From the IMG/VR virus record IMGVR_UViG_3300044680_000280, positions 248,001-312,000 of that record: a stretch of DNA of 64,000 nt; one strand, given 5' to 3'. A program made the position numbers and the translations under genes. Shown piece by piece: positions 1 to 64,000 of the stretch; positions within the stretch are counted from its first letter, which is position 1, and the number at the start of each line of letters is the position of its first letter. The notes under the pieces are model-generated. The model did no database searches and was not told the origin of the DNA. It saw only the letters and a program-made list of their open reading frames with translations.

Positions 1-89
1 GTAGGTCAGCAATTTCCTGACTTGAATCCATGAGTTTAGGAATACACCGATCGACCTCCCGGTGTATGACAAACAAGAGGAGTACAATC

Positions 90-467
90 ATGGAAGAAGA
101 GCAGACGAAGACAGAGGAAACGCCGAAACCCCCGAGCTTTTACCGCAAGCACACGTTCTCGGTAAAGGGTCCGGGACGCAAGGAAACGAGCGCCTATCTT
201 ATGTCAAGGCAAATTCTCCTACCTCATCCCGTGGGAAGGCAACCGCTGACGAAGGCGCAGATCGACAAGTACTTCACGGAAACTAGAAACCGCCGATTCC
301 CAGAGCAGCGCGTGGCCAACCTCGAGTTGGTGCAACGTCAGCTCGACAAGGACACACGACGTCGTGCCCGCCTGAAGTTGGAGGGTAATGTCGTTGGAAC
401 AGTATCCGCGACGAACCTAGACGAGAAGGTCTCGGGGGAAATTCAGACGATCGCGCAAGAGTCGTGA
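90..467 (+). CDS. hypothetical protein
   Basis: ORF; ATG 90 follows GAGGAG and GGTGTA at 61-66. Confidence 0.7.
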   Translation: MEEEQTKTEETPKPPSFYRKHTFSVKGPGRKETSAYLMSRQILLPHPVGRQPLTKAQIDKYFTETRNRRFPEQRVANLELVQRQLDKDTRRRARLKLEGNVVGTVSATNLDEKVSGEIQTIAQES

Positions 468-751
468 TTTCCGAACGCCCGTTACCTGAACCTTGGTGGG
501 TCTACATTATCCAGGGGTCAGGTAACGGGCGTCTCTATACCGGCATCGCGAAGAACGTTGACAAACGACTGAAAGCCCACAACACGGGACGTGGGGCTAA
601 GTTCACTCGAATCGGCGGCCCGTGGTTCTGTATCTACAGAAAGGAGTATCCCTCACACGGGGACGCCATCCGAGAAGAGATACGAATTAAAAAGCTGACC
701 CGGGCGCAGAAGTTTCAACTGGCTCAAAGACCTCAAAGTCCTCTTCGATAG
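464..751 (+). CDS. GIY-YIG nuclease family protein (YhbQ/UPF0213-like)
   Basis: WWVYII...LYTGIAKNVDKRLKAHNTGRGAKFTR...AIREEIRIKKL. Confidence 0.9.
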   Translation: MISERPLPEPWWVYIIQGSGNGRLYTGIAKNVDKRLKAHNTGRGAKFTRIGGPWFCIYRKEYPSHGDAIREEIRIKKLTRAQKFQLAQRPQSPLR

Positions 752-2315
752 TCATTGCCATGTTGCGTTTGATCTCCGCAATCTTGTGTTTGGCAAAAAC
801 TCTCTTCGTTGCCAACTTGTGAAATTTGGGGTCTCGCTCGATTCCGATGAACTGACGGTTCTCTTCTGTAGCCGCCAGGCACGTCGTACCCGACCCGCAG
901 TAAGGATCGAGAACGACTCCTCCGACCGGCGTGACCAACTTGACGAGGTATTTCATCAGAGAAATAGGTTTTACGGTTGGGTGAAAGTTGGCTTCCTTAG
1001 GCACGTAATCGAGGTGCTCCAAGTACTTCTCTGGGATGTACTGAACGACCCACTCTTCGACCGCGCGCCCTGACTCCAAGGAGAAAGACGTGTCGAGACT
1101 GTCGTCACCCGGATTGAGGGCCAACATATTTCCTAGGGTCGCCTCCTCGATCTCAAAAAGGAGCTCTTCCGAGACGTCTTCTTTGACAATGTGCTCCTTG
1201 AGCTTGCTCTTCGGGAGACCCTCATTGCGTTCCTCCCTTGACGCTTTCGCCGCATAGAAGAACGGGGCCGCCGGCATAAACTGAACGAAGAAGCGAGCCA
1301 TACCGCCCGCATCTTTCGCAGAAGCACTTTGGGCATTCATTGTGGCGACCGGGCAACCCTCGACACATGCATAAAGGGCGACTTCTTCCTTGCCCTCGGC
1401 ATCGCCTGTCTTCATGCTCGTGTACGCATGACCCGCCCCGTGACCGAAGGGCTTCATGCCGTCATCGAATCGATTGATGATCGGGGCATCCACCTTCGCC
1501 GTCCCCGTCTGAGTGCATCCCTCCGCATGGGTGAGAACCGCGTTTGCTGGCCAACGGCCGCCCTCCTTGACGTCGTTGGCGCCCGAAAGATCGCTACTGT
1601 TCTTCCAGGAGTTGCCGAGAGACCCACCCTTTGCCTTGAGGGCGGAGACCATAGCCCTGTGCTGCTCGAGGTCTTTGGCGTTCGCGTGCTTCACCCGCGT
1701 CCCGTCGATGTTGATTCCACCCGTTCCCGTCTGGACAATCTGATCAGCAAGGGTGCCGCTGAACGGCTTCCGCATGCAAAGGATGGGCTCCCAAGCCGGT
1801 TTCAGCGCCGTACCGTACCCCTCAAACTGGTCCGCCCTGGCGAGCAGTTTGGCCTTCAGCTCCGGGTCTTCCGCAACCGCGGCCCGCTTGCGTAACTCCT
1901 TGGAAATGTTCATGGACTTGGGAAAGCCTTGCGCTTGAATCCATTGTAGGCAAGGGGATCCAAAGTACGACGAAATGGTGTCTCGGTTGTCGAACCCTGC
2001 GGCTCGGAGTCCGATGCTCATGACGTCCCAGGTTCGAGTCGAAGCGAAGCTCAAAACGTAGCCCCCTGGCTTGAGCACGCGGAGGCACTCACGCCAAACG
2101 GGCACGGAGGGGATGTCCCACTTGTAAGACATGAAGTCCCCGCCCATGTCGAGCGTCGACCCGCGAAGGTACGCTTCAATGTCCTCCTTCGTTGGCTCCC
2201 TCGTGCCCATCCCGTAGGGGGGATCCGTCACAATACTGTCGACGGAGTTGTCAGGAAGGGTCTTCAGAACTTCGAGGCAGTCACCATTAAGTATGACATT
2301 GGTGGACTCGGACAT
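687..2315 (-). CDS. DNA N4/N6 methyltransferase (beta class)
   Basis: Motif IV DPPY near N-terminus; HPTVKP and motif I DPYCGSG near C-terminus. Confidence 0.92.
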   Translation of the reverse strand: MSESTNVILNGDCLEVLKTLPDNSVDSIVTDPPYGMGTREPTKEDIEAYLRGSTLDMGGDFMSYKWDIPSVPVWRECLRVLKPGGYVLSFASTRTWDVMSIGLRAAGFDNRDTISSYFGSPCLQWIQAQGFPKSMNISKELRKRAAVAEDPELKAKLLARADQFEGYGTALKPAWEPILCMRKPFSGTLADQIVQTGTGGINIDGTRVKHANAKDLEQHRAMVSALKAKGGSLGNSWKNSSDLSGANDVKEGGRWPANAVLTHAEGCTQTGTAKVDAPIINRFDDGMKPFGHGAGHAYTSMKTGDAEGKEEVALYACVEGCPVATMNAQSASAKDAGGMARFFVQFMPAAPFFYAAKASREERNEGLPKSKLKEHIVKEDVSEELLFEIEEATLGNMLALNPGDDSLDTSFSLESGRAVEEWVVQYIPEKYLEHLDYVPKEANFHPTVKPISLMKYLVKLVTPVGGVVLDPYCGSGTTCLAATEENRQFIGIERDPKFHKLATKRVFAKHKIAEIKRNMAMTIEEDFEVFEPVETSAPGSAF

Positions 2316-2325
2316 ACCGAATCCA

Positions 2326-3159
2326 CTACACCGTCATCGTGCGCTCCTCGTGAACGAATTTCATGAGCACCGTCTTGATCTTGGGTTCGTAGATGGCTTT
2401 CCACGACTTGTAGGGCGCCTTGAGACCCTCCGCCTTGAGGTGGGGCAGCATGACGTCTTCCGTCTGCGCATGAGCCTTGAATCCGAGAATCTCAGCCGGA
2501 GTGTACCCCTCCATGAGGAGGTCGAGGTACAGGGGAGCGTCCGGATGCACGTGTTGCAGTGCCTGTCGGACCTTCGGAAGCACACTGGTCGGTAGATTGT
2601 GGTAGAAGTTTGCTTCGGACTCTGGGTCCCCCATCTGCATCGTGGGGTTTCCCTCCTCGTCGGTGTTGTCGATGGACGGACCGAAGTCATACTTCTTGCG
2701 CTTCGTCTTCTGAATGTCCGAGAGGACAACGTAGTTCAAGCTCTTCAAGAGGTACCTGAACACCTCTCCCAGCTTCGCCCCCTCCCTCAGCTCTTTCCAC
2801 CCACCTTCGACCACGAAGGCGAATAGCCAATTCGAGATAGCGACGTCGACTAACTGCTCGGAGTGGTATTTGGCGAGCAGACTCTTTCGGAGGTCCGCAG
2901 CAAAACCCCGAAGGTAATCCGCAGGAAGGAGTTTCGTCGGGTCCTTGTGCTGATCCACCGGAAATTCAAGTGCCGGCTTCCCGTGGATGTCGGGCAAGTC
3001 CTGAATCTTCTTGCGGATAAAAATGACCCCTAAAGATCGGCCGAGAGCCTGGAGTTCCACTCCTGAGAGGGACGCGATTACGTAAGCCAGTCGCATCCCG
3101 AGCGGGAGCGATGCAAAGATAGCTCGGGTTACACGTACCCCCCGACTTCGTACTTCCAT
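2326..3159 (-). CDS. divergent sigma-factor-like protein
   Basis: Region-2-like VFRYLLKSLNYVVLSDIQKTKRK; region-4-like LYLDLLMEGYTPAEI; adjacent to a second sigma-like gene. Confidence 0.45.
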   Translation of the reverse strand: MEVRSRGVRVTRAIFASLPLGMRLAYVIASLSGVELQALGRSLGVIFIRKKIQDLPDIHGKPALEFPVDQHKDPTKLLPADYLRGFAADLRKSLLAKYHSEQLVDVAISNWLFAFVVEGGWKELREGAKLGEVFRYLLKSLNYVVLSDIQKTKRKKYDFGPSIDNTDEEGNPTMQMGDPESEANFYHNLPTSVLPKVRQALQHVHPDAPLYLDLLMEGYTPAEILGFKAHAQTEDVMLPHLKAEGLKAPYKSWKAIYEPKIKTVLMKFVHEERTMTV

Positions 3160-3194
3160 CCTAAGAGTGTTGGGCGAATGAAAGGAAAACCGCT

Positions 3195-4322
3195 TCAGGC
3201 CATCGACGAGACGAAGATGTTTTCCTCTGCCAATTCCACATCTTCCTCAATGGTTACCGACTCTTCCATCAGGTCGTCGGTAATGACCTGATCCTCGGCA
3301 CCCGGAGTAGGACGCATTTGAATCTGTCGACGCTCGCGGGCGATGCGGACCCAAGGACGGAGCAGACGTTGAGTGAGGCGGAGGTCATCCGGAGATAGCT
3401 CGAGCTTGCGGACAGCTTCCTCGATGTCGTACCCTTCATTGATGAACTCGAAGATCTCTTCCGCACGGGCGGCGGCGGGACTCTTGGAGATCTCCCGGAG
3501 CAGAAGGCTGAGTTCGGCACGGGCTTCTTGATTGCAGGGGGTCTTATCCGGCAGTCGGCTTTCCCAGGAGAGGGAGTCCTCGACGAGCGGGCGGAGCTCC
3601 TGGAAGGTGTCCCAAACGCGCTCCTTGTTGTGTCGCTCCTCACCTCGGCAAAAGTTCTTGAAGCGATTGTGCACCGTCTTTGAAAGGTAGTTCTGAAAAT
3701 GCCGCCGGCTCTTGGGGACGATCGTGTTGTGGTCGAGCATGACCGCGTCCTCGAAGTACTCCATCTCACCGAGTCGAATGACCGCCGCGAGATTGTAGGT
3801 AGTGTGCTTGGAGTCCGCCTTGCCCTTCAAAGGAAGGACCATCCAAGGCTCCCGGGGAACCGTCGCAACGAACGTCTTGATCGCGTCACGAAACCGTTCC
3901 CACGTGATTCCAAGGGCCTTGTGGGCTTGTTCCCCGGTGATCGTCTCCGGAACGACGACGTTGCTCTGCTCGAGAAATCGTTCGATCGCGCGGGCTTGCT
4001 TCAGTTGGAGAAAGATCTCCTGAACGATGTCACGCGTTCGGCTGTTCGCCGTGACCTTGTTGTAACGACTGATCAGGTGAACGACGAGGGCGCCGTAGAG
4101 GCGAATGAACTGGTCGTACACTTCGCGCTTGTCGAGAGACCGTATGTCGAAAATGGCCTGAATGTAGTCAGCGTAAATCGGGTCGAACGTTTCGGATTCC
4201 ACCTCGGAGCTTCGATGTCGTCGAACCTTTCGAATTCCTGTGATCTCGTCTTGGAAATCCTCCGCATCAGGTGCGTCGGGGGTGAGATTGACGACGTTCG
4301 AGGCTTGGTTTCGAATTGACAT
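3195..4322 (-). CDS. ECF-like sigma factor with insertion in region 2
   Basis: DIVQEIFLQL (2.2-like), FQNYLSKTVHNRFKNFCR (2.3/2.4-like), FEFINEGYDIEEAVRKLELS (region 4-like). Confidence 0.65.
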   Translation of the reverse strand: MSIRNQASNVVNLTPDAPDAEDFQDEITGIRKVRRHRSSEVESETFDPIYADYIQAIFDIRSLDKREVYDQFIRLYGALVVHLISRYNKVTANSRTRDIVQEIFLQLKQARAIERFLEQSNVVVPETITGEQAHKALGITWERFRDAIKTFVATVPREPWMVLPLKGKADSKHTTYNLAAVIRLGEMEYFEDAVMLDHNTIVPKSRRHFQNYLSKTVHNRFKNFCRGEERHNKERVWDTFQELRPLVEDSLSWESRLPDKTPCNQEARAELSLLLREISKSPAAARAEEIFEFINEGYDIEEAVRKLELSPDDLRLTQRLLRPWVRIARERRQIQMRPTPGAEDQVITDDLMEESVTIEEDVELAEENIFVSSMA

Positions 4323-4396
4323 TTTAGTGGTTCTCCGATTTGTACCCGAAAGGTGGCCAACACACGGGCGTATGGTGTAAGTTTAAGAAGAGCAAG

Positions 4397-5014
4397 ATGG
4401 ACCTAAGTACTCTGACGAACTACGATATTCCTTGGACTCCATTTGGAGATGAGGAGTTCAACGTGACCCAAGATCCCGAGGAGATGCTTCTCGAGTTGGA
4501 TGCGTTGAATGCGGCGGCAAATGTAGTCGAAGGACGAACCTCCGCCAACGGCGTCCGTGACTTCATTCGCTCCGTGCTGAACAAGCGCTCTACCTCTCCC
4601 GACATTGAAAACATTCTGGTGACCAGCGCCATGACCCGCGTAGCGGGTCTCGCGGTGAGTCCCGTCTCCTCTATGCTCCAACCAACGAACTGGGCGAAGA
4701 GGGTTGCTCAAACGGTTGCCATAGCGTGGATCGGATGGGCATCCGGTCAAGTAAATACAACCGAGACCCTTTTGAAAAAACTCCGAAATGAGCAACGGAC
4801 AGAAGAGTATGTACAAGAAAGCTCCGGAGCAGTCAACCTGATGTCGCTATATTTTTGGGCGGGCGCCGTAGAAGCGCTGGCCCAGGAAGATCTGTCGACT
4901 TCAAAGAGGCTCTGGAAGAGATCACTCGAGGTTGGAAGCACCTTCGGAACGAGTTCCAGCCTCCTCGTTCAGTGGTCGTACACTGCAAGTTTCTTCCCTA
5001 TGCTGGCCCCGTAG
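4397..5014 (+). CDS. hypothetical protein
   Basis: Long ORF; GGTGTA at 4374-4379 upstream. Confidence 0.7.
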   Translation: MDLSTLTNYDIPWTPFGDEEFNVTQDPEEMLLELDALNAAANVVEGRTSANGVRDFIRSVLNKRSTSPDIENILVTSAMTRVAGLAVSPVSSMLQPTNWAKRVAQTVAIAWIGWASGQVNTTETLLKKLRNEQRTEEYVQESSGAVNLMSLYFWAGAVEALAQEDLSTSKRLWKRSLEVGSTFGTSSSLLVQWSYTASFFPMLAP

Positions 5015-5516
5015 GGGCCCTGCCTTCGGGAACCGTTGCCGTTCCATCGTGTCGTGTCGGGCCCCCTTCGGGGCCGTTATCTGTTTGTCTTCGAGGTACT
5101 GTTCTCTACGGGACTGTTTCTACGGTCGTTGTTTGAATCGTGGTTGTTTGTGTTGTTGCGGTTGCGGTTGCGGTTGTTACGATCATCATCAGTGACATCA
5201 GAACCTCACCCATCCGTTCTCTCTTATATTTGATACCATCTAACCAACTGTGATCCCTGAGGATACATTGGATCGAAGATCTCCACAGGTGGAACAATGA
5301 TGTCCCACCTCTATAAGGTCGCTACCTGGACGTTCCGCTCCTTCCCGTGAGGGAAAGAGAAGGCCAGCCTGACTTGGGGATGTGTTGCTACGAGTGAGCA
5401 TTCGCGTCTCACTGTAGGACCGTAACTCCGGTACGTCAAGCTCTTACCTTTTAGGTGAGGTGGGACATCGACAGAGAACTCTTGGAAGGGTAGCCTCTGG
5501 TGTAAGGAATCTCATC

Positions 5517-5834
5517 ATGATGACGTTACTGGAATTCTCGGATGTGAATGGGAAACCCCAGGTTAAGATCGATCTTCCGCCGCTTCTCATGGGATCGAAG
5601 GTGCGGTTGCACCTTAGTCTTCAGCGTACGAGTGGGGCTCGAAATGAGATCCTCGTCGTTGACGGACAGTTTCGAGTCGCTGCGGTCGGTGTAGATGCAG
5701 GATGTTCTCCACAGAGACAGGTGGTTTCCGTGGAATCTCTGAACGTCACCCCGACGTGGCGGTCGATCAAGAAAACAGTTGAATGGAGGCGTGCGCTTCC
5801 CCCTGTGAGGGCTCCGCGCACGATTGTTGAATGA
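5517..5834 (+). CDS. hypothetical protein
   Basis: GGTGTA 5499-5504 and AGGA before ATG 5517. Confidence 0.65.
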   Translation: MMTLLEFSDVNGKPQVKIDLPPLLMGSKVRLHLSLQRTSGARNEILVVDGQFRVAAVGVDAGCSPQRQVVSVESLNVTPTWRSIKKTVEWRRALPPVRAPRTIVE

Positions 5835-6136
5835 GGATCACACCGATTGAACCGGAGGCTCTACGGGGTCTTCCACGCACGATCTCGATGGGAGGAACGA
5901 AGCACGTCTCGGTCTACCACGGGACGCCCCTCGAGATGGTCCGCAGCATGGCTTCTGAGATGGGGTTGGGTACGGACGTACACGAAGCCGTCTCCACACT
6001 ACTAGACGCTCTGGGGCGCAACCGCGGCGTTCTGATCGCCATCCCTGAGGATGCTCCCGAGGACGTCGTCGCAACCCTCTTCGTTTACGCGCTCCTCGAC
6101 TCGGGTGTCTCTCGGGCGGTTACGGCTGAGAGCTGA
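5831..6136 (+). CDS. hypothetical protein
   Basis: ATGA overlap with upstream gene. Confidence 0.65.
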   Translation: MRITPIEPEALRGLPRTISMGGTKHVSVYHGTPLEMVRSMASEMGLGTDVHEAVSTLLDALGRNRGVLIAIPEDAPEDVVATLFVYALLDSGVSRAVTAES

Positions 6137-6749
6137 ACATTTTGAACGCCTGGGACTCTACAGGTCCCTCTGCGAGGTTTTCCTTGTACTTCCCAGTCTG
6201 TGAGTACAATTTTTCAACCTCACCCGAAATAGTGTGGAAACGAACCTGACCGATTCTCATGCCAGGGTATAGACGTACGGGGTAAGTGCAGGTAACCTCT
6301 AAAGTTAGCTGACCCGAAAACCCGGGGTCACAGAAGCCAGCGGTTTCATGGATGCTCACAAAAAGTCGCCCGATACTGCTCTTTCCGTCGAGCACGGGGA
6401 CAAACTCGTCGGTGCTGATCCGCTCCTTAGTGTGCATCAAGTAGCCGATCCCGGGTTTCAGGACCCAACCCTCGACTGGGTCGATCCTGAACCGACGGAT
6501 CTTGTTCGGCTTCCGAACGTCGAGGATGGCGGACTTAAAGCCATAGATGGGAACGAGGTTTCGACCGTCGGGGACCTCGTCAGCACCAGACGGAAGCGAG
6601 TAAGTTACAGCCTCGTACACCGCGACGTGCTCACCGAGGGTGACGTCGTAGCTCGTGGGGTTGACCTGGTCGGGGTCGAACGGGTCGATTTTGATACGAA
6701 ACTCGCTAATCGCGTTAAGAATGCCCCGATCGGAGAGAATGCCGTCCAT
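6120..6749 (-). CDS. dcd: dCTP deaminase
   Basis: QVNPTSYDVTLG, GKSSIGRL, AGFCDPGFSGQLTLE, GMRIGQ; start set at ATG 6749, 11 nt after GGTGTA. Confidence 0.92.
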   Translation of the reverse strand: MDGILSDRGILNAISEFRIKIDPFDPDQVNPTSYDVTLGEHVAVYEAVTYSLPSGADEVPDGRNLVPIYGFKSAILDVRKPNKIRRFRIDPVEGWVLKPGIGYLMHTKERISTDEFVPVLDGKSSIGRLFVSIHETAGFCDPGFSGQLTLEVTCTYPVRLYPGMRIGQVRFHTISGEVEKLYSQTGKYKENLAEGPVESQAFKMFSSQP

Positions 6750-6973
6750 GGTGTCCATACTACACCGCTCATCCCTCCCGACATGATCATATCCCACAGT
6801 ATCATGTTCGATTCCAGTGTCACCGCCCGGGTCTTTGTGAAGCGTTACTACCTCGAGCTGAGGCACCCGTGTCTGGTGGAGGACGAGGTGGTGCACATTG
6901 TGCTCCCAAAAAGTGACTTTGAGGCCGCGAGTTTACTTGCCGCCGACCTCAACGGGAGCATACTCTATGCAGA

Positions 6974-7492
6974 ATGGTAGATACGTTGTCATTACGTTAC
7001 TGGCCGGACCCGGTGCTGAACAAAAAGTGCGCTGAGGTTCCGGAGGTCACCGACGAGATCCGTGCCGTTGCCAAGGGCATGCTTGACATCATGTACAAGC
7101 AGGGCGGAATCGGTCTGGCGGCCCCGCAAGTCGGGCGACTCATCCGGATGATCGTCGTGGACGTTTGGTGGCCGAAAACGGGCGCGCGAAATCCCCGGGT
7201 CTTCATCAATCCACTACTGACACTGGGCGAGGAGAAGGAACGAGCTCGCGAGGGTTGTCTATCCCTCCCGGGTATCACGGACTTTGTCACGAGATCAAAG
7301 AGTGTTCAGGTTCACGCGCTGGATGAGCATGGCAAGCCCGTCATGCAACACGCGGACGGACTTCTTGCGGTTTGCCTCCAGCACGAGTGTGAGCACCTCG
7401 ACGGTATCACGCTTGTCGAGCACATGGGGCGGGCGAACCGTCGGATCCTAAAAAAGCAAATGCAGTCCAAGCGACCGCCCCGTCCGGTGTAA
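6974..7492 (+). CDS. def: peptide deformylase
   Basis: GIGLAAPQVG, EGCLS, QHECEHLDG motifs. Confidence 0.95.
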   Translation: MVDTLSLRYWPDPVLNKKCAEVPEVTDEIRAVAKGMLDIMYKQGGIGLAAPQVGRLIRMIVVDVWWPKTGARNPRVFINPLLTLGEEKERAREGCLSLPGITDFVTRSKSVQVHALDEHGKPVMQHADGLLAVCLQHECEHLDGITLVEHMGRANRRILKKQMQSKRPPRPV

Positions 7493-7505
7493 TGCTAGGG
7501 ATACG

Positions 7506-7766
7506 ATGGAAAATTGGGTAAAGTTCCTCCTGTTCGTGGCCACGTACAGTACCGCGATGACGGAGTCGACTGAGGAGAGGCGATTAATAATCGCTGACGC
7601 GAGAAAGGTACCCTATAGCGTGAGCTCAGTCGGTCTCGCAGAGGACCGGGCCTACGACTTCGTACAGTGGGAGCTCGGATATAAGCCGTTACCCTCTTGG
7701 GCTCCAAAAAACATGGCTCCTGTGAGGATGCGAGTGTTTCCTGGAATGAGCGATAGGGGCTACTGA
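7506..7766 (+). CDS. hypothetical protein
   Basis: ORF after GGTGTA 7486-7491. Confidence 0.55.
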   Translation: MENWVKFLLFVATYSTAMTESTEERRLIIADARKVPYSVSSVGLAEDRAYDFVQWELGYKPLPSWAPKNMAPVRMRVFPGMSDRGY

Positions 7767-7770
7767 TTCC

Positions 7771-7965
7771 ATGGACCCGTTTACCATCATCGCAATCTTC
7801 GTGCTCATCGGGTACGCTCTTCGGCAACGGCAGAAGGCCAAGGCCGAACGCGAGGTTCGCCTCCGGGTCGAGCTCAAAAACGCGGCTCTCCTGGCCGAGA
7901 TTGAGCGCCAGGGATTCGAGTTCCGCAGCGCATTCAACAACGGACTGGATCTGCACGTCCACTAG
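7771..7965 (+). CDS. small membrane-anchored protein
   Basis: N-terminal hydrophobic helix followed by charged helix. Confidence 0.6.
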   Translation: MDPFTIIAIFVLIGYALRQRQKAKAEREVRLRVELKNAALLAEIERQGFEFRSAFNNGLDLHVH

Positions 7966-9782
7966 GACAGTAGGTTCAAGAACGTCAAGAAAAGGTCTTC
8001 CCTCTGGGTCGAGGACAAGACAGACTTGAAGCTATCGAGCTGATCCCGAGTCATGTCGTACTCGAGCACGTAGTGGGCAAAAACCTCGGCGAACGCCTCG
8101 TCGATGTTGCTCTTACCGTAGTCGGACACGGGGGTGACGGGACGCTCGTCCGTCTCATACTCCTCGTGGTAAGCTTTCCAGGCATCTCCGACGCGGGCCC
8201 CCTGCGCCTTGTTGAACTCGTCGACTGCGATGTCAATGTACTTGTCAGCTTTGGTCACAGCCTCGACGATCTTTTCCTCGTAGCCGTCGAGCCATTCGGA
8301 CAAGTGTTTCTGAAAAACCTCCATCCAGTAGGCGTCGAAACTCTTCGGCTTTTGACTGGGTTCGGGCTCTGAGTGAATCTTCTTTGAAATGTCCTCGTCA
8401 AAATCAAAGGCGTACCTCTGAACGGCGCTGCTAGCCGTGAGCATTTCATCAAAGGCATGCTTCGTTGTAGGATTCAATGTTGACGAGGCGCCAGCGGAGT
8501 GCACCGCGTCAAGCATGTCGTTGTAAAATGTCCAGCCCGCCTTGGAGACCCGTTCGAAATTCTCCTTGAGGATGTCTCGAAAAAAGCTCTTCTTGGGAAA
8601 AGGGGACGTCAACGGGTCCAGGGACGATCGAACGGCCTTGGCGGCGGCTTGAACCTTTTCTTTGGCTGCTCTCACCGCATCGTTCAAAATGAGAATCGCC
8701 TTACCTGTCGGTTTTGGTTTCTTGTGCACCCTCACCAAGGATTCGAACTTCCCTCTTTGAGACTGGCTCATGAACTTGAACCAGTAGCGGTGCCCGAGCT
8801 CATGAGCCATCAGCTCGACAATGAACCAACTCGGTCGGTTGAACACATTGACGACGTCGGGTCCAATAGGGTAGTTTCCACCCACGCCGCCACCCGTGTT
8901 GTAATTGACCCCTCCACAATCGTTGCAGGAGATGTACACGGTTCCGTACCAAACCTTGTCCAGACGTTTTGCCTTGAGTTTGTGGTACGCCTCCGTCAGG
9001 TACTTGACGTAGTCCTTCACATTTTCTGGCGTTACGGTCAGATCTCGTATAACGACTTTGATGCCATGCAGCTCAAACTGGGTGTGAGTGTCTAGTTTGT
9101 CCTCGGAGTATACGGTCTGAAGCACATCCTTCAGGTGATCGATCCAACTGATGGGATCCACCTTCAAAGCCTTCTTGTCGATGGTGATCAGTCTCTTGAT
9201 GGCTGCATCCAGGTTCAATCGTTTGAAGAGGCCGTACTTCTCATTGAGTCGACTGTAGTCATTGTTCCGACTCCGCTCCAAAGCATCGATCTCGACGGGG
9301 GTCGCCTTTTTGAGCACCTTCTTTGCCAGGGCCACAACAGCTTCCCTGTCGACTTTCCAAACGCCTTTGAGAGCGATTTGAAGACTCGGCACCTTCTCCT
9401 CAAACATCGTCTGTACTTTGGATGTGATTGAGTTGAAAATCTCGTCTTCAACCGTTTGGACTGGATACACGCTATCAATCGCCCGATCAAGCAGAGCGTA
9501 GGAAGCCGATATCTCTTTGAGAGGCTCCTCGATCATCGAGAACCTCATATCGATTGATTGCTCGGCAAACTGGTGGATTCCAAAATTGACTAAGTCCGTT
9601 TTGAATTTTTTGTAGAAGGCTAGGAGGTCGCCAATCTTCCACGACACCTCTCGATTGCTGTCTAGCTTATCCGTAAGGATCTTCTTTAGCTCAGCCTTCT
9701 TCTCCCGCCAGAACTTGTCGGGGATGAACCCACCCGTTCGCAGAAGGAATCGTCGAGCGACACGTTTTGCGAGCTGATCCAC
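7962..9782 (-). CDS. zincin-like metallopeptidase domain protein
   Basis: AHELGH zinc motif plus distal DYGKSNIDEAFAEVF; N-terminal AKRVARRFL. Confidence 0.65.
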   Translation of the reverse strand: MDQLAKRVARRFLLRTGGFIPDKFWREKKAELKKILTDKLDSNREVSWKIGDLLAFYKKFKTDLVNFGIHQFAEQSIDMRFSMIEEPLKEISASYALLDRAIDSVYPVQTVEDEIFNSITSKVQTMFEEKVPSLQIALKGVWKVDREAVVALAKKVLKKATPVEIDALERSRNNDYSRLNEKYGLFKRLNLDAAIKRLITIDKKALKVDPISWIDHLKDVLQTVYSEDKLDTHTQFELHGIKVVIRDLTVTPENVKDYVKYLTEAYHKLKAKRLDKVWYGTVYISCNDCGGVNYNTGGGVGGNYPIGPDVVNVFNRPSWFIVELMAHELGHRYWFKFMSQSQRGKFESLVRVHKKPKPTGKAILILNDAVRAAKEKVQAAAKAVRSSLDPLTSPFPKKSFFRDILKENFERVSKAGWTFYNDMLDAVHSAGASSTLNPTTKHAFDEMLTASSAVQRYAFDFDEDISKKIHSEPEPSQKPKSFDAYWMEVFQKHLSEWLDGYEEKIVEAVTKADKYIDIAVDEFNKAQGARVGDAWKAYHEEYETDERPVTPVSDYGKSNIDEAFAEVFAHYVLEYDMTRDQLDSFKSVLSSTQREDLFLTFLNLLS

Positions 9783-9819
9783 TCTTGAGATCCCCTATAG
9801 AACGATCTTAGCTCTACCG

Positions 9820-9966
9820 TCAAGCGCTCAGAGGTTCCTTCTTCTCGAAGGCGACCCCCCGTTCGTGTCCCTCCGATAGTTTTTTACACTGGGAGCAGAG
9901 CTTTACGGGGCCCGACGTGACAGCGGGCCGTTCATTACAAGCCATGCACATGTTCCGTTCGCTCAT
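9820..9966 (-). CDS. small CxxC-CxxC zinc-finger protein (not in ORF track)
   Basis: MSERNMCMACNERPAVTSGPVKLCSQCKKL..., ATG abuts the upstream TGA. Confidence 0.6.
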   Translation of the reverse strand: MSERNMCMACNERPAVTSGPVKLCSQCKKLSEGHERGVAFEKKEPLSA

Positions 9967-10143
9967 TCAGTCCTCCGGTGTGTCGACGCTCTGCATTTTG
10001 CGGATCTCCGCCTTGGCGATTTTCCACGCGCGCTGAACGACCCAGGAAAGGGATCTGTCCAAACGCCTCGCTTCCGCGCCGATCTCTTCGAGTTGTTTGT
10101 CCGGGAAGTACAAGGATTGCTTACGTTTATCGTCTTTGTTCAT
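9967..10143 (-). CDS. TIGR04563 (MXAN_4361/4362-like) small RHH-type protein
   Basis: DKRKQSLYFP...EARRLDRSLSWVVQRAWKIA matches the family pattern as recalled. Confidence 0.85.
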   Translation of the reverse strand: MNKDDKRKQSLYFPDKQLEEIGAEARRLDRSLSWVVQRAWKIAKAEIRKMQSVDTPED

Positions 10144-10225
10144 GACCCTCTCCCGCGACTTGACTTTGTTCAGAGTCCCCGGTAATGTTGGGCACAACGA
10201 GTATGGCTTATAGGTAGAGTAGCAG

Positions 10226-10984
10226 ATGTACGCACAACGTCACATAATCATAGGAGATATTCACGGCTGTCTGGACCTTTTGAAGCGCCTGTTAGACCGT
10301 GTGCGCTTCGATCCTTCGGGCGACTCTCTTGTTTTCCTGGGGGACTTCGTTGACCGAGGTCCCGACCCCGTGGGGGTTGTTCGCCTTGTCCGTAAGCTCT
10401 GTCAGGAGTCAAAGGCACGGGCTGTAAATGGAAATCACGAGGAAAAGATGCTTCATTGGCTCACCAATGTTGAGCTAGAGAAGACGAAGGGTCGAAAGAA
10501 CAGCATGCAGCGGCCAAAACCCGAGCGCCTCGCTCAATGGGAGGGGATGAGCCCTGAGGACATCAAGTGGCTCGGCTCCCTTCCCTATCAGCTCAAGGTG
10601 TGTCCTGGCTGGCTAGCCGTGCATGCGGGGTTCGAGAATCGGCCCATGTCCGAGCAGTTATCCGAACGTATGTGCCGTGTGAAGTACGTTAATGCCTCCA
10701 CTGGGAGTTTGGTGAAGCCCGACCGTAAGAATAGAAATGTACCGCCTACGGGTGCGGTCGAGTGGATGTCCACCTGGAGAGGCCCTGAGAGCATCGTCTA
10801 TGGGCACATCGTTCATGGTTTGGGGGCGCCTCGAGTCGATCATCCAGCTCCGGGGGTTGAGACTTGGGGGATCGACACGGGGGCGTGTTACGGCGGGAAC
10901 TTGTCCGCCCTCGTTCTCGAAACCCGTGAAGTGTTCACTGTTTCGGACGGAAAGTCGTACGCTCGACTCTACAACGACGACTGA
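10226..10984 (+). CDS. calcineurin-like metallophosphoesterase (PPP/ApaH/PrpA-like)
   Basis: GDIHG, GDFVDRG, GNHE, VHAG, YGH, IDTGA motifs. Confidence 0.92.
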   Translation: MYAQRHIIIGDIHGCLDLLKRLLDRVRFDPSGDSLVFLGDFVDRGPDPVGVVRLVRKLCQESKARAVNGNHEEKMLHWLTNVELEKTKGRKNSMQRPKPERLAQWEGMSPEDIKWLGSLPYQLKVCPGWLAVHAGFENRPMSEQLSERMCRVKYVNASTGSLVKPDRKNRNVPPTGAVEWMSTWRGPESIVYGHIVHGLGAPRVDHPAPGVETWGIDTGACYGGNLSALVLETREVFTVSDGKSYARLYNDD

Positions 10985-11238
10985 GGAGATCGCCATGAGG
11001 CCAGGAGAACCATGGCCTCATGAGTGGTCTTCTCCCTTACTAGAGCCATATCATACATAGCCTCTAAGGCGACGATTGCGGTTCCGCTGGCCAGGGCACC
11101 GTAGATACATTTGTCCAAAACATCGAGAATAGTTATCGCTTTTGGTGGAGATTCCCATTTTTCGATCAGAGGCTTTACGCTGGCATCCAATTGGGAGTCC
11201 GGAGCTCGCAGTAGCAGGGTCTTTAGTTGGTCAGACAT
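10969..11238 (-). CDS. hypothetical protein
   Basis: GGTGTA exactly 10 nt before ATG. Confidence 0.65.
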   Translation of the reverse strand: MSDQLKTLLLRAPDSQLDASVKPLIEKWESPPKAITILDVLDKCIYGALASGTAIVALEAMYDMALVREKTTHEAMVLLASWRSPQSSL

Positions 11239-11287
11239 ATGCCATTTTTACACCAACATGATTCACATGCCGGTGTATGTGCCGCGC

Positions 11288-13621
11288 ATGAACAGCTACC
11301 AGGTGAACCCAAACCTTTACCTCGTCGTGAATGAGGTAAGTAAGGCCCCAGCAACCAAGATCGTTGATGTCCCCGTCGACCATATTCTCGTGTACGACTG
11401 CTCGGGGAGTATGAGCTATGACTTACCGAAAATACGGGAGCAGGTGAAGAAGAAGCTTCCGAAGATGCTCGGGCCGAATGATCGCCTCAGCATAGTGTGG
11501 TTCTCGGGCCGCGTAGAGCACGGAATTCTCCTTGAAGCTGAACCGGTAGCGACGCTATCGGATCTCAAGACCATCGAGCAAACAATCGATCGGTGGCTTC
11601 GTCCTGTCGGGATGACGGGCTTCAAGGGGCCTCTCGAAGACGTGGTCGCGCTCGCGCAACGTTTGGAGAAGACGGGTGGTAATAGAGCACGGTCGATGAT
11701 GTTCTTTACCGACGGCTGTGACAACCAGTCCAGCCAGAACGAAGTTCTCAAAGCAGTTGAGAACGCGGGCATGCATGTACAATCGGCAACCTTCGTCGAA
11801 TATGGTTACTACGCCAACCGACCCCTGCTAGCCCAAATGGCTGAGAAGAGCGGCGGATCCCTTATCTTTGCCGAGACCTTCGACAAATACGAACCTCAGT
11901 TCGAGGCGTCCATCAAACGCAAGAGCACGAATGCCAAACGAATCGAGGTCACCCTCAAAGGTGACCCGGTCGGTGGGTTTGCCTACGCTCTCCAAGGTGG
12001 AGATCTCGTAACATTCGGTGTCGAGGGCGGAAAGATTTCCGTTCCAGAGGACCTCGGCCAATTCTACTACCTGTCTCCGTCATGCGTCGGAACTCTTGCT
12101 TCGGGTACAAGCATGAAGGGGCTCGACGCCACCCTTTCCGCTGTATACGCAGCGATCAGCCTCTTTTCCGTTCGCATGAAGCCTGACGTTGTGCTCCCCC
12201 TTCTCAAGGTGACGGGCGACGCGAGGTTCATCAAGGATTTCTCGACTTGCTTCGGCAAGCAGAAGTACAGCGCCTTCATGGACGCCACCAAGGCGGCGGC
12301 TTTCGATCGGGATCTGCGGTTGAAGGACGGGTACAACCCGAACCTCGTTCCGCCCGATGACGCGGTCACCGTTCTCGATGTACTCGAGACCCTTTATGAG
12401 GATGAGAGCGCGCGTATCCTCCTCAACGATATGACGTACACGAGCATCGGCCGGGGACGGCTCGACGCCACGGATCAGCTCACGGCGGAAGAGCAAACCC
12501 AAGTCGACACTCTCACCGAGGAGATGGGTAAGACCAAGGACGCGAAGAAGATTCGACTTCTTGCCCAGCAAATCGCCGACATCACTGACAAGCCGGAGGC
12601 CCTCAAGTTCAAACGGGAGGTACCGTCGTCGGGTCTGCCCATCAAGAACCTGACCTTCAACGAGGACCGTCCCAACGTAAGCTTCCTCGTTCAAATCCCG
12701 GGTACCATCGACCTTTCGAGTCGCATCGACAAGGCGACGATCGACTTGACGGGCGTCCCGACCATTTTCAAGTGCTTCCAGTTCCGAAACTATGCCGTCA
12801 TTAAGGATGGGCTCGTCAACATCGAGAAGCTCCCCGTCATCGTGTCCCAGAAGACCTTCGACAAGTTTTTGGCCGAGGGCGTCGTGACGAAGGAGGATGT
12901 TCTACGGCTCGAAACCGACGGGCACTCCGTCGGCTTGTGCATTAATCTCAAGTCCCTTCCCGTCATCAACCGCAAGATGGTGAAGGAGCTCAGCGCCAAG
13001 ACCTTCTTCGAGACCGCGTATGAGGTCACCAAGGCCAAGGCGGCGCAGAAGGTACTCAAGGACTATGCCAAGTCTCTCCTGCCGGAGAAGCAAAGCGTCG
13101 GCTATGCGGACAAATACGGCCAGGAGATCGCCGTGTGGCTCAAGGAGCAAGGGATCACGGACTACAACGGATTCCAGCCTCCCCATACGACGTCGGCGCC
13201 GACGACCGATGTATACACGGGTAAGGAACTGAAGGTCTCCCTCAAGGGACTCTCATCTCTGCCCAAGGTTGCCGAAGTGAAGGCGAAGATCCAAAAGGTG
13301 GGCTCCAAACTCAACGCCCCGTCCGCCCTCATGGCGGAGACGATCAAGGAAGTGGAGGCGTTCCTCTCAAGTGCCGTCTACTTGAAGGCGGCTGACCAGC
13401 CAGGGGTCCTCCAGGCGTGGCTCGACGGACAGACGAAGGCGTCGATCAGGAAGACCCGCGCGCTCATGCTCGACATGGCCAAGTTCACGTTTACGACCGT
13501 CGTCGGTCAAACCTGGTTCAAGGAGTTCTCCTCCGTGGACCAGACAGACATGACGATCACCGTGGACGGTAACGACATTCCGTGCAAGGTGGAAATGAAA
13601 GAGATTGAGATCAGGGTGTAG
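11288..13621 (+). CDS. large vWA-domain protein
   Basis: MIDAS DCSGSM and FFTDG; ATG 11288 is 10 nt after GGTGTA. Confidence 0.88.
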   Translation: MNSYQVNPNLYLVVNEVSKAPATKIVDVPVDHILVYDCSGSMSYDLPKIREQVKKKLPKMLGPNDRLSIVWFSGRVEHGILLEAEPVATLSDLKTIEQTIDRWLRPVGMTGFKGPLEDVVALAQRLEKTGGNRARSMMFFTDGCDNQSSQNEVLKAVENAGMHVQSATFVEYGYYANRPLLAQMAEKSGGSLIFAETFDKYEPQFEASIKRKSTNAKRIEVTLKGDPVGGFAYALQGGDLVTFGVEGGKISVPEDLGQFYYLSPSCVGTLASGTSMKGLDATLSAVYAAISLFSVRMKPDVVLPLLKVTGDARFIKDFSTCFGKQKYSAFMDATKAAAFDRDLRLKDGYNPNLVPPDDAVTVLDVLETLYEDESARILLNDMTYTSIGRGRLDATDQLTAEEQTQVDTLTEEMGKTKDAKKIRLLAQQIADITDKPEALKFKREVPSSGLPIKNLTFNEDRPNVSFLVQIPGTIDLSSRIDKATIDLTGVPTIFKCFQFRNYAVIKDGLVNIEKLPVIVSQKTFDKFLAEGVVTKEDVLRLETDGHSVGLCINLKSLPVINRKMVKELSAKTFFETAYEVTKAKAAQKVLKDYAKSLLPEKQSVGYADKYGQEIAVWLKEQGITDYNGFQPPHTTSAPTTDVYTGKELKVSLKGLSSLPKVAEVKAKIQKVGSKLNAPSALMAETIKEVEAFLSSAVYLKAADQPGVLQAWLDGQTKASIRKTRALMLDMAKFTFTTVVGQTWFKEFSSVDQTDMTITVDGNDIPCKVEMKEIEIRV

Positions 13622-14047
13622 TCACGCCCTACTTCTGTGTTCTTTCCTCTCTACCTTCATTTTCAAACCTTTTTTCGCCCTCTTCTCTGCGTAGTGCCGT
13701 GCCATGCTTTCCGATAGTTTTCTGCGTCTCTCTTCGGTCCAAGGCTTCGGCACGTATTTTCGTGTGGTGGGCTCCTCCTGGGGCTTGGCCAACTCAGGAA
13801 CCTTGGCGAGCCCATTGAGGACACCGTTTTGGTGAGCCCCGTTGACTTGAACTACGGTGGGATCCTGTTGAATTTTAGCCAGTTCCTTGCCCTCTTCGAA
13901 TATGAGCTCGATCGCCGCTTCCCGGTTGATCCTTATGTGGATTTTCCCTAGCTCCAACCAAACGTCCCCATCTTCTCCCACGATAATGTTCACGGGAACC
14001 GACCCTAGTCCAATGCGCTTGGTGTGCCGTACGATTTGCTCTACCAT
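13622..14047 (-). CDS. hypothetical protein with NUMOD3-like basic motif
   Basis: WTEERRRKLSESM near C-terminus; GGAGAGG upstream. Confidence 0.6.
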   Translation of the reverse strand: MVEQIVRHTKRIGLGSVPVNIIVGEDGDVWLELGKIHIRINREAAIELIFEEGKELAKIQQDPTVVQVNGAHQNGVLNGLAKVPELAKPQEEPTTRKYVPKPWTEERRRKLSESMARHYAEKRAKKGLKMKVERKEHRSRA

Positions 14048-14237
14048 GGGTTACCTCTCCTAAGGCGCTCATGCCACGAGCCCGGCTTCGCTGTCAAGAA
14101 CTCCGGCTCCTGGCTTCTGCACTTTCTATGCCCGCTCAACCATTCGGACCTGAACCGATTTCGTTCAAAAACTACCCCGGGTTGGTGTAAGAAGAACGTG
14201 GGGAGCAAGCTTTCCTGTAACCCCGGGAGATTTCAAC

Positions 14238-14897
14238 GTGGCTGAAAACAAAAAGGGTCTGTGGTCCTCCTTGAAGAGCCTTGCCATCGAGGACGTGCCC
14301 GACCCGTCGGCAAAGTCCGCGGTTCCTCTGATTCCAACGACACGTCCAAACCCCGGCGCCGTACCTCCCCCGTGGGTCGCTCCCCCGAGGATTGAAGTTT
14401 CGGTCGATCCGGCAACCTTATCGAAGATCGAGGGCAAACTCCAGGCCTCGACCCCTCCTGTTTATGCGGCGTTTATGGATCAGTTTCAGGCGCTCGAAGC
14501 CGTGATCCCCGACGAGGCAACGCGGTTCAAAGCGGCTCTTGTCGCCAGTCGTTCGTCCATCGAACAGATCTCGGGATCCATCGACCAGCTCCTTGTTGTC
14601 CTGGCGTCTCTGCTTGACGAGTTCAATCGGAAGTTCGAGGACAACCAGAGCAAAGCGGAAACTACAGCCAAGCAGCAGATGGAGGCTGACACGAAGCTCA
14701 TCGCCACTTGCGAGGAGCAACTCAAAGCCATCCAAGCTCAGATTGCTACCCTTCGCACGAAGGTCGACAGCGAACAAGCACAGGTTCAGGCGGAATCCGC
14801 TCGTCGAGAGGGCGTCCGCCAGTCGTTCAAAGCAGCATACGACCAGGTTTTCAATCGCCTCACCGCCCAAAAACAACGCATCTCACAGAGGGTCTAA
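14238..14897 (+). CDS. coiled-coil protein, first gene of ABC/OmpA operon
   Basis: Long helical C-terminal half; tight operon spacing. Confidence 0.75.
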   Translation: MAENKKGLWSSLKSLAIEDVPDPSAKSAVPLIPTTRPNPGAVPPPWVAPPRIEVSVDPATLSKIEGKLQASTPPVYAAFMDQFQALEAVIPDEATRFKAALVASRSSIEQISGSIDQLLVVLASLLDEFNRKFEDNQSKAETTAKQQMEADTKLIATCEEQLKAIQAQIATLRTKVDSEQAQVQAESARREGVRQSFKAAYDQVFNRLTAQKQRISQRV

Positions 14898-14900
14898 ATC

Positions 14901-15941
14901 ATGTCCGGCGAACTAGCTCAAGCCACGAAATCTTGGACGTCTCGTCCCGAAGGCAAAGTCGGCACCGTTTTCGGGTTTCTCCTCCTCGGCGGGGCGGCGA
15001 TTGCCGTTCTGTACTTCTGGGGACTCATTCTGCCTTGGCTGATCATGATGGCGGCGAACACGCTGACCCTGATCGGTCTCTGCGCGGCCATTGCGGGGAT
15101 TCTCTTCATCGTCTTCGACCCACGTTGGCGGAACCTCGCATGGTACGGCTACAAGTCGTTCATGCGAGGGCTCACCGGCATGTTCATCGAGCTCGACCCC
15201 ATCGGCATTCTGAAGAGCTACGTCACCAGCCTCAAAGACAAACTCGAGGAGATGGACAAGTCTCTTGCAAACCTCGACGGTCAACGGGGCAAGCTTCGGA
15301 AGCAGATCGCCGACAACGAGAAAGCCCGCGTCCACGCGCTCAAGATGATGGAAGTTGCCCGCGACCAAAAGCAGAACGCGGCGATGACCCTTCAAGGTCG
15401 CCAAGCGGAAAGACTCGCCCAGTCGAACGTCTCTTTGCAGGACCTTCTGACCCGAATGGATCGCCTTGCGACCGTGCTCGGCAAGATGCGGGAAGCCTCC
15501 GCCATCATGATCGAAGACATCACGAACGAGGTTGAGCTCAAGAGCCGGGAACGTGCCGCCCTCCTCGCCGGGTACAACGCCTTTTCCAAGGCTCGCAGCG
15601 TCATGAAGGGCGGCGGCGATGAAGCCGAGATCTTCAACATGACCATGGAGAAACTGACCGACGATTACGGCATGAAGATGGGTGAGATCGACAACTTCAT
15701 GAAGGTTTCTCAAGGATTCCTCGAGACCGTCGATCTCGAAAATGGCGTTGCCCAGAAGTCCGCAATCGAACAGCTCGAAGCGTGGGAAAATAAGAGTGCC
15801 AACATTCTTGGGCCGACGAACGGCACCGACGTCCACCTTCGAGTCGGCGATGCGGCACCCGCACTTCCGGCCAGCAGCGACGATTTCGCCGACCTCTTCA
15901 CCTCCGATCCCGCGACCCTTTCGGCTTCGGTCAAACGCTAA
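14901..15941 (+). CDS. membrane-anchored PspA/IM30-like coiled-coil protein
   Basis: Two N-terminal TM segments followed by a long coiled coil; PspA likeness is inferred. Confidence 0.6.
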   Translation: MSGELAQATKSWTSRPEGKVGTVFGFLLLGGAAIAVLYFWGLILPWLIMMAANTLTLIGLCAAIAGILFIVFDPRWRNLAWYGYKSFMRGLTGMFIELDPIGILKSYVTSLKDKLEEMDKSLANLDGQRGKLRKQIADNEKARVHALKMMEVARDQKQNAAMTLQGRQAERLAQSNVSLQDLLTRMDRLATVLGKMREASAIMIEDITNEVELKSRERAALLAGYNAFSKARSVMKGGGDEAEIFNMTMEKLTDDYGMKMGEIDNFMKVSQGFLETVDLENGVAQKSAIEQLEAWENKSANILGPTNGTDVHLRVGDAAPALPASSDDFADLFTSDPATLSASVKR

Positions 15942-15980
15942 CCGTGCAACTGAAACCAACCCACACAAGGATCTAAATCA

Positions 15981-17777
15981 ATGGCTACTCGTGTCAAACC
16001 GCTCCCGAAGATTCTCCTGGCACTCGCCCTCTTCGGCGGCCTCTTCTTCGTCTTTCACACCCTCGTCGCCAACGGCATCATCTCTCTGCCGGGAACCGCC
16101 GCCGAGGTTCCCAAGGTCGCCGCCGTTCCTACGGCGATTCCGACCGCAACGTCCGCTCCTCTTGTTCCCGCCGTGCCGATGCCGTCGGGCTCCGCCATCT
16201 CGAGCGGGACGAACATTCGAGCCTCCATGTGGGCATGGAACGCTCAAATGGGATTCATGTTCGCCAACGGCGGCCCCGATACGACGTCGGGCTCTCTCAT
16301 GGCCCAACACGGACTGAACGTCCACGTCAAGCGCGAGGACGACACGTCCAAGATGCAAGGAATGCTCATGGCTCTTGCCAAAGGCCTCAAGACCGACCCG
16401 AACACGTCCGCGGGTGTGCACTTCATCACGCTGATGGGCGATGGTACCGCGGCCTTCTTCGCCGCCGCCAACCCCGAGCTCAAGAAGATCTGCAAGGACT
16501 GCGAAGCCGAAGTCGTCGGTGTTCTCGGCTACTCGCGCGGTGAGGACAAGCTCATGGGTCCCGCCGAATGGAAGTCCAACCCGAAAGCCGCTCGCGGTCA
16601 CCTCATCGCGGGCGTCATCCGTGACGGAGACTGGAACGTTGCCATGAAGTGGGCGGGGGACAACGGACTGCTCAACAATCCCGACGAGACTACGTATGAC
16701 CCAGACGCACTGAACTGGCTCAACGCCGACACCTACATCGAGGCTGGGAACAAGTACATCTTGAACGTCTGTGAGCCTCGTCCCGTCGTCCACGGGGGCA
16801 AACGAACGGGCGAGACCAAGAGTGTCTGCGTCGACGGCGTCGTGACCTGGACTCCCGGAGACGTGAACGTGGCCCAAAAGAAGGGCGGTCTCGTTTCGAT
16901 CATCTCGACCAAGGAGTACAGTGGTCAAATGCCTTGCGCCCTTATTGGCATCAAGAAGTGGGACGTAGCCCACAAGACCGAGATCGAAGGCTTCCTGAAA
17001 GCCTCGTTCGATGGTGCGGATCAAGTTCGCCAATACCCGAGCGCCCTGCACAAGGCCGCGGAAATCAGCGCAGCGGTCTACGCAGACCCGGAAGCCAACG
17101 CCGATTACTGGGAGAAGTACTACAAGGGCACGTTAGAGACCGACCGTCAGGGCGTGAAAGTCTCTCTCGGTGGATCGTCCGTCTCCAATCTCGCTGACAA
17201 CCTCCAGATCTTCGGGCTCGCCCCGGGTTCCGCCAACCTTTACGAAGCCACCTACGTGACGTTCGGGGACATCGTGGTGCAGCAGTACCCGAAGCTCGTG
17301 CCGAACTACCCCAAGGTGACCGACGTCGTAAACGTGTCGTTCGTTCAGGATCTCGCAAATTCCGCTCCCCCTTCCCCCGCCGCAACCGCCGAACACAACA
17401 CCTTCGTTGCCGGCGCCCCGGTCGAAACGGTCTCCAAGAAATCGTGGTCGATCAACTTCGAAACGGGTAAAGCAACATTCACGCCAGACGCGATGAAAAC
17501 CCTCACGCAACTCGAGCGCGAACTCGTCATCACTGACCTCGCCATCGAAGTCGACGGTCATACGGACAACACGGGTGACCCATCATTCAATCAGACCCTC
17601 TCGAAGCAGCGCGCGGCGGCTGTTCAGACCTGGCTCTCACAGCAGTCCAGCGCGAACTTCCCACCCGAGCGATTCACCGTTCAAGGCTACGGAGATTCCA
17701 AGCCTATCGCAACGAACTCGACGCCCGTTGGTCAAGCAAAGAACCGTCGAGTCGACGTCGTCCTCGGTCAGCAGTAA
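15981..17777 (+). CDS. ABC substrate-binding (NMT1/TauA-like) domain fused to OmpA-C domain
   Basis: N-terminal anchor; GYSRGEDK...VTWTPGD core; C-terminal VDGHTDN...LSKQRAAAV...GYGDSKP...NRRVDV. Confidence 0.85.
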
Positions 17778-17849
17778 TCAGCAGTTCCAAAGCAGATTCT
17801 GGGGTCTCAGTTTCCATATTGAGGCCCCAGCTCTTTTAATGAGGGTACC

Positions 17850-18638
17850 ATGAACAGACACGACTTGTCCGAAGCTCTCAAACCGAACGGCCATGTGTCA
17901 TCCAGAGCCACCACGATCCTTTTCGTCGGCACCCTCGTGGCCCTCATCGGGGCCTGGTTCGCTCGACCCGACTTCATTCCCGGTCCCGTCGAGGTGGCTC
18001 AAGCGTATCCCCGACTGTTCGATCAGGGTCTCTTCTATCAGCTCTACATCAGCCTCTCGACAAACCTTCAAGCCATCGCCCTCTCCTGCTTCTTTACGAT
18101 TCCGTTGGCGTACTTGAGCGTTCTTCCCGTCATGCGGCCCCTCGTCCACATGCTTTGCAAAGGACGGTTCCTCGGTGTCACCGGGTTCGTCATCCTCTTC
18201 ACCATCTTCTTCGGCGGTGGACACGCGCTGAAGGTCGCTTTGCTCGTCTTTGGAATGAGCTTGTTTCTCGTGACATCTCTTTTTGACATCGTCGAGAGCA
18301 TCCCCCGAGAGGAGTTTGACCACACCCGAACGCTCCGCATGGGGGACTGGGGCTCGGTGATCGAGGTGGTTATCCTAGGAAGGTTCGACCAGGTTCTCGA
18401 CGCCATCCGTCAGAACGCTGCCATGGGTTGGGTCATGTTGACCATGGTGGAGGGACTCGTCCGGTTCGAAGGAGGACTGGGGGCTCTCATGCTGGCTGAG
18501 GACAAGCATATCAAACTGGACGCCGTCTTCGCCGTTCAAATCATCGTTCTGGTCATCGGTATCCTTCAGGACGTCGCCCTCCGTGCCATACGGCACCTTC
18601 TTTGCCCCTATGCCGAACTATCCCTCGAAAGGCATTAG
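17850..18638 (+). CDS. ABC transporter permease (TauC/SsuC-like)
   Basis: Multiple TM helices; EAA-like loop; WVMLTMVEGL...GGLG. Confidence 0.85.
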   Translation: MNRHDLSEALKPNGHVSSRATTILFVGTLVALIGAWFARPDFIPGPVEVAQAYPRLFDQGLFYQLYISLSTNLQAIALSCFFTIPLAYLSVLPVMRPLVHMLCKGRFLGVTGFVILFTIFFGGGHALKVALLVFGMSLFLVTSLFDIVESIPREEFDHTRTLRMGDWGSVIEVVILGRFDQVLDAIRQNAAMGWVMLTMVEGLVRFEGGLGALMLAEDKHIKLDAVFAVQIIVLVIGILQDVALRAIRHLLCPYAELSLERH

Positions 18639-18640
18639 AC

Positions 18641-18862
18641 ATGAATCCCCTCAAACAACGAGAACAAATCCTCGTCGACTTTCTCTGTTTCATGCTGTTT
18701 GGACTCGTACTGTTCTTATTCGGAGGAGTCCCCCTTGTTCGTATGATTGGTGCCACGATCATCGCAAGCACCATCATCATTCACGGGTATGTCCAAATGC
18801 GGCTCTGCCAACAGATTGAGAAAGACGGTTACGATTCAGTAACCGGGGAGAAGAAGTCGTGA
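18641..18862 (+). CDS. small two-TM membrane protein
   Basis: Two hydrophobic segments; sits between permease and ATPase. Confidence 0.6.
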   Translation: MNPLKQREQILVDFLCFMLFGLVLFLFGGVPLVRMIGATIIASTIIIHGYVQMRLCQQIEKDGYDSVTGEKKS

Positions 18863-19680
18863 GTCAGGTCTGTGAACGCAAAGAAGTTCTCGTCAAGCTC
18901 GACAACATCTCCCTATCCTTTGACGGGCGGCCGGTTCTCTCCGACATCAACGCGGAAGTTCGGGACATCGTTCGTCCAGGTTGCGTGACGGGTCAGGTCG
19001 TAGGAATCCTCGGCCCGAGCGGTGTGGGAAAAACTCAGCTCTCGCGAATCATGACTGGACTCATGGAGCCAACGACGGGCGCCGTACGAGTCGGCGTCAG
19101 GCTCGAACCGATCCACGCTGGACTTGTTGGCTACGTTGCCCAGAACTACCCTCTTCTCCGTCACCGGACCGTGCTCGGGAATCTCATGGTTGCCGCTCGT
19201 CGTTCGGGCCTGAGCTCCGACGGGGCAAAGGATAAGGCGATGGGATACCTCGGCATGTTTGGACTCCAAGACAAGTGGGACGCTTATCCCGCTCAGTTAT
19301 CGGGTGGACAGCGCCAACGAATCGCCATTGCCCAGCAGCTTCTATGCTCGGAGCACTTCCTCATTCTGGATGAGCCAACAACGGGACTCGATCCCATCAT
19401 GAAGGACAAGGTCTGCGGTTTCATTCGTCAGGTTGCCAGCCTCTACGAGGAGAACACGATCTTCGTCATCACTCACGACATCTCGGCGATCCTCACGATT
19501 GCTGACACACTTTGGGTCCTCGGGCGCCGTAAGGACGCGGCGGGCAACGCCATCGGGGCGACCATCGTCAAGACTTACGACCTCATCGAACGTGGCATCG
19601 CCTGGGAAACGGACGTCGCCACCACCCCGCAGTACCGCGACGCTCAACGAGAGATTCGATCTCTATTTGAGACCCTCTAG
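18859..19680 (+). CDS. ABC transporter ATP-binding protein (TauB/SsuB-like)
   Basis: Walker A GPSGVGKT, LSGGQ, Walker B LILDEP, H-loop THD. Confidence 0.95.
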   Translation: MSQVCERKEVLVKLDNISLSFDGRPVLSDINAEVRDIVRPGCVTGQVVGILGPSGVGKTQLSRIMTGLMEPTTGAVRVGVRLEPIHAGLVGYVAQNYPLLRHRTVLGNLMVAARRSGLSSDGAKDKAMGYLGMFGLQDKWDAYPAQLSGGQRQRIAIAQQLLCSEHFLILDEPTTGLDPIMKDKVCGFIRQVASLYEENTIFVITHDISAILTIADTLWVLGRRKDAAGNAIGATIVKTYDLIERGIAWETDVATTPQYRDAQREIRSLFETL

Positions 19681-19962
19681 ACCGGGCCACGTAGGAAGTC
19701 CGTTCACCATATCGAATGGTGGGCAGCCGCATCTGTACCAATGAAGGAGACCCTTCTTCCCCAGGAGTAGAACAGGAACTTGCCAGGCTTCAACGCTCCA
19801 GCAGTCCTCGTACTCGGCGTCAGGGAATTGAGCTCGGACGTCTTTCAGTACCTCTTCCTTGGTCGGCGCGACGAACAATTTCCCGTTTCCAACCACCACC
19901 CATCCAACGGTGCTGCTGTTGTACGGGTCCCCATTGCTGATCGAATGACACGTAAACTCCAT
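19663..19962 (-). CDS. hypothetical protein
   Basis: GGTGTA 10 nt before ATG. Confidence 0.6.
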   Translation of the reverse strand: MEFTCHSISNGDPYNSSTVGWVVVGNGKLFVAPTKEEVLKDVRAQFPDAEYEDCWSVEAWQVPVLLLGKKGLLHWYRCGCPPFDMVNGLPTWPGLEGLK

Positions 19963-19998
19963 GACCCTCCCTTACACCACTTGGTGTAATAGCCCCAT

Positions 19999-20604
19999 AT
20001 GTACCCGGATCAACTCGCACTCATCGACCTCGATAGTACGGTCGCGGATTATGATGCCGCCATGAAAGAGGAGATGCTGAAGCTCCAAGCACCGGAAGAA
20101 CCTCCGTACACGGGGCGTTACGAGAGTGACGCCGCCGAGCCCTCGTACATGGAAGCTCGTCGCAAGCTCATTCAACGCAAGCCCGGGTTTTGGCGGAACC
20201 TGAAGCCCCTCGAGCTCGGAATGGACCTTATCGAAGAGATTCGAACCGTCGGTTTCGAACTGCATGTGCTGACGAAGGGACCCAATAGCACCCCCGGGGC
20301 CTGGGGAGAAAAACTCGATTGGGTAAAGGAGCATCTCCCTGGGGTACCCGTGACGGTCACGTCTGACAAGAGCCTCGTCTACGGCCGCATTCTGGTCGAC
20401 GACTATCCACCGTACTTTCAAAAGTGGCTTCAAGTTCGACCGCGGGGGCTCGTCATCTGTGTGGCCCAACCCTGGAACACTGTCTACGGGGGGGACCCCA
20501 ATGTTTTTCGATACACTGGGGAATCAAACAATCGCGGGCTTCTTCGAAGCCTTCTCGATAGGGTGTTCAAGCGAAAGTCAGGAGAAACCTTTTACTCCGC
20601 CTGA
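19999..20604 (+). CDS. 5'(3')-deoxyribonucleotidase (NT5C-like HAD)
   Basis: IDLDSTVAD, W..K..WV..HL, LVDDYP. Confidence 0.8.
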   Translation: MYPDQLALIDLDSTVADYDAAMKEEMLKLQAPEEPPYTGRYESDAAEPSYMEARRKLIQRKPGFWRNLKPLELGMDLIEEIRTVGFELHVLTKGPNSTPGAWGEKLDWVKEHLPGVPVTVTSDKSLVYGRILVDDYPPYFQKWLQVRPRGLVICVAQPWNTVYGGDPNVFRYTGESNNRGLLRSLLDRVFKRKSGETFYSA

Positions 20605-20792
20605 TTGTTGCTAGGAGGCGGGGGTATCGTCTGAACCAGCTTACCGTTGGCGTCGACACGGATTGCCTTCATCTTGTCTACTGAGCCGGGCCGCTTGATG
20701 ATTGCGTGGAGTTTTTTGCAGATCTCCTCGGTCTCTTTGGACTCATCGACAAGTTCAAGAGCACTCTTCTGCTCTGCTTCCGTGACTGACAT
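20592..20792 (-). CDS. hypothetical protein
   Basis: ORF with AGTGAGGGG upstream. Confidence 0.55.
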   Translation of the reverse strand: MSVTEAEQKSALELVDESKETEEICKKLHAIIKRPGSVDKMKAIRVDANGKLVQTIPPPPSNNQAE

Positions 20793-20799
20793 CGTCCCC

Positions 20800-21504
20800 T
20801 CACTTCTTTTTCGGTGGGATAGGTGGGAACTTCGGAATGTTCAAGGGCGGCATTCTCCTCGGAGGATCGGGACGCGGCGGTCGTGGGGGAGGGGGCGTGG
20901 AAGGAGTATCCGGCATAGGGGTTGCGTTCGTTTCTGGATCGACGTAACCCATGGCAGCCATAACGCCTCGCAGGAAGGAGTTGGCGGACTTGAGACTCTC
21001 TCGAATACGACGTAGCTCCTCGGCGCGATCCTTCGAATCCTTGTCATACTCGTCTCGCATGATGACCCCTGGGATGTCAGGACTCGAGCGGCCGATTTCG
21101 TCGTGAAGACGTCTCTCCCTCTCATCGAGGTCATCTTCCAGCCTTTGGAGAGAACTCTTAAACGAGTTCATCCGTTGCTCGATGCGCTGTTCGAATTCGG
21201 ACCAATGCTCACCCGTCATCGACCCACGGTTGGCCGTTCGGGATACGATACGGATGAGCCAGTCGGGGGGAGCGTCCCTCCAGCTATCGACCTCATTCCT
21301 TAGCGCCCGAACACTCTTGGAGAGTGTGTCCAGGGTGTAAAAAACGCCCGTCGGGGGTTCGGTCTCAGCATCCCCAAGTAGCTTCTCAAGCTTGGAAATT
21401 CGCGTACGGATAGCCTGAAAAACCCCAAGAAACGTCGTTCCTGCGGCCGATCCGCCGGTGATGACTCCCGGAACCAGGCTTTGGAGTGCCGTAATGATAT
21501 CCAC
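20800..21504 (-). CDS. coiled-coil protein with hydrophobic N-terminus and Pro-rich tail
   Basis: Hydrophobic N-terminus, heptad region, PPPPRPPRP tail. Confidence 0.7.
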   Translation of the reverse strand: MDIITALQSLVPGVITGGSAAGTTFLGVFQAIRTRISKLEKLLGDAETEPPTGVFYTLDTLSKSVRALRNEVDSWRDAPPDWLIRIVSRTANRGSMTGEHWSEFEQRIEQRMNSFKSSLQRLEDDLDERERRLHDEIGRSSPDIPGVIMRDEYDKDSKDRAEELRRIRESLKSANSFLRGVMAAMGYVDPETNATPMPDTPSTPPPPRPPRPDPPRRMPPLNIPKFPPIPPKKK

Positions 21505-21526
21505 ACCTACGTGGATAAAAGAAGAC

Positions 21527-21670
21527 TTAATCGATCAGGGGACTATCCCACTGGTAGTACTCCGCGTCGAAGTCAGGACTTGCGGGATTCCCAGGATGTC
21601 CAGACGGCCCGGACGACCCTTTTTCGTCTGATTTTTCGTCCTTGTCGTCATTCTTTTCGTTGGGTCCCAT
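21527..21670 (-). CDS. small acidic protein (not in ORF track)
   Basis: GGAGA-N5-ATG; MGPNEKNDDKDEKS...EYYQWDSPLID. Confidence 0.45.
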   Translation of the reverse strand: MGPNEKNDDKDEKSDEKGSSGPSGHPGNPASPDFDAEYYQWDSPLID

Positions 21671-21679
21671 ACTGTTCTC

Positions 21680-22261
21680 CTACCGTGACTTGATGTAGTT
21701 CTTCCGTGGAATGTCCGCGAGTCTATTGACAATGTCCAAGTTGTTTGAACGCACGGCCGCCGACAGATTGACCGAGACCCTGCGGTAGTAGGGAGATTCG
21801 AGCCATTCTGCGTAGGGGGTGTTGCCTCGAGCCTTGTTGCACTTCCGGCACGACGCCAGAAGGTTGTCCGGGGTACTCGGTCCTCCCTCTTCCCAGCAGA
21901 TAATGTGGTCGACAGTAAGAGGAACGTCATCTTTCCCGCAGTAGCAGCACTTGTAGGAGTCCCTCTTGAAAACCCTCCAAGAGATGTTCGCCTCGATAGT
22001 ACGGGCGCTCTTTCGGAGAATTGCCTTCTTGATGGTTCCGTCCCCCTCCCTTGCCGTGACCTCGGTTTCGAGCGTGTCCAGTTGGGTCATGAGCTTCTGC
22101 CAGTCCTCAACTCCCATACTGAGGTTTTCTAGCTCTGCTGTAAGATCCCGCTCTTCCGGAAAGAGGGCCAAAAAGGCTCGTCCTTCCCCCGCGTAGACAA
22201 CACCTACCATACCCACGGTGTGCCCAAATTTCAGCAGGTCCAGTTGGGAAAGTTTCACCAT
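21680..22261 (-). CDS. HNH endonuclease
   Basis: RDSYKCCYCG...LTVDHII...GG...NLLASCRKCNKARG. Confidence 0.92.
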   Translation of the reverse strand: MVKLSQLDLLKFGHTVGMVGVVYAGEGRAFLALFPEERDLTAELENLSMGVEDWQKLMTQLDTLETEVTAREGDGTIKKAILRKSARTIEANISWRVFKRDSYKCCYCGKDDVPLTVDHIICWEEGGPSTPDNLLASCRKCNKARGNTPYAEWLESPYYRRVSVNLSAAVRSNNLDIVNRLADIPRKNYIKSR

Positions 22262-22307
22262 GTTCCCATTAATACACCAAGACTGGCGTCTCGGACCACC
22301 AAAATAG

Positions 22308-22418
22308 AGCGGCTGCCTCGAATCGAACGAGGGACCTCCGGACTAACTACTCCGGTGCTCTTCCATCGGCCCTACTTCCCTGGCGCCAGGCTTTCGAACC
22401 TCGCTGAGCTACAGCCGC
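22308..22418 (-). tRNA. atypical tRNA-like gene (45-nt D-loop, 8-nt anticodon loop, no encoded CCA); identity unassignable
   Basis: Acceptor GCGGCTG/CAGCCGC, D stem GCTC/GAGC, anticodon stem CCGGA/TCCGG, variable AGGTC, T arm CCTCG-TTCGATT-CGAGG; GGTGTA 12 nt upstream. Confidence 0.8.
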
Positions 22419-22464
22419 ACTCTTGACAATTACACCGGTTCTCTACTTGTGCCCTCACTCGAGT

Positions 22465-23250
22465 ATGACAACGACTCGCAAAGTTCAACGCTACGGATGG
22501 GTCCCCGACCTTCCGGACCATCGAGACCATCTCTACGCCGCTCCCAGCCCCGTGCTAGCGGCCCTTCCCCCGTCAGTCGACCTTCGCCCCAACTGCCCCG
22601 CCGTCTACGACCAAGGTCAATTGGGAAGCTGCACCGCTAATGCAATCGGTGCTGCGTTCGAGTTCGACCAGATCAAGGAAAAACTTCCTCATGTCTGGAG
22701 GCCATCGCGCCTGTTCATTTACTACAACGAGCGTTCCATCGAGGGCACCGTGTCGCAGGACGCAGGAGCTCAAATTCGAGACGGCATCAAAAGCGTTGCG
22801 TCCCAGGGCGCTTGCTCCGAAGACCTCTGGCCGTACGACATCACGAAGTTTGCGGATCAGCCACCGGCGGACACCTACACGAACGCCTCGAAGCATCTCG
22901 TGACGAGCTACCAGTCGGTTGCTCAGGACGCGCAACAGATCAAGGGCTGCCTCGCCTCGGGTTACCCCGTAGTTTTCGGCTTCACGGTCTACTCGGACTT
23001 CGAGTCTCAGCAGGTTGCATCGACCGGCGTCGTCAACATGCCGACCTCGAGTGAAACGGTCGTCGGTGGTCACGCGGTTCTCTGCGTTGGCTACGACGAC
23101 TCGACGAGCCAGTTCATCGTTCGCAATTCTTGGGGCAACGGGTGGGGTCTCAACGGGTACTTCCTCTTCCCGTACCAGTATCTCCTCAGTTCGAGCCTCG
23201 CGTCCGACCTGTGGACCGTTAGATTCGTACAGGGTACACCGAACTCGTAA
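22465..23250 (+). CDS. papain-family (C1A) cysteine protease
   Basis: YDQGQLGSCTANA (Gln/Cys), GGHAV (His), IVRNSWG (Asn); N-terminal YGWVPDLPDHRD. Confidence 0.95.
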   Translation: MTTTRKVQRYGWVPDLPDHRDHLYAAPSPVLAALPPSVDLRPNCPAVYDQGQLGSCTANAIGAAFEFDQIKEKLPHVWRPSRLFIYYNERSIEGTVSQDAGAQIRDGIKSVASQGACSEDLWPYDITKFADQPPADTYTNASKHLVTSYQSVAQDAQQIKGCLASGYPVVFGFTVYSDFESQQVASTGVVNMPTSSETVVGGHAVLCVGYDDSTSQFIVRNSWGNGWGLNGYFLFPYQYLLSSSLASDLWTVRFVQGTPNS

Positions 23251-23270
23251 TTCTCCTAAACGAGGACTGA

Positions 23271-23302
23271 GAAGGGGGGCGGGCGAAATACCGCCCCCCT
23301 TC
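23271..23302. terminator. perfect 12-bp hairpin between convergent genes
   Basis: GAAGGGGGGCGG-N8-CCGCCCCCCTTC. Confidence 0.65.
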
Positions 23303-23310
23303 TGTGTACC

Positions 23311-23886
23311 TTATGGTTGGGAATTCGATTCACCCATCGCGGGAACGATAACGGGGTGGGCCTGAATTGTAACGGCTGGGACTGCGACGCCCACTGCGGT
23401 CGGATACCTTCGGATTCGATAGATTTCGAGTTTGAAGTTTTCCGCTTGCTCATGAACCGTTCCCGGGCCTAAAGAGAAGCCCCATCGGCCGTCATCTTGA
23501 ATGCGGCCCCGAAGGTTCCGTCCGATGACCAACTTTGCCCTCTTGACGTCCTCAAAGCGGCAAATGACCTTGTCTCCGAAGACCGAGATGAACAGAACCC
23601 CTCCGAGGGTCTCCAGAATCCACGCTCCGAGCGGGTGAACGGGAGGCGTAGCCCCCAACTTTTGAAGGTGACTCTCGAGGATCATGCCGAGGTGGGCCGC
23701 ACGATTGATCTCTGCCTCGCTTTTCACGGGCGCCGGCGGGGCGTCCTGCTTTTTGATCGTGACGGACGATTTTCGTCTCGTTACGGGCACGGGGGTTGGG
23801 ACCAGCTTGATTCTGGCAACGCTGGCAACCTTTTTCTTGCCCGGTACGAACGAGTAGCCCATCTTTGTGCGCTCTTTGTCAGCCAT
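23311..23886 (-). CDS. hypothetical protein
   Basis: Long ORF with GAGAGG upstream. Confidence 0.65.
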   Translation of the reverse strand: MADKERTKMGYSFVPGKKKVASVARIKLVPTPVPVTRRKSSVTIKKQDAPPAPVKSEAEINRAAHLGMILESHLQKLGATPPVHPLGAWILETLGGVLFISVFGDKVICRFEDVKRAKLVIGRNLRGRIQDDGRWGFSLGPGTVHEQAENFKLEIYRIRRYPTAVGVAVPAVTIQAHPVIVPAMGESNSQP

Positions 23887-23981
23887 GGGAACCGCCTCTC
23901 GTCCTTTAGTACGGCAAAATCGCCTCGAAGTTCAATCTCATCCTTCAATTCTATGAGCGCCGCACCTACACGAAAAATAGG

Positions 23982-24010
23982 TTGAACCGTTCGAGGGCTT
24001 GCGCTGTACT
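23982..24010 (+). promoter_or_regulatory. class-2 promoter TTGAAC-N17-TGTACT
   Basis: Repeated bipartite motif upstream of gene at 24029. Confidence 0.7.
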
Positions 24011-24028
24011 CGGTCTAGGAGCAAGACG

Positions 24029-24436
24029 ATGCGAAATCACTTCCGGATTGGAAAAATGGCTGACCTCGAGACTCTTCTACCCGGGTTCAAAAAGGTTTGG
24101 CCGGAAATCAAGGCGCTCTGCGGAACGTCGCAACGTCACCCCAAGTTGGTCTGCTTCACCGACAAGCCCGAGCAGGTGTACCCCAACGACTACGACCAGG
24201 CCAGGCGCATCTCGTTGAACCTCGAGACCATGCAGGTCGAGGGCACCGTTCATATTTCCGCCGGCGAGTGGGCATGCCACGGGGGCAGCAACAACGACCG
24301 CGAAGTCACTGCGATTCCGACAACGCACGCTCTGCTCACCTGCACCTACAGCGACTACCACCGCACCTTTACGATGGTCGTTCAGGTCGCAAAACTTCCC
24401 GAGGCTCTTTCGCCTCCCGCTCAACAACAGGGTTGA
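24029..24436 (+). CDS. hypothetical protein
   Basis: AGGAG before ATG; class-2 promoter. Confidence 0.7.
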   Translation: MRNHFRIGKMADLETLLPGFKKVWPEIKALCGTSQRHPKLVCFTDKPEQVYPNDYDQARRISLNLETMQVEGTVHISAGEWACHGGSNNDREVTAIPTTHALLTCTYSDYHRTFTMVVQVAKLPEALSPPAQQQG

Positions 24437-24461
24437 ACCTTCTGCGGCGTCCCGTTGTACT
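24433..24461 (+). promoter_or_regulatory. class-2 promoter TTGAAC-N17-TGTACT
   Basis: 6 nt before ATG 24468; -35 overlaps the upstream stop. Confidence 0.75.
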
Positions 24462-24467
24462 AATCCC

Positions 24468-25286
24468 ATGAGCACGACTCGATACATCGGCAACTGCCAG
24501 ATCTGCGAAGGGGACCAGAAACTTCACAAGGGGAGTATGGTTCACCATGGGTACAGACGCCCTGGTAATGGGTCGATTCGAGGAGACTGTCCCGGTGTAG
24601 GATACGAGCCGTACGAAGTATCCTGCGAGCTCATAAAAATCTACAAGTCGAATCTAGAGGACTCGGTGCAGGAACACGAAGCCCACCTCGATGAGTTGCA
24701 GGAAGGTCGAGTTCAGGAGATCCGTAGGATGGAGCTCAAAAACCGCGTAGAGACCACCGTGATCTATGTTCGGGGACAAGTTCCTGACCGTGACTTCGAA
24801 CGAGTCCTTCGGGAGAGGATCAGAGAGGTTACGCACAGAATTCACTACCTCAAGCTCGAGATCGGACGGTACACCATTCGCATCGCCAACTGGAAACTCC
24901 TTCCTCTTCGCACCGTCGAAGAAGAGGAGGTCAAGGAAACCGTTTCTCGCGCCGTCCGAGCCGAGGAGGTGGCCAAGCGTCGCGAAGCCAAGCTCGCCAA
25001 GGAAGCCGCCACGCGGGCCAAGAAGGAAGCTCTCAAGGTCAAGCGGGCCGCCATCGAAGCCGAGTTCGCCAACGGCTTCCGTGCTATTGCGGCCAGCTCA
25101 GAGAGCCTTGAGGTTCGTAAGGCCGAGGCGATGAAGCTGGCGTACAAAATGGCTCTGAAGAAGTATGACTACATGGGCGCCCGTCAGCTTGAATGTGACG
25201 ACGTTCTCCTTCTTCTCGGCCTTGCCGTGTGCAAGGGAGACTGGATTGAATACAAATACCCCCTGAAGGGTGGACATCGAATCTGA
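24468..25286 (+). CDS. phage hypothetical protein with N-terminal CxxC...HHG...C motif and coiled coil
   Basis: GNCQICEG...VHHGYRRPG...GDCPG. Confidence 0.75.
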   Translation: MSTTRYIGNCQICEGDQKLHKGSMVHHGYRRPGNGSIRGDCPGVGYEPYEVSCELIKIYKSNLEDSVQEHEAHLDELQEGRVQEIRRMELKNRVETTVIYVRGQVPDRDFERVLRERIREVTHRIHYLKLEIGRYTIRIANWKLLPLRTVEEEEVKETVSRAVRAEEVAKRREAKLAKEAATRAKKEALKVKRAAIEAEFANGFRAIAASSESLEVRKAEAMKLAYKMALKKYDYMGARQLECDDVLLLLGLAVCKGDWIEYKYPLKGGHRI

Positions 25287-25368
25287 AACCCCGCATCAAG
25301 GACAATGACAATGGCCGGTTCAAAGGCGAAAGCAACGAAGGACATCGGACAACAGCAATAAACCGTGG

Positions 25369-25602
25369 GTGAGCAACTACCCGGCTCTCGAGGACTGGCT
25401 CGACACGATGGACGCCGTGTGCATGTACCAGGAGGTCTTCGGTAAGAACATGATCGAGATGTGGATGATCAAAGGGCGGCCGTTTATCGTGCTCGTACAT
25501 CCGAACGGTCTCGGGTGGAACATCTTCACCGACGGCTCGACGGGGGACGTCAAGGCCACTCTCGATGATGCTGAGAAACGCATCACGGCCACATACAAAT
25601 AG
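25369..25602 (+). CDS. hypothetical protein
   Basis: ORF in co-oriented cluster. Confidence 0.6.
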   Translation: MSNYPALEDWLDTMDAVCMYQEVFGKNMIEMWMIKGRPFIVLVHPNGLGWNIFTDGSTGDVKATLDDAEKRITATYK

Positions 25603-25603
25603 G

Positions 25604-25631
25604 TTGAACTCCACGGCTCCCGCTCTGTATT
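25604..25631 (+). promoter_or_regulatory. class-2 promoter TTGAAC-N16-TGTATT
   Basis: Same motif, before AGGAG and ATG 25649. Confidence 0.7.
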
Positions 25632-25648
25632 GACTTCAGGAGAAGCGA

Positions 25649-25936
25649 ATGCGGTACGAAGGCTACCACGACATCGGTGAGCTCCCCATCAAGGCGGGGG
25701 ACCGAGTTACCCTTCCGAAGGGAACGCTCGTGATGACCACCAACCCAAAGCACGATGGTATCCGGGTCCTGAAGCGAAAGTGCACCGTGACAGTGCATCA
25801 CGTGGGACACGGCTCGAACGCCTACGTAAACCGTGGCGAAAAAATCCCCGTCAGCAATCCAGAGGTGTTCTGGGCAGACACCAGCGGGTACTGGTGCCGT
25901 GTGGACATTAACACGGTGCTCGCTAAAAGTGCCTAA
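25649..25936 (+). CDS. hypothetical beta-rich (SH3-like) protein
   Basis: IKAGDRVTLPKGT pattern; AGGAG upstream. Confidence 0.65.
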   Translation: MRYEGYHDIGELPIKAGDRVTLPKGTLVMTTNPKHDGIRVLKRKCTVTVHHVGHGSNAYVNRGEKIPVSNPEVFWADTSGYWCRVDINTVLAKSA

Positions 25937-25968
25937 AGGTTCACCCCAAACCGACGTTCCATAAGGTC

Positions 25969-26244
25969 ATGGCAAAGAAAAGCGCTCGCGGTAGGACGGA
26001 ACTGGTCCACGTTGTTCACGCGTACGACGTTAACCTCAGCGAGACCACGCGGTCTCCCAGCACCGTCGTCTGGCGCCGCATCTCTCGGGCGCTCATGAGC
26101 GACGGTGTGATTCTCGAGAAGGTCGACATCCGGTTCGAGGATGGGCAGAAACACTCCTACGGCTGGAAGGTTAAGGACAAGTCGGAGCTCTCTCCGGCAG
26201 AGTTCACCGCGGACTACGTCGAACGAGGTTGGGAGGTCAAATAG
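25969..26244 (+). CDS. hypothetical protein
   Basis: ORF in cluster. Confidence 0.65.
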   Translation: MAKKSARGRTELVHVVHAYDVNLSETTRSPSTVVWRRISRALMSDGVILEKVDIRFEDGQKHSYGWKVKDKSELSPAEFTADYVERGWEVK

Positions 26245-26283
26245 TTCGGGGTGGGCTTCACCGCCCCGGTGTATTGAAGGGGT

Positions 26284-26883
26284 ATGACCCCTTCCAGATT
26301 CATCCGAAAATTTCTATTCGCAGGAATCGCAGCTCTGACCATGGCGAGCACCGCCATGGCTCAGGACGCGTACGTCTCCCCAACGGAGTACCACCCTGAC
26401 ATTTCGCAGCCCCCGTACGAGGCGCATCGATGGTTGGGCTTTCAGTTCGATCTCGGCCTCCCGAGCGGAACCGCTCTCGGTCTCGTCGTTCGCCCGAAGG
26501 TTGAATGGCTCCGGCTGAACCTCGCCGGAACGTACAACACCGCCTCTCCGGGAGCGCGAGTGGGACTGACCCTCGATCCCGTTCCGTTCGGCATCGCTCC
26601 TACACTCACGCTCGAGGGGGGCTTCGCGGGAACGGGCAGTCCGGTGTTCGTCGGGTCCAAAGTTCCAGCAGTCGGCTACGAGTACGTCAACTTTCATGCT
26701 GGACTCGAGTTCGGGAAACGAAACAAATGGCGTCTGTTCATTCACGCGGGACCGACCTACACCCACGTGACGACGTCCGATTTCAACAAGGCTGTCAACG
26801 TACAGAACCTTGTTCTCGCGAATCCGACCGCAAACCTCTGGGTCGTATCGACGGGTGACCTCGGTGTCACCGTGTACTTCTGA
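26284..26883 (+). CDS. secreted outer-membrane beta-barrel-like protein
   Basis: Signal peptide ending AMA; amphipathic strands; C-terminal VTVYF; GGTGTA 10 nt upstream. Confidence 0.7.
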   Translation: MTPSRFIRKFLFAGIAALTMASTAMAQDAYVSPTEYHPDISQPPYEAHRWLGFQFDLGLPSGTALGLVVRPKVEWLRLNLAGTYNTASPGARVGLTLDPVPFGIAPTLTLEGGFAGTGSPVFVGSKVPAVGYEYVNFHAGLEFGKRNKWRLFIHAGPTYTHVTTSDFNKAVNVQNLVLANPTANLWVVSTGDLGVTVYF

Positions 26884-26924
26884 GTCGGCCTCCAAACCAC
26901 CACCCCGAACTTCTGAGAACCACA

Positions 26925-27464
26925 ATGAAAATTCAATTCGCACTCCTCCTGTCCCTTCTCCCCGCATGCGGTGTGTACGGCTCGGTCGACGAGCCCCCCT
27001 CCTGTTTCAGCAGCACCATCGAGCCCGTAGGTGTCGAGGGCGGCCTTCCCATCTTCGATGGCGGCGCTCCGAGCGAAACGTTAACGCTTTCCGCCAACTT
27101 CGACTTCTCGGGCATTGCAAGTGCTTTGAAGGACGTCTCGAAGTCCCAGACGATTCGAGTCACCAGCATCACCCTTGAGACGCAAACGCTGTCCGAACCC
27201 ATGCGATGGCTTGAAGACGCCACGGCCACCGTCTCGAGCCAAGACGGCAACCAAGACGACCTTCTGGGCACGTATACGGCTCCGGTCGGTGGCGCCGGGT
27301 ACACGGCCGACTTCGCCGTCGACGCCAACACCCCCATCCAAACGCTCATCACGCATCCGGTGACCCTGGACCTTGCCATTACGGGCACGGCAGCCCCGCC
27401 AAACGAGGCTCTCAACGTGACCATGTGCGTCAGCTTCGACGGAACGATTTCGAAGAAGTTATGA
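26925..27464 (+). CDS. lipoprotein
   Basis: Lipobox LLPA-C. Confidence 0.7.
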   Translation: MKIQFALLLSLLPACGVYGSVDEPPSCFSSTIEPVGVEGGLPIFDGGAPSETLTLSANFDFSGIASALKDVSKSQTIRVTSITLETQTLSEPMRWLEDATATVSSQDGNQDDLLGTYTAPVGGAGYTADFAVDANTPIQTLITHPVTLDLAITGTAAPPNEALNVTMCVSFDGTISKKL

Positions 27465-27901
27465 AACCTGTCGACGGGCTCCCGAACTTCACCAAAGGAC
27501 TCTACCTGCTCGTTGGAAACAACGAGCAGGAGCTCTCCGAAGTACTTCTTGATCTGGTCAAGCGGGTCAATAAGGAGTACCTCTTGAATGGGCAGGGAGT
27601 TTATTTCAAACATTTCGTCGGCGATCGTATGAACCGTCAAGAGATCCTCGAATGGTCGACTCAGGTTCAAAACGAGGGTATGGGGCCCGACAACGATAAT
27701 TGGCCCGTCCTCGCATCTACAATGCATCCGTGGGTTGTTGACAGCCTGCGAATCGCCGAGGACGTCCAGGAGAGGCTCCTTTTTGTCCGTGACGGCAAAC
27801 TCATGCGACTCGACGAAGTGGAACTTCACGATTTCCTGAGGGATTATCGTGCGGGCATCTGTCACACGTCCGAAATCATGGTCTCCAACGGTTTATGGTG
27901 A
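27461..27901 (+). CDS. hypothetical protein
   Basis: ATGA overlap with upstream stop. Confidence 0.65.
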   Translation: MKPVDGLPNFTKGLYLLVGNNEQELSEVLLDLVKRVNKEYLLNGQGVYFKHFVGDRMNRQEILEWSTQVQNEGMGPDNDNWPVLASTMHPWVVDSLRIAEDVQERLLFVRDGKLMRLDEVELHDFLRDYRAGICHTSEIMVSNGLW

Positions 27902-27906
27902 GCTAA

Positions 27907-28386
27907 ATGACCACGGAAAGATACAAACGGTGCGAGCACTGCGGTGCTCATTACGTACATCAAAGCAGCGGCGGATGCACCCCGAAGTACAATCACGGCA
28001 AATGGTGCCACGACTGTTACAAAGTGGTGCAAGACGCTCTGACTGCCCAACCAAGGCAATACGAGTGCCGATATCAAAGTACTTCGGGACACCCTCGTCT
28101 ATCGTTGGTCACGGTAGACAAGCTCCTCGGATGGGAAATCCTAAACAGAGCAGAACAGAGCCTCCCCATCACCCGTATCTTTTCAGGCCTTTATGACCTG
28201 AAGTCCCAGGACTCTCAGAGCGTTCGAGAAATCCGAGGTCGGGACCAGTACAGTGGGATTTCCTTCAAACTCGCTGTCTGGAAAAACAACTCCGAGAAAC
28301 CGGAGATCGAAGCGGCCATGGAGTACGATATTCAACAGGGGTGTTTCACGGGGCGAGCTTGGAGCACCACCCCATGCATCCCCTAG
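27907..28386 (+). CDS. hypothetical protein with N-terminal zinc ribbon
   Basis: CEHCG...CHDC. Confidence 0.65.
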   Translation: MTTERYKRCEHCGAHYVHQSSGGCTPKYNHGKWCHDCYKVVQDALTAQPRQYECRYQSTSGHPRLSLVTVDKLLGWEILNRAEQSLPITRIFSGLYDLKSQDSQSVREIRGRDQYSGISFKLAVWKNNSEKPEIEAAMEYDIQQGCFTGRAWSTTPCIP

Positions 28387-28580
28387 GACATTACGTCCCA
28401 CTTGTGCCAGGTGTACAGAGTTCGGATGAGGACACCAAAAAATACCATGACCGTAAGGTGGAAGGAATCACTGTCCTCAAATTCACCGAACCATACTACC
28501 GCGAACATGATAGTCGTGAGAGCCGCCTCCAAATGGAAGCGAGCCTGGTAATCATCAGCGGTACGCCTTTTCGTTCTCAT
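28383..28580 (-). CDS. small membrane protein
   Basis: Two hydrophobic segments. Confidence 0.45.
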   Translation of the reverse strand: MRTKRRTADDYQARFHLEAALTTIMFAVVWFGEFEDSDSFHLTVMVFFGVLIRTLYTWHKWDVMS

Positions 28581-28657
28581 CTGTTCCTCTTTAAAGGGAA
28601 AACCCGGGCCGCTTTTGAGCCGTTCCCGGGTTACAGTCCTTGAGATAGGTAGGTTGG

Positions 28658-28987
28658 TCAGTTGACCGATTCTCTGATCTTGACGGAGTCCCCGACGTCG
28701 ACAGTGTGGGCCACACCGATTCGCGGTTCCGTCGGAAGGTCGTTGGAGACCTCTTGTGGCTCGACGTTGAAACGGAGGTTCGACCAGAGGTCATCGACGC
28801 TCTCCGGATACCGAACCGCTACGGTCACCTCGAGAAGATTCGGCGACGTCTTTCGCGTGGTGCCGATCATGTTGTCGAGCGTCTTCGTGAAGGCTTCGAT
28901 GATGGCAGCCCGTTTGCTCTGAAGTGTCGGTGCCTCGACCGGTTCCTCTTTGACCGCACCCGGCGTACCCGTTCTCGTCATACCCAT
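28658..28987 (-). CDS. hypothetical protein
   Basis: GGGAGA upstream; GGTGTA (minus strand) at 29028-29033. Confidence 0.6.
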   Translation of the reverse strand: MGMTRTGTPGAVKEEPVEAPTLQSKRAAIIEAFTKTLDNMIGTTRKTSPNLLEVTVAVRYPESVDDLWSNLRFNVEPQEVSNDLPTEPRIGVAHTVDVGDSVKIRESVN

Positions 28988-29058
28988 GGCTTTGATCTCC
29001 CTGTTTTCGTGTCGTATTCCCTATCAGTACACCGGGGCGACCGCGAAAAAATCAGAAA

Positions 29059-30258
29059 TCAGAACTTTGATGGGTCGCCCCACTGGCTCAGGGCTTCCTT
29101 GAGCTCCTCATGGAGCGAGGCGGGCTCCGTGGTCAGGGCGTCGAGCAAAAGTTTGATGGCGACCCCACCGTGCGCCCCCAAATGCCCGCCCCGCATCTTT
29201 GTGAGGTTCTTGGGTACCTTGTCGTTTGGATCATAGCTGAACACGGCAAGAACGAATCCATTCTTCTTCAGGTTCTCCACGGTTGCCGCAGCAAGTTTCA
29301 CGCCAGCTTTCCCGTCGACACTGACGTAGTAGTCGAAGTACTCGTAGCCGAACATTTGTTTACCTTGGGCGGCCCGCTCCTTCTTGAGCTCTCTCGCCAT
29401 CGCCAGGTTGTACACGGGGGTAACTTCGACGTTGGTCTTTCTACCCGACATAGACGGGTGGTCCTTGGACACGAGCCCGCTCGAGATCAGAATGTCCTTC
29501 AGGCTTGCACCGCCCGAACCCATTTTCACACTCAAGACAGTACTCTCGTTGAGCTCACCCCCTGGCCACGCAATGTACTTTTGAGGCGCCTTGCGGACCG
29601 TGCCCCCGTCCCCGAATTCCATTACCTCTCGGACGAGCTTTGGACACAATTTCGTTAGGTCCGACTTCAGAGGACCCTCGGTAAAATGACCCAGCCAGTC
29701 CGACTCGATGATCACGTTTCCAGACTTGTCGGCGTCAAAAACGGTGTTCGCCCCGCGATGGCGAACACCCTCGGCGATCAACTTGTTTTCAATTCGACCA
29801 AAGACAACCCACATATCCGCGGACCAACCCCGTTCCTTGTAGCTCATCCATTCGGGCTTCGAAATGAAGAGCCACTCAACCCCGCTAGGATGGTGGACCC
29901 CTTCCGCAAAGTTTTTGCCCTTGATCGTGTCGACAACAGGCGGGGGCTCCCTCTTCGGACGATCGGGCGTTGGGGAACGTTCGGGACGCCACTCGCTCCG
30001 AGGAGCTGATGCCCCCGCTTTGAGGAGGTAGTCCTTTGCCATGTTGATCGCCACAAGAGCCTCGTGGCTACCGCCCTTGTCGGGATGGTTTTCCAGGGCT
30101 TTTTGGCGCCAGTTCTTGGTGATTTCCTCGGCAGAGGGCGTGTCCTTCGGATCGAAACCGAGAAGTTTGAGCGCGCGTTCTCGGGTCATGTCCCCAACAT
30201 ACTGCCACGCCAGCTTCTCCAGGTATCGTTGGGCAACTCGGGACGCAATACGGCTCAT
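29059..30258 (-). CDS. J-domain (DnaJ-like) protein with long uncharacterised C-terminus
   Basis: ALKLLG...EEITKNWRQKALENHPDKGGS...AINMAKDYL; N-terminal ASRVAQRYL. Confidence 0.85.
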   Translation of the reverse strand: MSRIASRVAQRYLEKLAWQYVGDMTRERALKLLGFDPKDTPSAEEITKNWRQKALENHPDKGGSHEALVAINMAKDYLLKAGASAPRSEWRPERSPTPDRPKREPPPVVDTIKGKNFAEGVHHPSGVEWLFISKPEWMSYKERGWSADMWVVFGRIENKLIAEGVRHRGANTVFDADKSGNVIIESDWLGHFTEGPLKSDLTKLCPKLVREVMEFGDGGTVRKAPQKYIAWPGGELNESTVLSVKMGSGGASLKDILISSGLVSKDHPSMSGRKTNVEVTPVYNLAMARELKKERAAQGKQMFGYEYFDYYVSVDGKAGVKLAAATVENLKKNGFVLAVFSYDPNDKVPKNLTKMRGGHLGAHGGVAIKLLLDALTTEPASLHEELKEALSQWGDPSKF

Positions 30259-30331
30259 GGGGGTATCCTAGTAGAGCTTACAAGAAACTTAAAGCTAGGC
30301 AAACCCCCATCCTTGGGTGTATACTGTAAAC

Positions 30332-30445
30332 GGGTCTCGTAATTGACCCACCTGAGCCACAGACCCACAACTGTTCTGAAGACTAACCTTGCAACCAAGC
30401 AAGGCTCCACTCTTTAGACTTGTGGGTCTCTGTCTTTAACGGCTC
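30332..30445 (+). ncRNA. candidate structured small RNA
   Basis: Starts 10 nt after GGTGTA 30316-30321 with no ORF; 5' hairpin plus long interrupted stem. Confidence 0.45.
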
Positions 30446-30462
30446 GGTGTAGTGGGTTCGGT

Positions 30463-30966
30463 ATGTCGTACGAAACTGATCCGAAAGTTCACAGGTGGGA
30501 TCTCCGTTACCTGGAGGCGGCCAAGCACTTTGCTCAGTGGAGCAAAGATCCGAGCACAAAGGTCGGAGCCGTCATTGTTACGAGACAACAGACCTACTCC
30601 GGCGACCTCTTGGATCTGAGAAAGATCGATATGGGCCGGATCGTTTCGGTCGGATACAACGGATTCGCACGGGGCATCAAGGACTCAGATGATCGCCTCA
30701 ACAATCGGGAGCTCAAGTACAAGATGGTTGTTCATGGGGAGCGAAACGCCATGCTCTACGCCCAGCGGGATCTCACCGGTTGCACGCTTTACACATGGCC
30801 TTTCATGCCGTGCGCCCCCTGCGCCGCCATGACGATTCAAACGGGAATCAAGCGGGTCGTGGCACCAAAAAACGACAATCCTCGTTGGGTGGAGGACTTC
30901 CAAATCACACGAACGATGTTCAGGGAAGCTATGGTAGAGCTGGTCGAAAAGGAGATTGAACTATGA
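30463..30966 (+). CDS. dCMP deaminase
   Basis: SKDPSTKVGAVI, GYNG, VVHGERNA, PCAPCA. Confidence 0.93.
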   Translation: MSYETDPKVHRWDLRYLEAAKHFAQWSKDPSTKVGAVIVTRQQTYSGDLLDLRKIDMGRIVSVGYNGFARGIKDSDDRLNNRELKYKMVVHGERNAMLYAQRDLTGCTLYTWPFMPCAPCAAMTIQTGIKRVVAPKNDNPRWVEDFQITRTMFREAMVELVEKEIEL

Positions 30967-31265
30967 TGATTTCCCGCGTTACTCTCACCCTCGAAGTCCA
31001 GTGTACGGACGGAACGACTTTCAAGTCCCCCATCTCCGTCTCTCCGTACTTATACGATGTTGTAGACTCGGAGATTCTCGCAGAATTAGGCGCGGAGCCC
31101 GAGAAATCCACTCCCGATGAGAAACTGTTCGCCATCTTAGTCAACAAGATCCGACGAAACGAAGGGTTTGTCGTGTATGAGGCTCCAACCGAGAATCGAG
31201 ATATCATCGATTGGCTGTCCACTCACATTCTCTCGATGCTTCGACTGAAGTCAAAGGACAAGTAG
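30963..31265 (+). CDS. hypothetical protein
   Basis: Overlapping start/stop with dCMP deaminase. Confidence 0.6.
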   Translation: MMISRVTLTLEVQCTDGTTFKSPISVSPYLYDVVDSEILAELGAEPEKSTPDEKLFAILVNKIRRNEGFVVYEAPTENRDIIDWLSTHILSMLRLKSKDK

Positions 31266-31268
31266 CCG

Positions 31269-32129
31269 TCAGTTGCAAGTGCAGGCTTGTTGGCTCCAGA
31301 CCTTCTGAACGCTGTACCCGTCGATGGTCTCCCACCAGAATGGTTCGTTCGCGACTTGACAGAGATCGGCAACTTCTTCGCCTGTATTGTCGTCGAACCA
31401 GCCGTTGGCGACGTCTGGGTTCGTCGACGCTTCGTAAAGCTCGTGACTGATAATACCCATCATCTCGTCGAACCAGCCCGAGTAAAGAAAGATTGCGAAC
31501 GTGTACTTCTGACTGCCGTAAGACCCGTATCCGTGGAAGCCGCCGAGCGTGAGATTGTAGTCGTTCGTCGGAATATAACCCGGAGGAAGAAACACCCCGT
31601 AGAAGGTATTCGAGTCCGGAACCGGCAAGAGCCCGACCTGAATCTCATTGTTCAGCTCGTTCGGAACGAACTGGGTCGGAAGAACCGTGAGGATTTGAGC
31701 TTGAGCGTCCGTCGACGCATCGTAGTATGTGTCCTGCCCGAGGCCGCCGTCCCCTGTTGGAAGAAGAAGATTCGCGTTCGAGTTGTAAACGTTCGTGTCG
31801 AAAGAACCCGAACCGATCCCGTATTGGGACAGACGATCGAGAACATTTCCTCCGTTCAAGAGCACGTCCCACGGTTTGTAGTATTGGCTCTGATCAACAT
31901 CTCCTTGAAGAGAACCTGTCCAGTAGCTCCCCCAGAAGACGAAGTGAACCTGCGGATGAGTGAGGAGCCAACCGTTCGCCTGATGACGGTAGACATCATA
32001 CGGACAAGTTCCAGCGTCCGGAGTGGCACCCGGAGGCGTGAAGTTCGTGGTGTCGTTCGAATCCCCGTAGGCGCAGGCACTCGCGAGAAGAAGCAGGGTG
32101 ATCCAGCTACTGTTCAGTTTGCGGCTCAT
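31269..32129 (-). CDS. lipoprotein, possibly Phi-1/EXORDIUM-like
   Basis: Lipobox LASA-C; SHELYEASTNPD...GWFDD..GEEVADLC; GGTGTA 10 nt upstream. Confidence 0.6.
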   Translation of the reverse strand: MSRKLNSSWITLLLLASACAYGDSNDTTNFTPPGATPDAGTCPYDVYRHQANGWLLTHPQVHFVFWGSYWTGSLQGDVDQSQYYKPWDVLLNGGNVLDRLSQYGIGSGSFDTNVYNSNANLLLPTGDGGLGQDTYYDASTDAQAQILTVLPTQFVPNELNNEIQVGLLPVPDSNTFYGVFLPPGYIPTNDYNLTLGGFHGYGSYGSQKYTFAIFLYSGWFDEMMGIISHELYEASTNPDVANGWFDDNTGEEVADLCQVANEPFWWETIDGYSVQKVWSQQACTCN

Positions 32130-32173
32130 ACTAAACTAGTACACCGAATCAGTGTACCGGGAGACAAGAATCC

Positions 32174-32482
32174 TCAGCCATCGGAATCAATTGGCTCTAT
32201 CGACTCCTCGCTGGTTGACAGCATGTGATCCCACACGGACTGACGCTTCTCGAGGGATTCCAACCCGCACTTTGAATCCAAAGCGAATTTCTGGCTGGAG
32301 GTGAGCATGAGCTTGGCTGATGTCTTCTTTTCGCTCTCCCAGAGCCAGAGAGACATCTTGATCTCGAGCTTGGCTTTCGGGGCGTACAGAAAACCCTTCT
32401 CGGACGCCTCTTGAGCCAGTTTTCTCCACACTTGTTCGAAAACGCGTTTGACCTTAAGTCGGTTATCGTTGAAAAGACCCAC
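32174..32482 (-). CDS. hypothetical protein with C-terminal WDHML tag
   Basis: KRQSVWDHMLSTSEE near C-terminus. Confidence 0.65.
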   Translation of the reverse strand: MGLFNDNRLKVKRVFEQVWRKLAQEASEKGFLYAPKAKLEIKMSLWLWESEKKTSAKLMLTSSQKFALDSKCGLESLEKRQSVWDHMLSTSEESIEPIDSDG

Positions 32483-32485
32483 GGG

Positions 32486-33160
32486 TCACCGAGACTTCGC
32501 CCAATCGACGAGCTCCTGCGTCACGATTCGCATGTTCTCCTCGGTCATGGGTTTCAGGGGGAGCTTGAACAGGACAACGCCCGATTCCTCTTCGCATGCG
32601 TCCGCAACGATGAGGGGCGACGAATGATTCTTGTTCGTCGAGACGGTTAGGACAACGCTCTCCCGCTCACCCGGCTTCTTTTCCAGGATGTAGCAAACGT
32701 CGGTCATGTGATCGTTTTCATGCGGGAAGAGTGTTCCCTTGAGACCCGAGGCCATGAAGACATCCGAGACGATATTGACCATGCCAGCCCTTCCGTCTGT
32801 AACTACACCGAATTTCGTCTTTGCCCAATCGATAAGTCGTTGAGCCGACATCAACGCATTCGCTAGATTGAGCTCCTCGTGTGGGAAGTCTCGCAGTGTC
32901 GCCCCCGATCCTTCCAGGGTGATCTCGGAACCCAACACGCGTTCCGCACTGTCGGCGTCAGGACGGTAGAGCTTTGCTCCGACCTTGTAGATCGAGAGGA
33001 CGACCCGTGCCGTTCGCCCGTGCGAATCAGCCAACATTTGGGGGAGGACATACCAGAGCGTCCAGTAATCAGAGTCGTGACCCTGATGCAGCTCGATTCG
33101 TCCTCCCAGCCCTGAATCCTCGAACACCTGCCACGCGGAGTCGGCAATGTCGTTCTGCAC
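32486..33160 (-). CDS. hypothetical protein (paralog of 33208-33546)
   Basis: GTG 10 nt after GGTGTA; C-terminal VTQELVDW. Confidence 0.7.
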   Translation of the reverse strand: MQNDIADSAWQVFEDSGLGGRIELHQGHDSDYWTLWYVLPQMLADSHGRTARVVLSIYKVGAKLYRPDADSAERVLGSEITLEGSGATLRDFPHEELNLANALMSAQRLIDWAKTKFGVVTDGRAGMVNIVSDVFMASGLKGTLFPHENDHMTDVCYILEKKPGERESVVLTVSTNKNHSSPLIVADACEEESGVVLFKLPLKPMTEENMRIVTQELVDWAKSR

Positions 33161-33207
33161 TATTTTAGTTTACACCGGATAGTGCCCGCATGCATCTACA
33201 GAAAAAA

Positions 33208-33546
33208 TCAAGCAAATGCGGGCTTTTGGTGGCACAACTTCCACCAGTCGACGAGCTCTTGCACGACCTCTTTGACCGCGTCGACGCTTATCGTGCGGGC
33301 CCGAATCGACTTCAGAACCTTCCCCGTCTGGTCGTCGTAGACCACCGCCGAGACGATCTTTAGAGGGCTCATCGAGATCCCACACAGAGTGTATTCGGAC
33401 GGAGCCTCACCCCCGAGCCGTAGATACGGCATTTTGAAGGTGAGGCACACGTACGAACTCGTGCTAGAGGACCACTGGTTCAAACTTCGACCGAAGCCCG
33501 CTTCCCGGAGCATTTCTTCGGCGATTTTGCTTTCTTTCTTCCACAT
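33208..33546 (-). CDS. hypothetical protein (paralog of 32486-33160)
   Basis: C-terminal VVQELVDW. Confidence 0.65.
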   Translation of the reverse strand: MWKKESKIAEEMLREAGFGRSLNQWSSSTSSYVCLTFKMPYLRLGGEAPSEYTLCGISMSPLKIVSAVVYDDQTGKVLKSIRARTISVDAVKEVVQELVDWWKLCHQKPAFA

Positions 33547-33611
33547 GACGACATCCCACCCCCACGACGGGGTGAATGGTACACCGGAGGACTGACGTGC
33601 GCCCGTCCTTT

Positions 33612-33812
33612 TTAAAGCTCGCGCGATAGCGAGAGCTCTATCTCGATTCGGGACAACACGACGGTGACAGCCTCGTCCATGTCGATCTCGTCCTGTAGGT
33701 GCTGAGTCATTTCGGGTTGTGGTTCGACCGCTCTAAATTCTTGCTTTTCCATTGACTTTGTATCCTGGTGTTCTTTCGTCATTCCCGGAGGGAATAAGTT
33801 ATTACCAGACAC
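33612..33812 (-). CDS. hypothetical protein
   Basis: ORF in co-oriented run; start uncertain. Confidence 0.5.
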   Translation of the reverse strand: MSGNNLFPPGMTKEHQDTKSMEKQEFRAVEPQPEMTQHLQDEIDMDEAVTVVLSRIEIELSLSREL

Positions 33813-34044
33813 CCCAGCACATCGCGGCCGTCTCGACGAAGACGTTCGACTTCATCTGGACCTTCGACTGAGCCCCGATTCTGAAAAGCAGGGGCTCCTC
33901 CGGGTCGTCCGTCGCGACGATTAGCATGGAAAGGACTTGGGGCTTGTTGTTCGGCAGAAGGCCGATAAAGCGGTACGTCTTGGGTCCGTGGTAGAAGACG
34001 TCGCCCTGGTTGAGTTTCGAAGCCTGTTTTTCTTTGATGAGCAC
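33802..34044 (-). CDS. hypothetical protein
   Basis: GTG 34044 after AAGGAG; ASKLNQGDVF beta-rich pattern. Confidence 0.55.
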   Translation of the reverse strand: MLIKEKQASKLNQGDVFYHGPKTYRFIGLLPNNKPQVLSMLIVATDDPEEPLLFRIGAQSKVQMKSNVFVETAAMCWGVW

Positions 34045-34048
34045 CGGG

Positions 34049-34306
34049 TCACTCCTTGGGCGTTTCGCCCGCTGCACTGAGCCACGTGTCGAGCCTCGTC
34101 GAGTTCGTGAAGTTGCGCATGACGTCGCTACGGACGCGACGGACTTTGCTTGCCTGGCTCGTCGTCTTTTTACCCGTCGCAAGCAGACGCCGAGCCGCTT
34201 TTCGTCGGTTACGGTCGTTTCGCCACTCGGCGGTAAGTTCGTGATTTTCGTCGAACTTCACGGGGCGACTCATGTGTAAAACCTGAAGGGCGGTCTTGAT
34301 GTCCAT
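34049..34306 (-). CDS. basic hypothetical protein
   Basis: GGTGTA 10 nt before ATG. Confidence 0.65.
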   Translation of the reverse strand: MDIKTALQVLHMSRPVKFDENHELTAEWRNDRNRRKAARRLLATGKKTTSQASKVRRVRSDVMRNFTNSTRLDTWLSAAGETPKE

Positions 34307-34350
34307 TCCCCATTATTACACCGGAGACACCCCGGACTCAGCCAGAAAAA

Positions 34351-34536
34351 TCAGTCGATGACGAGCAAGGTCTCCAGTTCGTGGGTCACCCCGTCGCGGG
34401 GCTGTGCCCACTTGTGGTTGCACTCTGGGCACTGCTTGATGAGGCGGTCCCGCTTGACGAGTCGGAGCTCGATCTTTTCCGCGGGGCAGTGGCATTCGGG
34501 GCAGTGTGCGTCTGTGGCCATGTTCGTTTCCCTCAC
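34351..34536 (-). CDS. zinc-ribbon protein
   Basis: CPECH...CPECNHKW. Confidence 0.7.
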   Translation of the reverse strand: MRETNMATDAHCPECHCPAEKIELRLVKRDRLIKQCPECNHKWAQPRDGVTHELETLLVID

Positions 34537-34615
34537 CCTAGTAGAACGGAAGGAGCCCAGGAACCTTTACCTTGAGCTCCTATTTGGTCAGAATGCTCGG
34601 TACGCCGAGACAGCC

Positions 34616-34861
34616 TCAGGCCACCTTCACGGCTGGCATCGAGGGCACCGTGGGGCGATCGTTCGGGCCACGACGGCTCTCTTCGAGCAACTTGAGGAGC
34701 TCCGCCTTGTTGATCTCTCGCGTCGGGCGAAACGGGGGAGCCTGAATCTCTACGACATTCGCGAAAGCAACGAGGGCGTCTTCAATTGAGTCGAATGGCT
34801 CATCCAGTCCGACCACGGGCTCGAGTTTGTCGATCTGGTCCAGGGTGTCTTCGGCTTCCAT
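34616..34861 (-). CDS. hypothetical protein
   Basis: GAGG upstream; class-2 promoter TTGAAC-N16-CGTACT at 34884-34911. Confidence 0.65.
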   Translation of the reverse strand: MEAEDTLDQIDKLEPVVGLDEPFDSIEDALVAFANVVEIQAPPFRPTREINKAELLKLLEESRRGPNDRPTVPSMPAVKVA

Positions 34862-34930
34862 TGTGATCTACCTCTTGCAAGATAGTACGGCCGGTCAGAA
34901 GCGAAGTTCAATAGCCGGCGGACAAAAACG

Positions 34931-35164
34931 TCACACTAACGTTTCTTTCAAGCTTTCGATCCTGGCTACCGCACGACCCCCCTGAAGGAGGAGCACCCGC
35001 TTCTCGCCTCGTTTCATGGCCTCGAAAAATGCCGACCACGCGTCCCGCTCCGATAGGTTCTCGTGTAGGAGAACGTCGTTTACAATGACGGTGAAAATCG
35101 ACCTATCGATAGGCGGGGGTACGCTGACTCTGAAAACTCGTCTCCCGCTTCCCCTACGCCGCAT
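34931..35164 (-). CDS. hypothetical protein (paralog of 35880-36104)
   Basis: FTVIVNDV...ERDAWSAFF...RVLLL. Confidence 0.6.
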   Translation of the reverse strand: MRRRGSGRRVFRVSVPPPIDRSIFTVIVNDVLLHENLSERDAWSAFFEAMKRGEKRVLLLQGGRAVARIESLKETLV

Positions 35165-35169
35165 GCCTC

Positions 35170-35457
35170 CTAGCTTAGCAGTTCAGGAGGGGTCCAGCGA
35201 GGTTGTTCCTTGTTTTGGGGCTCGGGGAGCGGAGCGTCACTCTCGGGAACGAAGACCTTGAAGGCACCGAATTTGGTTTCCATCGTGGTCCAAAGAACCC
35301 GGATGACGTAGTCGTCGCCGAGAGCGGGGACATTGACCTCGAAGTGCGACTTCAGCACCTTGGTGACCGTGCCATTAAGGGCACCGCTGACGAACTTTTG
35401 GCAAACCCGGACGGTCTGCCCTTTGTTGACCACTTGGACGGTTTTGGGGTCACTCAT
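35170..35457 (-). CDS. hypothetical SH3-like protein
   Basis: GGAG upstream; VNKGQTVRV. Confidence 0.65.
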   Translation of the reverse strand: MSDPKTVQVVNKGQTVRVCQKFVSGALNGTVTKVLKSHFEVNVPALGDDYVIRVLWTTMETKFGAFKVFVPESDAPLPEPQNKEQPRWTPPELLS

Positions 35458-35638
35458 TTTTCTTCTCCTTCAAAATGGGCGGATACTTCGAAGACTTCCT
35501 CGGAACCTCCTCCTCCTCGATCGGGGGAACCACCTTTCCGAGGATGTGGGCCACCAGAGCTCGCGCGGCCTTGAACTTTTGGCTCGATTCTCGACGTTCG
35601 GCTTCTCTAGCCGGAGCTTTCGGCCACTCGTCACTCAT
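35450..35638 (-). CDS. hypothetical protein
   Basis: MSDEWPK..., fits operon packing. Confidence 0.5.
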   Translation of the reverse strand: MSDEWPKAPAREAERRESSQKFKAARALVAHILGKVVPPIEEEEVPRKSSKYPPILKEKKNE

Positions 35639-35649
35639 CGGTTTCACTC

Positions 35650-35883
35650 TCACCCCCGCGAGGGTGCCCCCTTGCGCTTTCGGTTCGGTCTTGCTGTCCG
35701 CACAAACGACTTCATGAACACTTTTGCCCACCTTTCGGGAATGACCCGAGCGTTTGGACCTTTACCCTGGACCGCATTGAGCGCCAGGTCAAGCACGGAA
35801 CCGTGGATACGATTCACGTGCGTCCAGTGGCCCTGAATTGAACCCTCCCTCTTTGCCTGTCGGCGACTCGTGATCTCGTTCAC
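35650..35883 (-). CDS. hypothetical basic protein
   Basis: GTGA overlap with upstream stop. Confidence 0.45.
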   Translation of the reverse strand: MNEITSRRQAKREGSIQGHWTHVNRIHGSVLDLALNAVQGKGPNARVIPERWAKVFMKSFVRTARPNRKRKGAPSRG

Positions 35884-36104
35884 GGACGGTCCCCCATTTG
35901 AGCGAGGGGACGCCCGTTTCGCAAAAGTCGAACCCGTCGATCCTGCCGGATCGACGCAAAGAACGACGCCCAGGCTTCCTTCTCGCCGAGCTCTTCGCCC
36001 TTCACGACATCGTCCACGATGACCGTGTAATCGCGAAACACTTCCTTCTCCGGCATTTGATGCTCCAGACGGGAAAGCTCCCGCCACTTGTTCTTGGTAC
36101 CCAC
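35880..36104 (-). CDS. hypothetical protein (paralog of 34931-35164)
   Basis: YTVIVDDV...EKEAWASFF...RVRLL; upstream promoter has both TTGAAC and GGTGTA. Confidence 0.65.
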   Translation of the reverse strand: MGTKNKWRELSRLEHQMPEKEVFRDYTVIVDDVVKGEELGEKEAWASFFASIRQDRRVRLLRNGRPLAQMGDRP

Positions 36105-36141
36105 GGTTATAGTACACCGGTCAGGGGTAGAAGTTCAAGGT

Positions 36142-36501
36142 TCAGGCGTCGTTCGTGACGAGATCCGTTCGAATCGTCAGGTCGAACGGGGACTCCGCAG
36201 CGAGGACTTCCCGGGGTAGGCTGTACGTGTCGGCCAAAGTCATGTTGACCATCGAAAGGAGAGCTCGCTGGGGGAAGACGATGCTGTACGTCAGCAGGGC
36301 CTGGCGTGGACGGCCGAACTGGTCGGCGTCCACGTTCGCAGACTTCATCCACGCCTCGAGCCAGGCGACGTACGCCGGATGGCCCATATCGGTGTAGCCC
36401 TCAAGCACGATGTTTCGGCAGAGGTCCTTCAGCTCCTGCATCTCTTCGTGGTTCATGTAGGGTTTGAACAGGAGGGTCGTCGAGTCCACTTCGTAGCTCA
36501 T
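36142..36501 (-). CDS. hypothetical protein
   Basis: GGAGA upstream; overlap with upstream stop. Confidence 0.6.
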   Translation of the reverse strand: MSYEVDSTTLLFKPYMNHEEMQELKDLCRNIVLEGYTDMGHPAYVAWLEAWMKSANVDADQFGRPRQALLTYSIVFPQRALLSMVNMTLADTYSLPREVLAAESPFDLTIRTDLVTNDA

Positions 36502-36926
36502 TGTTCGTTCTCCGTTGGGGTTGGATTCGTGGAAGGGGCTCCGCATGTGCATGAATCGCAAATCTCGCACACATAGAGCCCGTGATCGTTACAGGAAATG
36601 GGAATGGCACACGTTAGGGCGAGGCGCCGCTGGCAGCCGATCGCGTGCTGTCGAGCCTTTTCGCAGACGCACTGAATGAGCTGGCAGTCACAGTCCGCAA
36701 CTCGACCGACGGCCATGTACTCGTCCAATGACATTTTGCCAAGAACCTTGTAGACACCGTTTTCATCGGGGATATCTGAAAAAAGTATAACCTCGGTACC
36801 GTCATGCGACGCCCCGTTTATGGCCCGAATCAACTCCTGGTACGGTCCCTCTTCGGGTATGGATCCCTCTTCGGGTATGGATCCCTCTTCGGGTATGGAT
36901 CCCTCTTCGGGTATGGGGTCAGACAT
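36498..36926 (-). CDS. Cys-rich hypothetical protein with N-terminal IPEEG[SP] x4
   Basis: Tandem repeat plus CDCQLIQCVC...CEICDSCTC. Confidence 0.65.
   Translation of the reverse strand: MSDPIPEEGSIPEEGSIPEEGSIPEEGPYQELIRAINGASHDGTEVILFSDIPDENGVYKVLGKMSLDEYMAVGRVADCDCQLIQCVCEKARQHAIGCQRRLALTCAIPISCNDHGLYVCEICDSCTCGAPSTNPTPTENEQ
36847..36916. repeat. 18-bp tandem repeat, about 4 copies
   Basis: CCCTCTTCGGGTATGGAT x3 plus a 16-bp fourth copy. Confidence 0.95.
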
Positions 36927-37410
36927 CGAGACAGTCGATTCGCCACCGGGTCAAACGGCAAATATCCCCCTCTGAGTCGCTCATGAGACTGAGGAGCAGG
37001 CCTTCTCCGAGGCTTGTTCGCATCTTGATGTTCTCAATGCACTGGCTCGGAGTGAGAAAAATCTTGCCGTACGGCACGGTGGGTGAATCGACTGACTCAA
37101 GCCCGGCAAGCCAATCGAGCCAACGTTTCCGCTCGGCATCGAGATCGACACTTTTGGTCGGGGGCGTAGGACGGTACTCGCTCCCGTACGCCGTCAGGAT
37201 GACTCGAGACGGGCCCGTCATGTCGACGGGGGTACAGGTCGTTTGGCTCCTGTCGAGCCAAGCCTGGGGCGTCTCGTCGCCCGCTTGACCCATGGCGAGG
37301 TATCGGGCCATTTCCTCCGTCTCCGCCAGGATGACGAGACCGAGCGTTTTGTTGGGCGCGTCCTCGACGGGACCGATGAGTTCGAGATGCCAGAGCTCCA
37401 TGAATTCCAT
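36919..37410 (-). CDS. hypothetical protein
   Basis: GGTGTA at 37414-37419; start may be ATG 37401. Confidence 0.65.
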   Translation of the reverse strand: MEFMELWHLELIGPVEDAPNKTLGLVILAETEEMARYLAMGQAGDETPQAWLDRSQTTCTPVDMTGPSRVILTAYGSEYRPTPPTKSVDLDAERKRWLDWLAGLESVDSPTVPYGKIFLTPSQCIENIKMRTSLGEGLLLSLMSDSEGDICRLTRWRIDCLDV

Positions 37411-37412
37411 CC

Positions 37413-37565
37413 TTACACCGGAGAGGGGGGCTCAACCGCCCCTTTTTTGCCCTCGAGTATCCGTTTCACACGAAGCTCCCGCTGGGCCAGCTTGAGCAAG
37501 ATCTCCATCACCGCGAGTTCGAGCCGATCGTACTCCCTGTTGGCTGAGGTCGAGATGCTCTCCAT
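37413..37565 (-). CDS. small hypothetical protein (not in ORF track)
   Basis: MESISTSANREYDRLELAVMEILL..., fills the gap between co-oriented genes. Confidence 0.5.
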   Translation of the reverse strand: MESISTSANREYDRLELAVMEILLKLAQRELRVKRILEGKKGAVEPPSPV

Positions 37566-37568
37566 GTG

Positions 37569-38045
37569 TTAGTTCGCGTGACGTATTCTGACCGCACCGT
37601 TCATTCCACCACATTCGGAGAACATGTCCGGTGGCCAGCGCCGCACCGCCTCTTCGACGGCATCCCTCCACGTGCCCGTGTTGATCCCCGCGTACTCTTC
37701 AGCGGTCGTGGATTCTCCGTTGAATCCACTGACAAAGAAAAGCCACGGACCGGCGGCTTCGTCGGAATGCTTTGCCAAAAGGGCGTCCTTAACTTGCTGT
37801 TTGGTTTCCGCCAAACGACGAGGAGCCTCCTCCTCTTCCCTCTTTTTGCGAGCCCTCTCAGTTTGAGCTTGTTTTTCCCGGTGGAGCCGATCTTCGCGCA
37901 ACGTGTTGCGGAACTCCGCCATTCTCCGGGTCAGAACCTCGAGACGACGTCTCACGGGCCCATCTACAGCAGGCACCGTCTCATCCAAGAACTGCACCAG
38001 GACGTCGTAATCCTCCTCATTCAACTGCTGAAGCTTCTTCGCCAT
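37569..38045 (-). CDS. coiled-coil hypothetical protein
   Basis: Long ORF; GAGTGAG upstream. Confidence 0.65.
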   Translation of the reverse strand: MAKKLQQLNEEDYDVLVQFLDETVPAVDGPVRRRLEVLTRRMAEFRNTLREDRLHREKQAQTERARKKREEEEAPRRLAETKQQVKDALLAKHSDEAAGPWLFFVSGFNGESTTAEEYAGINTGTWRDAVEEAVRRWPPDMFSECGGMNGAVRIRHAN

Positions 38046-38051
38046 GATCTC

Positions 38052-38522
38052 TCACTCCTCGGGTCTTTTGGCTCGCTTCCCTTCCAACCATTTCAGTAGG
38101 TCAACCCGTCCTGAGTAGAGCACGGGAATTGTCTGCGCTTCCGCGAGATCCGCCGCGCACAGCCGGTGGTGCCCGTCAACGAGAACGAGAATGGGGTAAA
38201 CATGACCGTTCGCGCATTTGTTGTCGAGCACAATCGGATCGAGAGCCTCCCCCGATCGCAACATCTCGTAGAAGTACCGAATCCGACCCCAATGCCACGC
38301 GTACTGGTGACGCTCTCGCATAAGACGAGATTGCCATGGGTGGGGGTACGAGCGGTCGGCCTCCTCAACGTACTCCTCCTCGGGGGGATACCGCAGGACA
38401 AACTCAAGACGTCGCTCGCGATCGGCGTTCCCGCTGTCGTCACGGGAACCACCGAAGAGAGATACAAAAGGATCGTATACTTCGCGTACTCGACTGACGA
38501 GTACAATGTTTTCCGTCAGCAT
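38052..38522 (-). CDS. ParB/Srx-like domain protein
   Basis: LDPIVL...LVDGHHRLCAA...IPV. Confidence 0.65.
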   Translation of the reverse strand: MLTENIVLVSRVREVYDPFVSLFGGSRDDSGNADRERRLEFVLRYPPEEEYVEEADRSYPHPWQSRLMRERHQYAWHWGRIRYFYEMLRSGEALDPIVLDNKCANGHVYPILVLVDGHHRLCAADLAEAQTIPVLYSGRVDLLKWLEGKRAKRPEE

Positions 38523-38821
38523 CAATGATCCCCCGCGGGACCGGCACGGTACCCGGCCGATCTGATCCAAAAATGTCTGACCCCCTGATCGATGGTCGCA
38601 CTCGTCGCAGTGAAGTACTCGACCGCATACTTCAACACATCCGGCTCGAAGTCGCAGGAGTCGGGGTTGATGCAAGCGTTGATCGGCCCCTTTGGGTCCT
38701 CTCGGTTTTCAACGAGACTGAACGCCGACCGAAGGATCGTGTTCTCGACGAGCATCCTCGTTGCAAACGTAGGGGCGGCGTCCGTAACCATCTTCAAAAC
38801 CGCGAGACTGATTCGTTCCAT
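38522..38821 (-). CDS. hypothetical protein
   Basis: Class-2 promoter 6 nt before ATG. Confidence 0.65.
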   Translation of the reverse strand: MERISLAVLKMVTDAAPTFATRMLVENTILRSAFSLVENREDPKGPINACINPDSCDFEPDVLKYAVEYFTATSATIDQGVRHFWIRSAGYRAGPAGDH

Positions 38822-38827
38822 GTCAGC

Positions 38828-38855
38828 AGTACAACGCGATCCGCGCCGAGTTCAA
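38828..38855 (-). promoter_or_regulatory. class-2 promoter TTGAAC-N16-TGTACT
   Basis: 6 nt before ATG 38821. Confidence 0.75.
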
Positions 38856-38899
38856 CCGAAATCGACAGCTCTACCGAACGGTGTCACCGCCCAATTCTC

Positions 38900-39304
38900 T
38901 CACATTTGAATGTCAAGCACTTGGGCAACGAGCCTGAGCTGAGCATCCTCATCCAAGGCACGAAAGTCTCGGAGAGTCTCCTCGAGCTCGGGCGGAACGC
39001 GGGGCACGTCGTCCATTGCCAGACACTTTTGTACATGAAAGACAAGGTCCTCCCCAAACCAATCGATTGCGGCCCCATCCCGCCATTTGATCAAGGCCTC
39101 GAGCTTCTGGGACGCCCGTTCTTCTGGGACGCCGCCCTCGATGAAGTCTACGACAGCCGCAGAGCAAGTTACGCACATGTTGAAGCACTCCCCTTTTTGA
39201 AGGAGGCTTCCTCCAATCTCTTCCTTCGAGATCCTCTTTCGGCACCTGGCACAAAACTCTTCCATGGTACCTCTACTCGTACGCCCGTTTGGGTTGAAAT
39301 GCAC
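38900..39304 (-). CDS. hypothetical protein with CxxC-CxxC
   Basis: CARC...CVTC. Confidence 0.6.
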   Translation of the reverse strand: MHFNPNGRTSRGTMEEFCARCRKRISKEEIGGSLLQKGECFNMCVTCSAAVVDFIEGGVPEERASQKLEALIKWRDGAAIDWFGEDLVFHVQKCLAMDDVPRVPPELEETLRDFRALDEDAQLRLVAQVLDIQM

Positions 39305-39442
39305 GAACTAAATGGGCCGCGGTCAACCCGTGGTGCCGTACCCGTCCCCGGCCGGACGGGCTGCAAAGCCAGAGGTCAAAAAAGACACGGTTCGTTACAA
39401 AATAGTTTCTGAAACCAAAAACCTCCGGTGTATTGACTAGCT

Positions 39443-39760
39443 ATGGACACCCTTTCAACCCAAATCAAAAACCTCGCCGCTCAATTCGCCGACGACGTCG
39501 TCACGGCCTTCCTGTCCTCGTCTCCGAACGAGATTCAGAGCCTGACGAGCCGCCCCCGAACCACCACCACCGCCGCTCGCGCCCCGCGGACCACGAATCC
39601 GGCAACGCGCTCTGGACGCCTCCCCAAAATCCAGAGTCGATTGTATCAGGTCGGAGACCGCTTCTACCTCGACACGAGCGACGGCCGGACCTACACCAGC
39701 ACCCGAAAGCGAGACCTCATCCGACGCGCCGCCGCGCGCGGTATCGAAGTCAACGTCTGA
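39443..39760 (+). CDS. small basic putative DNA-binding protein
   Basis: Helical N-terminus, Thr/Arg-rich linker, GRLP motif; GGTGTA 10 nt upstream. Confidence 0.6.
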   Translation: MDTLSTQIKNLAAQFADDVVTAFLSSSPNEIQSLTSRPRTTTTAARAPRTTNPATRSGRLPKIQSRLYQVGDRFYLDTSDGRTYTSTRKRDLIRRAAARGIEVNV

Positions 39761-39925
39761 AAGATTTTTGACCTAATTCTCCGGTTCGACCCGCGCGGGT
39801 CACCCGGGAGGGTCAAAGACGGGGAAAGCAGCCCGCACAACGCAGTGAATTAAAAAGTAGCTGCTAGCTTGACGCCTCGGAGAGACGAGGAGGCCTAACC
39901 TCTAATCACCCCACAATGGGGGACA

Positions 39926-40633
39926 ATGCCCGTCGAAACCTACACTGTCTTGTCGACCTTCACGATCTCCCCTCTCCCTGGAGAAACTAGGGAGAGGGTC
40001 TTCACGGAAGGCGGTACCCTATCTTACGATAGGACCATAATCTCGCGGTACACCGAACAACTTGATCAGGCCCTCTATAACGGGTGGATCGTCCGACTCG
40101 TCCCTCTTGAACAGGACGACGGAAATGACGGAGACGATGGGGACGACGGAGACATTCGTCGGTGGAGCTCCGATCCTCAAACCCAAGAAAGAATCGCTAT
40201 ACGAGATTGGAATCGTCGCCGCGACCGTACGACAATTCTAGGTCCGGATGAGCCTCGATCTCCCTACATCAGTGCGATTGATTATTCGTACTCTTCGACG
40301 AGTAACGAGATTCTAGTACCGCTCCCAGAAACCCACAGCCTCGTGATGGATGGCGATCACCTCGTCGGACGGGCTCAGCAAGAATCCGATGAAAGCGAAA
40401 GCGACGATAGTTCGATTCCCATCGAATCCCCTCCTATCGAAGTTGCCGTGGTTCACATTTCCAAGAAGTACTTGGAACGTTGGGAAGGACTGCACGGGAA
40501 CACCCTTCGGGCCGAGCTCACCGCCGCGGTCACCAAATTCATGACTTTGGAAACGGACGACGAAGCGGAAACCCTTCCGAAAGAGCCAAAAAAGTCTCAC
40601 TGGGAACATGTGCTGGAAGAGGTAGCGGAATGA
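39926..40633 (+). CDS. acidic hypothetical protein with C-terminal WEHVL tag
   Basis: Ends PKKSHWEHVLEEVAE. Confidence 0.7.
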   Translation: MPVETYTVLSTFTISPLPGETRERVFTEGGTLSYDRTIISRYTEQLDQALYNGWIVRLVPLEQDDGNDGDDGDDGDIRRWSSDPQTQERIAIRDWNRRRDRTTILGPDEPRSPYISAIDYSYSSTSNEILVPLPETHSLVMDGDHLVGRAQQESDESESDDSSIPIESPPIEVAVVHISKKYLERWEGLHGNTLRAELTAAVTKFMTLETDDEAETLPKEPKKSHWEHVLEEVAE

Positions 40634-40827
40634 CACCGATCGATACGGACGGGGAACTCGGGCAAGCCATGATGGCCGCCATTCGGGAAGCCCGAACCCT
40701 GTGCGAAAGAACTGGGAATACCCCGGAGAACGAAGCCCTGCGGAAGGCTATTGATGATATGGATCAGATCGTCATCCGAGGCATTCGCAAAGATCTCGAG
40801 GCACTGGCAAGAAGCCCCGTCAACTAG
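40630..40827 (+). CDS. small helical protein
   Basis: ATGA overlap. Confidence 0.55.
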   Translation: MTPIDTDGELGQAMMAAIREARTLCERTGNTPENEALRKAIDDMDQIVIRGIRKDLEALARSPVN

Positions 40828-41483
40828 ACGCCACTCACGAGCGTCTTCTTGTCCCTTCGGTACGACTTCCGCGTAAGGTCTAGCCACGGGTCCATATGCT
40901 CGAACTTCTTGAAATCGCAGATCGTGATGAGCAGATAATCTCGCCACGAGCGTGTCCCGTTGTCGATGGCGTCCCAGACCTTGCCCCGAGCTTCCCACCG
41001 CCGATAGTCCGCCTTCGTTCGAATGTAGCTCGGCGGATCCACATTGTTCCAGTAGCAGAAATCCTCAAGCCTCGGATCCCTCTTCATGAACTTGACCGTG
41101 TTCCTTACGAATCCGTTCGCGTAGGGGATGACGTAAAGGTTGCCCCTGTACTCTCGAATCGTCACATCCACCGTGAGATCCATCGGATTATCAAACGATG
41201 ATACCGACGCCTCTTTGAAAGCCTTCCGTATCCTCACTTGAGCCATAGAAAGCCGAATGCGGTAATCGTTCCTCTTCTCGACGGGGTAGTAGCCCGCATT
41301 CTCCTTGTACTCGTCGGACTCGGGGTCGATGCTCTTCACGATGTTCGAGTAGCAGTCACGAAGAACCTTGATGACCTCTTTTTCGCCCCGCTCGTTCGTG
41401 TCCCGAACCCACTGCCAGAACTTGGCGGGACTCTTCGCAACCGACGGTTTCAGACGGTAAGCGGTCCAGACCTTCGTGCTCAT
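40824..41483 (-). CDS. hypothetical protein
   Basis: GGTGTA 10 nt before ATG. Confidence 0.75.
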   Translation of the reverse strand: MSTKVWTAYRLKPSVAKSPAKFWQWVRDTNERGEKEVIKVLRDCYSNIVKSIDPESDEYKENAGYYPVEKRNDYRIRLSMAQVRIRKAFKEASVSSFDNPMDLTVDVTIREYRGNLYVIPYANGFVRNTVKFMKRDPRLEDFCYWNNVDPPSYIRTKADYRRWEARGKVWDAIDNGTRSWRDYLLITICDFKKFEHMDPWLDLTRKSYRRDKKTLVSGV

Positions 41484-41511
41484 GCCCTAGAGATACACCG
41501 AAACGAGACTA

Positions 41512-41736
41512 CTACTCGTCGGTTTCCGTCTTGATGATGTTCTTGTCGTGCCGTCGACGAGCCGCGCTGGTCGCCTTCTTGGCCCCGCGTCTGGCCCTCG
41601 CCGCCCCGTGGATACCCCGGCAATGATCGTGCCCTTTAACGGACTCGGAGGACAGGAGACCGTTCGCCATGGTTGCGTCGTTGTGCTCGACCCGCTTCAT
41701 AGGTTGAGCCGCTCCGCTTATCGTTTTGGAACCCAT
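41512..41736 (-). CDS. small basic hypothetical protein
   Basis: Arg/Lys/Ala-rich C-terminal half; start uncertain. Confidence 0.4.
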   Translation of the reverse strand: MGSKTISGAAQPMKRVEHNDATMANGLLSSESVKGHDHCRGIHGAARARRGAKKATSAARRRHDKNIIKTETDE

Positions 41737-41756
41737 GGCGAACAGCTTACCTCCGG

Positions 41757-43070
41757 CTATGAGATCCGTCGAATCTGATCTCGAAATGGGCTCCCGTCTG
41801 GAAAAATATTGATGACCGTGGACAGCTTCGACAGAAGAATCAAAGCTCTCTTCCTGTTGTAAATGACTTGCTGGCCGATAGGTCCTCGCAGGGGGAGTCG
41901 AACCACGAACTTATCGGTGAGAGTTGGAAACACATGAAGGAACACCGTTCCTCTGTGCTCGATTCCAGAATAAATGTACTCCAGCTCTTCTGCATGACTC
42001 TGATTCACTGCTAGTCGAACATCGTTGTCCTTGCCAAACAACTTGGGCAGCTCTGAAAGATTATAGGTGCGTGGTGGGGGTCGGTCAAACGTCCCACTCT
42101 CTTCCTTGGGTTGGACAGAGAGCATAGCCGCCACAACGCTCAAAACCTCCTCGTTGGATGCGTACTCAATGAAAGGCACAATCGCTCTTGAAGGGCGTAC
42201 GACGGATAGTATGTGGAGGTCATTGACCTTAAATGATCCTAACTCGGTGGTGGTGACAAATAACGCCTCATCCCCAGGAGACTTGTCAAAGGCAACGCCT
42301 TGTTCACCGCTCGAGTTGATGGGAAACGTCGGTTGGATATGCAGCTCTCCCTTGGGAACTTCCTCACCGAGAACCGTTTTCTTCATGATGACGGACAGGG
42401 GATCCAGCATTCGAATGACGGCGCCTTTACCATCCGTTTTCTTGTCTTCGAGTTCAAAATTGTCGCCGTAACTCGGAGCCACGTTTCCGAAAGTGAGGTA
42501 CCCGCAATTCCGTACGTGGGACAAAAGCTCCTCGGAAAGTAACTCGAGCTCTTCAGTCCGTTTATCGGGATAAATCCTCTTCAAGAGAGGAACGATGGTA
42601 GAGAATCGTTTGGTCTCATTGGACAACCAATTCGACTCAAAACGAAGCTTCTCGTGTCGAATCAATACGGGCTGTGGTGAGGAGCTGTCACACGGAAACG
42701 CAAAGATAAGAGAGATGGGACACTCTGCGTCCTCGGTGACCCCAACCTCACGCTTCTTATTGGTAGAATAAGCCAAGGTCAACGGAAGCACACGACGGGG
42801 CGGCTCAAGCATATTCCAGCAGTCAGGACCCCTTGACCGTAAATAAATAGATTCAGCTACGCAAAGAGCTCTACGATCCTCGGGGGATAGGATCACGTGC
42901 AGAGGACTCGGACCCTCTTCCGGAAACAGGACGGACATGATTTCTTGCCGTTCGAACTTCGGCGGAGCCACGACCTCCTGGGTCTCCCCTCGAACATGCC
43001 TCGATGCCGTTTGCCAGCTCTCCCCGGTCTTTTCTTGACGTGCCTCTATCTTCTTTTTGAGATTGCTCAT
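41757..43070 (-). CDS. hypothetical protein, AT-richer, with KKKIEARQEKTGESWQTASRHV N-terminal module
   Basis: GGGAG upstream of ATG 43070; 437-aa ORF. Confidence 0.7.
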   Translation of the reverse strand: MSNLKKKIEARQEKTGESWQTASRHVRGETQEVVAPPKFERQEIMSVLFPEEGPSPLHVILSPEDRRALCVAESIYLRSRGPDCWNMLEPPRRVLPLTLAYSTNKKREVGVTEDAECPISLIFAFPCDSSSPQPVLIRHEKLRFESNWLSNETKRFSTIVPLLKRIYPDKRTEELELLSEELLSHVRNCGYLTFGNVAPSYGDNFELEDKKTDGKGAVIRMLDPLSVIMKKTVLGEEVPKGELHIQPTFPINSSGEQGVAFDKSPGDEALFVTTTELGSFKVNDLHILSVVRPSRAIVPFIEYASNEEVLSVVAAMLSVQPKEESGTFDRPPPRTYNLSELPKLFGKDNDVRLAVNQSHAEELEYIYSGIEHRGTVFLHVFPTLTDKFVVRLPLRGPIGQQVIYNRKRALILLSKLSTVINIFPDGSPFRDQIRRIS

Positions 43071-43416
43071 TGTTCGTCTCCCTTGGAAACGTCGCCCTCG
43101 CCACCCCGAAACGACGTCGCCAAAAAGGGAAACCAACCGAATCGCTCCGAGGCATCCCCCTTCGCCCCGCAGTAACGCTCGCGGGTGGGCGAACGAACGC
43201 AGGGTAAGGTCCGAGCATGGACCTACCTTACTCTATTACACCGGGGACAAGAAGAACGCAAGGATCCTTTTGTGCCACGGATTACTTGCTGAGGGACCCC
43301 TGATGGTTCATACCGTGTCGAGCTGGGAATAGCTCGGCTTGCCGTCCCCGTAAGGGGACTAGATCCTTCGAGCCTCAATTTCTTCCGTAAGCGTAAGGGG
43401 TCAGCGCTACGGAAAA

Positions 43417-44151
43417 CTACTTGATGAGCTTCAAAAGTCGTTCCTTCTCCGCGTTCAACTCCTCAGACTTCTCTGGGGTTAGGTAATCGACCTGGCGGAG
43501 TTGGTACTCAACGTCTCGGAGTCTCTCCTTCGCTCGGTACACTTTTTCTGCTCGCGCTGATCGAGGCTTTAGGAGATACTGCACGTGCTTGTCGGGCATG
43601 TGGATAACCCGTTTGCCTACGATCGTTCCTTGATCAGTTTCCGTACCGATGCTCTCTGAGTGGAGCGTAAAGGTCGGTGCACGATCCGAATCAAAGTCGT
43701 GTCCGTAAATTTTCGCCCTCTCGCTCAGGATGATGCATCCAGGCTTCCAAGGGACCTCCGCCTGGTCCCTTGGAATTCTTTCTGGCTTACCGAGTTGCGT
43801 GCCCTTAAAGTACTGTACGATCCACGTGATCGCATCGAGCTTTTCCCTTTCGAGAGCTTGAAGCTTACTTTTGTGGGAATGCTCCCATTCCTGGTACACA
43901 AGCTTCGCGGAGGGTACTTTGCGATTATTGGGTCCCGAGAATCCGTTGCTCTCCACGTAAAGGCTCGAGGCGAGCCCCGTACCGATGCGTTTTTCGTAGG
44001 GAGCCGTTCCAAGCTCCGAGACTTCTTTACGGAACGCCTCCCAATACGGGCCGAGTTCGCCTTGGAGCCTATCGATCTTGGCCAGAAACTGGTCGTAAAT
44101 TGCCTGCGGGGTCAGAACCTCTGTCGCACGGCGATCGTAGCTGTAGCTCAT
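43417..44151 (-). CDS. hypothetical protein (MSYSYDRRA N-terminus)
   Basis: Long ORF followed by hairpin 43383-43414. Confidence 0.7.
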   Translation of the reverse strand: MSYSYDRRATEVLTPQAIYDQFLAKIDRLQGELGPYWEAFRKEVSELGTAPYEKRIGTGLASSLYVESNGFSGPNNRKVPSAKLVYQEWEHSHKSKLQALEREKLDAITWIVQYFKGTQLGKPERIPRDQAEVPWKPGCIILSERAKIYGHDFDSDRAPTFTLHSESIGTETDQGTIVGKRVIHMPDKHVQYLLKPRSARAEKVYRAKERLRDVEYQLRQVDYLTPEKSEELNAEKERLLKLIK

Positions 44152-44210
44152 GTCCAAGTTTACCACCTGAAACCTCAGGTGCCATCAATTTCGAACGCCG
44201 CTACGGAAAG

Positions 44211-44510
44211 TCAATCCTCTTCCAGTAGGTGTTCCCAGACGGACTTCTTCGGCGGTCGTACATCCGAAGAATCGGATGTTTTTAACGCGGGTTGGAGCCA
44301 CCCCGTTTTGTGGGTTCTCTGTAATACGGGAGCGATTCGATACATGAGAGGCGTGGTGAAGGAGATCGGTCGACGAGTGCCCTCTTCTAGAAATCGAGGC
44401 TCGGAGAAGAGTGGAATGAACACCGGCTCTCCCGATTGAATGGGCGAATTCACGGGGGGATGAATGAAGCTCAACATCCCGTCAGACCTGAAATCTGAAT
44501 CCGTCGGCAT
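44211..44510 (-). CDS. hypothetical protein with C-terminal WEHLL tag
   Basis: Ends PKKSVWEHLLEED. Confidence 0.7.
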   Translation of the reverse strand: MPTDSDFRSDGMLSFIHPPVNSPIQSGEPVFIPLFSEPRFLEEGTRRPISFTTPLMYRIAPVLQRTHKTGWLQPALKTSDSSDVRPPKKSVWEHLLEED

Positions 44511-44514
44511 TGAC

Positions 44515-44955
44515 CTAACCCTCGTCCTCGAGCATGTGTTCCCACACGGACTTTTTGGGTGACCGCGACTCCACGGGTGGCTGTTCTTTTAGAGAACTAA
44601 GCCACCGTCGGCCACGCTCATACGCTATTTGAGCCGTCGTCGCGGGTCCCTCTGGACCCATCCCATTCAACTGCTCGTCCGATACACGGCGAAGCCAATC
44701 CATAACATCATCGTTCACCCAATTCGGTTGTACCTCACGGGGCTCGAGAGGAAGAGGGGTCGTTAACGCTCTCGTTTGGCTGACCTCCGACGGTCTTTCG
44801 AACATCGAGCTTGAGACGGCCTCATCCGAACGCCTTGTGGCGATCTCCGTCCGTGCGCCCAACTCATCGAGTGATCGAAGAATACGGTCGAGACGCTCGA
44901 TGATCGCTTGATCAAATCGTTCGAAATCAAGCCTATCCGTATCCTCAGACGGCAT
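44515..44955 (-). CDS. hypothetical protein with C-terminal WEHML tag
   Basis: Starts MPSED; ends PKKSVWEHMLEDEG. Confidence 0.7.
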   Translation of the reverse strand: MPSEDTDRLDFERFDQAIIERLDRILRSLDELGARTEIATRRSDEAVSSSMFERPSEVSQTRALTTPLPLEPREVQPNWVNDDVMDWLRRVSDEQLNGMGPEGPATTAQIAYERGRRWLSSLKEQPPVESRSPKKSVWEHMLEDEG

Positions 44956-46150
44956 CGGTGTCGTCCTCGGATAAATGCTCCCACAATGACTTCTTCGGCT
45001 CATTCCTTGGGGAAAGGTTGATCTGATTGAAAGACACAAGCCCCGCCTGAATGTAGGTTAATGCCAATCCCCACATGGTGTGCTCCGTCCCTTTCACTTC
45101 GCTCAAAACCCGAGCCTGCTCCTCCAAAGTCGAGATCATGTCCAGGGGAAGGAAACACGTGAACTCATGCAAGTCCTCGCCCGGCGGCCTCGGTTGAACG
45201 TACCATGCGGAAACGCTGTCAACCTCGTCATCTTGCTCAACCTCGTTTTGGTAATCCTCTTGCTGAGGGGGCGGACCCAAAAGTCTGTACTCGTTAATAT
45301 CAATCTCTCGGGTCGTAATCTCCGCCTCCGAAAACAGGGTCTCCCCATGCTCTTCATCCTCCGGATGACCGATAACCCACTCTTGAATTCGCTGGAGCAC
45401 CCATGGAGTACGATATTCGTCCAAGTCCGAAGACGATAGCACTTGAGACGTTCCCGAAGTGAGCTGCTGATTTATGATGCGGTCTAGATCGACCCGCCAA
45501 CGAGAACGTATGAAATCCGTGAATTCGTGAAAGGTTCCGTTTAGTACTCTACGAAGTCCCTGGGCCTCGGTTTCACCGCCCGAAACCGCCGTCGTCTCTG
45601 TCCTCGTCGTGGCCCTTGTCCTCGCCCGTCTTCCCCGCTCTCGTTCGACTTGATCCATCGTTACCGTACGACCCACGAGCTCGTTTAACTCCTCATTGGG
45701 TACGTGGCGAAGCCACGCGGGCGGCTCTGCGTCCAGGAGCACGAGAAGACTACGGGACTCGTTCAAAAGGGAGATCGTCACGAGTTCCCCGGTCGCCCGA
45801 AGAATCGTCTCCGTCTCGTCCGCCTCCAACAACGGCATCTGATAATGATCGTACATCCAATGTCCGACTTGATTGTCAAGCCAAGCGGTTCGAAACTGAA
45901 TCAATCCGAGACGACTGAACTCGAAAATACCGATCCCGTCGAACCCCCCGATCGTCCTAGTTTCCTCAATTCGCATCAGCACCCGCTGCCACTGGGGTGC
46001 AATAAACCGTTCGAATAAAGACGCCTCCTCCGACGACGTACGATTCGAACGACTCTGCTCCGCGAGTCTCAACTCCTCAATCCGCGCTTCCGCTTCGACA
46101 AGACGAGCAAGACGAGCCGCGAGAGACTCTACCGTGTCCTCTGAAGGCAT
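44945..46150 (-). CDS. multi-module protein with RHH-like domain and WEHLS tag
   Basis: Starts MPSED; FTCFLPLDMISTLEEQA...TMWGLALTYIQAGL; ends PKKSLWEHLSEDDTDAV. Confidence 0.7.
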   Translation of the reverse strand: MPSEDTVESLAARLARLVEAEARIEELRLAEQSRSNRTSSEEASLFERFIAPQWQRVLMRIEETRTIGGFDGIGIFEFSRLGLIQFRTAWLDNQVGHWMYDHYQMPLLEADETETILRATGELVTISLLNESRSLLVLLDAEPPAWLRHVPNEELNELVGRTVTMDQVERERGRRARTRATTRTETTAVSGGETEAQGLRRVLNGTFHEFTDFIRSRWRVDLDRIINQQLTSGTSQVLSSSDLDEYRTPWVLQRIQEWVIGHPEDEEHGETLFSEAEITTREIDINEYRLLGPPPQQEDYQNEVEQDDEVDSVSAWYVQPRPPGEDLHEFTCFLPLDMISTLEEQARVLSEVKGTEHTMWGLALTYIQAGLVSFNQINLSPRNEPKKSLWEHLSEDDTDAV

Positions 46151-46151
46151 G

Positions 46152-46868
46152 TTACTCGGACTCCCCTAGCAAATGATCGAACACCGTCTTCCGCGGTTCA
46201 AGCCCGACATTATTCAGCTTTCCAAGACGACGACAGTCGTTCGACAGACCCTCCTCAATGTACCGCACCATCAGATCCTGCCACATAGTCCCGTCTCGTT
46301 CGTATGCCTCGAAACTCAAATTCTTGATCGCTTCGATCGTCTCACGGGGAATGCGTAACGTCACCGCTAAATCAACTTCGAGACCCCCGATAAGAACGGG
46401 CGAGCGGGTCGTCGGCAAAATGGGGTTCATCACGGACCACGTGGCTCGGGTCGCCACAATAATGATCGCATTCCAAAACCGATCCCGCTCCGAGTCAGGT
46501 AACGACCGACACAATCGCTCGACCTGAAGACGTATCCAGTCATCCCTGTGCGCTTCTAATCCATCCTGATTGAACGGCAAGTTGCCCGGTATGGTTTGAC
46601 TGCGGCTAATGAAATCCAACTCCCGTTGCCACCGCTCCCGCACCTCATCCTCAAAGTTACGGCCCCCATTGTGAAGAATGCGGTTCAACCGAGTTGGCTC
46701 GTTCACACTCAAATCTACGCCGTCAGGACTCAGGTTCCGCGGGCCCGGGTCCCAACCCTGAACGGACCCCGCCCCTCGAACGGCCGCCTCAATGTCTTTG
46801 ATAATGTCCGCCCGCTCCTCCGCCGATAGGTGCGTCGTCAGAGCCGGAAAATCGGACGGCAAAGGCAT
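46152..46868 (-). CDS. RHH-like DNA-binding protein with FDHLL tag
   Basis: VTLRIPRETIEAIKNL...DGTMWQDLMVRYIEEGL; ends PRKTVFDHLLGESE. Confidence 0.7.
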   Translation of the reverse strand: MPLPSDFPALTTHLSAEERADIIKDIEAAVRGAGSVQGWDPGPRNLSPDGVDLSVNEPTRLNRILHNGGRNFEDEVRERWQRELDFISRSQTIPGNLPFNQDGLEAHRDDWIRLQVERLCRSLPDSERDRFWNAIIIVATRATWSVMNPILPTTRSPVLIGGLEVDLAVTLRIPRETIEAIKNLSFEAYERDGTMWQDLMVRYIEEGLSNDCRRLGKLNNVGLEPRKTVFDHLLGESE

Positions 46869-46911
46869 GATCCCTAAGGATACACCGAAACCCCGGCGTT
46901 ACACTGACCCG

Positions 46912-47127
46912 ATGCCCGCCAAAATCATCGTCGGTCCCTGGAAGGGACCCTCGACCGCTCCCAACGATGAAAAAAGTCCGGCCCCCTTCGTTGCCTTGTA
47001 CGTCGCCCTCGCCGCCCCGCTGGGCGTCTTTGCGGTGCTTCTTCTCCTCTACCAGGTCTTTCTCAAAGACGTGCCCTGGAACGACTTTGTCGAAGCGTTG
47101 CCGAAAAACTCATCCGTCTTCCAGTAA
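46912..47127 (+). CDS. small membrane protein
   Basis: Single long hydrophobic segment. Confidence 0.5.
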   Translation: MPAKIIVGPWKGPSTAPNDEKSPAPFVALYVALAAPLGVFAVLLLLYQVFLKDVPWNDFVEALPKNSSVFQ

Positions 47128-47592
47128 ATGCTCCCAAACAGACTTGGACGGTTCCTCCGTAGGCATCGCGGACACCACGGATCCCTCCTCGAGAGTCTCC
47201 TGCTTGATGAGCCAGTCCCAGAGTAGCTCCCTCGACTTGGCCGCAATCGAGGTCGACTGACCACGAACCGCCCGGTCAAGCCGAGCCCATTCGTCGGAGT
47301 TGAAGAACAACGTCGTAAACTTCTCAGAGGGGGACGCCGGGTCCATACGATCTTCGAATAAACCCCTCAGACGCATTAACCCTATGTACGCATCCTCAAT
47401 ACTCCGCGCCTCGTGGGGCCAATTCAACAACTCCCTGAGCTCGTTATGGTCAGCGTAGGCGTTCGGACTCTTCTGCCAGGGCTCCACCTTCAAGTGATAT
47501 AGGCGAACCTCTTCTAAGTCCTGGTCCAAGGAGTCATACTCCCTTCCCGACAACCGAATCCACCGATCTACAACCCAACGTACAGTCGGCAT
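47110..47592 (-). CDS. RHH-like protein with WEHLL tag
   Basis: FTTLFFNSDEWARLDRAV...SIAAKSRELL; ends PSKSVWEHLLEDG. Confidence 0.65.
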   Translation of the reverse strand: MPTVRWVVDRWIRLSGREYDSLDQDLEEVRLYHLKVEPWQKSPNAYADHNELRELLNWPHEARSIEDAYIGLMRLRGLFEDRMDPASPSEKFTTLFFNSDEWARLDRAVRGQSTSIAAKSRELLWDWLIKQETLEEGSVVSAMPTEEPSKSVWEHLLEDG

Positions 47593-47658
47593 GAGATCCC
47601 TACCCCTCCGTCGTGGGCATGCCCCCATTGTTACACTTTGATGTCCGCCAAAACCAGG

Positions 47659-48159
47659 TCATTCGTCCTCTTCGGGACAGGACGAATCCCCGATGGCCGC
47701 CGCCGTGATCTCCCTCACTCGTTTCTGCTCCCGTTTCAAAAACTCCTCAACCGTAATGCCCAGCTCCCCCGCCCGCTTCTCCGCCGTCTCCCGTACCGAT
47801 GGCCATTTCACACGGTCCCGAAGAGGACCCTCCTTTTCCTTGGGAACCACGACGATTCCCCGTCGGAGCGTCTCCTCCGCGGTCACCATCCATCGCAATT
47901 CGCGAACGATGGATCGCTGAACTCGCTCCGACGGTTCCACCTTCCCCTCTATCCACCGAGTAACCGCAAACGGAGCCACTTCCAAGAGCTCCGCCATTTG
48001 TTCCACGCTTACCCCGCTGAGCGATATCCCGTCCCGAACAAGGTCGGCAAAGCTCCCCTCGTCCTCGAATAGGAACAGCCTCGCCCTCGTCAGGTACGAA
48101 CCCAAATCGCCCAGTACGTCCATGATCCCGAAGATACGCGGAAACAATCTCCGGGTCAA
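47659..48159 (-). CDS. XRE-type HTH transcriptional regulator
   Basis: SGVSVEQMAELLEVAPFAVTRWIEGKVEP. Confidence 0.7.
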   Translation of the reverse strand: MTRRLFPRIFGIMDVLGDLGSYLTRARLFLFEDEGSFADLVRDGISLSGVSVEQMAELLEVAPFAVTRWIEGKVEPSERVQRSIVRELRWMVTAEETLRRGIVVVPKEKEGPLRDRVKWPSVRETAEKRAGELGITVEEFLKREQKRVREITAAAIGDSSCPEEDE

Positions 48160-48187
48160 GAAGTTCGCCTCGGTGTATCAGTAGGGC

Positions 48188-48601
48188 ATGATGACCGACG
48201 CCAAAAGTCACATGGAATACTTCACCTTCGCATGTGAGCACGTATGCCCCGAACGGAAATTCTCTGCCGCCGACATCCAAGGCGTAACCCTTGGGGGTAC
48301 TTCCATCGGCTTACGATGCGCCTGCGGCGACGAAGTACGCCTGGGCTTGAGCATCGCAAAAGCCCTGCCCAAACCGATCCAACCCTACCTGCTGACAACA
48401 GAAGCCCGTCTCGAAACTTTGAAACGTATCAATGAGGACCCGAAAACCCTCCTCTCCGAACTGATGAACTCGGGCGGCTGGTTCCAGCCAGACCCAGGAG
48501 TCGCCAAGATGACCGCCATGGCTGCCTTTATGGGTCCCGAAGGCAACCCCATGCAGAAAAAACTCGAAGCCATGTTCGATGCCCAACCAAAGACGTCATG
48601 A
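48188..48601 (+). CDS. hypothetical protein with CxxxC-CxC motif
   Basis: GGTGTA 10 nt before ATG. Confidence 0.65.
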   Translation: MMTDAKSHMEYFTFACEHVCPERKFSAADIQGVTLGGTSIGLRCACGDEVRLGLSIAKALPKPIQPYLLTTEARLETLKRINEDPKTLLSELMNSGGWFQPDPGVAKMTAMAAFMGPEGNPMQKKLEAMFDAQPKTS

Positions 48602-48831
48602 ACACCGACCAACTGAAGGACGCCATCTGCCTCGCGAAGGGAATCCTGGCCGAAGCCCAGGTAAGTATTGACCACGCATTTCCGCTACCGCCCGACTCAA
48701 GGTACGAGCCGCTCGAGTGCAGAGAATGCACCCTCGCCCGAGCTGTCCTGGAACTCTCCGACAGGCTAGGAGAGAAAGAGGCGGAGAGATTCGACCGCAA
48801 CTTCGTCGAAACTCAGAGAGATCAGCCCTAA
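48598..48831 (+). CDS. small hypothetical protein
   Basis: ATGA overlap; CREC. Confidence 0.55.
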   Translation: MNTDQLKDAICLAKGILAEAQVSIDHAFPLPPDSRYEPLECRECTLARAVLELSDRLGEKEAERFDRNFVETQRDQP

Positions 48832-49067
48832 CCCCTCTCCCACTTCCCCTCATCATTCCACCTTCCAGACCCAAGAAGGAACGACGGCGACCCAGGCTCC
48901 CCCTCAAATGGGGCCCTCGAGTTCCCCTCGGGTCGGGACAACCCGTGCTTTCTCAGCCGTCGACCCCGACGGGCATTCTCAATGTCCCACATCACAAGAG
49001 CCACAAAGACCGCCGCGCCCCACAGCACCATCGAAACCGCGCCCCGTACCCGTTTCCAAATGCCCAT
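48828..49067 (-). CDS. small membrane protein
   Basis: GGTGTA 9 nt before ATG 49067; TM segment. Confidence 0.55.
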   Translation of the reverse strand: MGIWKRVRGAVSMVLWGAAVFVALVMWDIENARRGRRLRKHGLSRPEGNSRAPFEGEPGSPSFLLGSGRWNDEGKWERG

Positions 49068-49113
49068 GGGAAAGGTTACACCGAAGACGAACAGCGGGCG
49101 GGGGCTCGATGAT

Positions 49114-49186
49114 GTCGACGAACATCGAACCCAGCTCGATGTTCGTCGACGCAGTTCGATGAGTGGCTCGACGAACATCGAACCCA
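49114..49186. repeat. 15-bp perfect inverted repeat plus 19-bp direct repeat
   Basis: GTCGACGAACATCGA-N7-TCGATGTTCGTCGAC; TCGACGAACATCGAACCCA again at 49168-49186. Confidence 0.9.
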
Positions 49187-49801
49187 TGCCCGCGAAGCAG
49201 GGCGGTGGGGGTTTCCCCTTTTGGTCAAAAAGTATACCGACCTAAAAAATTCTGTTATTTTTCAAGGGCTTACCCAAAAAGGAATGACGTATGGGGTTAT
49301 CCGTATTACCATCTAACCGACCCGGGACCATACGTATACTCAATATGCCCCTTTCCCGAGATCTGTGAGGGCGAGTAAGATAATGGAGCGGTTCTACGCT
49401 CACTGTAACTAGACCGCCTCGATCGGTATACCCGACCCCGCCCTGCTTCGCGGGCCCGGGTCGATGATCCCCACTGAACAGACTTACCATACAGCACTGA
49501 ACTACCTACATCGCGCCATCTGTTCAGCACTGGTCACGTCAAGGGCTGAACAGAAGCCCTCACTGAACGCTGAGCTCAATCAGGTGTGGGCGAAAATCAC
49601 ATGTACCCACCTCTGGGCGATTCGAAGAGCGAGCTCCAAGATGGGACCCAAAAGGGGCGGCGGGGGTCGCACTACGGTTCAGTTCGCTACACACGAACGA
49701 ACCTACACACCTACCTACGAACACGGGCGGGTCGTGTGTGTGGTGGGCGGCGCCCAGGTATATATACCAGTGTTCGTAGAGGGGGGAGCGGTGAAGGTAT
49801 A

Positions 49802-50111
49802 TGGGGAACAAACACAAGCCCGCGGAGCAGGGCCCGGTGTATGTGATTCTATGGGCAATAATTGAAGCTGGCCCTCTTGGGCTACCCCGCAAGTGGCGTA
49901 TGAGGTTGGGGTCGGACCACATCGTTCACCTCGAGTGGAGCCACGACCACATCACCTGGACGACCGTCCCTCGAGTGGCCCTCCCGACGACGTATGGAAC
50001 GGGCACCTACGTCACATGGGACCTCGTGGGGGACCTGATGCAAGAAGGGGTTCCCGGAGCGCCCGCTTCCATTGGGGAACAAGCACAAGCCCGCGAAGCT
50101 GGGCCCGGTGT
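49802..50111 (+). repeat. 39-bp direct repeat pair (3 mismatches)
   Basis: 49802-49840 and 50073-50111. Confidence 0.9.
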
Positions 50112-50268
50112 CTGAACTGTTAACCGAGCCTGGGGTCAGAACCCCTAACGCCGCGCCGAGGATGCCCTCAGAGGGGCTTTGGGAGGACGCCTAGGCTTGG
50201 AGCCGTCCATATCGGGCGATGGGCTGTTGAGCCGGCTGATGTCCATCTCGGCTCTCCTTGCAGAAACG

Positions 50269-50392
50269 GTCAGTGAGCCCCGATTTAGGGTTGCGAGCCC
50301 TAGACCCACCCGAGGATACCTCCTGCGCTTCCCACGCGTAGGCACTTCAATGGTACCGGCCCTACCTCGGAAGCCCATCGGGGCTCACTGAC
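50269..50392 (-). ncRNA. candidate structured RNA closed by a perfect 16-bp stem
   Basis: GTCAGTGAGCCCCGAT/ATCGGGGCTCACTGAC; TTGAAC-N16-TTTACT ends 6 nt before 50392. Confidence 0.55.
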
Positions 50393-50453
50393 ACAAGTAG
50401 TAAAGCGCCGGGAAGGCGGAGTTCAAGTGGATGAGCTCAAGGTTTCGCTCTTT

Positions 50454-50642
50454 TTACTCGCCAGTGTCCTGTAGCTCCCACAACGGCTGTGTGTTCAGCA
50501 CGAGAGCCCGCACCGCCGCCGCGAGTGCGGTGACCGCGTCATTGAGGCGCCCGTTCTCGCATTCGCCCAGGTCCTTCTCCACCTGCTCCACCTGCTCGAG
50601 TATCCGTAGCCCGGCGACCGACAGCGTGTTTACCTTCGCCAT
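50454..50642 (-). CDS. small helical protein
   Basis: AAAGGAA upstream of ATG. Confidence 0.6.
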   Translation of the reverse strand: MAKVNTLSVAGLRILEQVEQVEKDLGECENGRLNDAVTALAAAVRALVLNTQPLWELQDTGE

Positions 50643-50670
50643 GTCTCGATTCCTTTCGTAGAAAAATCTC

Positions 50671-50832
50671 TCAGCTCATCCACCACTGAAGCAGGCGAGT
50701 CCACCAGCTCGGGAGATGGGCTTGCACGTGACTGCGCCAGGCATACTCCGCCAACTCGCACCGTACGATGAACTGTTTGTCGCAAATGGGGCAGCGCACG
50801 GCACCTCTGGGGAGGTCTACATCGAGCCCCAT
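50671..50832 (-). CDS. C2H2-like zinc-finger protein
   Basis: CPICDKQF...WRSHVQAH; ATG overlaps upstream stop. Confidence 0.55.
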   Translation of the reverse strand: MGLDVDLPRGAVRCPICDKQFIVRCELAEYAWRSHVQAHLPSWWTRLLQWWMS

Positions 50833-51005
50833 CAGTGGCCACAGACCGTGCATTTGACGCGGTCGCTCGGGGAGCCGTTCCGATTGATCCGCTCCTCCGT
50901 GTGACCGCAGGCAAGGACGAACGTCCAATGGTTCGCGGGAACGGCACGACGGCTCCGACGACGAACGATCGTGGTCTCGACCTTGAAAGAGCTGATGACG
51001 TCCAT
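50832..51005 (-). CDS. small zinc-binding protein
   Basis: LACGH...CTVC. Confidence 0.5.
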   Translation of the reverse strand: MDVISSFKVETTIVRRRSRRAVPANHWTFVLACGHTEERINRNGSPSDRVKCTVCGH

Positions 51006-51365
51006 GGTGAAAGTACAGCTCGGAGCGGGGCGAAGTTCAAACTTTGGGCTCATTCACCTGAGCTCGCAAAGCGATCGCTTCTTTTCGTGCGGACCAAGCA
51101 TCGGCGAACAGGGCATTAGCCGACCATGCGTCATGGTTGTCAGCCGCGGCCTCTGCCCGCTCTTCCAAGGCCGCCGCCTCTCGGTCCAACTCGTCGGCTC
51201 TCAACTCGTTCATGGTCCGTCCCTCCTGAAGGTAGTAAAGCGCCCGGACGATGAAAGTTCAATCCCCCGCCCCTTGGGGGAGTCTAGACCGAGCCCATTT
51301 TCCTCGAGCTCCGGCCGCCGAAAACGTTTCATTGCGGGGAACCTCACTTTTACCTACATGCAACG

Positions 51366-51430
51366 CCTCGAGCCCGAAGGAGCTCCGTTTCCCCGGTGTA
51401 GGCTAAGTCCCCTCGAGCCCGAAGGAGCTC
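51366..51430 (+). repeat. 20-bp direct repeat CCTCGAGCCCGAAGGAGCTC x2 flanking a GGTGTA motif
   Basis: Copies at 51366 and 51411; GGTGTA at 51395-51400. Confidence 0.9.
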
Positions 51431-51481
51431 GGTTCTCCATTTGGGCTTGCACAGCCGAAAAAATCCGGCAGATTGTGTCGG

Positions 51482-51592
51482 GTAAAGGTAACGTCACACC
51501 TTGAGATGACGAGACCTGATCAGTCGTATGGCGTAAAGGTAACGTCACACCTTGAGATGACGAGTCGTATGGCGTAAAGGTAACGTCACACC
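51482..51592 (+). repeat. GTAAAGGTAACGTCACACC x3 (two copies extend to 32 bp)
   Basis: Copies at 51482, 51533, 51574. Confidence 0.9.
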
Positions 51593-51714
51593 CCTCTCGG
51601 CAGCCGTCGAAAGCTTCAGCCGAGAGGTCTCGATATGGCAGCTCAGAGCCTTCGTATCTGAGACTTGTAACGACTGATCAGGTGGAGGTGGCCCGATGAG
51701 CCCCTCGAGCGGGT

Positions 51715-51743
51715 TTGAACCTTGGACGGTTCCGCGCTGTACT
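51715..51743 (+). promoter_or_regulatory. class-2 promoter TTGAAC-N17-TGTACT
   Basis: 6 nt before ATG 51750. Confidence 0.75.
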
Positions 51744-51749
51744 TCTCCC

Positions 51750-52157
51750 ATGAGCACTGAGACAACGACGATGGAAACGGCAACGACAACGACCCTCGAG
51801 AGCCTCTTGGCGGGTCACGAAGTTTCTGAGCCGCGTGTAGTCAGCCTGCAACTCGCGATTGAGCTCGGAGCTGACAAGGCGACCCTAGAGCGCATCCGCG
51901 ACGCAGCGAAGGTGAACCGACGTGATTTCATGGTCTTACCGGCTCACCGATTCGAAAACCTGAGCCGAGGGCGCGGCTGGGCCCGCAAGGGTCGAGGGGA
52001 CAACGTGGCATGGGGAGAGCGGTGCGACGGCGGCTACCGCGTCGGCCCTGGCCGCTGGTCAGTCGGCGCTACGGACGGATACAGCCGCAAGGCCTCCGTC
52101 GAGTGGCAGGTCGAACAGATTGTCGTCGGCGCCGAGACGTGGACGATCGCGAACTGA
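51750..52157 (+). CDS. hypothetical protein
   Basis: Class-2 promoter, leaderless spacing. Confidence 0.7.
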   Translation: MSTETTTMETATTTTLESLLAGHEVSEPRVVSLQLAIELGADKATLERIRDAAKVNRRDFMVLPAHRFENLSRGRGWARKGRGDNVAWGERCDGGYRVGPGRWSVGATDGYSRKASVEWQVEQIVVGAETWTIAN

Positions 52158-52176
52158 ACCCCGTTTCAAACGACAC

Positions 52177-52205
52177 TTGAACCCCGTTCGGTTCCGCGCT
52201 GTATT
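52177..52205 (+). promoter_or_regulatory. class-2 promoter TTGAAC-N17-TGTATT
   Basis: 7 nt before ATG 52213; shares GGTTCCGCGCTGTA with the 51715 promoter. Confidence 0.75.
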
Positions 52206-52212
52206 TCCTCCC

Positions 52213-52500
52213 ATGAGTACCGAGGCAGGAATCGAAGCGTTCAACGACGAGGTGGGAGCCATCGGTGACGCTCGCCGATGCCCCCGTCACCCGGGAGTGA
52301 AGACCTCGTCTGATGACGGTCTGTTCGATGGCGTCTGCGGCCTTTGCGAGGCTGACATGGCGGATGATACCGATCGTTGGGACGTCGACTCGGAGAACCC
52401 GCATCGTAGCCAGTGTGGGTACGGGGTCGGACGATTCCCGCCCGGCCCGCGCCTCAGTATTGCGTGTGTCCCGTTCGAAGACGACGGGATCCCGTTCTGA
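52213..52500 (+). CDS. Cys-containing hypothetical protein
   Basis: CPRH...CGLC. Confidence 0.65.
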   Translation: MSTEAGIEAFNDEVGAIGDARRCPRHPGVKTSSDDGLFDGVCGLCEADMADDTDRWDVDSENPHRSQCGYGVGRFPPGPRLSIACVPFEDDGIPF

Positions 52501-52590
52501 GGACTTGAACCCCGTTCGAGCACGATTCACGGTGGGTGTGAAAAGTTCGAAAAAACCTCAACCTCGAGCGGCAACCGCCGTTCTATCTAA

Positions 52591-52848
52591 GTGAAGGGAC
52601 AAACGACAATGTCAGCTCTCGAAACCATCAAGCAGAACGGCAGCATCCTCGAAGACCTCATCAAGCCCGTCAAGGTATTCAAGGGCCCGTGGACGAGCTC
52701 GGACGAGTCCATCACCACCCCGACCGAAGTTCACCTCTACGCGGACGGCTCCGCCATCGCGTGCCACCCCGACCAGGGTGACTTCCCCTACGAAACCCTC
52801 TTCTTGCTCCAGAGGGCCTACCTCATCACCATTCCCGAAGCGTTGTAA
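52591..52848 (+). CDS. hypothetical protein
   Basis: ORF followed by a GC hairpin. Confidence 0.6.
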   Translation: MKGQTTMSALETIKQNGSILEDLIKPVKVFKGPWTSSDESITTPTEVHLYADGSAIACHPDQGDFPYETLFLLQRAYLITIPEAL

Positions 52849-53020
52849 TCCCCCTTGCCCCCCTTCGGGGGCTCGGGTTACGCTCCCGATGCTCTCACCG
52901 GATGGTCCGTGAGAGTCGACCCCGTCGTAAGGACCCTGCGCAGGCCTCACGACGGGGTTTCCTAATTTGCACGATCCCCTAACGTGATACGCTGAGCTCC
53001 TCGTAGAGCCCCGCATTCGA

Positions 53021-53068
53021 AGAAGCCCCGTGACGTCGCTCAGCGACTTCGCGGGGCTTCTGCTTTTT
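53021..53068 (+). terminator. intrinsic terminator-like hairpin
   Basis: AGAAGCCCCG...CGGGGCTTCT followed by GCTTTTTG. Confidence 0.6.
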
Positions 53069-53764
53069 GTCCCCAGCCTGGGGACAACCTGGGTGTTGCC
53101 TCAAACCCGCCCGTTGCACGACATGTACAACACCACGAATTCATGTCATACATTTTGACACACCTGAACAACGGTTCCCCTCGAGCGATAGGCACTGAAC
53201 AGAGACCCTCGTTCAGTAGCTGAACATAAATACAGCACTGTTCGCACGGTTGGTTCAGTGCCACCTGTCCGCGAAGCGGGACAGGTGCGAGCTGGAGGCG
53301 AGCTCCCACATATCTCGAGGGTAATGCCGTATTCGCTTGACTTTGTCATGACCGAGTTTCTTAAGCGTGTTGAGGCACATCCCCAAAAGAAATCAAGCTC
53401 TTCCGCCGAAGGACGGACCGATTTATTCCTCCGGGATTCGAAATCCCAACTCATCCGTGGGCTTGACCTCTACCATGAGTGGAGGGAACCTACCTTCGCC
53501 CTGCTTCGCGGGCCCGTGGTAGACGGTTAGATGGTTCGATGGACCGACGGGGTGATGGGTAGATGGATCGACGGGGTGACCGGAGAGCGTACCGCGAGAT
53601 TCCCCTAGCCGCACCGGTTCGAATGGTTAAGCTTGCCAGTAAGGGTATCAAGCTTCCTTTGGGGAGCCCCTAGAGGGGTCGGCCTTGCTCTTGAGGTTGG
53701 CCCTTCGCCATTTCCAGCCCTGCTTCGCGGGCATGTAGAATGGTGGGTGGTGTATACTGGAGTC

Positions 53765-54001
53765 ATGTTCAATCCGTCCTCACCTGAGGTCAAGGTGTGC
53801 GGGGAGGCGGGTCAGCGACTGTATGACAAACTTGAGGCGGAGGGGGTCTCTCTGATGGCGGTCGGGGTGGGCGTCAGTTGGAACGGACAGCAGCCTGCGA
53901 TCCACCTGATGCTTGTCCGGAGCACGGACAGACCGATTCCTGAGACCTTTGAGGGGTACGAAGTCCACTGTCGCGTCACGGGGCGGATTGTGCCGCTGTG
54001 A
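53765..54001 (+). CDS. small alpha/beta protein (homolog of 57340-57576)
   Basis: GGTGTA 10 nt upstream; AVGVG...IP..FEGY.V...VTGRIVPL. Confidence 0.7.
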   Translation: MFNPSSPEVKVCGEAGQRLYDKLEAEGVSLMAVGVGVSWNGQQPAIHLMLVRSTDRPIPETFEGYEVHCRVTGRIVPL

Positions 54002-54073
54002 CGGTACGGGCTGAAACATTTACGTTTGTAAAAAAGCCCGAACTCTTAAAACCCCCATGGTGTACTAAAAGAG

Positions 54074-54598
54074 GTGGAGCCTTTACACGGTGGACTCCTA
54101 GATGAGAGGAATTTTAGAGACCGCGGCTCGGTCCCCTTCGAACTCGACGAGCCGGTACAGGTTGAGGCTGTGGGAGGGGAGAGTTGGGAACTACCTACGG
54201 GAAAGTACTACATTAAAATGGTTAGATATTACCTCAGGATTGAAACCGTCGTCCTAGAGGCAGCACCTCTCTCTGTAGCGGAGCTGGAAATCGTTATCGC
54301 TAAAAACTTCGAGGAACGATGCTCGCTCACACGTAGAGTAGACGGTCGTATTTTAAGCCGTACATGTGAGTTCAAACACCCTACACAATTGGGAGAATTC
54401 CTTTACGGCCCTAAATGCATCCAACCTGGGTGTAATGGGGTCATCTCCTCATTTACCTTCGAAGCGGAAGAACAGATCTCCCTGTGTCCCAAACATACAA
54501 CTCCTAAAGGTTCATTCCACTTAGGAGCTGACGATGACGATGACGATGACGATCAAAAACCTCCACGTTACGACCGCATGAGAAGGCAATTCCAATGA
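54074..54598 (+). CDS. hypothetical protein with Cys/His motif and poly-Asp
   Basis: GGTGTA 9 nt before GTG; CIQPGC...CPKH. Confidence 0.6.
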   Translation: MEPLHGGLLDERNFRDRGSVPFELDEPVQVEAVGGESWELPTGKYYIKMVRYYLRIETVVLEAAPLSVAELEIVIAKNFEERCSLTRRVDGRILSRTCEFKHPTQLGEFLYGPKCIQPGCNGVISSFTFEAEEQISLCPKHTTPKGSFHLGADDDDDDDDQKPPRYDRMRRQFQ

Positions 54599-56001
54599 GT
54601 GGCCAAGTCACCGAAGCCGTTTACCAAACGCCAGAGCCGAACACACCTATCGTGCTCTACGAAGGTGACATGGAGCTCAAACAGGGAGACGGTGAAAGCG
54701 AGACACACATCTGGGGTAAAGGTAGGATCACTTACCACTGGCAACCCACACCGAGTATTGAGTGGGAGCTGCCTATGGAAAAGTATATAGGCCGTCCAAA
54801 GTTCGAGAACTGCACAATAACCATCCCCTCACGTTTCTGTGTATTTCCGGCTTACGTATCCCGAATTAGACCTGGTAAGGTTTCTGGCGATGCAATTGAA
54901 GCGGTACTATCCAACCATAATTGGTACTCACCCAAAGTTCAACAATTGCGGTTACATATACCCAATTTTCTCACCGATCGGTGGGGTTCTTGGATTGCTG
55001 CACCGAATGAACATTGCGAGTACGCTGGGCGAACTAAAGTTGAACTATCCGACTGGACACTGACTTTGGACTTGTTGGGGCATATTCCTCGGAATCGTAG
55101 AGATGGGGGACATATGGTCACCCATGTTATGGTCGTTGAGCGACCCGATAATTCGGAATTCGACCCGAACATGGCGAGGGAGCTTGTGGAGTCCCTGTAC
55201 AGTGTCTTCTCTTTCTGTACGGGGCAAGCTACGGGTGCAGTGCTTGTGACGGGGCACAACCTGATGGGTCAAGTTTGCTGGAAATGGTGGCGTACCCTTC
55301 ATATCGACGCCTACCAATCTCGTACCACATGGCTTCCGTCTGATTACAAGGGGGCGGGCACTCAACATCATCCTTCTTTCTCAAGACAAGATGCTTTTAA
55401 AGCGCTTTTACGCGGCTTCACGGAGGTAACCTCGATTTCTCCTATCGCCCGTCGTACCCTTTCTACCTGTGTGTATTGGTATTTGAAGGCACGAGATCAA
55501 TCTGTTGAGAGTGCCGTGATCTTCTCAGTTCTTATCCTGGAGACTCTGACATGGTTCGACAGCGTCATCACTCACGGTGAGGACCCCAACGCCTTTGAAG
55601 CTTCTCCAGCCAAGGTGTCTGCGTATTTGGAGACTCTTGAGATACCTCATGATGAGCTGTACGAAGGTCAGGGCGCTATCGAGCGTCTTATTGAGATGCG
55701 AGACACAATGACGCATCCGCCAAAAGGAGGGGATTTCAAAGAGTACCCTGACATAATGCGAGATCACGTCCTCGCCTTGTATCTGATGGAGAGGGCCTTT
55801 CTAAGAGTCTTGGGCTACAACGGGTACATGTTCGATCGCAGGACCGGCCGAGACGTTGTGGTGGGTGTCCTGCCAGAACCACCCACCGTTAGTGGAGAGG
55901 AACTAGAAGAGATAAGACAGAACAGGATGAGAGGACCTCAGCAGGTCGGGGAACACGAGTGGCATATAGGGGGCCCCATCGACCAGTCTCGTAAGCCCTG
56001 A
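54595..56001 (+). CDS. ApeA/YopA-like protein with putative C-terminal HEPN RNase
   Basis: Beta-rich N-terminus, helical C-terminus with R-x4-H motif RDTMTH; AT-richer DNA. Confidence 0.5.
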   Translation: MSGQVTEAVYQTPEPNTPIVLYEGDMELKQGDGESETHIWGKGRITYHWQPTPSIEWELPMEKYIGRPKFENCTITIPSRFCVFPAYVSRIRPGKVSGDAIEAVLSNHNWYSPKVQQLRLHIPNFLTDRWGSWIAAPNEHCEYAGRTKVELSDWTLTLDLLGHIPRNRRDGGHMVTHVMVVERPDNSEFDPNMARELVESLYSVFSFCTGQATGAVLVTGHNLMGQVCWKWWRTLHIDAYQSRTTWLPSDYKGAGTQHHPSFSRQDAFKALLRGFTEVTSISPIARRTLSTCVYWYLKARDQSVESAVIFSVLILETLTWFDSVITHGEDPNAFEASPAKVSAYLETLEIPHDELYEGQGAIERLIEMRDTMTHPPKGGDFKEYPDIMRDHVLALYLMERAFLRVLGYNGYMFDRRTGRDVVVGVLPEPPTVSGEELEEIRQNRMRGPQQVGEHEWHIGGPIDQSRKP

Positions 56002-56031
56002 CCATTTAAACCCTCGGTGTAATGCCTCTCC

Positions 56032-56493
56032 ATGGATCTCGACACTCTTCTAGCTCACCTTGAGAGCACGGCGGGCGTTAGCGGGACCAGCCTACACCCG
56101 GACGACTGGCAATGGTCCGAGTTGTTCAGGGATTACCTGGGGAAGCACTCACGGGTCTTTCGGGGATGTCCGTGCATCGGTACGGAGGCGACGACAGGAC
56201 AGTGTCACCGTAAGAGCGCCGAGTGGGCTCGAGAGCACGGCGGAACTTTTTGGTCCGGCTACGCCCTTTCCGAGGGGGAGTGGGTAACGCACTCGTGGGC
56301 GGTGCACCGAGGTTCTCTTGTGGTGGAATGCACTCCGATTGCACGGACGGTGTACGTTGGTGTGAGACGACTATTGACAAGGCGGGAGCTCATCGGGAGT
56401 CGTCTCAATGTCGGTCCCTCCGTGTTGGAGACGGTGGAAGAGCGACGCCTGCGGAAGCGGTTAGCTGAACCGTCCTTTACCTCATGTCCTTAG
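56032..56493 (+). CDS. hypothetical protein with possible Cys-His catalytic motif
   Basis: GQCHRKSA...GYALS.GEWVTHSW; GGTGTA 10 nt upstream. Confidence 0.6.
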   Translation: MDLDTLLAHLESTAGVSGTSLHPDDWQWSELFRDYLGKHSRVFRGCPCIGTEATTGQCHRKSAEWAREHGGTFWSGYALSEGEWVTHSWAVHRGSLVVECTPIARTVYVGVRRLLTRRELIGSRLNVGPSVLETVEERRLRKRLAEPSFTSCP

Positions 56494-56524
56494 GGCGTCT
56501 GACCCCTCGGGAAGCAACCGCGGT

Positions 56525-56740
56525 TTGGGGACAAACATAGTTGACCTTTGGCTTCCGACGGTTAGGATTTGCTATATGGGTCCGCGCGATCAGAACCGGC
56601 CGGATGGTTACCCCATCGACCAGAAGTTCGACGAGGCCGCGAGCCGCGTGCTCAAAGATCGGCGCCTCGATGAGGAGAAGGCCGACGACTTTCTCCGCGA
56701 GATGGAGAAGCGCCTGCGAGCCGCCCAGAAGAAGGGTTGA
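56525..56740 (+). CDS. small hypothetical protein
   Basis: ORF ends in the terminator hairpin; start uncertain. Confidence 0.45.
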   Translation: MGTNIVDLWLPTVRICYMGPRDQNRPDGYPIDQKFDEAASRVLKDRRLDEEKADDFLREMEKRLRAAQKKG

Positions 56741-56759
56741 GCTGCCCGGCTCAACCCTT
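56732..56759. terminator. perfect 11-bp hairpin between convergent genes
   Basis: AAGGGTTGAGC-N6-GCTCAACCCTT. Confidence 0.65.
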
Positions 56760-56805
56760 AGGGGTCCGGGCGACGTAGACGCCCGTGCATTCGGGGATCG
56801 ACCCT

Positions 56806-57078
56806 TCATGAGTCATGAGTGACCTCCTCAGTCAAAAGGTGTTCCCAATGGTTCATGCGGGGTTCTGTAGGTTGTGAGCTGGAGGGGGCATCAGGTACGT
56901 AAACATCGATCTGGCAGCGGCTAGAATCAGCCTCATCTTGAAGCAAGAGGACGACTCGTCCTTGTACTTCCCACTCCCACCCCGACCCGAATTCGGCGGA
57001 TGCCACCCCGCGGATCGTAACCCAGGAGCCGATGTTCGGGCGGACACCGTCAGGGATGGGCATCGTGAATCTAGGCAT
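56806..57078 (-). CDS. small beta-rich protein with WEHLL tag
   Basis: GGTGTA 12 nt before ATG 57078; ends PRMNHWEHLLTEEVTHDS. Confidence 0.7.
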   Translation of the reverse strand: MPRFTMPIPDGVRPNIGSWVTIRGVASAEFGSGWEWEVQGRVVLLLQDEADSSRCQIDVYVPDAPSSSQPTEPRMNHWEHLLTEEVTHDS

Positions 57079-57142
57079 CGTTCTTACCCCTACACCGGGT
57101 CCTTGGAGGGCGGTTATGACGGAACTGACTTGACCCATCGGC

Positions 57143-57313
57143 TCAGTTGGGTCGGAAGGCCCTCTTGACCATGGGGATCTCTAGCAGTCCTTCGGCCTCG
57201 TAGTTGGGTCCTTGGAGGGCGGGCCCTTTACATGCGGGCTGGCAGATCGGGTTCTTCTGTCGGGCCGGGAGTGTTCGTCTACAGAAGAGGCATCGAGGGG
57301 TGCGAGAACGCAT
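57143..57313 (-). CDS. small zinc-finger protein (not in ORF track)
   Basis: MRSRTPRCLFCRR...ICQPAC; GGTGTA at 57330-57335. Confidence 0.5.
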   Translation of the reverse strand: MRSRTPRCLFCRRTLPARQKNPICQPACKGPALQGPNYEAEGLLEIPMVKRAFRPN

Positions 57314-57339
57314 GCGGGGTAGGCATTACTACACCGTAG

Positions 57340-57576
57340 TTACAGCGCACGGATGTTGCCCACGGCGTTAATCATGACTCGAACTCCATTCACGGCGGGA
57401 GGGACCGCTGCTCGTACTTCATCGCTCATGACGTCGACGTTGACTTTGACGCAGTAATTCCCCGACTCGCCCGCGATTCCGATGCCACGCAGCCAGTGAG
57501 GATGCCCAAGCTTCTCTTTCAGAGTCGCCTTGGCATGCTGTGCTTGCACCAGGGCGGTCTCGTCTCGACTGTTCAT
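57340..57576 (-). CDS. small alpha/beta protein (homolog of 53765-54001)
   Basis: RGIGI...VKVNV...VPPAVNGVRVMINAVGNIRAL. Confidence 0.7.
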   Translation of the reverse strand: MNSRDETALVQAQHAKATLKEKLGHPHWLRGIGIAGESGNYCVKVNVDVMSDEVRAAVPPAVNGVRVMINAVGNIRAL

Positions 57577-57653
57577 CCCGGACGCAGCACATAAGTAAAT
57601 CCAGGTTTGAACTTCGCCCCTCCTTGGGCGGTACTTTCCGTTGAAAGGCGGGT

Positions 57654-58055
57654 ATGAGGATGCACCGTGTTGTTTTCATCGAGAAGAGCGGCAAGTCGGG
57701 CTCGGCGTCGTTTCCCACCCTCCACATTGCGACGATGTACGCGAGGACTGTCAAGAGCGGCAAAGTCGTGGAGGGCGGGACGGACGAGCTCACGTCGGTC
57801 GCAGTGGTCAAGTGCGAGGCTCCCGAGATCGTGAATGCGAAGAGGCAGATCCTGAACGAGTCCATTCTCAGGGAGCATGCGGCGGAAGCCTACATGGAGG
57901 CGGGAACGGAAACGCGCCTCCTGGGCGGGTCGACGTCGGAAGCCTTGGACAATGCCAGCTCGGCTCGAGCCCAGGTCATGCGTAACCTGTGCGCATGCGG
58001 CAAGTCCTGCCCGATCGGCATGAGCGTTTGCTACTCGTGCCGTCGGTATCGGTAG
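57654..58055 (+). CDS. hypothetical protein with C-terminal zinc finger
   Basis: TTGAAC-N17-GGTACT at 57607-57635; CACG...CYSC. Confidence 0.65.
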   Translation: MRMHRVVFIEKSGKSGSASFPTLHIATMYARTVKSGKVVEGGTDELTSVAVVKCEAPEIVNAKRQILNESILREHAAEAYMEAGTETRLLGGSTSEALDNASSARAQVMRNLCACGKSCPIGMSVCYSCRRYR

Positions 58056-58117
58056 CCGTTTGCAAAGTGACGGAACACGGGCTCGATCCAAGGTCGTGCC
58101 GGTGTAAGAGATTGAGG

Positions 58118-58555
58118 ATGAGAAAGTCGTATGAGCAACGGCGGGCGGCGAGAGCGGACAGATTCGTCGCGTCTCTTACGGACGAGAGCGAGTTTTTCGG
58201 CCTAATCGGCGCGGGTTGTCCCGACTCCTTCTACCGGATCTACGTTCGACTCACGAAGGAGTCTCGAACGTGGTGGCGCTTCGAGGTTGGAGCGGGTCCG
58301 TCGAGCATCAATCCGATCAAGCGTCAGGGCAACATGAACGTAGCGGATCGGGCGGTAGCGATGTGGGGACCTATTCCGTTCCTCGCCGATTACACCTACG
58401 ATCCCGAAAAGCTTTCAATTGCCAAGTTCAACTCGAGGAGCCTAGTCATACAGCCGAGTTTGAACCCGATGTTGCGCCGACAGAAGAAAAACGTTCAATC
58501 TACGAACATATACTCGATCCAGGCCAGGGCCTCCTCAACGGTGGAACTGGCGTGA
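58118..58555 (+). CDS. hypothetical protein
   Basis: GGTGTA 11 nt before ATG 58118. Confidence 0.6.
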   Translation: MRKSYEQRRAARADRFVASLTDESEFFGLIGAGCPDSFYRIYVRLTKESRTWWRFEVGAGPSSINPIKRQGNMNVADRAVAMWGPIPFLADYTYDPEKLSIAKFNSRSLVIQPSLNPMLRRQKKNVQSTNIYSIQARASSTVELA

Positions 58556-58938
58556 TTTGCCAGCTCCGCGGCACGGATGGTTCGTTGGACGAGCTCTTCC
58601 AGGAGAAACTCAGAGTCATCGACATCCGACGTGCCGATGACGACGTCAACGACATAAACCCCTTCCGAGACGGTTAGACGGTCCCATCGTCCGAAGTGGT
58701 TGCCGGGTATTGAGGGGATGACGACGCACGATGAGCCATCCTCGGATACCCGTAGACCGACATCTCGGCTATAGTTGAAGTCTCCATTGTGATCCACTTG
58801 GAGGTTTCGTAGCCGTAGAGGCGGAAGCACAACGTTACCCTCCATCTCCATCCCACGGGGAAGCGGTCCAGCATTACGAAGAGCCGCTTCGCGCTCTTCT
58901 ACAGCTCTGGCGTAAGAAACTTGGAGGGAGTCGGGCAT
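58495..58938 (-). CDS. hypothetical protein
   Basis: GGTGTA at 58956-58961. Confidence 0.6.
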   Translation of the reverse strand: MPDSLQVSYARAVEEREAALRNAGPLPRGMEMEGNVVLPPLRLRNLQVDHNGDFNYSRDVGLRVSEDGSSCVVIPSIPGNHFGRWDRLTVSEGVYVVDVVIGTSDVDDSEFLLEELVQRTIRAAELANHASSTVEEALAWIEYMFVD

Positions 58939-58965
58939 GGGGTTGTTACCTTTCTTACACCGGCC

Positions 58966-59601
58966 TCACGTGAGCTCCTCGTCGGGCGCCATCATGTGGT
59001 CATAGACCGTAGTTCTGTTTTTCCTCTCTCGCTTCTTCCGTTGGTGGGGGAACGCAAGGGGCCAAGCCCCGTTGAGGTCGTACCGTACGAAGGGTTCGTT
59101 GTACGAGGGCATGAGCGGGTGTCTCGGTTGGCCGTCTAGGAGAAGGTCTCCGATATGTCCCACTTCGACTTCGATGGAGAGCTCGTGTGCTCGAAGCATG
59201 AGCTGGAACTCTTGTACTCGTCGATCGACGTGGGCGCGGCATTTGGCGGAGCCCCAGCCGAGGACGACGCGGCACACGTTTTTGTTGTAGAGAGCCGCCG
59301 CGAGATAAGAGTTCGTTTTAGGTCCTACTGCGAACCCGTAGTCCAGTTCGGCAAGGGTGCTGGGGTTGCGGTTGCGATAGGCGAAGAGGTTTTGGATTTC
59401 GAACGAGCCGAAGCCCCATCGGGAGGCGAAGCCGAAGCATTTGCGGACCGTGGCATCGTCTTGGAGGACGTCCGCCGTGCTCGGGTTCAGGAGTACGAAG
59501 AGACACTTCAGAGTTGGACCCCATGTTCGGGTCAACGAGTAGCGGTATATACCGTCTTCCGATAGAACCGCGTCCCTTTGGCATCGAGCTAATGTGGGCA
59601 T
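58966..59601 (-). CDS. DUF1643 family protein with appended YDHMM tag
   Basis: YRYSLTRTW, FVLLNPSTAD...DDATVRKC, NLFAYR, HPL; ends RTTVYDHMMAPDEELT. Confidence 0.85.
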   Translation of the reverse strand: MPTLARCQRDAVLSEDGIYRYSLTRTWGPTLKCLFVLLNPSTADVLQDDATVRKCFGFASRWGFGSFEIQNLFAYRNRNPSTLAELDYGFAVGPKTNSYLAAALYNKNVCRVVLGWGSAKCRAHVDRRVQEFQLMLRAHELSIEVEVGHIGDLLLDGQPRHPLMPSYNEPFVRYDLNGAWPLAFPHQRKKRERKNRTTVYDHMMAPDEELT

Positions 59602-61394
59602 CAGTATCCGTGTATGGGGCAATACCTACCCGCGGTATCATCGTTGGCGATGATCATGCACCGACACTGTAGTTCGTACGCCTCTTTGGTCAGGTTGAAC
59701 TCTTCTAGTTGGCGCTTGGCCTCTTCGAGCTCGGCATTGCGGGGCGTGGGGCCCTTCATGTCCTTGATGAGGTCGTGAACCCCGGGTACATGATGCTCGA
59801 TGCAGTCACACAGGAAATCCTCGATATGTGCGCGATCTTCGTACGTTTCGACGGTGCCGTCGGTCTTGAACTCTTTGACGACCCCTCCGCCTACTTGAAG
59901 CGCGTGCCACGTTAGTTTCCCTTTGAGGGTCACGAGGACGCCGCCGTAACCCAAGGACGGTTCAATCACACATGATATGGGGCGCCTATCGAGTCTGACG
60001 GTGGCGTACCGTCTTCGTAGTTCGGACACTTCTGTCTCGCTGAGGGTAGCTTTCGGGTTCGGTGGGCCCGAGAATAGGAGCGGTTCTACCACGATGTTCA
60101 TGCCCGGGTTTCTCACCCAGGCGTCCATGACGGAGATGCAGTCGCGAATTTCACTGTCGCTCGATTCGGCGGGATTCGGCCGGTACGGTTGAAGCTTCTG
60201 GAAGCCGAGCACGGACAAATGGTCGTAGGGGAAACCAGGCGCAGCTTTTGACGTCTCCTCACGGGCTTTCGTCTGCTGGGCGTTCTTCTGTACCCATTCG
60301 TTCACGATCGTTTGGGCCAGTTCGGACGGGGGGGCATCTTTCTCCTCGGCCAGGTCGTGATCGGGGAAGGACGGAAGCTGGAACAAGCGTAGCTCGGCGA
60401 GGAGCTCATTGACGACCTTTACGCGGTTGTCCCTCTCGACCCCTAATTGCCGCTGGAATTCGTCCTTTTCCTTCAGCAGCGTATCTTTCTCCATTTTCAC
60501 CGTATCGAGGTCCTGGATGAGCGCTTCGTAGTCTTTGATCTCCAGTCGGCGGCTCGACGCAATCGGAGGAAGCTCGGCCTTTTGTCGGAACGTGTTGACG
60601 GCGTGTCGAAGCTCTTCCGTATCGGGCGTCTTGGCGGTGAGGAGACATTCGGCAATGGTCACGAAGCGGGCATACTCTATGGCCATGTTGAGGTGGTCGT
60701 TTTCGACTTGCCGTTTGCTTGCCACGAGCTCCGCGTTGTCTCGGTTGTCGTTGGACAGGCGCTGACGCGCCGTATCAAGCTCGCCTTTGAGTTCGTTTCG
60801 CTCGCGCTGCACCTCCGTCAGAGCTTCGCTCAACGACATGCTCGACGCACGAAGCTCTTCAACATGAAGCCGCAGTTTGTCTCGCTCGTCAGCCAACTGC
60901 ATGTTGTCTGCCAATGCACGCTGTAGCTCTGAGCGCGTCTCATATTGGGGGCTCGACGCAATCGGAGGAAGCCCGGCCTTCTGTCGGAACGTGTTGACGG
61001 CGAACCGAAAATCGATGTTCAGTCTCTCTTGATCTGTTCCCGTACTTGTCAGGAGACGTTCGGCAAGGTGTACGAAGTTTTCATACTCCTTGCCCTGTTC
61101 TGAGTAGAGACTCGAGAGTCTCTCGTTGCTGGCCGTGAGCTGGTCGACGCGGTGGGCCAGCTCGAGTCGTTCTCGTCTAAAGTAAGGTGACTCGTAGGTC
61201 TCCTTCATGGGCGATGTCGGTCCTTGCCCTAGGGCTCTATCGAAGTCTGCATTCCAGGCGTCACGGAAGCGCTGAAGCATTCCCAGGTCGAAACTATCCC
61301 ACGGCTCGTTGGTGATGTACCGGATGAGTTCTTTCCACGCCGGCGTCGTTGACGGTTGGGGTTTATCTGAGTTCATGTGCGCATTCCTTTTCAC
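59601..61394 (-). CDS. large coiled-coil protein with internal duplication
   Basis: AVNTFRQKA[GE]LPPIASS twice; heptad repeats. Confidence 0.8.
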   Translation of the reverse strand: MKRNAHMNSDKPQPSTTPAWKELIRYITNEPWDSFDLGMLQRFRDAWNADFDRALGQGPTSPMKETYESPYFRRERLELAHRVDQLTASNERLSSLYSEQGKEYENFVHLAERLLTSTGTDQERLNIDFRFAVNTFRQKAGLPPIASSPQYETRSELQRALADNMQLADERDKLRLHVEELRASSMSLSEALTEVQRERNELKGELDTARQRLSNDNRDNAELVASKRQVENDHLNMAIEYARFVTIAECLLTAKTPDTEELRHAVNTFRQKAELPPIASSRRLEIKDYEALIQDLDTVKMEKDTLLKEKDEFQRQLGVERDNRVKVVNELLAELRLFQLPSFPDHDLAEEKDAPPSELAQTIVNEWVQKNAQQTKAREETSKAAPGFPYDHLSVLGFQKLQPYRPNPAESSDSEIRDCISVMDAWVRNPGMNIVVEPLLFSGPPNPKATLSETEVSELRRRYATVRLDRRPISCVIEPSLGYGGVLVTLKGKLTWHALQVGGGVVKEFKTDGTVETYEDRAHIEDFLCDCIEHHVPGVHDLIKDMKGPTPRNAELEEAKRQLEEFNLTKEAYELQCRCMIIANDDTAGRYCPIHGY

Positions 61395-61419
61395 GGGACG
61401 TCGTTATCGGTCATGAAAC

Positions 61420-61740
61420 CTACAACACACGGTCGAACCAATGGGTTTCCGTTGGCGGGGGACACCATCTACACCGGCAGGCAGACCCTTCTTGTCCCGC
61501 CATGTGTGCGTTGTGGAGTTCGGTTTCAATTCGCTCCCGGGCTTGGTGGGAGAGCCCAAACATCTCCTGCAACTCTCGGGCGACCTCGTGATAGTCGGTC
61601 CTATTGCTCATCAGGTGCCTTTGGGTTGATGACGTGACCCCGACGACGGTCGGCTTCCACGGTCCGAAGTGGAACCACAACCATGCCCTGGCACGAAGTT
61701 TGAGCTGACCCCTTTCGAGCTGTTCTTCTTCGGTCGGCAT
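61420..61740 (-). CDS. hypothetical protein
   Basis: GGAG upstream; ends PPTETHWFDRVL. Confidence 0.55.
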   Translation of the reverse strand: MPTEEEQLERGQLKLRARAWLWFHFGPWKPTVVGVTSSTQRHLMSNRTDYHEVARELQEMFGLSHQARERIETELHNAHMAGQEGSACRCRWCPPPTETHWFDRVL

Positions 61741-61749
61741 GAGCTTATC

Positions 61750-61929
61750 CTACTCCTCGCTGGTGCCGTAGATCGATGGTCTGACGAACCATGTCCACGC
61801 TTTCGCGTGGAATTCTTCTGGGCTGAGGTTAGTCATCCCCTGTGTGATTCCGAGTCGCCAAGCGGCTTCTGATGGGCGCCTGGCGACTCGGGGGCTGTGC
61901 GGATCAAGGCCGTAGGACCTGGGGTCCAT
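61750..61929 (-). CDS. small hypothetical protein
   Basis: ATG overlaps upstream TGA. Confidence 0.5.
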   Translation of the reverse strand: MDPRSYGLDPHSPRVARRPSEAAWRLGITQGMTNLSPEEFHAKAWTWFVRPSIYGTSEE

Positions 61930-62189
61930 CACCGCTTTCTCCAATTCGGAGGGGGGTGATTCTGGGGAGCCGAAAAAACGCACTCCTGGAGCACCTTCTC
62001 TTCTTTGTCGTCACGCTTCCGCCTCTCGGCGAGCATCGTGTCGGCCATCTCGGCCGCATCGGCGGCAAGATCCTCCCTTTCATCTTCGCCTACCGGGGTC
62101 ATGGAGCTGCTCGAGAAGGCGCCCCTGATGACGGCGGCAGCGAAGCGATCCCAGGCCTTGCGCTCCTCTTTCGTTCGAATTCGATCCAT
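61929..62189 (-). CDS. small hypothetical phage protein
   Basis: WDRFAAAVI...AADAAEMADTMLAERRKR; GGTGTA 11 nt upstream. Confidence 0.7.
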   Translation of the reverse strand: MDRIRTKEERKAWDRFAAAVIRGAFSSSSMTPVGEDEREDLAADAAEMADTMLAERRKRDDKEEKVLQECVFSAPQNHPPPNWRKR

Positions 62190-62289
62190 GTTCCTCTACA
62201 TACACCGACGCGGAGCGGGAGCCGAGCCCGAAAGGGGCTGGATAGTTGACCGATTTGCATGGCTTCGAGCCGGTGTACTTATATTCTAC

Positions 62290-62511
62290 ATGAGCACAGA
62301 GGACATCGTAAGGCTTACGCTCTGCATCATCCTATTCACGTTAATATGTCTCGCCTTGTCGGGCGTCTTGGACGAAGGGTCCGACAAGTCGAAGTCCGTG
62401 GCGGAGAAGGGCGACGCTCTGTTCACTGAAGCCTGCGTTAACCAAGAGAACAGCGGGTCACCCCCTGAAAGCGGTGTATGGATAAAAAAGAACACCCATG
62501 CCCACCGTTGA
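62290..62511 (+). CDS. small membrane protein
   Basis: TM helix; GGTGTA 12 nt upstream. Confidence 0.55.
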   Translation: MSTEDIVRLTLCIILFTLICLALSGVLDEGSDKSKSVAEKGDALFTEACVNQENSGSPPESGVWIKKNTHAHR

Positions 62512-63289
62512 CGACGCTGCTTCGCCCCGACCTCAATTTGGCGTCATCTTTGACGTTGACGGGGTCCTTCTGGACTCCCTTCCCGCGCACCTGGACGTTT
62601 GTCGAAAAAGGGGTCTCGAGTATGGGCTCAACCTCTCGATCCCGGACCCCGCGGCTTTCCGTTCGATGGTCCGTCAGGGCGTGAAGATCAGCCCCATGGT
62701 CGACTTCTTCCGAGCGGTCGGCTTTCCGAGTGACCTAGCCGAACGTGCGGATTACGACTACCAACACAACTTCAGCCGTGAGTACACGTCTCCCCTCTTC
62801 CCCGGTGTTTCCGAGATGCTGGCACGGTTCAAGACGGCCAACTGGGAGATGGGAATCGTGACGTCGAATACACGGGGAAATATTCGAGAATCTCTTGGAA
62901 GTCTCAAGACGTACTTTCGGCACGAAAGCATATTCACCCGAGAGGACGGGATCTCCAAAGCGGTCGCCATCGAGTGCCTTACCGACCTGTTCTATCTCAA
63001 ACCCCACCAGGTCGTCTATATAGGAGACCAACCCGCCGATGCCAAGGCCGCTCTCGACGCGGGCGTCCGTTTCCTGGGCGTCACCTACGGTTGGGGTATC
63101 GAACGGGGAGACAACGGCATGGAGACGGTCGGTCACCCCAAGGAAATAGCCGATTATCTTCTCGCCGGTTTTACGGGCGGTACAACCCCGACGGAATCTT
63201 CGCCTTTGAGCGAGGATGCCCACATTTCATCAACACGTACATCGGCAAAACCTGCTCCTGCGACGACGCGCCAGTCCAGGAGGTCTTGA
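62498..63289 (+). CDS. HAD-superfamily phosphatase (Gph-like)
   Basis: IFDVDGVLLDS, LFPGV, IVTSN, YIGDQPAD..AA. Confidence 0.9.
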   Translation: MPTVDDAASPRPQFGVIFDVDGVLLDSLPAHLDVCRKRGLEYGLNLSIPDPAAFRSMVRQGVKISPMVDFFRAVGFPSDLAERADYDYQHNFSREYTSPLFPGVSEMLARFKTANWEMGIVTSNTRGNIRESLGSLKTYFRHESIFTREDGISKAVAIECLTDLFYLKPHQVVYIGDQPADAKAALDAGVRFLGVTYGWGIERGDNGMETVGHPKEIADYLLAGFTGGTTPTESSPLSEDAHISSTRTSAKPAPATTRQSRRS

Positions 63290-63593
63290 AGCATGGGGCA
63301 GACAAAGCACGGCTCTCTAGGTTCAGTAAGCAACCTACACCTAACCACTTTCTTTTGTACGGCGTTGGGAAAGTGGCTTGCTCGCTGACCGTGCTCGGTT
63401 AGACTCTCCGTTGTCGAGGCGGTGAGTCGGTCCTGAGCACGGGCCGGTCTTTACAGCGTCGCAAGCCGGGCGAAACGACCGGCTAGAGCCCTGATTCGGT
63501 GTTCCACCACCGGGTCGGGGCTCGTGACTTTTGTGGGTTTGGATTGCGGCTAGGACTGTGCCTTTCGTCGGACCCGCGGTGTATTAAAAAGGA

Positions 63594-64000
63594 ATGTCAA
63601 CAATTAATCCGGGAGACATCGTGCAACTCAAGTCGGGCGGTCCCAACATGACCGTCTCTCACCTCAACTCGGAGGGTGGGCATAGGGCTCACTGCTTCTG
63701 GTTTGATGGAAATACCCGACGAGATGCGGAATTTAATTCATGCACCTTGAATAAGGTTACGCCTAAGGTTACGCCAAAGAAGGAACCTCTCCCTCATGGT
63801 GGGTATCTCGAGTACAGTGGTGTCATCATTAATGTGACGCCTACACACCGCAACTTTGCTGTTTCAGTGCAGGTCGATGGGTTCGGGGATTTCGTGGCGT
63901 ATACCGCAGTCGGTCAACATGCACCACCAGTAGGTGCCGTGGCTAAGATACGAATTTACGAAAATCCCAGTCTCAATCGCATCCTAGAGTGGTCGACTTG
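63594..64000 (+). CDS. DUF2158/YodC-like protein, 3'-partial (not in ORF track)
   Basis: PGDIVQLKSGGPNMTV...CFWFDG; GGTGTA 10 nt upstream; open to window end. Confidence 0.8.
   Translation, partial: MSTINPGDIVQLKSGGPNMTVSHLNSEGGHRAHCFWFDGNTRRDAEFNSCTLNKVTPKVTPKKEPLPHGGYLEYSGVIINVTPTHRNFAVSVQVDGFGDFVAYTAVGQHAPPVGAVAKIRIYENPSLNRILEWST

Follow-up and report, generated by a model that had tools for sequence, protein, structure and literature searches.

A conserved tRNA-derived gene with an extra arm in its D-loop, carried by a giant bacteriophage

A 406,734-bp viral contig (IMG/VR contig 3300044680_000280) carries a genuine, conserved tRNA-derived gene of a giant bacteriophage, in which an otherwise complete cloverleaf includes an additional structured arm within the D-loop. 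The gene lies on the minus strand of a 64,000-nucleotide stretch of this contig, which is hereafter called the window. The best reading of the comparative sequence data is that this gene belongs to a small family that probably descended from a tRNA-Lys-type gene. Furthermore, we propose, with a probability of roughly 0.4, that the RNA is a five-armed variant of the tRNA-Lys family that would read AAN/AGA-type codons and that would be hardened against tRNA-cutting defense nucleases.

A sequence-only reading of this DNA had described a minus-strand, tRNA-like gene whose four stems are perfect, whose D-loop has 45 nt and whose anticodon loop has 8 nt, and which does not encode CCA. Its transcription of the minus strand matches the sequence exactly, and each of these elements can be read directly. 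The lower end of the bounds it gave (22308-22436) stands, whereas the upper end takes in an upstream motif and the RNA 5′ end is at 22418. The features of the locus are as follows.

22308..22418 (minus strand): tRNA-derived gene, 111 nt including discriminator U73, established by direct reading, covariance model, covariation and independent assembly
22316..22332 (minus strand): T arm, CCUCG-UUCGAUU-CGAGG, with three fully compensated pair changes relative to the GGACG/CGUCC of relatives L003, L220 and L225
22338..22355 (minus strand): anticodon arm with stem CCGGA/UCCGG and the 8-nt loop GUAGUUAG at 22343-22350, from direct reading and from the ARAGORN anticodon agtt after deletion of the insert
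22366..22402 (minus strand): 37-nt insert, RNA nucleotides 17-53, between D-loop C16 and U17, whose deletion restores an ARAGORN call in five of five family members
22368..22400 (minus strand): basal helix of the insert, G19 G20 U21 (U22 C23) with (G47 G48) G49 C50 C51, from RNAalifold and constrained folding
22379..22390 (minus strand): apical hairpin of the insert, CCUG-GCGC-CAGG, RNA nucleotides 29-40, with three of five alignment pairs changed on both sides
22431..22437 (minus strand): promoter-like CGGTGTA element, 12 nt upstream of where the RNA starts
21680..22261 (minus strand): HNH endonuclease gene with its own TGGTGTA motif, just downstream (Pfam HNH, 1e-11)
22465..23250 (plus strand): divergent gene for a C1 papain-like peptidase, the synteny anchor of the cassette (Pfam Peptidase_C1)

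The stems are those of a canonical elongator tRNA (Rfam RF00005), with a 7-bp acceptor stem, a 5-bp anticodon stem, a 5-bp T stem carrying a UUCRA loop, and a D stem in the 3-4-bp range. Direct reading of the minus strand places U8 and A9 after the acceptor stem, a 4-bp D stem (GCUC/GAGC) around the enlarged D-loop, A26 after the D stem, and a 5-nt variable loop (AGGUC). The nucleotides of the tertiary core are likewise all kept by direct reading (U8, A14, G15:C48, G18G19, A21, G53-C61 and U54U55C56 within UUCGA). The discriminator U is followed by CUA, and hence CCA is not encoded in the window copy. Two loops depart from the canonical form: the D-loop, which usually holds about 7-11 nt, holds 45 nt here, and the anticodon loop, which canonically has 7 nt with U33 and a purine at position 37, has 8 nt in the window copy.

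Whether such an odd gene might be a sequencing artefact was a concern of the sequence-only reading. Over 281 nt, the 8-nt loop included, there is 100% identity to a 463,523-bp contig (JGI 3300044797, Ga0480565_0000004) that was assembled independently from another sample. Because this second assembly carries the identical gene and flanks, an assembly artefact is excluded.

Standard gene finders overlook this RNA. Neither default ARAGORN nor Rfam, the latter relaxed to E<=10, detects the gene, and Rfam searches of the region and of the whole window at gathering thresholds and at permissive E-values yielded no family, ribozyme, intron or tmRNA. The intron, mitochondrial and low-threshold modes of ARAGORN, applied to the region, gave nothing beyond an implausible forced parse. 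In contrast, when the 37 nt GAGG...GGCCGA are deleted in silico, ARAGORN calls a 75-nt tRNA with the four-base anticodon agtt. This comparison, which the sequence-only reading had suggested, gives the same outcome in the window gene and in four of four relatives: no call with the insert and a call without it. A family covariance model scores the window gene at 120 bits (E about 7e-28) and the five members at 110-133 bits, versus 66 bits or less for everything else, and the ordinary tRNAs that score highest under this model are Lys and Arg(UCU). A strict structural filter produced 0 matches in about 1 Mb of shuffled sequence. When the window RNA is constrained to the cloverleaf, its folding energy is -45.7 kcal/mol versus a free minimum of -45.9 kcal/mol. 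Re-parsing the window gene in the style of a class II tRNA, with the insert serving as the anticodon arm, is impossible, as the hairpin loop has 4 nt. ARAGORN makes parses of this style at a few other loci (L113, L117), which we treated as ambiguous.

Four relatives carry the same D-loop insert, two of them in other huge phages (L003, L231) and two on metagenome contigs (L220, L225). Their positions, and the ARAGORN assignments obtained once the insert is deleted, are given here with those of the window copy.

L003:5823-5934: 362,937-bp phage, same place upstream of the orthologous C1 peptidase gene, sequence recurring in the independent Logan assembly L244; Lys(ctt), loop UACUUAA
L220:747-857: metagenome contig; Lys(ttt), loop CUUUUAG, fully canonical
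L225:1115-1225: metagenome contig; Arg(tct), loop UAUCUAA
L231:5384-5493: different phage, within a tRNA array, CCA encoded; Lys(ttt), loop UAUUUAA
Window copy: agtt, loop GUAGUUAG, which reads GUU or AGUU

The L003 gene was found independently through synteny and a D-stem pattern. Beyond these five members, the family appears sparse in the collections that were searched. Neither the region nor the RNA had a BLAST match among 50,697 cultured phage genomes, and a scan of viral contigs with the insert 3′ end and the T loop returned chance coding matches only. A scan of GTDB genomes for the family gave one chance coding match and no cellular or prophage copy. When peptidase homologues (n=10) were checked for more orthologues, one was an L003 duplicate, one represented a precise absence of the gene, and the rest were non-syntenic.

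The strongest evidence that the RNA structure is under selection comes from an alignment of the window gene with L003, L220, L225 and L231. Paired cells in this five-sequence alignment are complementary in 96% of cases, versus 33-47% when the partners are slid, and compensatory double changes occur at 11 of 25 pairs, a count matched by 0 of 500 shuffles. The covariation check on relatives that the sequence-only reading had recommended thus reveals compensated changes in each of the four stems (acceptor, D, anticodon, T) and also in the hairpin of the insert. Because all four tRNA stems and the insert hairpin show these changes, we conclude that the insert is an RNA arm shaped by selection rather than a lesion. 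The same pattern across helices bears out the earlier proposal of a tRNA-scaffold gene under selection. Furthermore, we agree that perfect stems argue against decay, and the window's own lineage adds compensated changes to this argument: three T-stem pairs have been replaced with full compensation by six substitutions (CCUCG/CGAGG versus GGACG/CGUCC). The acceptor stem and the discriminator are invariant in four members.

RNAalifold, unprompted, returns the cloverleaf together with an arm in which an internal loop separates a basal helix (GGU/GCC) from an apical hairpin. The apical hairpin takes the forms CCUG/CAGG, CCCG/CGGG and UCCG/CGGA, and L231 has GGGG.G/C.CCC in the same columns; the insert is therefore structured, as had been supposed, and also conserved, with compensatory changes inside it. 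The basal helix shows one consistent change, from U to C, in L225, and tandem G.A pairs (G17A18/G52A53) may form at its foot. A different fold proposed previously, the hairpin AGGUU-CGAA-AGCCU, is disfavored, as covariation supports CCUG-GCGC-CAGG and the basal GGU/GCC pairing instead. The sequence of the insert, for example AAGUAG, which is the conserved 3′ side of the internal loop, and GGGCCGA, is better conserved than the stems, although the insert ends of L220, L225 and L231 owe part of their conservation to the search pattern, which demanded both ends. Position 16 is C in the window RNA, and the insert falls exactly between positions 16 and 17. We infer retention of the arm in the mature RNA, which would be a five-armed tRNA produced without splicing.

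The anticodon arm has a very different history. The 8-nt loop is private to this phage, because all four relatives have 7-nt loops, and when compared with L220 the window loop looks as if U34 had been replaced by AG, for a gain of one base. Common to five of five members is the series Y35-U36-A37-R38, and the U36-A37 combination is a signature of tRNAs for codons that start with A (ANN). Lys, Asn, Thr, Tyr and Arg are among the isotypes that defense nucleases attack. L003 and L220 are 89% identical over 1.5 kb, with flanks that differ by 11%, and their differences fall at about 40% of anticodon-arm positions versus about 3% of the remaining RNA. Because the arm diverges by about 40% versus 11% and is still paired, it outpaces the neutral flanks under a pairing constraint.

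Several features fit poorly with a working tRNA. In addition to the 8-nt loop of the window copy, three of four relatives have A33 instead of the near-universal U33, three have a 27:43 mismatch (C.U or U.C), and this gene has U73 where the discriminator of bacterial tRNA-Lys is A73. The window copy would presumably decode AAC/AAU poorly or oddly at best. The invariant acceptor positions (G1-C72, C2-G71, G3-C70 and U73) are Gly-like. In a bolder variant of the wider-class reading set out below, the acceptor would determine the amino acid and the anticodon would wander over Lys, Asn and Arg codons, such that these RNAs would be deliberate mis-decoders.

The gene and the CGGTGTA motif together form a 131-nt cassette. 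The presence of a GGTGTA element 12 nt upstream, from which the sequence-only reading had predicted expression, is borne out, and CGGTGTA is over-represented, with 42 copies in the window versus 4.8 expected, the majority of them 9-12 nt before start codons. The same motif is kept 9 nt upstream of the RNA in L003, L220 and L225. Because it also precedes a non-coding gene, CGGTGTA is probably a promoter element rather than a ribosome-binding site. In L247, a 218-kb contig whose peptidase is 80% identical, the 131-nt cassette is precisely missing between conserved flanks. This precise absence, together with the varied endonucleases at the site, indicates that the RNA gene is an accessory cassette in a mobile-gene hotspot. 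The HNH endonuclease was considered as a functional partner of the RNA and rejected: the site lacks its gene in L003 and holds other homing endonucleases elsewhere, with a LAGLIDADG gene there in L245 and L246. It is a mobile neighbor. Homologues of the peptidase are found inside the tRNA arrays of other huge phages (L010, L019, L022).

A self-trained gene model places 101 genes over 83% of the window. Among the encoded proteins are an OmpA domain, a peptide deformylase and a sigma-70-like protein, as well as an N6/N4 DNA methylase and nucleotide-metabolism enzymes, and from these bacterial-type functions we conclude that the host is a bacterium. The 101 genes end in TGA (57), TAG (24) or TAA (20), and no coding signal passes through in-frame stops in the window. 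Recoding of a stop codon was therefore rejected for the window; all three stops terminate, as in the standard code.

A mechanism that accommodates these observations can be proposed. A bacterial phage of more than 400 kb would transcribe the tRNA-derived gene, whose expression is predicted, from a start a few bases upstream of the RNA, and the RNA ends would be matured by RNase P of the host, trimming at the 3′ end and addition of CCA. The two-helix, 37-nt arm would stay in the mature RNA between positions 16 and 17, where it would occupy the site of the flipped-out D-loop nucleotides 16/17. This site is reportedly read by the PARIS nuclease AriB, such that the arm might permit evasion of the nuclease. 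The anticodon arm, which changes fast and stays paired, would be a second site that AriB reportedly reads. As described in two reports (PMC11464382; PMC12409363), AriB cleaves tRNA-Lys(UUU), Thr(UGU) and Asn(GUU), recognizes the anticodon stem-loop, and contacts U16-U17 of the D-loop in a base-specific manner; in the same reports, phage T5's tRNA-Lys escapes AriB via U39A, A41C and U16C. Phage tRNAs have also been proposed to dodge anticodon nucleases by loop changes (PMC10264068). The AriB evidence comes from an E. coli system and is partly an AlphaFold 3 model. The link from AriB to our gene is one of analogy, and aminoacylation, decoding and nuclease evasion by this RNA are predicted activities. 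The RNA may, in this manner, help the phage to cope with tRNA-cutting bacterial enzymes.

Related architectures are not confined to this family. A scan of viral contigs with the strict structural filter revealed at least about 30 distinct, mutually unrelated tRNA-like genes with D-loop inserts of 20-100 nt, many of which, among the matches listed, reside within phage tRNA arrays. Among those matches, 17 of 32 D-loop-insert genes have an anticodon loop that is not 7 nt long, versus 3 of 195 controls (p=3e-14), where the controls are equally well-formed tRNAs with normal D-loops from the same loci. These aberrant loops concentrate where the insert lies 5′ of G18G19, as in the window (13/18 versus 2/12, p=0.008, among the matches listed), in a comparison that relies on manual classification and includes some related entries. 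The class-level association of inserts and odd loops points towards non-decoding RNAs, and suggests that some RNAs with D-loop arms now serve a purpose outside translation. A second, unrelated phage tRNA family has a D-loop hairpin that covaries at six of seven pairs and has canonical Glu, Lys, Ala and Arg anticodon loops; because it combines these two features, retained D-loop arms seem compatible with decoding tRNAs. Two other D-loop-arm tRNAs, when compared by BLAST with cultured phage genomes, gave generic matches to the 3′ half of tRNAs only, and a literature search for D-loop insertions or extra arms in phage tRNAs found no description. Similar D-loop-arm tRNAs therefore seem to be widespread, yet undescribed, in phage metagenomes.

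The strongest competitor of the tRNA interpretation, which we judge unlikely overall but well worth weighing, is that the RNA is a non-decoding mimic that never enters the ribosome. The cloverleaf would then be a scaffold for processing and stability, or bait for a defense nuclease, a synthetase or a modification enzyme, and the working part would be either the conserved D-loop arm or the variable anticodon loop. The 8-nt loop of the window copy and the A33 of three relatives fit this explanation, as do the dispensability of the cassette and the association, in the wider class, of D-loop inserts with 4-6-nt anticodon loops that include UUCG-type tetraloops (17/32 versus 3/195 among the matches listed). 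Other tRNA-like genes in phage arrays have about 48 nt in place of the anticodon loop. Conservation of the insert sequence above that of the stems favors a mimic as well, and would suit a specific binding role no less than shielding. However, four of five members keep a 7-nt loop with Y35-U36-A37-R38, one of them fully canonical and another encoding CCA within an array. The invariance of the acceptor and discriminator in four members is as expected for an aminoacylation identity set, and a decoy for an anticodon nuclease would be expected to keep the features that the nuclease recognizes rather than to vary them. We therefore favor a working tRNA for the family, because of the canonical loop of L220, the CCA of L231 within its array, and U36-A37 throughout. 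For the window copy itself the mimic follows close behind, owing to its 8-nt loop and to the link, across the class, of such inserts with non-standard loops.

An intron-containing tRNA, from which the 37 nt would be excised after transcription to leave a normal 74-nt tRNA, was another suggestion of the sequence-only reading, and we consider it very unlikely. Exact deletion of the 37 nt does produce a canonical 8-nt D-loop and an ARAGORN call in five of five members. However, the host is bacterial, and therefore no archaeal-type splicing endonuclease is expected; no bulge-helix-bulge motif can be drawn, just as had been reported; and 37 nt is far below the size of group I or group II introns, whose cores have about 200 nt or more. 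Rfam detects no ribozyme, and the 64-kb window, from a genome of at least 463 kb, encodes no RNA ligase or splicing gene. Moreover, the insert has helices that covary like those of a retained arm, is conserved in sequence above the stems, and lies at position 16/17, which is exposed to solvent and can structurally accommodate extra nucleotides; every nucleotide of the tertiary core is intact.

At least as hard to sustain is the idea that the RNA is functionless, the product of a decaying tRNA pseudogene or of a tRNA gene into which a small DNA palindrome (CCNGGCGCCNGG) had inserted. An aberrant loop, a missing CCA and a dispensable cassette would all be natural in a pseudogene, and the apical hairpin is a DNA palindrome, such that its symmetric changes could reflect a constraint at the DNA level. 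The six compensated T-stem substitutions on the window lineage and the compensated changes in every other helix speak against decay, as do the intact core nucleotides and the conserved promoter motif, and L231 has a hairpin of different sequence at the same place.

Two proposals that invoke unusual decoding are more improbable still. If the RNA were a +1 frameshift suppressor, a role that had been raised for it, the anticodon AGUU would read AACU as a quadruplet. The 8-nt loop sits on a perfect 5-bp stem, ARAGORN reads a four-base anticodon, and another tRNA with an 8-nt loop (AUCUAGAA) is found in a phage array at L129. However, no relative shares the 8-nt loop and no candidate +1 site was identified, and the 56 in-frame sites in window genes at which AAC is followed by U (13.1% versus a 14.9% background, p=0.30) show no avoidance, which implies that efficient quadruplet reading would be harmful. 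Equally improbable is a stop-codon suppressor that presents YUA as a shifted anticodon for UAA/UAG: it would give all orthologues one shared function, given that the loops end in YUA-R in five of five members (UUA in four, CUA in one) and conserve this 3′ half while the 5′ half varies in sequence and length, but no stem register places YUA at positions 34-36, Y35-U36-A37 explains the pattern more simply, and the window uses the standard code without coding through in-frame stops.

Phage-encoded tRNAs have recently been shown to neutralize tRNA-cutting bacterial immunity, and in the examples known the differences from host tRNAs are limited to point changes. If our preferred interpretation of a hardened, five-armed tRNA is correct, a whole arm placed on the D-loop nucleotides that a nuclease contacts would be a new structural answer to nuclease pressure, and a tRNA with an arm in its D-loop would be a new natural tRNA architecture; the fast-evolving anticodon arm fits this picture. 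It is also possible, if rather doubtful, that huge phages and many others carry an undescribed class of five-armed tRNAs or mimics, with a covarying D-loop stem-loop and a hypervariable or truncated anticodon arm, in which the arm at 16/17 and the shifting anticodon arm would be counter-defenses against tRNA-cutting nucleases and which finders miss, leaving tRNA repertoires under-counted. D-loop arms hide genes from ARAGORN and often from Rfam. Because armed genes, of which there are at least about 30 examples, escape the finders, phage tRNA counts, arguments from codon usage and catalogues of counter-defense may be systematically incomplete.

Comparisons with known systems place these RNAs more precisely. 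The closest parallel is the tRNA-Lys(UUU) of phage T5, which is likewise phage-encoded and of the tRNA-Lys family, differs from the sensitive form in its anticodon stem-loop and at position 16, and has C16 as the window RNA does. By analogy, either RNA could supply AAN decoding once host tRNAs are cut. The T5 molecule, in contrast, is an ordinary 76-nt tRNA with point substitutions, whereas the present family has a 37-nt arm at 16/17, frequently A33, and, in the window copy, an 8-nt loop.

Class II tRNAs (Leu, Ser and bacterial Tyr) have a long variable arm at positions 44-48 that is a synthetase identity element. They too have five arms, with an extra, covarying stem-loop that projects from the core and leaves the L-shape undisturbed. 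Their arm, however, lies between the anticodon and T arms, whereas ours lies in the D-loop, for which we found no described precedent. Archaeal tRNAs include examples with non-canonical D-loop introns that are spliced at bulge-helix-bulge motifs. As in the window gene, removal of a short D-loop insert restores a standard tRNA, but here the host is bacterial, the bulge-helix-bulge is missing, and the insert shows the conservation of a functional arm.

In frameshift-suppressor tRNAs such as sufD and sufJ, the anticodon loop has 8 nt; these molecules are normal tRNAs altered by laboratory or rare mutations. They share with the window RNA an 8-nt anticodon loop on a tRNA that is otherwise intact, whereas the extra base here is specific to one lineage of a family with 7-nt loops and is accompanied by a D-loop arm. 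Finally, tmRNA and the Y-RNA-like YrlA are tRNA mimics that keep an acceptor and a T arm and in which a large extra domain replaces the anticodon arm. The window RNA resembles them in combining an acceptor and T arm with an extra domain, but Rfam gives no match to it, and all four of its tRNA arms are complete.

At least about 30 mutually unrelated phage tRNA genes, found on viral contigs L106-L218 in our scan for D-loop inserts, carry a structured insert of 20-100 nt in the D-loop, and ARAGORN either missed these genes or parsed them wrongly. Examples include the following.

L121:1173-1272, tRNA gene with D-loop insert
L138:9768-9863, tRNA gene with D-loop insert
L168:2235-2329, tRNA gene with D-loop insert
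L184:11813-11922, minus strand, tRNA gene with D-loop insert
L204:2407-2503, minus strand, tRNA gene with D-loop insert

One family, distinct from that of the window, places a hairpin 3' of G18G19 in which six of the seven base pairs covary, and its members have canonical anticodon loops (Glu, Lys, Ala and Arg). In many other tRNA-like genes with D-loop inserts, perfect stems enclose an anticodon loop of just 4-6 nt (loci L108, L119, L120, L122, L127, L130, L146, L155, L162, L208, L214 and L047), as exemplified by C-UUCG-G in L120. Among the matches listed, an anticodon loop that departs from 7 nt is present in 17 of 32 genes with D-loop inserts, compared with only 3 of 195 equally well-formed tRNAs with normal D-loops from the same loci. 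The tRNA-like RNAs with loops of 4-6 nt are predicted to be incapable of decoding.

Several single loci hold further unusual genes. A 9-kb metagenome contig (L231, at 2800-3176 and 5100-7000) carries a tmRNA gene together with a tightly packed array of unusual tRNA-like genes. Three of these are tandem D-loop-insert genes with encoded CCA. One combines a 100-nt insert with a loop of the Leu(UAA) type, and another has the 6-nt loop UUUUAA. At L129, a D-loop-insert tRNA-Arg(UCU) is adjoined by two more: a tRNA gene (1371-1444) in which the D-loop is normal and the anticodon loop has 8 nt (AUCUAGAA), with ARAGORN assigning the anticodon 'ctag', and a 177-nt tRNA-like gene (1085-1261) whose D-loop insert is ~110 nt. 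Two tRNA-like genes of L162 (965-1080 and 4028-4143) have normal D arms, and a structured sequence of ~48-50 nt replaces the anticodon loop. A group I intron would need more sequence than this, and Rfam classifies both genes as tRNA (44-45 bits).

The gap separating the 234-aa gene from the C1 peptidase gene is a hotspot, with these occupants in the window and at other loci.

Window 21680-22261, minus strand, HNH endonuclease gene
L245:1371-2564, LAGLIDADG-like gene (L245/L246, loci with peptidase homologues)
L003:5396-5821, small unrelated ORF (a locus with a family member)
L247, a close relative, neither endonuclease nor tRNA cassette

The heptamer CGGTGTA occurs 42 times in the whole window versus 4.8 expected. 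The majority precede an ATG by 9-12 nt, frequently with a short GGG after them. Examples of the heptamer are the following.

26267-26273, 30445-30451 and 48171-48177, plus strand, CGGTGTA
2327-2333 and 41494-41500, minus strand, CGGTGTA

This heptamer appears to serve a phage-specific transcription system as its promoter, yielding near-leaderless mRNAs. A protein encoded at 3195-4322 (minus strand) weakly matches sigma-70 region 2. Other genes of the window are as follows, and most of those remaining have no Pfam match.

6120-6896, minus strand, dCTP deaminase-like protein
7013-7492, plus strand, peptide deformylase
18859-19680, plus strand, ABC-type ATPase
19999-20604, plus strand, NT5C nucleotidase
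30463-30966, plus strand, dCMP/cytidine deaminase

The C1 papain-like peptidase family is very frequent on contigs of 200-570 kb. In other huge phages, homologues reside inside large tRNA arrays, with 21 (L010), 6 (L019) and 10 (L022) tRNAs within 10-13 kb and the homologue around position 6001 in each.

Follow-up and report, generated by a model that had tools for sequence, protein, structure and literature searches.

An intergenic region of an uncultivated huge phage, located between divergent genes for a J-domain protein and a dCMP deaminase, contains a hairpin element (30332-30445) that appears to be real and under selection, and that most likely acts as a plus-strand RNA. The element consists of a small hairpin followed by a long bulged rod (Table 1). 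Our preferred reading, which we put forward tentatively, is that a transcript reads through into the dCMP deaminase gene and carries the rod at its head as a cis-acting RNA hairpin, which would give rise to a discrete RNA only by processing. We infer its strand, transcription start, read-through and cis function from the nucleotide sequence and its predicted folding.

Genomic context

The window analysed here is a stretch of 64,000 nucleotides, corresponding to bases 248001-312000 of one 406,734-bp IMG/VR virus record (55% G+C). Positions are those of the window unless marked G000, which denotes the phage genome. The stretch was found in five sequencing runs from peat and soil, all of them DNA, and their contigs are identical to the window over the 4,001 nt compared, with zero variants. 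Genetic code table 11 was used throughout. The phage record (~407 kb) carries 38 tRNA genes and a tmRNA gene, spanning 165-246 kb. In this cluster (G000:C1:164951-246034, upstream of the window), all genes are on the minus strand at 218-246 kb, except for a plus-strand tRNA-Val gene at ~165 kb; the tmRNA tag is ANDNGIPDLAIAA. Running ARAGORN in intron mode on the cluster gave a few more, doubtful calls.

The element sits in a divergent intergenic region of 204 nt (30259-30462), in which the only small ORFs are implausible overlapping ones. The J-domain gene to its left is probably leadered, with a T-rich TTTCTT motif upstream (~30277-30292, minus strand). Genes of this phage that lack GGTGTA have upstream regions enriched in TAGGAG/AAGGAG and in T-rich hexamers. 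The J-domain gene also shares the longer motif TTTCTT..T..A.CTC (30277-30292, minus strand) with two large genes encoding proteins of 601 and 772 aa (G000 ~72100 and ~75015, minus strand). The motif is located ~25-35 nt before the ATG and is followed by TAGG..ACCCC-ATG; it may represent a third promoter or leader class.

On either side of the locus, genes end in convergent orientation, 3 nt apart at 31265/31269 and overlapping at 28386/28383. No convincing terminator hairpin was found near either pair of ends, and antisense read-through across the neighbouring genes is therefore likely in this region.

Table 1. Features of the locus and sequence signals discussed in the text. Positions refer to the window, except those marked G000.
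Feature	Position	Strand	Details
J-domain (DnaJ-like) protein gene	29059..30258	-	ORF, 399 aa; left flank; Pfam DnaJ, E 2e-4, under the curated cut-off
TAGGAT (AGGA, Shine-Dalgarno-like)	30265..30270	-	7 nt before J-domain ATG; from sequence
Generic sigma-70-like match, TAGGCA-18-TATACT	30296..30325	+	9/12; overlaps GGTGTA and predicts the same start
GGTGTA core, atypical copy	30316..30321	+	Exact core; G at -1 (30315)
Small hairpin, GGGTC / 8-nt loop / GACCC	30332..30349	+	GGGTC 30332-30336; GACCC 30345-30349
Bulged rod, 92 nt	30354..30445	+	32 pairs in 5 helical segments; apical loop AACCAA; 4x6 internal loop; 7-nt bulge near base
Rod basal helix, GAGCC/GGCTC	30354-30358 / 30441-30445		
Rod helix, ACAGACCCACAA with TTGTGGGTCTCTGT	30360-30371 / 30420-30433		
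Rod helix, TCTGAAGA with TCTTTAGA			One G.U
Rod apical hairpin, CCTTGC-AACCAA-GCAAGG	30387-30404		
dCMP deaminase promoter, canonical class I	30446..30462	+	C at -1 is the last rod base; 11-nt spacer GTGGGTTCGGT; ATG at 30463
dCMP deaminase gene	30463..30966	+	167 aa; right flank; Pfam dCMP_cyt_deam_1, E 2e-15
YGGTGTA-N10/11-ATG, examples	26268, 39427, 48172	+	
TTGAAC-N17-TGTACT-N6/7-ATG, examples	23982, 24433, 51715	+	
TCACCCC hairpin copies	39906-39923; G000 48558, 313372, 352030	+	
TCACCCC hairpin copies	G000 386928, 335985, 333002, 324569	-	

Structure of the element

The description given in the earlier note proved accurate in its coordinates: a GGTGTA (30316-30321) is separated by exactly 10 nt (30322-30331) from the GGGTC of the small hairpin, which starts at 30332 in place of an ATG, and the helices of the rod are nested within each other. 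The fold is also highly non-random. The plus strand of 30332-30445 (114 nt) folds with a minimum free energy of -45.9 kcal/mol, compared with -25.6 +/- 3.5 kcal/mol for dinucleotide shuffles (z -5.87), and none of 200 shuffles was as good. The structure of minimum free energy contains 37 base pairs (21 GC, 15 AU and 1 GU), and the rod core still forms when folded in contexts of 169-209 nt. For the minus strand, the folding energy is -48.1 kcal/mol with a z-score of -4.96. When a 110-nt fold was slid along the whole genome, the element ranked about 40th among distinct structured regions and fell into the top ~1%, both overall and among intergenic positions. Only one interval between same-strand GGTGTA pairs 50-300 nt apart is strongly structured, namely the one that holds the element (z -6.3). 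By our own estimate, four nested helices in register far exceed a chance 10-bp inverted repeat.

Aligned by eye as DNA, the arms of the rod differ by four indels (of 7, 2, 2 and 1 nt), one replaced block (4 versus 6 nt) and one transition; there are zero isolated mismatches in the helices. On the plus strand the transition (30378/30415) leaves the bases paired as G.U, whereas the minus strand would have C opposite A, a mismatch. Because neutral decay of a DNA palindrome should leave mostly scattered substitutions, the arm differences would favour selection for RNA pairing, with a weak preference for the plus strand that rests on the single G.U pair and on z-scores that differ by 0.9. The palindrome at the locus extends over 30342-30462 and has the dCMP deaminase promoter in its 3' arm. 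Bases 30346-30358 are complementary over 13 nt to the start region of the J-domain gene; this match and the local GACCCAC repeats were dismissed, both being at chance level by our estimate.

Promoter grammar of the phage

GGTGTA is a genuine promoter-type signal in this phage. The window contains 64 copies, against 14.7 expected, and there are 327 copies genome-wide, 135 of which are followed by an ATG-initiated ORF after 9-12 nt, mostly 10-11 nt (class I). The base preceding the hexamer in these 135 start-codon-linked sites is C in 99, T in 32 and A in 4 cases, and never G. In related phages it is a pyrimidine at 18 of 19 GGTGTA sites (C 13, T 5, G 1), and contigs with J-domain homologs use the same arrangement, YGGTGTA-N9-11-ATG. 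A second class, TTGAAC-N17-TGTACT followed by ATG after 6-7 nt, is represented by ~40 sites, mostly at G000 256-406 kb. Given that both geometries hold a fixed distance to the ATG, the mRNAs of both classes would begin at or next to the start codon and thus be leaderless; many other genes have GGAG-type Shine-Dalgarno leaders. Our literature search for a GGTGTA phage promoter returned nothing relevant.

Two non-coding genes likewise have canonical copies with C at -1 in front of them: a tRNA-like gene begins 13 nt after the site at 22436 (minus strand), and the tmRNA gene ~45 nt after its site. It was therefore sound reasoning, in this genome, to suspect an RNA behind a GGTGTA that lacks an ATG. 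The tRNA-like gene (22305-22436 region, minus strand, behind cGGTGTA) is missed by ARAGORN and Rfam as it stands. Its D-loop carries a 33-45-nt insert that contains the hairpin CCTGGCGCCAGG; when the insert is removed in silico, ARAGORN calls a tRNA of 72 nt, whose anticodon loop has 8 nt and whose anticodon, AGTT, has four bases.

The second GGTGTA at the locus, at 30446, belongs to the dCMP deaminase gene, as the earlier note had recognised, and is canonical in its -1 base and in its 11-nt distance to the ATG. The promoter, spacer and first codons of this gene (30446-30467, plus strand) are identical in 21 of 22 positions to those of a DNA methylase gene (2311-2332, minus strand), the common sequence being GGTGTAGTGG[A/G]TTCGGTATGTC. 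A related phage contig (L023) has the similar sequence GGTGTAGTGGTTCCGGTATG at position 285. The methylase and dCMP deaminase promoters may form a co-regulated subclass. Two divergent YGGTGTA pairs elsewhere (G000:C1:351551-351660 and 353326-353435) are near-perfect long palindromes that include the spacers and both ATGs.

A search of the record for a T7-like RNA polymerase, an RNA polymerase beta-prime subunit or a sigma region 2 found none above threshold. The 375-aa protein encoded at 3195-4322 (minus strand) has a weak match to Sigma70 region 2 (E 7e-4, under the cut-off); it is a candidate factor for the recognition of one of the phage's promoter classes.

The GGTGTA at 30316

The earlier note took the GGTGTA at 30316 for an orphan promoter. 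The hexamer is indeed a promoter-type signal and its core is exact here, but the note did not weigh the G at -1, a base that occurs in none of the 135 start-codon-linked sites, where a pyrimidine or, rarely, A is found. There is also no ATG-initiated ORF or recognisable RNA gene at the expected start: positions 30331-30334 contain no start codon, and neither Rfam nor ARAGORN places a gene there. The heptamer GGGTGTA occurs 30 times in the genome, close to its background frequency, and not once before an ATG. Another GGTGTA with G at -1 (G000 386946, minus strand) is closely followed by a leader hairpin motif that recurs in the genome.

If the -1 base is disregarded, the flanks of the 30316 site, scored on features that include A/T near -25 and T at -2, reach 1.7 bits; true sites score 2.7 +/- 3.1 bits and the intergenic null -2.75 +/- 2.8 bits, with 5.9% of the null reaching 1.7. 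Including -1, the log-odds relative to a coding background are ~1.2 bits. We estimate that the flanks favour promoter function by ~3:1 and that the G at -1 opposes it by ~50:1. Taking the prior odds for intergenic orphan GGTGTA sites as ~2:1, these figures make it unlikely that the site works as a class I promoter, and it is probably not a canonical promoter.

Overlapping the GGTGTA is the generic sigma-70-like match TAGGCA-18-TATACT, the sole such match in 29900-30800 (900 nt), where 0.3 are expected in shuffled sequence. It is unlike the phage's own TTGAAC-N17-TGTACT class. No class II promoter (at least 9-10 of 12 positions, 16-18-nt spacer) was found on either strand of 30259-30520; the best matches are 8/12 on the plus strand, inside the structure, and 7/12 on the minus strand, and ~0.8% of random positions reach 8/12 or better. 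On the minus-strand side, neither a class I nor a class II promoter is directed at the element.

Comparison with known RNA elements

Rfam gave zero matches in the whole window at the gathering score. At E<=10 over 30200-30520, we found no 6S RNA, SRP RNA, riboswitch or ribozyme, only noise and a weak minus-strand match to tRNA-Sec, and ARAGORN called no gene at the element.

6S RNA is ~180 nt long, has a large central bubble between long helices and acts as a decoy for RNA polymerase-sigma70, binding the holoenzyme and templating product RNA. The earlier note had compared the rod to this RNA (RF00013), and the element is likewise a largely double-stranded, interrupted rod. The further parallel, that the promoter would be read by the very polymerase that the RNA might bind, is by the note's analogy only. 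There is no covariance match to 6S RNA even at E<=10, the element has 114 nt, and its largest loops are the 4x6-nt internal loop and the 7-nt bulge, with no central bubble. The 6S analogy is not supported and fails on every point that could be tested. SRP RNA, the other family that the note had proposed for comparison, was likewise rejected because it has no Rfam match in the window at gathering or in 30200-30520 at E<=10. Y RNA/YrlA was discarded as well, there being no Rfam match and no TROVE (Ro60) domain in the 406.7-kb record.

No intrinsic terminator was called in 29900-30800. The tails flanking the rod are devoid of a U-run, being CTTTAAC and GGTGTAG on the plus strand and GTTTACAG on the minus strand. 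The evident terminators of this phage have perfect GC stems and, in most cases, U-rich tails. The rod, an imperfect stem with no U-run on either strand, is unlike these, and a role as standard terminator was rejected. The discrete RNA of ~110 nt postulated in the earlier note is thus left with no terminator to define its 3' end.

The rod is an imperfect double-stranded helix of more than 20 bp, as an RNase III-type processing hairpin would be: its 32 pairs are spread over 92 nt and interrupted by bulges and loops. A phage-encoded RNase III was not found above threshold in the record. The R0.3-R1.3 RNase III sites of phage T7 are ~50-60 nt long and located inside co-directional polycistronic transcripts. 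Like these hairpins, the rod is long, irregular and intergenic, has loops and bulges and no U-tract, is located directly before a gene and is stable as double-stranded RNA; unlike them, it is longer and lies in a divergent intergenic region, and its cleavage would be hypothetical. A second comparison is with the PeSL elements of T4-type phages, which are cassettes of a promoter and a stem-loop, present in many copies per genome and having an early promoter consensus. As in PeSL, a promoter-like sequence stands tightly beside a stem-loop in an intergenic position, and the surrounding region of this large phage genome is plastic, but the rod is single-copy and its promoter is atypical. Closest to home are the phage's own tRNA-like gene (22305-22420, minus strand) and tmRNA, where a GGTGTA is also shortly followed by a structured RNA and not by an ATG. 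Both of these have C at -1 and are of recognisable types, whereas the rod has G at -1 and matches no family. A replication origin was also considered and rejected, the cumulative GC-skew minimum being at G000 ~295-300 kb and not at 278 kb.

Copies and relatives

The rod is present once in the genome: blastn-short found no further copy, and a covariance model built from the element (R1) found only itself. Over 34 fetched loci, R1 produced no match, save for one noise hit with E=3. No relatives of the J-domain gene were found in IMG/VR. A word search yielded nine J-domain homologs of 29-52% identity, those in related phage contigs having 36-52%. We read seven of their contexts (L023-L027 and L040-L042) and saw no comparable hairpin upstream; the upstream regions range from an overlap with the neighbouring gene to ~170 nt. 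Homologs of the dCMP deaminase number in the thousands, all with at most 65% identity, and none is in a syntenic relative.

When IMG/VR was scanned for the inverted 9-mers of the rod as a pattern, 12 unrelated hits came up, about the number expected by chance according to our estimate. Three IMG/VR contigs unrelated to this phage (L028, L035 and L037) surfaced only via a 9-mer they have in common with the rod. They contain direct and inverted arrays of GACCCACAA / TGTCCACA around an AT-richer core, and these arrays look like iteron or DnaA-box-type origins.

A further repeated hairpin of this phage has the motif TCACCCC-(TCAAT/TCAGT)-GGGGA, usually with AA before it, and is present in eight copies, mostly in 5' leaders or intergenic regions (Table 1). 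The gene at 39926 has the copy at 39906-39923 immediately in front of its ATG. This hairpin is a better candidate than the rod for a conserved regulatory RNA or DNA family.

Interpretation of the element

The reading that we prefer, a plus-strand cis element, would work as follows. Local transcription, if there is any, would use the weak or atypical promoter at 30296-30325 (GGGTGTATACT, sigma-70-like 9/12) and start at ~30330-30334, which would put the small hairpin at the 5' end of the transcript. The polymerase would then read through the rod into the dCMP deaminase gene; since there is no terminator between the two, the primary product would most likely be a read-through transcript. The rod could serve as a double-stranded processing or stability element, or as a partial barrier before the gene's own leaderless promoter, and a discrete RNA of ~100-115 nt would arise only through processing or inefficient termination at the rod. 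For the plus strand speak the better z-score, the only promoter-like signals nearby (7-11 nt before the 5' hairpin) and a predicted transcript that would begin with a hairpin. The last base of the rod is also the -1 base of the dCMP deaminase promoter. Long structured leaders follow GGTGTA elsewhere in the genome, for instance at G000 313244-313493. Against this reading stand the G at -1 of the 30316 site, the generic nature of the sigma-70-like match and the failure of the searches to yield homologs or covariation. Having a leaderless promoter and no Shine-Dalgarno sequence, the dCMP deaminase gene would be poorly translated from a leadered transcript. Its AUG is unsequestered in the fold of the long transcript, and no translational switch is therefore apparent.

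An independent, trans-acting small RNA, as envisaged in the earlier note but stripped of the 6S analogy, seems to us unlikely. It would start at ~30332 from the GGGTGTATACT region and acquire its 3' end at ~30434-30446 by weak termination or processing. A promoter-like sequence at the distance typical of its class and a 5'-terminal hairpin of the kind seen in stable RNAs are what such a transcript would be expected to have, and the canonical GGTGTA sites before the tRNA-like gene and tmRNA provide a precedent, as does the G(-1) site upstream of the leader hairpin at G000 386946. The tail is poor in U in at least one evident terminator between convergent genes (~23251), and CTTTAAC comes after the inner stem of the rod. 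These points have to be set against the G at -1 (0/135), the lack of a called terminator and the fact that the rod abuts the next promoter with zero spacer; no paralog, homolog or Rfam family was found, and no target or partner protein is evident. A more specific version of this idea, which we regard as quite improbable, is a family-less phage RNA of ~105-115 nt whose promoter would be a variant of the phage's own, weakened on purpose. In trans, it might for instance lure away a host nuclease or sensor as a double-stranded decoy, or titrate the factor reading YGGTGTA, and its location immediately upstream of a nucleotide-metabolism gene could perhaps time that gene.

The hairpin might instead need no promoter and act on incoming transcripts of either strand, as a barrier or a double-strand processing site, a reading to which we give only a limited chance. 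Antisense read-through from the convergent neighbouring genes would otherwise enter the J-domain gene or the dCMP deaminase gene in the sense direction, and the hairpin would prevent this. Since the convergent ends on both sides have no convincing terminator hairpins, polymerases from the promoters at 32145 (minus strand) and 26268 (plus strand) could reach the intergenic region, and the rod, about equally stable on both strands, would be the first strong hairpin that they meet in either direction. Yet neither strand has a U-tract, the rod is imperfect where the phage's terminators have perfect stems, no phage RNase III was found, and the read-through itself is only inferred.

That the palindrome functions as DNA is improbable, be it as an operator or insulator between the divergent promoters or as a relic of the phage's inverted promoter duplications. 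The idea is prompted by the two divergent GGTGTA pairs that form long palindromes with spacer and ATG (G000 351551 and 353326), by the inclusion of the dCMP deaminase promoter in the extended palindrome, and by the left arm, where GACCCAC-CT-GAGCC resembles a decayed mirror of AACCCAC-TACACC-GAGCC. Words of the GACCCAC type occur three to four times locally, the sole such cluster in the genome, and inverted GACCCACAA iteron-like arrays exist in unrelated IMG/VR contigs. However, the four indels between the arms would put a DNA palindrome or cruciform out of register but do no harm in an RNA rod, and helices with no isolated mismatches are as expected under selection for pairing. GACCCAC is not enriched genome-wide, the GC-skew minimum is elsewhere, and the 12 IMG/VR pattern hits are non-homologous and near chance level. 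The remaining reading, a tRNA-like gene on the minus strand, possibly tRNA-Sec-like with a UCA anticodon loop, derives from the weak Rfam match at 30328-30412 (21.9 bits, E 0.042, loop CUUCAGA) and from the fact that all but one of the 38 phage tRNA genes are on that strand. The score is far under the gathering threshold of 47, two acceptor pairs and the T arm are unpaired, the alignment is at odds with the rod, which is much more stable, and ARAGORN is negative; we consider this reading effectively refuted.

Significance

The rod is a family-less example of a familiar feature, the structured intergenic hairpin of phages. It is well formed and single-copy, and its value is that of a lead. If it is a functional RNA, it would add to the very small number of regulatory RNA elements identified in uncultivated huge phages, and it would offer a handle on the timing of nucleotide-metabolism genes in such phages, most of whose mRNAs appear to be leaderless. 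The firmer result is the promoter grammar, YGGTGTA-N10/11-ATG together with TTGAAC-N17-TGTACT-N6/7-ATG, which provides an objective score for any claimed orphan promoter of this phage or its relatives; on that scale, the site at 30316 scores as doubtful.

What the first reader, a model, noticed from the sequence alone, without database searches (positions are those of the whole stretch)
32174..59601. Shared C-terminal 'KKSVWEHLL-acidic' tag on at least 9 different proteins: a candidate phage-encoded addressing system
Read directly from the translations: KRQSVWDHMLSTSEE (32174-), PKKSHWEHVLEEVAE (39926+), PKKSVWEHLLEED (44211-), PKKSVWEHMLEDEG (44515-), PKKSLWEHLSEDDTDAV (44945-), PRKTVFDHLLGESE (46152-), PSKSVWEHLLEDG (47110-), PRMNHWEHLLTEE (56806-), NRTTVYDHMMAPDEE (58966-). 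Weaker variants: THWFDRVL (61420-), PRYDRM (54074+). Consensus: basic-basic-[ST]-x-[WFY]-[ED]-H-hydrophobic, then an acidic tail, within about 20 residues of the stop. The carriers lie on both strands over 27 kb and have different bodies: RHH-like regulators, a DUF1643 protein, a beta-rich protein, an acidic protein. Paralogy may account for the 44-47 kb copies but not for the rest. Inference: a portable short amphipathic-helix motif that docks clients on one hub, such as RNA polymerase/sigma, a protease adaptor (degron), or a compartment-import or virion-packaging receptor.
Basis: partly seen in the sequence, partly recalled or inferred. Interest (0 to 1): 0.92.

Follow-up and report, generated by a model that had tools for sequence, protein, structure and literature searches.

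The report
Shared end-tag on megaphage proteins
About thirty otherwise unrelated small proteins of one 463-kb bacteriophage carry the same 14-residue peptide, nearly always at their very end, which looks like an address label read by one still unidentified partner.

Summary
All nine C-terminal tags are at the stated coordinates. The two "weaker variants" do not fit the motif.

- **Extent:** the window is part of a phage contig of at least 463 kb. Walking 177 kb of it gave 29 instances, all inside one ~104-kb island of small ORFan genes. 26 lie 7-19 residues from the stop, one is N-terminal and two are internal.
- **Consensus:** E-P-[RK]-[KR]-[ST]-[VI]-W-[ED]-H-[LIM]-[LM]-acidic x3.
- **Level of selection:** synonymous codons vary freely, so selection acts on the peptide, not on a DNA repeat.
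- **Chance:** shuffled proteins give 0.1 C-terminal hits against 8 counted (9 real) (P about 2e-13).
- **Carriers:** the bodies are unrelated, soluble and mostly acidic. The 120 nearest DUF1643 homologues lack the tag.
- **Distribution:** no other genome or protein in the large collections searched carries a near-consensus tag.

It is best read as a portable docking or addressing peptide for one shared receptor, probably phage-encoded. The receptor is not identified. I favour cargo sorting to a phage-built assembly, as with T4's capsid targeting sequence. Rivals are recognition by an AAA+ ATPase encoded inside the island, a J-domain protein at its edge, or a host hub.

The parts
32174..32482 (-). 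Carrier 1 (102 aa ORFan). Tag core at 32210-32251 (...EKRQSVWDHMLSTSEE...), W is 19 residues from the stop. This is the leftmost tag of the island.
   Evidence: matrix score 38.9 bits
39926..40633 (+). Carrier 2 (235 aa, pI 4.5 ORFan). Tag core at 40583-40624 (...EPKKSHWEHVLEEVAE*).
   Evidence: 43.2 bits
44211..44510 (-). Carrier 3 (99 aa ORFan). Tag core at 44214-44255 (...PPKKSVWEHLLEED*). Last gene of a run of five tagged genes.
   Evidence: 44.7 bits
44515..45039 (-). Carrier 4 (JGI aa, starting MPSEDTDR). Tag core at 44521-44562 (...SPKKSVWEHMLEDEG*).
   Evidence: (P0124); 44.4 bits
44945..46150 (-). Carrier 5 (401 aa, pI 4.6 ORFan). Tag core at 44960-45001 (...EPKKSLWEHLSEDDTDAV*). Its body is weakly similar to carrier 6.
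   Evidence: 41.7 bits
46152..46868 (-). Carrier 6 (238 aa ORFan). Tag core at 46158-46199 (...EPRKTVFDHLLGESE*).
   Evidence: 38.0 bits
47110..47628 (-). Carrier 7 (172 aa; JGI aa, P0001). Tag core at 47113-47154 (...EPSKSVWEHLLEDG*).
   Evidence: 39.7 bits
56806..57138 (-). Carrier 8 (110 aa ORFan). Tag core at 56824-56865 (...EPRMNHWEHLLTEEVTHDS*).
   Evidence: 39.5 bits
58966..59622 (-). Carrier 9: DUF1643 enzyme-like body (Pfam 1.2e-30) plus a ~40-residue extension that carries the tag. Tag core at 58981-59022 (...NRTTVYDHMMAPDEELT*).
   Evidence: 34.3 bits. The body has high pLDDT; the tail has pLDDT 52-59.
58135..58677 (+). Doubtful tenth instance (…EEKRSIYEHILDPG…, core 58483-58524), 58 residues before the stop. 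The ORF overlaps the called gene 58495-58938(-).
   Evidence: 15.9 bits; body coding score near zero
29059..30258 (-). J-domain protein (399 aa; HPD motif, then a Pro-rich linker and a ~290-residue unknown domain) at the left edge of the tag island. A candidate receptor only.
32174..64000 (.). The part of the tag island inside the window. The island runs on for about 72 kb past the window end (contig positions ~280,174 to ~383,990) and holds 19 further tagged ORFs and a classical AAA+ ATPase (L046:18982-20343).
   Evidence: No tag in window 1-32,000, in ~29 kb upstream of the window, or in ~12 kb beyond the island.

Best explanation
The block E-P-[RK]-[KR]-[ST]-[VI]-W-[ED]-H-[LIM]-[LM]-[ED]-[ED]-[DE] is a portable docking peptide selected at the protein level: an address tag. 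A proline-, glutamate- and lysine-rich flexible linker joins it to at least 29 unrelated, soluble, mostly acidic ORFan proteins. These are encoded in one ~104-kb accessory island of a phage of at least 463 kb. The hydrophobic positions (V/I, W, L, L/M) and the nearly invariant His would sit in a groove of one common receptor, and the basic upstream flank and acidic downstream flank would steer binding. Because no near-consensus tag turned up in any other genome or protein collection searched, the receptor is most likely encoded by the phage itself. My preferred specific reading is cargo sorting. The tag would deliver the phage's arsenal of small effector-like proteins to an assembly the phage builds. 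The most likely destination is the prohead interior, so that the proteins are injected with the DNA, as with the T4 internal proteins, which share only a capsid targeting sequence. Shown: the motif, its enrichment, selection at the peptide level, portability, terminal position on a flexible tail, and restriction to one island and one lineage. Inferred: that it binds anything, which receptor it binds, and the destination. I put the general claim (docking tag for one shared partner) at about 0.85, and the specific claim (cargo sorting to a phage-built assembly or virion) at about 0.35, which is the number given.
For: Enrichment: 8 C-terminal hits counted (9 real) against 0.10 expected, P = 2e-13. 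Matrix scores are 12.5-48 bits against a shuffle maximum of 13.5 bits, and 27 of the 29 exceed that maximum. Peptide-level selection: synonymous codons are scrambled at every conserved position. Portability: tag-masked bodies are unrelated apart from two pairs. The 120 nearest DUF1643 homologues score at most -0.4 bits and end ~10-15 residues after their PRHPL motif. Position: W lies 7-13 residues from the stop in 25 of 29 instances and 19 in one more (26 of 29 within 19). One copy sits at an N-terminus, followed by the same acidic stretch and a Pro-rich linker, and one sits between two Pro-rich linkers. Linker: Pro is 11.7% against 5.9% in the bodies. The AlphaFold2 model of the DUF1643 carrier has a confident body (most 10-residue blocks at pLDDT 79-97) and a detached tail at pLDDT 52-59. 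Carriers have no transmembrane segment and mostly pI 4.5-5.9. Lineage restriction: degenerate DNA pattern scans of IMG/VR, JGI metagenomes and 185,579 genomes found no other genome with real tags. A word search of 5.8 billion proteins found only the query itself. A profile search of 1.84 billion representatives found only the phage's own protein plus two repeat-protein artefacts. Clustering: all 29 tags lie in a ~104-kb island of the 177 kb scanned, which holds few recognisable enzymes; none lie in ~73 kb of flanks. [quoted passage not shown]
Against: No receptor was identified and no binding was tested. No virion, scaffold or capsid gene was recognised in the 177 kb scanned, so nothing links the tag to the head. 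The T4 targeting sequence is N-terminal and is cut off by the prohead protease. Here the tag is C-terminal, and no conserved cleavage site separates it from the body; the common E-P step is a poor protease site. The carriers lie in arrays of small genes on both strands that look like early or accessory genes, not late genes, although timing was not determined: the sigma-70-type promoter scan gave no more hits than chance. Mostly acidic cargo would be unusual beside packed DNA. Only 38% of the genome was examined. The profile search has little power for diverged tags, so lineage restriction is shown only for near-consensus copies.
Confidence: 0.35

Rival explanations
1. The tag is the recognition signal for the phage's own classical AAA+ ATPase (453 aa, L046:18982-20343), which is encoded inside the island. 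Its ~200-residue N-terminal domain would bind the tag. The ring would then unfold, extract or translocate the client, for example to remove early effectors on schedule or to pass them through a barrier. This works like the MIT domain of Vps4 binding C-terminal MIM helices of ESCRT-III subunits, or like degron-adaptor systems.
For: The ATPase has Walker A GPPGTGKS, Walker B VLLDDID and an aromatic-hydrophobic-Gly stretch (FWG) where pore loop 1 lies. Pfam AAA scores 4e-12. The best solved relatives are the p97/Cdc48/VAT ATPase domains at about 1e-14. NCBIfam gives partial matches to PAN, Cdc48 and FtsH. Its gene starts 0.8 kb after a tagged gene, and tagged genes lie on both sides. Its N-terminal domain has no known family and is therefore lineage-specific, as the tag is.
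Against: Co-location is weak evidence: the island holds roughly 200 genes. No protease partner and no HbYX-type C-terminus were seen. The single-sequence AlphaFold2 model is unusable (pLDDT 37), so nothing is known about the N-terminal domain. Similar AAA domains in other phages are annotated only generically.
Confidence: 0.2
2. The tag docks the carriers on a host hub protein such as the sliding clamp, RNA polymerase, SSB or a protease adaptor. This is host-takeover by motif mimicry, as with the hydrophobic-and-acidic C-terminal clamp-binding epitopes shared by T4 gp43, gp55 and gp33.
For: [quoted passage not shown] Small acidic ORFans in accessory islands are typical host-interaction proteins (general knowledge).
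Against: About thirty different clients for one host site is far more than any known phage case. A strict pattern scan of one genome for each of 185,579 species found no host-like proteins with the tag. No recognisable replication or transcription protein in the 177 kb scanned carries it. The motif does not match the bacterial clamp (QL[SD]LF) or SSB-tip consensus (my knowledge). The host is unknown.
Confidence: 0.2
3. The tag marks clients for the phage J-domain protein (window 29059-30258). Its C-terminal domain would bind the tag and its J-domain would hand the client to host Hsp70 for folding or remodelling.
For: It is a bona fide J-domain with an HPD motif, followed by a Pro-rich linker and a ~290-residue unknown domain. 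The gene sits 1.9 kb from the first tagged gene, at the island's left edge. Fast-evolving ORFans may need folding help.
Against: Only proximity supports it. The Pfam J-domain score is below the curated cut-off (21.7 against 27.8 bits). Acidic flanks are disfavoured in direct DnaK-binding peptides (my knowledge). Phage matches cover only the J-domain.
Confidence: 0.08
4. The tag is a ubiquitin-like-protein interaction motif of the LIR/AIM type. The hub would be a small beta-grasp protein activated by the phage's E1-like enzyme, so clients are recruited to whatever that protein is attached to.
For: Position 0 is only W, F or Y and position +3 is only L, I, M or V in 29 of 29 instances. That is the canonical LIR core [W/F/Y]-x-x-[I/L/V] (PMC5538626), and the p62 LIR core shares W-x-H-L. 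The phage encodes a JAB-like protein, a 95-aa ORF and a ThiF/E1-like protein side by side, about 10-11 kb before the window.
Against: The four-residue core is very degenerate. LIRs have acidic residues upstream, whereas here the upstream flank is basic. The 95-aa ORF matches no family and ends ...PFGSV, not Gly-Gly. The JAB hit is just below its cut-off. The trio lies ~42 kb from the nearest tag.
Confidence: 0.05
5. There is no functional tag. The similarity would come from recent duplication of gene 3' ends, from a repeated DNA element translated by accident, or from chance.
For: The five adjacent carriers at 44.2-47.6 kb have the most similar tag DNA (72-82% identity). Two bodies there are weakly similar. 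Five tagged ORFs have near-zero coding scores.
Against: Synonymous sites are scrambled while the amino acids are kept, including serine codons from both families. Bodies are unrelated. Shuffles never reach the observed scores. Position relative to the stop codon is tightly kept.
Confidence: 0.03

Closest known systems
Capsid targeting sequence (CTS) of T4-type internal proteins (IPI, IPII, IPIII, Alt)
   Same: A short conserved peptide is the only thing shared by a diverse, fast-evolving set of small phage proteins in a variable locus. It is specific to a phage lineage and portable to foreign proteins (PMC3012670).
   Different: The CTS is N-terminal and is removed by the prohead protease. Here the tag is C-terminal in 26 of 29 cases with no evident cleavage site. 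There are about 30 clients instead of a handful. Packaging is not shown here and no sequence relationship was shown.
Sliding-clamp-binding C-terminal epitopes of T4 gp43, gp55 and gp33
   Same: A hydrophobic plus acidic C-terminal segment on a divergent flexible linker, shared by unrelated proteins and interchangeable, docking on one hub (PMC2988020).
   Different: The clients there are polymerase and transcription factors; here they are ORFans. No clamp gene was seen in the 177 kb scanned. The number of clients is ten times larger.
Encapsulin cargo-loading peptides and microcompartment encapsulation peptides
   Same: Short terminal peptides on flexible linkers, usually C-terminal but sometimes N-terminal, address unrelated cargo to the inside of a protein shell (my knowledge).
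   Different: The consensus sequences differ: Gly/Ser/Leu-rich for encapsulins, against the W-x-H-hydrophobic core with charged flanks here. No shell gene was identified here.
LIR/AIM motifs binding Atg8-family ubiquitin-like proteins
   Same: The core [W/F/Y]-x-x-[L/I/V] fits every instance. The p62 core is W-T-H-L.
   Different: The upstream flank is basic here, not acidic. That is a eukaryotic system. The candidate phage ubiquitin-like protein is unproven.
C-terminal degrons such as the ssrA tag
   Same: A short C-terminal peptide that gives many proteins a common fate.
   Different: ssrA-type recognition needs the free terminal carboxylate and terminal hydrophobic residues. Here the residues after the core vary in length (3-14) and are acidic, and the tag also occurs N-terminally and internally.

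Membership tests
T4-type capsid targeting sequence | Located at the N-terminus of the precursor | tested here: not met
   26 of 29 instances are 7-19 residues from the stop; only one is N-terminal.
T4-type capsid targeting sequence | Followed by a prohead-protease cleavage site that frees the mature protein | tested here: inconclusive
   No conserved site lies between body and tag. The linker is variable, and the common E-P step is a poor protease site. The hydrophobic-x-Glu pattern after the core is expected for any acidic tail.
T4-type capsid targeting sequence | Carriers are found inside proheads and virions | not testable with these tools
   Needs virion proteomics. No structural genes were recognised in the 177 kb scanned.
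T4-type clamp-binding C-terminal epitope | Short hydrophobic and acidic segment at the extreme C-terminus on a divergent flexible linker | tested here: met
   compared with the description in PMC2988020.
T4-type clamp-binding C-terminal epitope | Carriers are replication or transcription proteins, and the phage encodes the clamp | tested here: not met
   Carriers have no Pfam or PHROG family except DUF1643. No clamp family appears among the window's Pfam hits or in the gene tables of the walked loci. 62% of the genome was not examined.
Encapsulin cargo-loading peptide | Terminal peptide on unrelated cargo, next to an HK97-fold shell gene, with a Gly/Ser/Leu-rich consensus | tested here: not met
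   A terminal peptide on unrelated cargo is present. The consensus is different, and no encapsulin or shell family appears in the gene tables. The consensus comparison rests on my knowledge.
LIR/AIM motif | Core [W/F/Y]-x-x-[L/I/V] | tested here: met
   29 of 29 instances, if Met is accepted at the last position; definition from PMC5538626.
LIR/AIM motif | Acidic or phosphorylatable residues upstream of the aromatic residue, and an Atg8-like receptor | tested here: not met
   Positions -4 and -3 are Arg or Lys in 21 and 14 of the 26 instances tabulated. The 95-aa ORF between the JAB-like and E1-like genes matches no family.
ssrA-type C-terminal degron | Recognition of the free C-terminal carboxylate with terminal hydrophobic residues | tested here: not met
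   Tails after the core are acidic and of variable length, and N-terminal and internal copies exist.
DUF1643 (carrier 9 only) | Match to Pfam PF07799 above its gathering score | tested here: met
   106.7 bits against a cut-off of 22.5. The tag is an addition absent from the 120 nearest homologues.

The most novel reading that the evidence does not exclude
A self-contained protein-sorting system encoded by a megaphage. A C-terminal signal peptide on about 30 (perhaps more) effector-like proteins is read by a phage-encoded receptor: a capsid or scaffold site, a compartment gate, or the island's AAA+ translocase. The phage would thereby address a whole arsenal of accessory proteins to one place or one fate. 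This would be the first linear sorting signal of this scale described in a bacterial virus.
Probability: 0.4. Interest if true: 0.9.

Novelty: new variant of a known kind. Interest (0 to 1): 0.75.

Why it matters
Huge phages carry hundreds of small genes of unknown function, and there is almost no way to group them. A shared address tag sorts about one gene in seven or eight of a 104-kb island into a single functional class from sequence alone. It also gives an experimental handle: a 14-residue peptide that should pull down its receptor and carry reporters to wherever these proteins go. If the destination is the virion, this would be a very large set of co-injected proteins, of interest for the arms race between phages and bacterial defences. 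If it is a compartment or an unfoldase, it would be a linear sorting or turnover signal, which has not been found for the known phage nucleus. The tag could also serve as a portable tool for loading foreign proteins.

Tried and rejected
1. **DNA repeat or mobile element.** Rejected, because synonymous sites are scrambled.
2. **Paralogy of whole genes.** Rejected, except for two pairs.
Rejected by the matrix.
4. **Relatives in other genomes.** Pattern scans of IMG/VR, JGI metagenomes and GTDB genomes gave only chance hits. A word search with the last 40 residues of one carrier found only itself. A profile search of 1.84 billion proteins found the phage's own protein and two repeat proteins. The 597-aa neighbouring protein has no homologue. 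The 462-kb uncultured phage LR756500.1 has 24% GC and is unrelated. Comparative genomics of the tag was therefore not possible.
5. **DUF1643 as a uracil-DNA-glycosylase-like fold.** I recalled this from memory, but it is not supported. There was no PDB sequence hit. Foldseek gave no match better than E = 0.012 and TM about 0.3.
6. **Structure of the AAA+ protein.** The single-sequence model is unusable (pLDDT 37).
7. **Membrane or secretion targeting.** Carriers have no hydrophobic segment. The motif lacks the hydrophobic stretch of Tat or Sec signals. The ABC ATPase (window 18859-19680) lies outside the island.
8. **Promoter and terminator scan of 39-49.5 kb.** No more hits than chance, so it gave no information on timing.
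9. **Literature searches.** No described shared terminal motif in jumbo phage proteins was found.

Full report
**Where the window comes from.** The window is positions 248,001-312,000 of IMG/VR contig IMGVR_UViG_3300044680_000280, which is 406,734 bp long. The same sequence, 100% identical over 20 kb, lies on a 463,523-bp JGI contig from another sample and on contigs from a Logan assembly. The window encodes:
- a DNA methylase, peptide deformylase, dCTP and dCMP deaminases, HNH endonucleases, a metallophosphatase, an ABC ATPase and an OmpA-like protein;
- an 836-aa VWA protein that is ~35% identical to proteins of Ackermannviridae.

I therefore read it as a very large phage of an unknown bacterial host. 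Megablast of 22 kb of the window found nothing in 50,697 phage records. A 597-aa neighbouring protein has no homologue among 5.8 billion proteins.

- Among 92 predicted genes, 8 hits were counted in the last 25 residues. The ninth carrier was mistranslated in that script. Residue shuffles give 0.10 (P = 2.4e-13).
- A position matrix built from the instances scores them 34-48 bits. Twenty shuffles of all 1118 window ORFs never exceed 13.5 bits.

**It is a peptide, not a DNA repeat.** The tags do appear as weak DNA repeats, at 72-82% identity for the most similar. The codon tables show that the amino acids are kept while the codons are not:
- the Ser/Thr at -2 is written with ten codons, from both serine families;
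- His is CAC 14 times and CAT 11 times;
- Arg at -4 uses all six codons;
- Leu uses six codons.

This is also the best available evidence that these ORFs are translated. Their codon-model scores are mostly positive but below the genome median, and five are near zero.

**The system is much larger than the window.** I walked the contig with exact-protein look-ups and pattern scans. This covered 177 kb, from contig positions ~219,000 to ~396,000.
- The matrix finds 29 instances. All lie between ~280,174 and ~383,990, which is window 32,174 to about 72 kb past the window end.
- There are none in the 61 kb before the island or the 12 kb after it. Those flanks hold many of the recognisable enzymes.
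- At about two genes per kb, roughly one island gene in seven or eight is tagged.

**Anatomy of the tag.** The tabulation at 26 instances gave E at -6 (10), P at -5 (17), R/K at -4 (21) and K/R at -3 (14). Over all 29 instances, the counts by position are:

| Position | Residues | Count |
|---|---|---|
| -2 | S/T | 28 |
| -1 | V/I | 21 |
| 0 | W / Y / F | 21 / 5 / 3 |
| +1 | E/D | 25 |
| +2 | H | 25 |
| +3 | L/I/M/V | 29 |
| +4 | L/M/V | 25 |
| +5 to +7 | mostly E/D | |

The stop codon most often follows at +8 or +9.
- The distance from W to the stop is 7-13 in 25 cases and 19 in one.
- One copy opens a 256-aa protein (L042:9968-10738), followed by the same acidic run and a Pro-rich linker.
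- One copy sits mid-protein between two Pro-rich stretches (L042:8861-9412).
- One doubtful copy is internal.
- The 20 residues before the core are enriched in Pro (11.7% against 5.9%), Lys and Glu.
- In the AlphaFold2 model of the DUF1643 carrier, built with 64 homologues, the body is confident. Residues 160-189 have pLDDT 52-59 with only a three-residue helix at the core. This is a folded body with a free tail.

The S/T-x-x-E pattern and the i, i+3, i+4 hydrophobic spacing fit a short capped amphipathic helix. The beta-branched and aromatic residues would equally allow strand addition. That point is inference.

**The carriers.**
- After masking the tag, only two pairs among 23 bodies are similar: 44945/46152 weakly, and two 49%-identical zinc-ribbon-like paralogues in L040.
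- Lengths run from 82 to 423 residues, most have pI 4.5-5.9, and none has a membrane segment.
- Pfam and PHROGs recognise nothing except DUF1643.
- The 120 nearest DUF1643 homologues end soon after their PRHPL motif and score at most -0.4 bits with the tag matrix. In this protein the tag is an add-on.
- The claim of RHH-like regulators has no support.

**Is the tag found anywhere else?** No near-consensus copy was found.
- Degenerate DNA patterns for the core found only chance matches, internal and without the flanks, in IMG/VR, JGI metagenome contigs and one genome for each of 185,579 species.
- A word search with the last 40 residues of one carrier returned only that carrier.
- A profile of 23 tags against 1.84 billion representatives returned one of the phage's own proteins and two proteins with internal repeats that add up chance matches.
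- A 25-position profile has little power in so large a library, so diverged tags elsewhere cannot be excluded.

**What it most likely does.** The data show a short peptide kept by selection. It is moved onto unrelated proteins, held on a flexible tether, nearly always at the end of the chain, and confined to one class of genes in one phage lineage. That is the signature of a docking or addressing signal read by a single partner.

Because the tag is lineage-specific, I expect the partner to be encoded by the phage. [quoted passage not shown] Those are described as a highly diverse set of defence proteins with only that sequence in common (PMC3012670). On that analogy I favour cargo sorting to a phage-built assembly, most plausibly the prohead.

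The weaknesses are plain: the tag is at the other terminus, no cleavage site is evident, no head genes were seen in the part examined, and the timing of expression is unknown.

**Candidates encoded nearby.**
- *AAA+ ATPase.* Inside the island lies a 453-aa classical AAA+ ATPase with Walker motifs and an FWG stretch at the pore-loop position. Its nearest solved relatives are p97, Cdc48 and VAT, and its 200-residue N-terminal domain belongs to no known family. It could read the tag in the way Vps4 reads the C-terminal helices of ESCRT-III subunits.
- *J-domain protein.* At the left edge of the island, 1.9 kb from the first tag, lies a J-domain protein with an HPD motif and a large unknown C-terminal domain.
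- *Ubiquitin-like set.* About 10-11 kb before the window lie a JAB-like protein, a 95-aa ORF and an E1-like ThiF protein side by side. The tag core fits the LIR regex [W/F/Y]-x-x-[I/L/V] used by partners of ubiquitin-like Atg8 proteins, but its flanks do not.

None of these links was tested. Each is a lead.

**Host-hub reading.** The T4 clamp-binding epitopes of gp43, gp55 and gp33 are hydrophobic and acidic C-termini on divergent linkers and can be swapped freely (PMC2988020). This is the same architecture. Against it stand the number of clients, their lack of any replication or transcription signature, and the absence of similar tags in the bacterial genomes scanned.

**Verdict.** The identity of the hub is open. 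I found no description of such a shared terminal motif in large phages. I rate it a new variant of a known kind of system, terminal addressing peptides on diverse cargo, with high interest because it is directly testable with a 14-residue peptide.

Noticed in passing
L044:12845-14117 (about 10-11 kb before window position 1): A JAB-like protein (129 aa), a 95-aa ORF ending ...PFGSV and a ThiF/E1-like protein (191 aa) lie side by side. They follow a 621-aa VWA_CoxE-like protein and a 305-aa ORF. This may be a phage-encoded ubiquitin-like conjugation set.
   Followed up: partly
L046:18982-20343 (about 54 kb past the window end): A classical AAA+ ATPase (453 aa; GPPGTGKS, VLLDDID, pore-loop-like FWG) with an unknown 200-residue N-terminal domain, inside the tag island. 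The single-sequence AlphaFold2 model failed.
   Followed up: partly
window 29059-30258 (-): A phage J-domain protein with an HPD motif, a Pro-rich linker and a ~290-residue domain of no known family. In other phages only the J-domain has matches.
   Followed up: partly
window 52120-52500 (+): This ORF ends ...PFEDDGIPF, like the C-terminal tip of bacterial SSB proteins, yet neither it nor the preceding ORF 51696-52157 matches any Pfam family.
   Followed up: partly
window 3195-4322 (-) and L049:1-516: Two sigma-like proteins. The first has a weak Sigma70_r2 hit and a hydrophobic-acidic C-terminus (...EEDVELAEENIFVSSMA). The second has Sigma70_r4 hits. The phage may direct its own promoter classes.
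   Followed up: no
window 34310, 37407, 43230, 57323: An 18-nt motif, CCATTATTACACCGGAGA on the + strand. Its reverse complement, TCTCCGGTGTAATAATGG, includes a start codon. It recurs at four minus-strand gene starts and may be a shared leader or translation-initiation element.
   Followed up: no
window 36846-36916: A perfect tandem repeat of an 18-nt unit (TCCCTCTTCGGGTATGGA), about four copies.
   Followed up: no
window 53521-53585 and 58668-58700: A GATGG-rich array with 8-nt periodicity in an intergenic stretch, with a related copy 5 kb away.
   Followed up: no
window 49439, 53497, 53716 (also 49802, 50073): A repeated GC-rich hairpin (CGCCCTGCTTCGCGGGC) between genes, possibly a terminator or processing site.
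   Followed up: no
window 39926, 44211, 44945, 46152, 61420, 62498 and others: Many proteins of the island begin MP[TS][ED] or similar (MPTEE, MPSEDT, MPTDSD, MPTVDD). This is a second, N-terminal regularity that may reflect start-codon context or N-terminal processing. The Shine-Dalgarno signal is weak (33 of 93 genes).
   Followed up: no
L040:2379-2675, 5883-6209, 7353-7715 (+): Three tagged ORFs were not called as genes in the JGI annotation. Two of them are 49% identical paralogues that start with a CPCCG zinc-ribbon-like motif, so the tag can be used to rescue missed genes.
   Followed up: partly
window 11111-17777 (+): An 836-aa VWA protein (PHROG 2426, E = 9e-180; ~35% identical to Ackermannviridae proteins) lies in a cluster with a 598-aa protein that carries an OmpA C-terminal domain. 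The function is unknown, also in the known phages.
   Followed up: no
L043, L044, L045, L047 (flanks and island): An unusual set of auxiliary genes: SET-domain protein, fatty-acid hydroxylase, nucleoside deoxyribosyltransferase, aminotransferase, Fe-S assembly proteins (NifU_N, Fe-S_biosyn), OMP decarboxylase, phosphoribosyltransferase, acetyltransferase and a tyrosine integrase.
   Followed up: no
window 59601-61394 (-): A 597-aa coiled-coil-rich protein with an internal duplication (72-nt repeat at 60539 and 60938, 86% identical) and no homologue among 5.8 billion proteins.
   Followed up: partly
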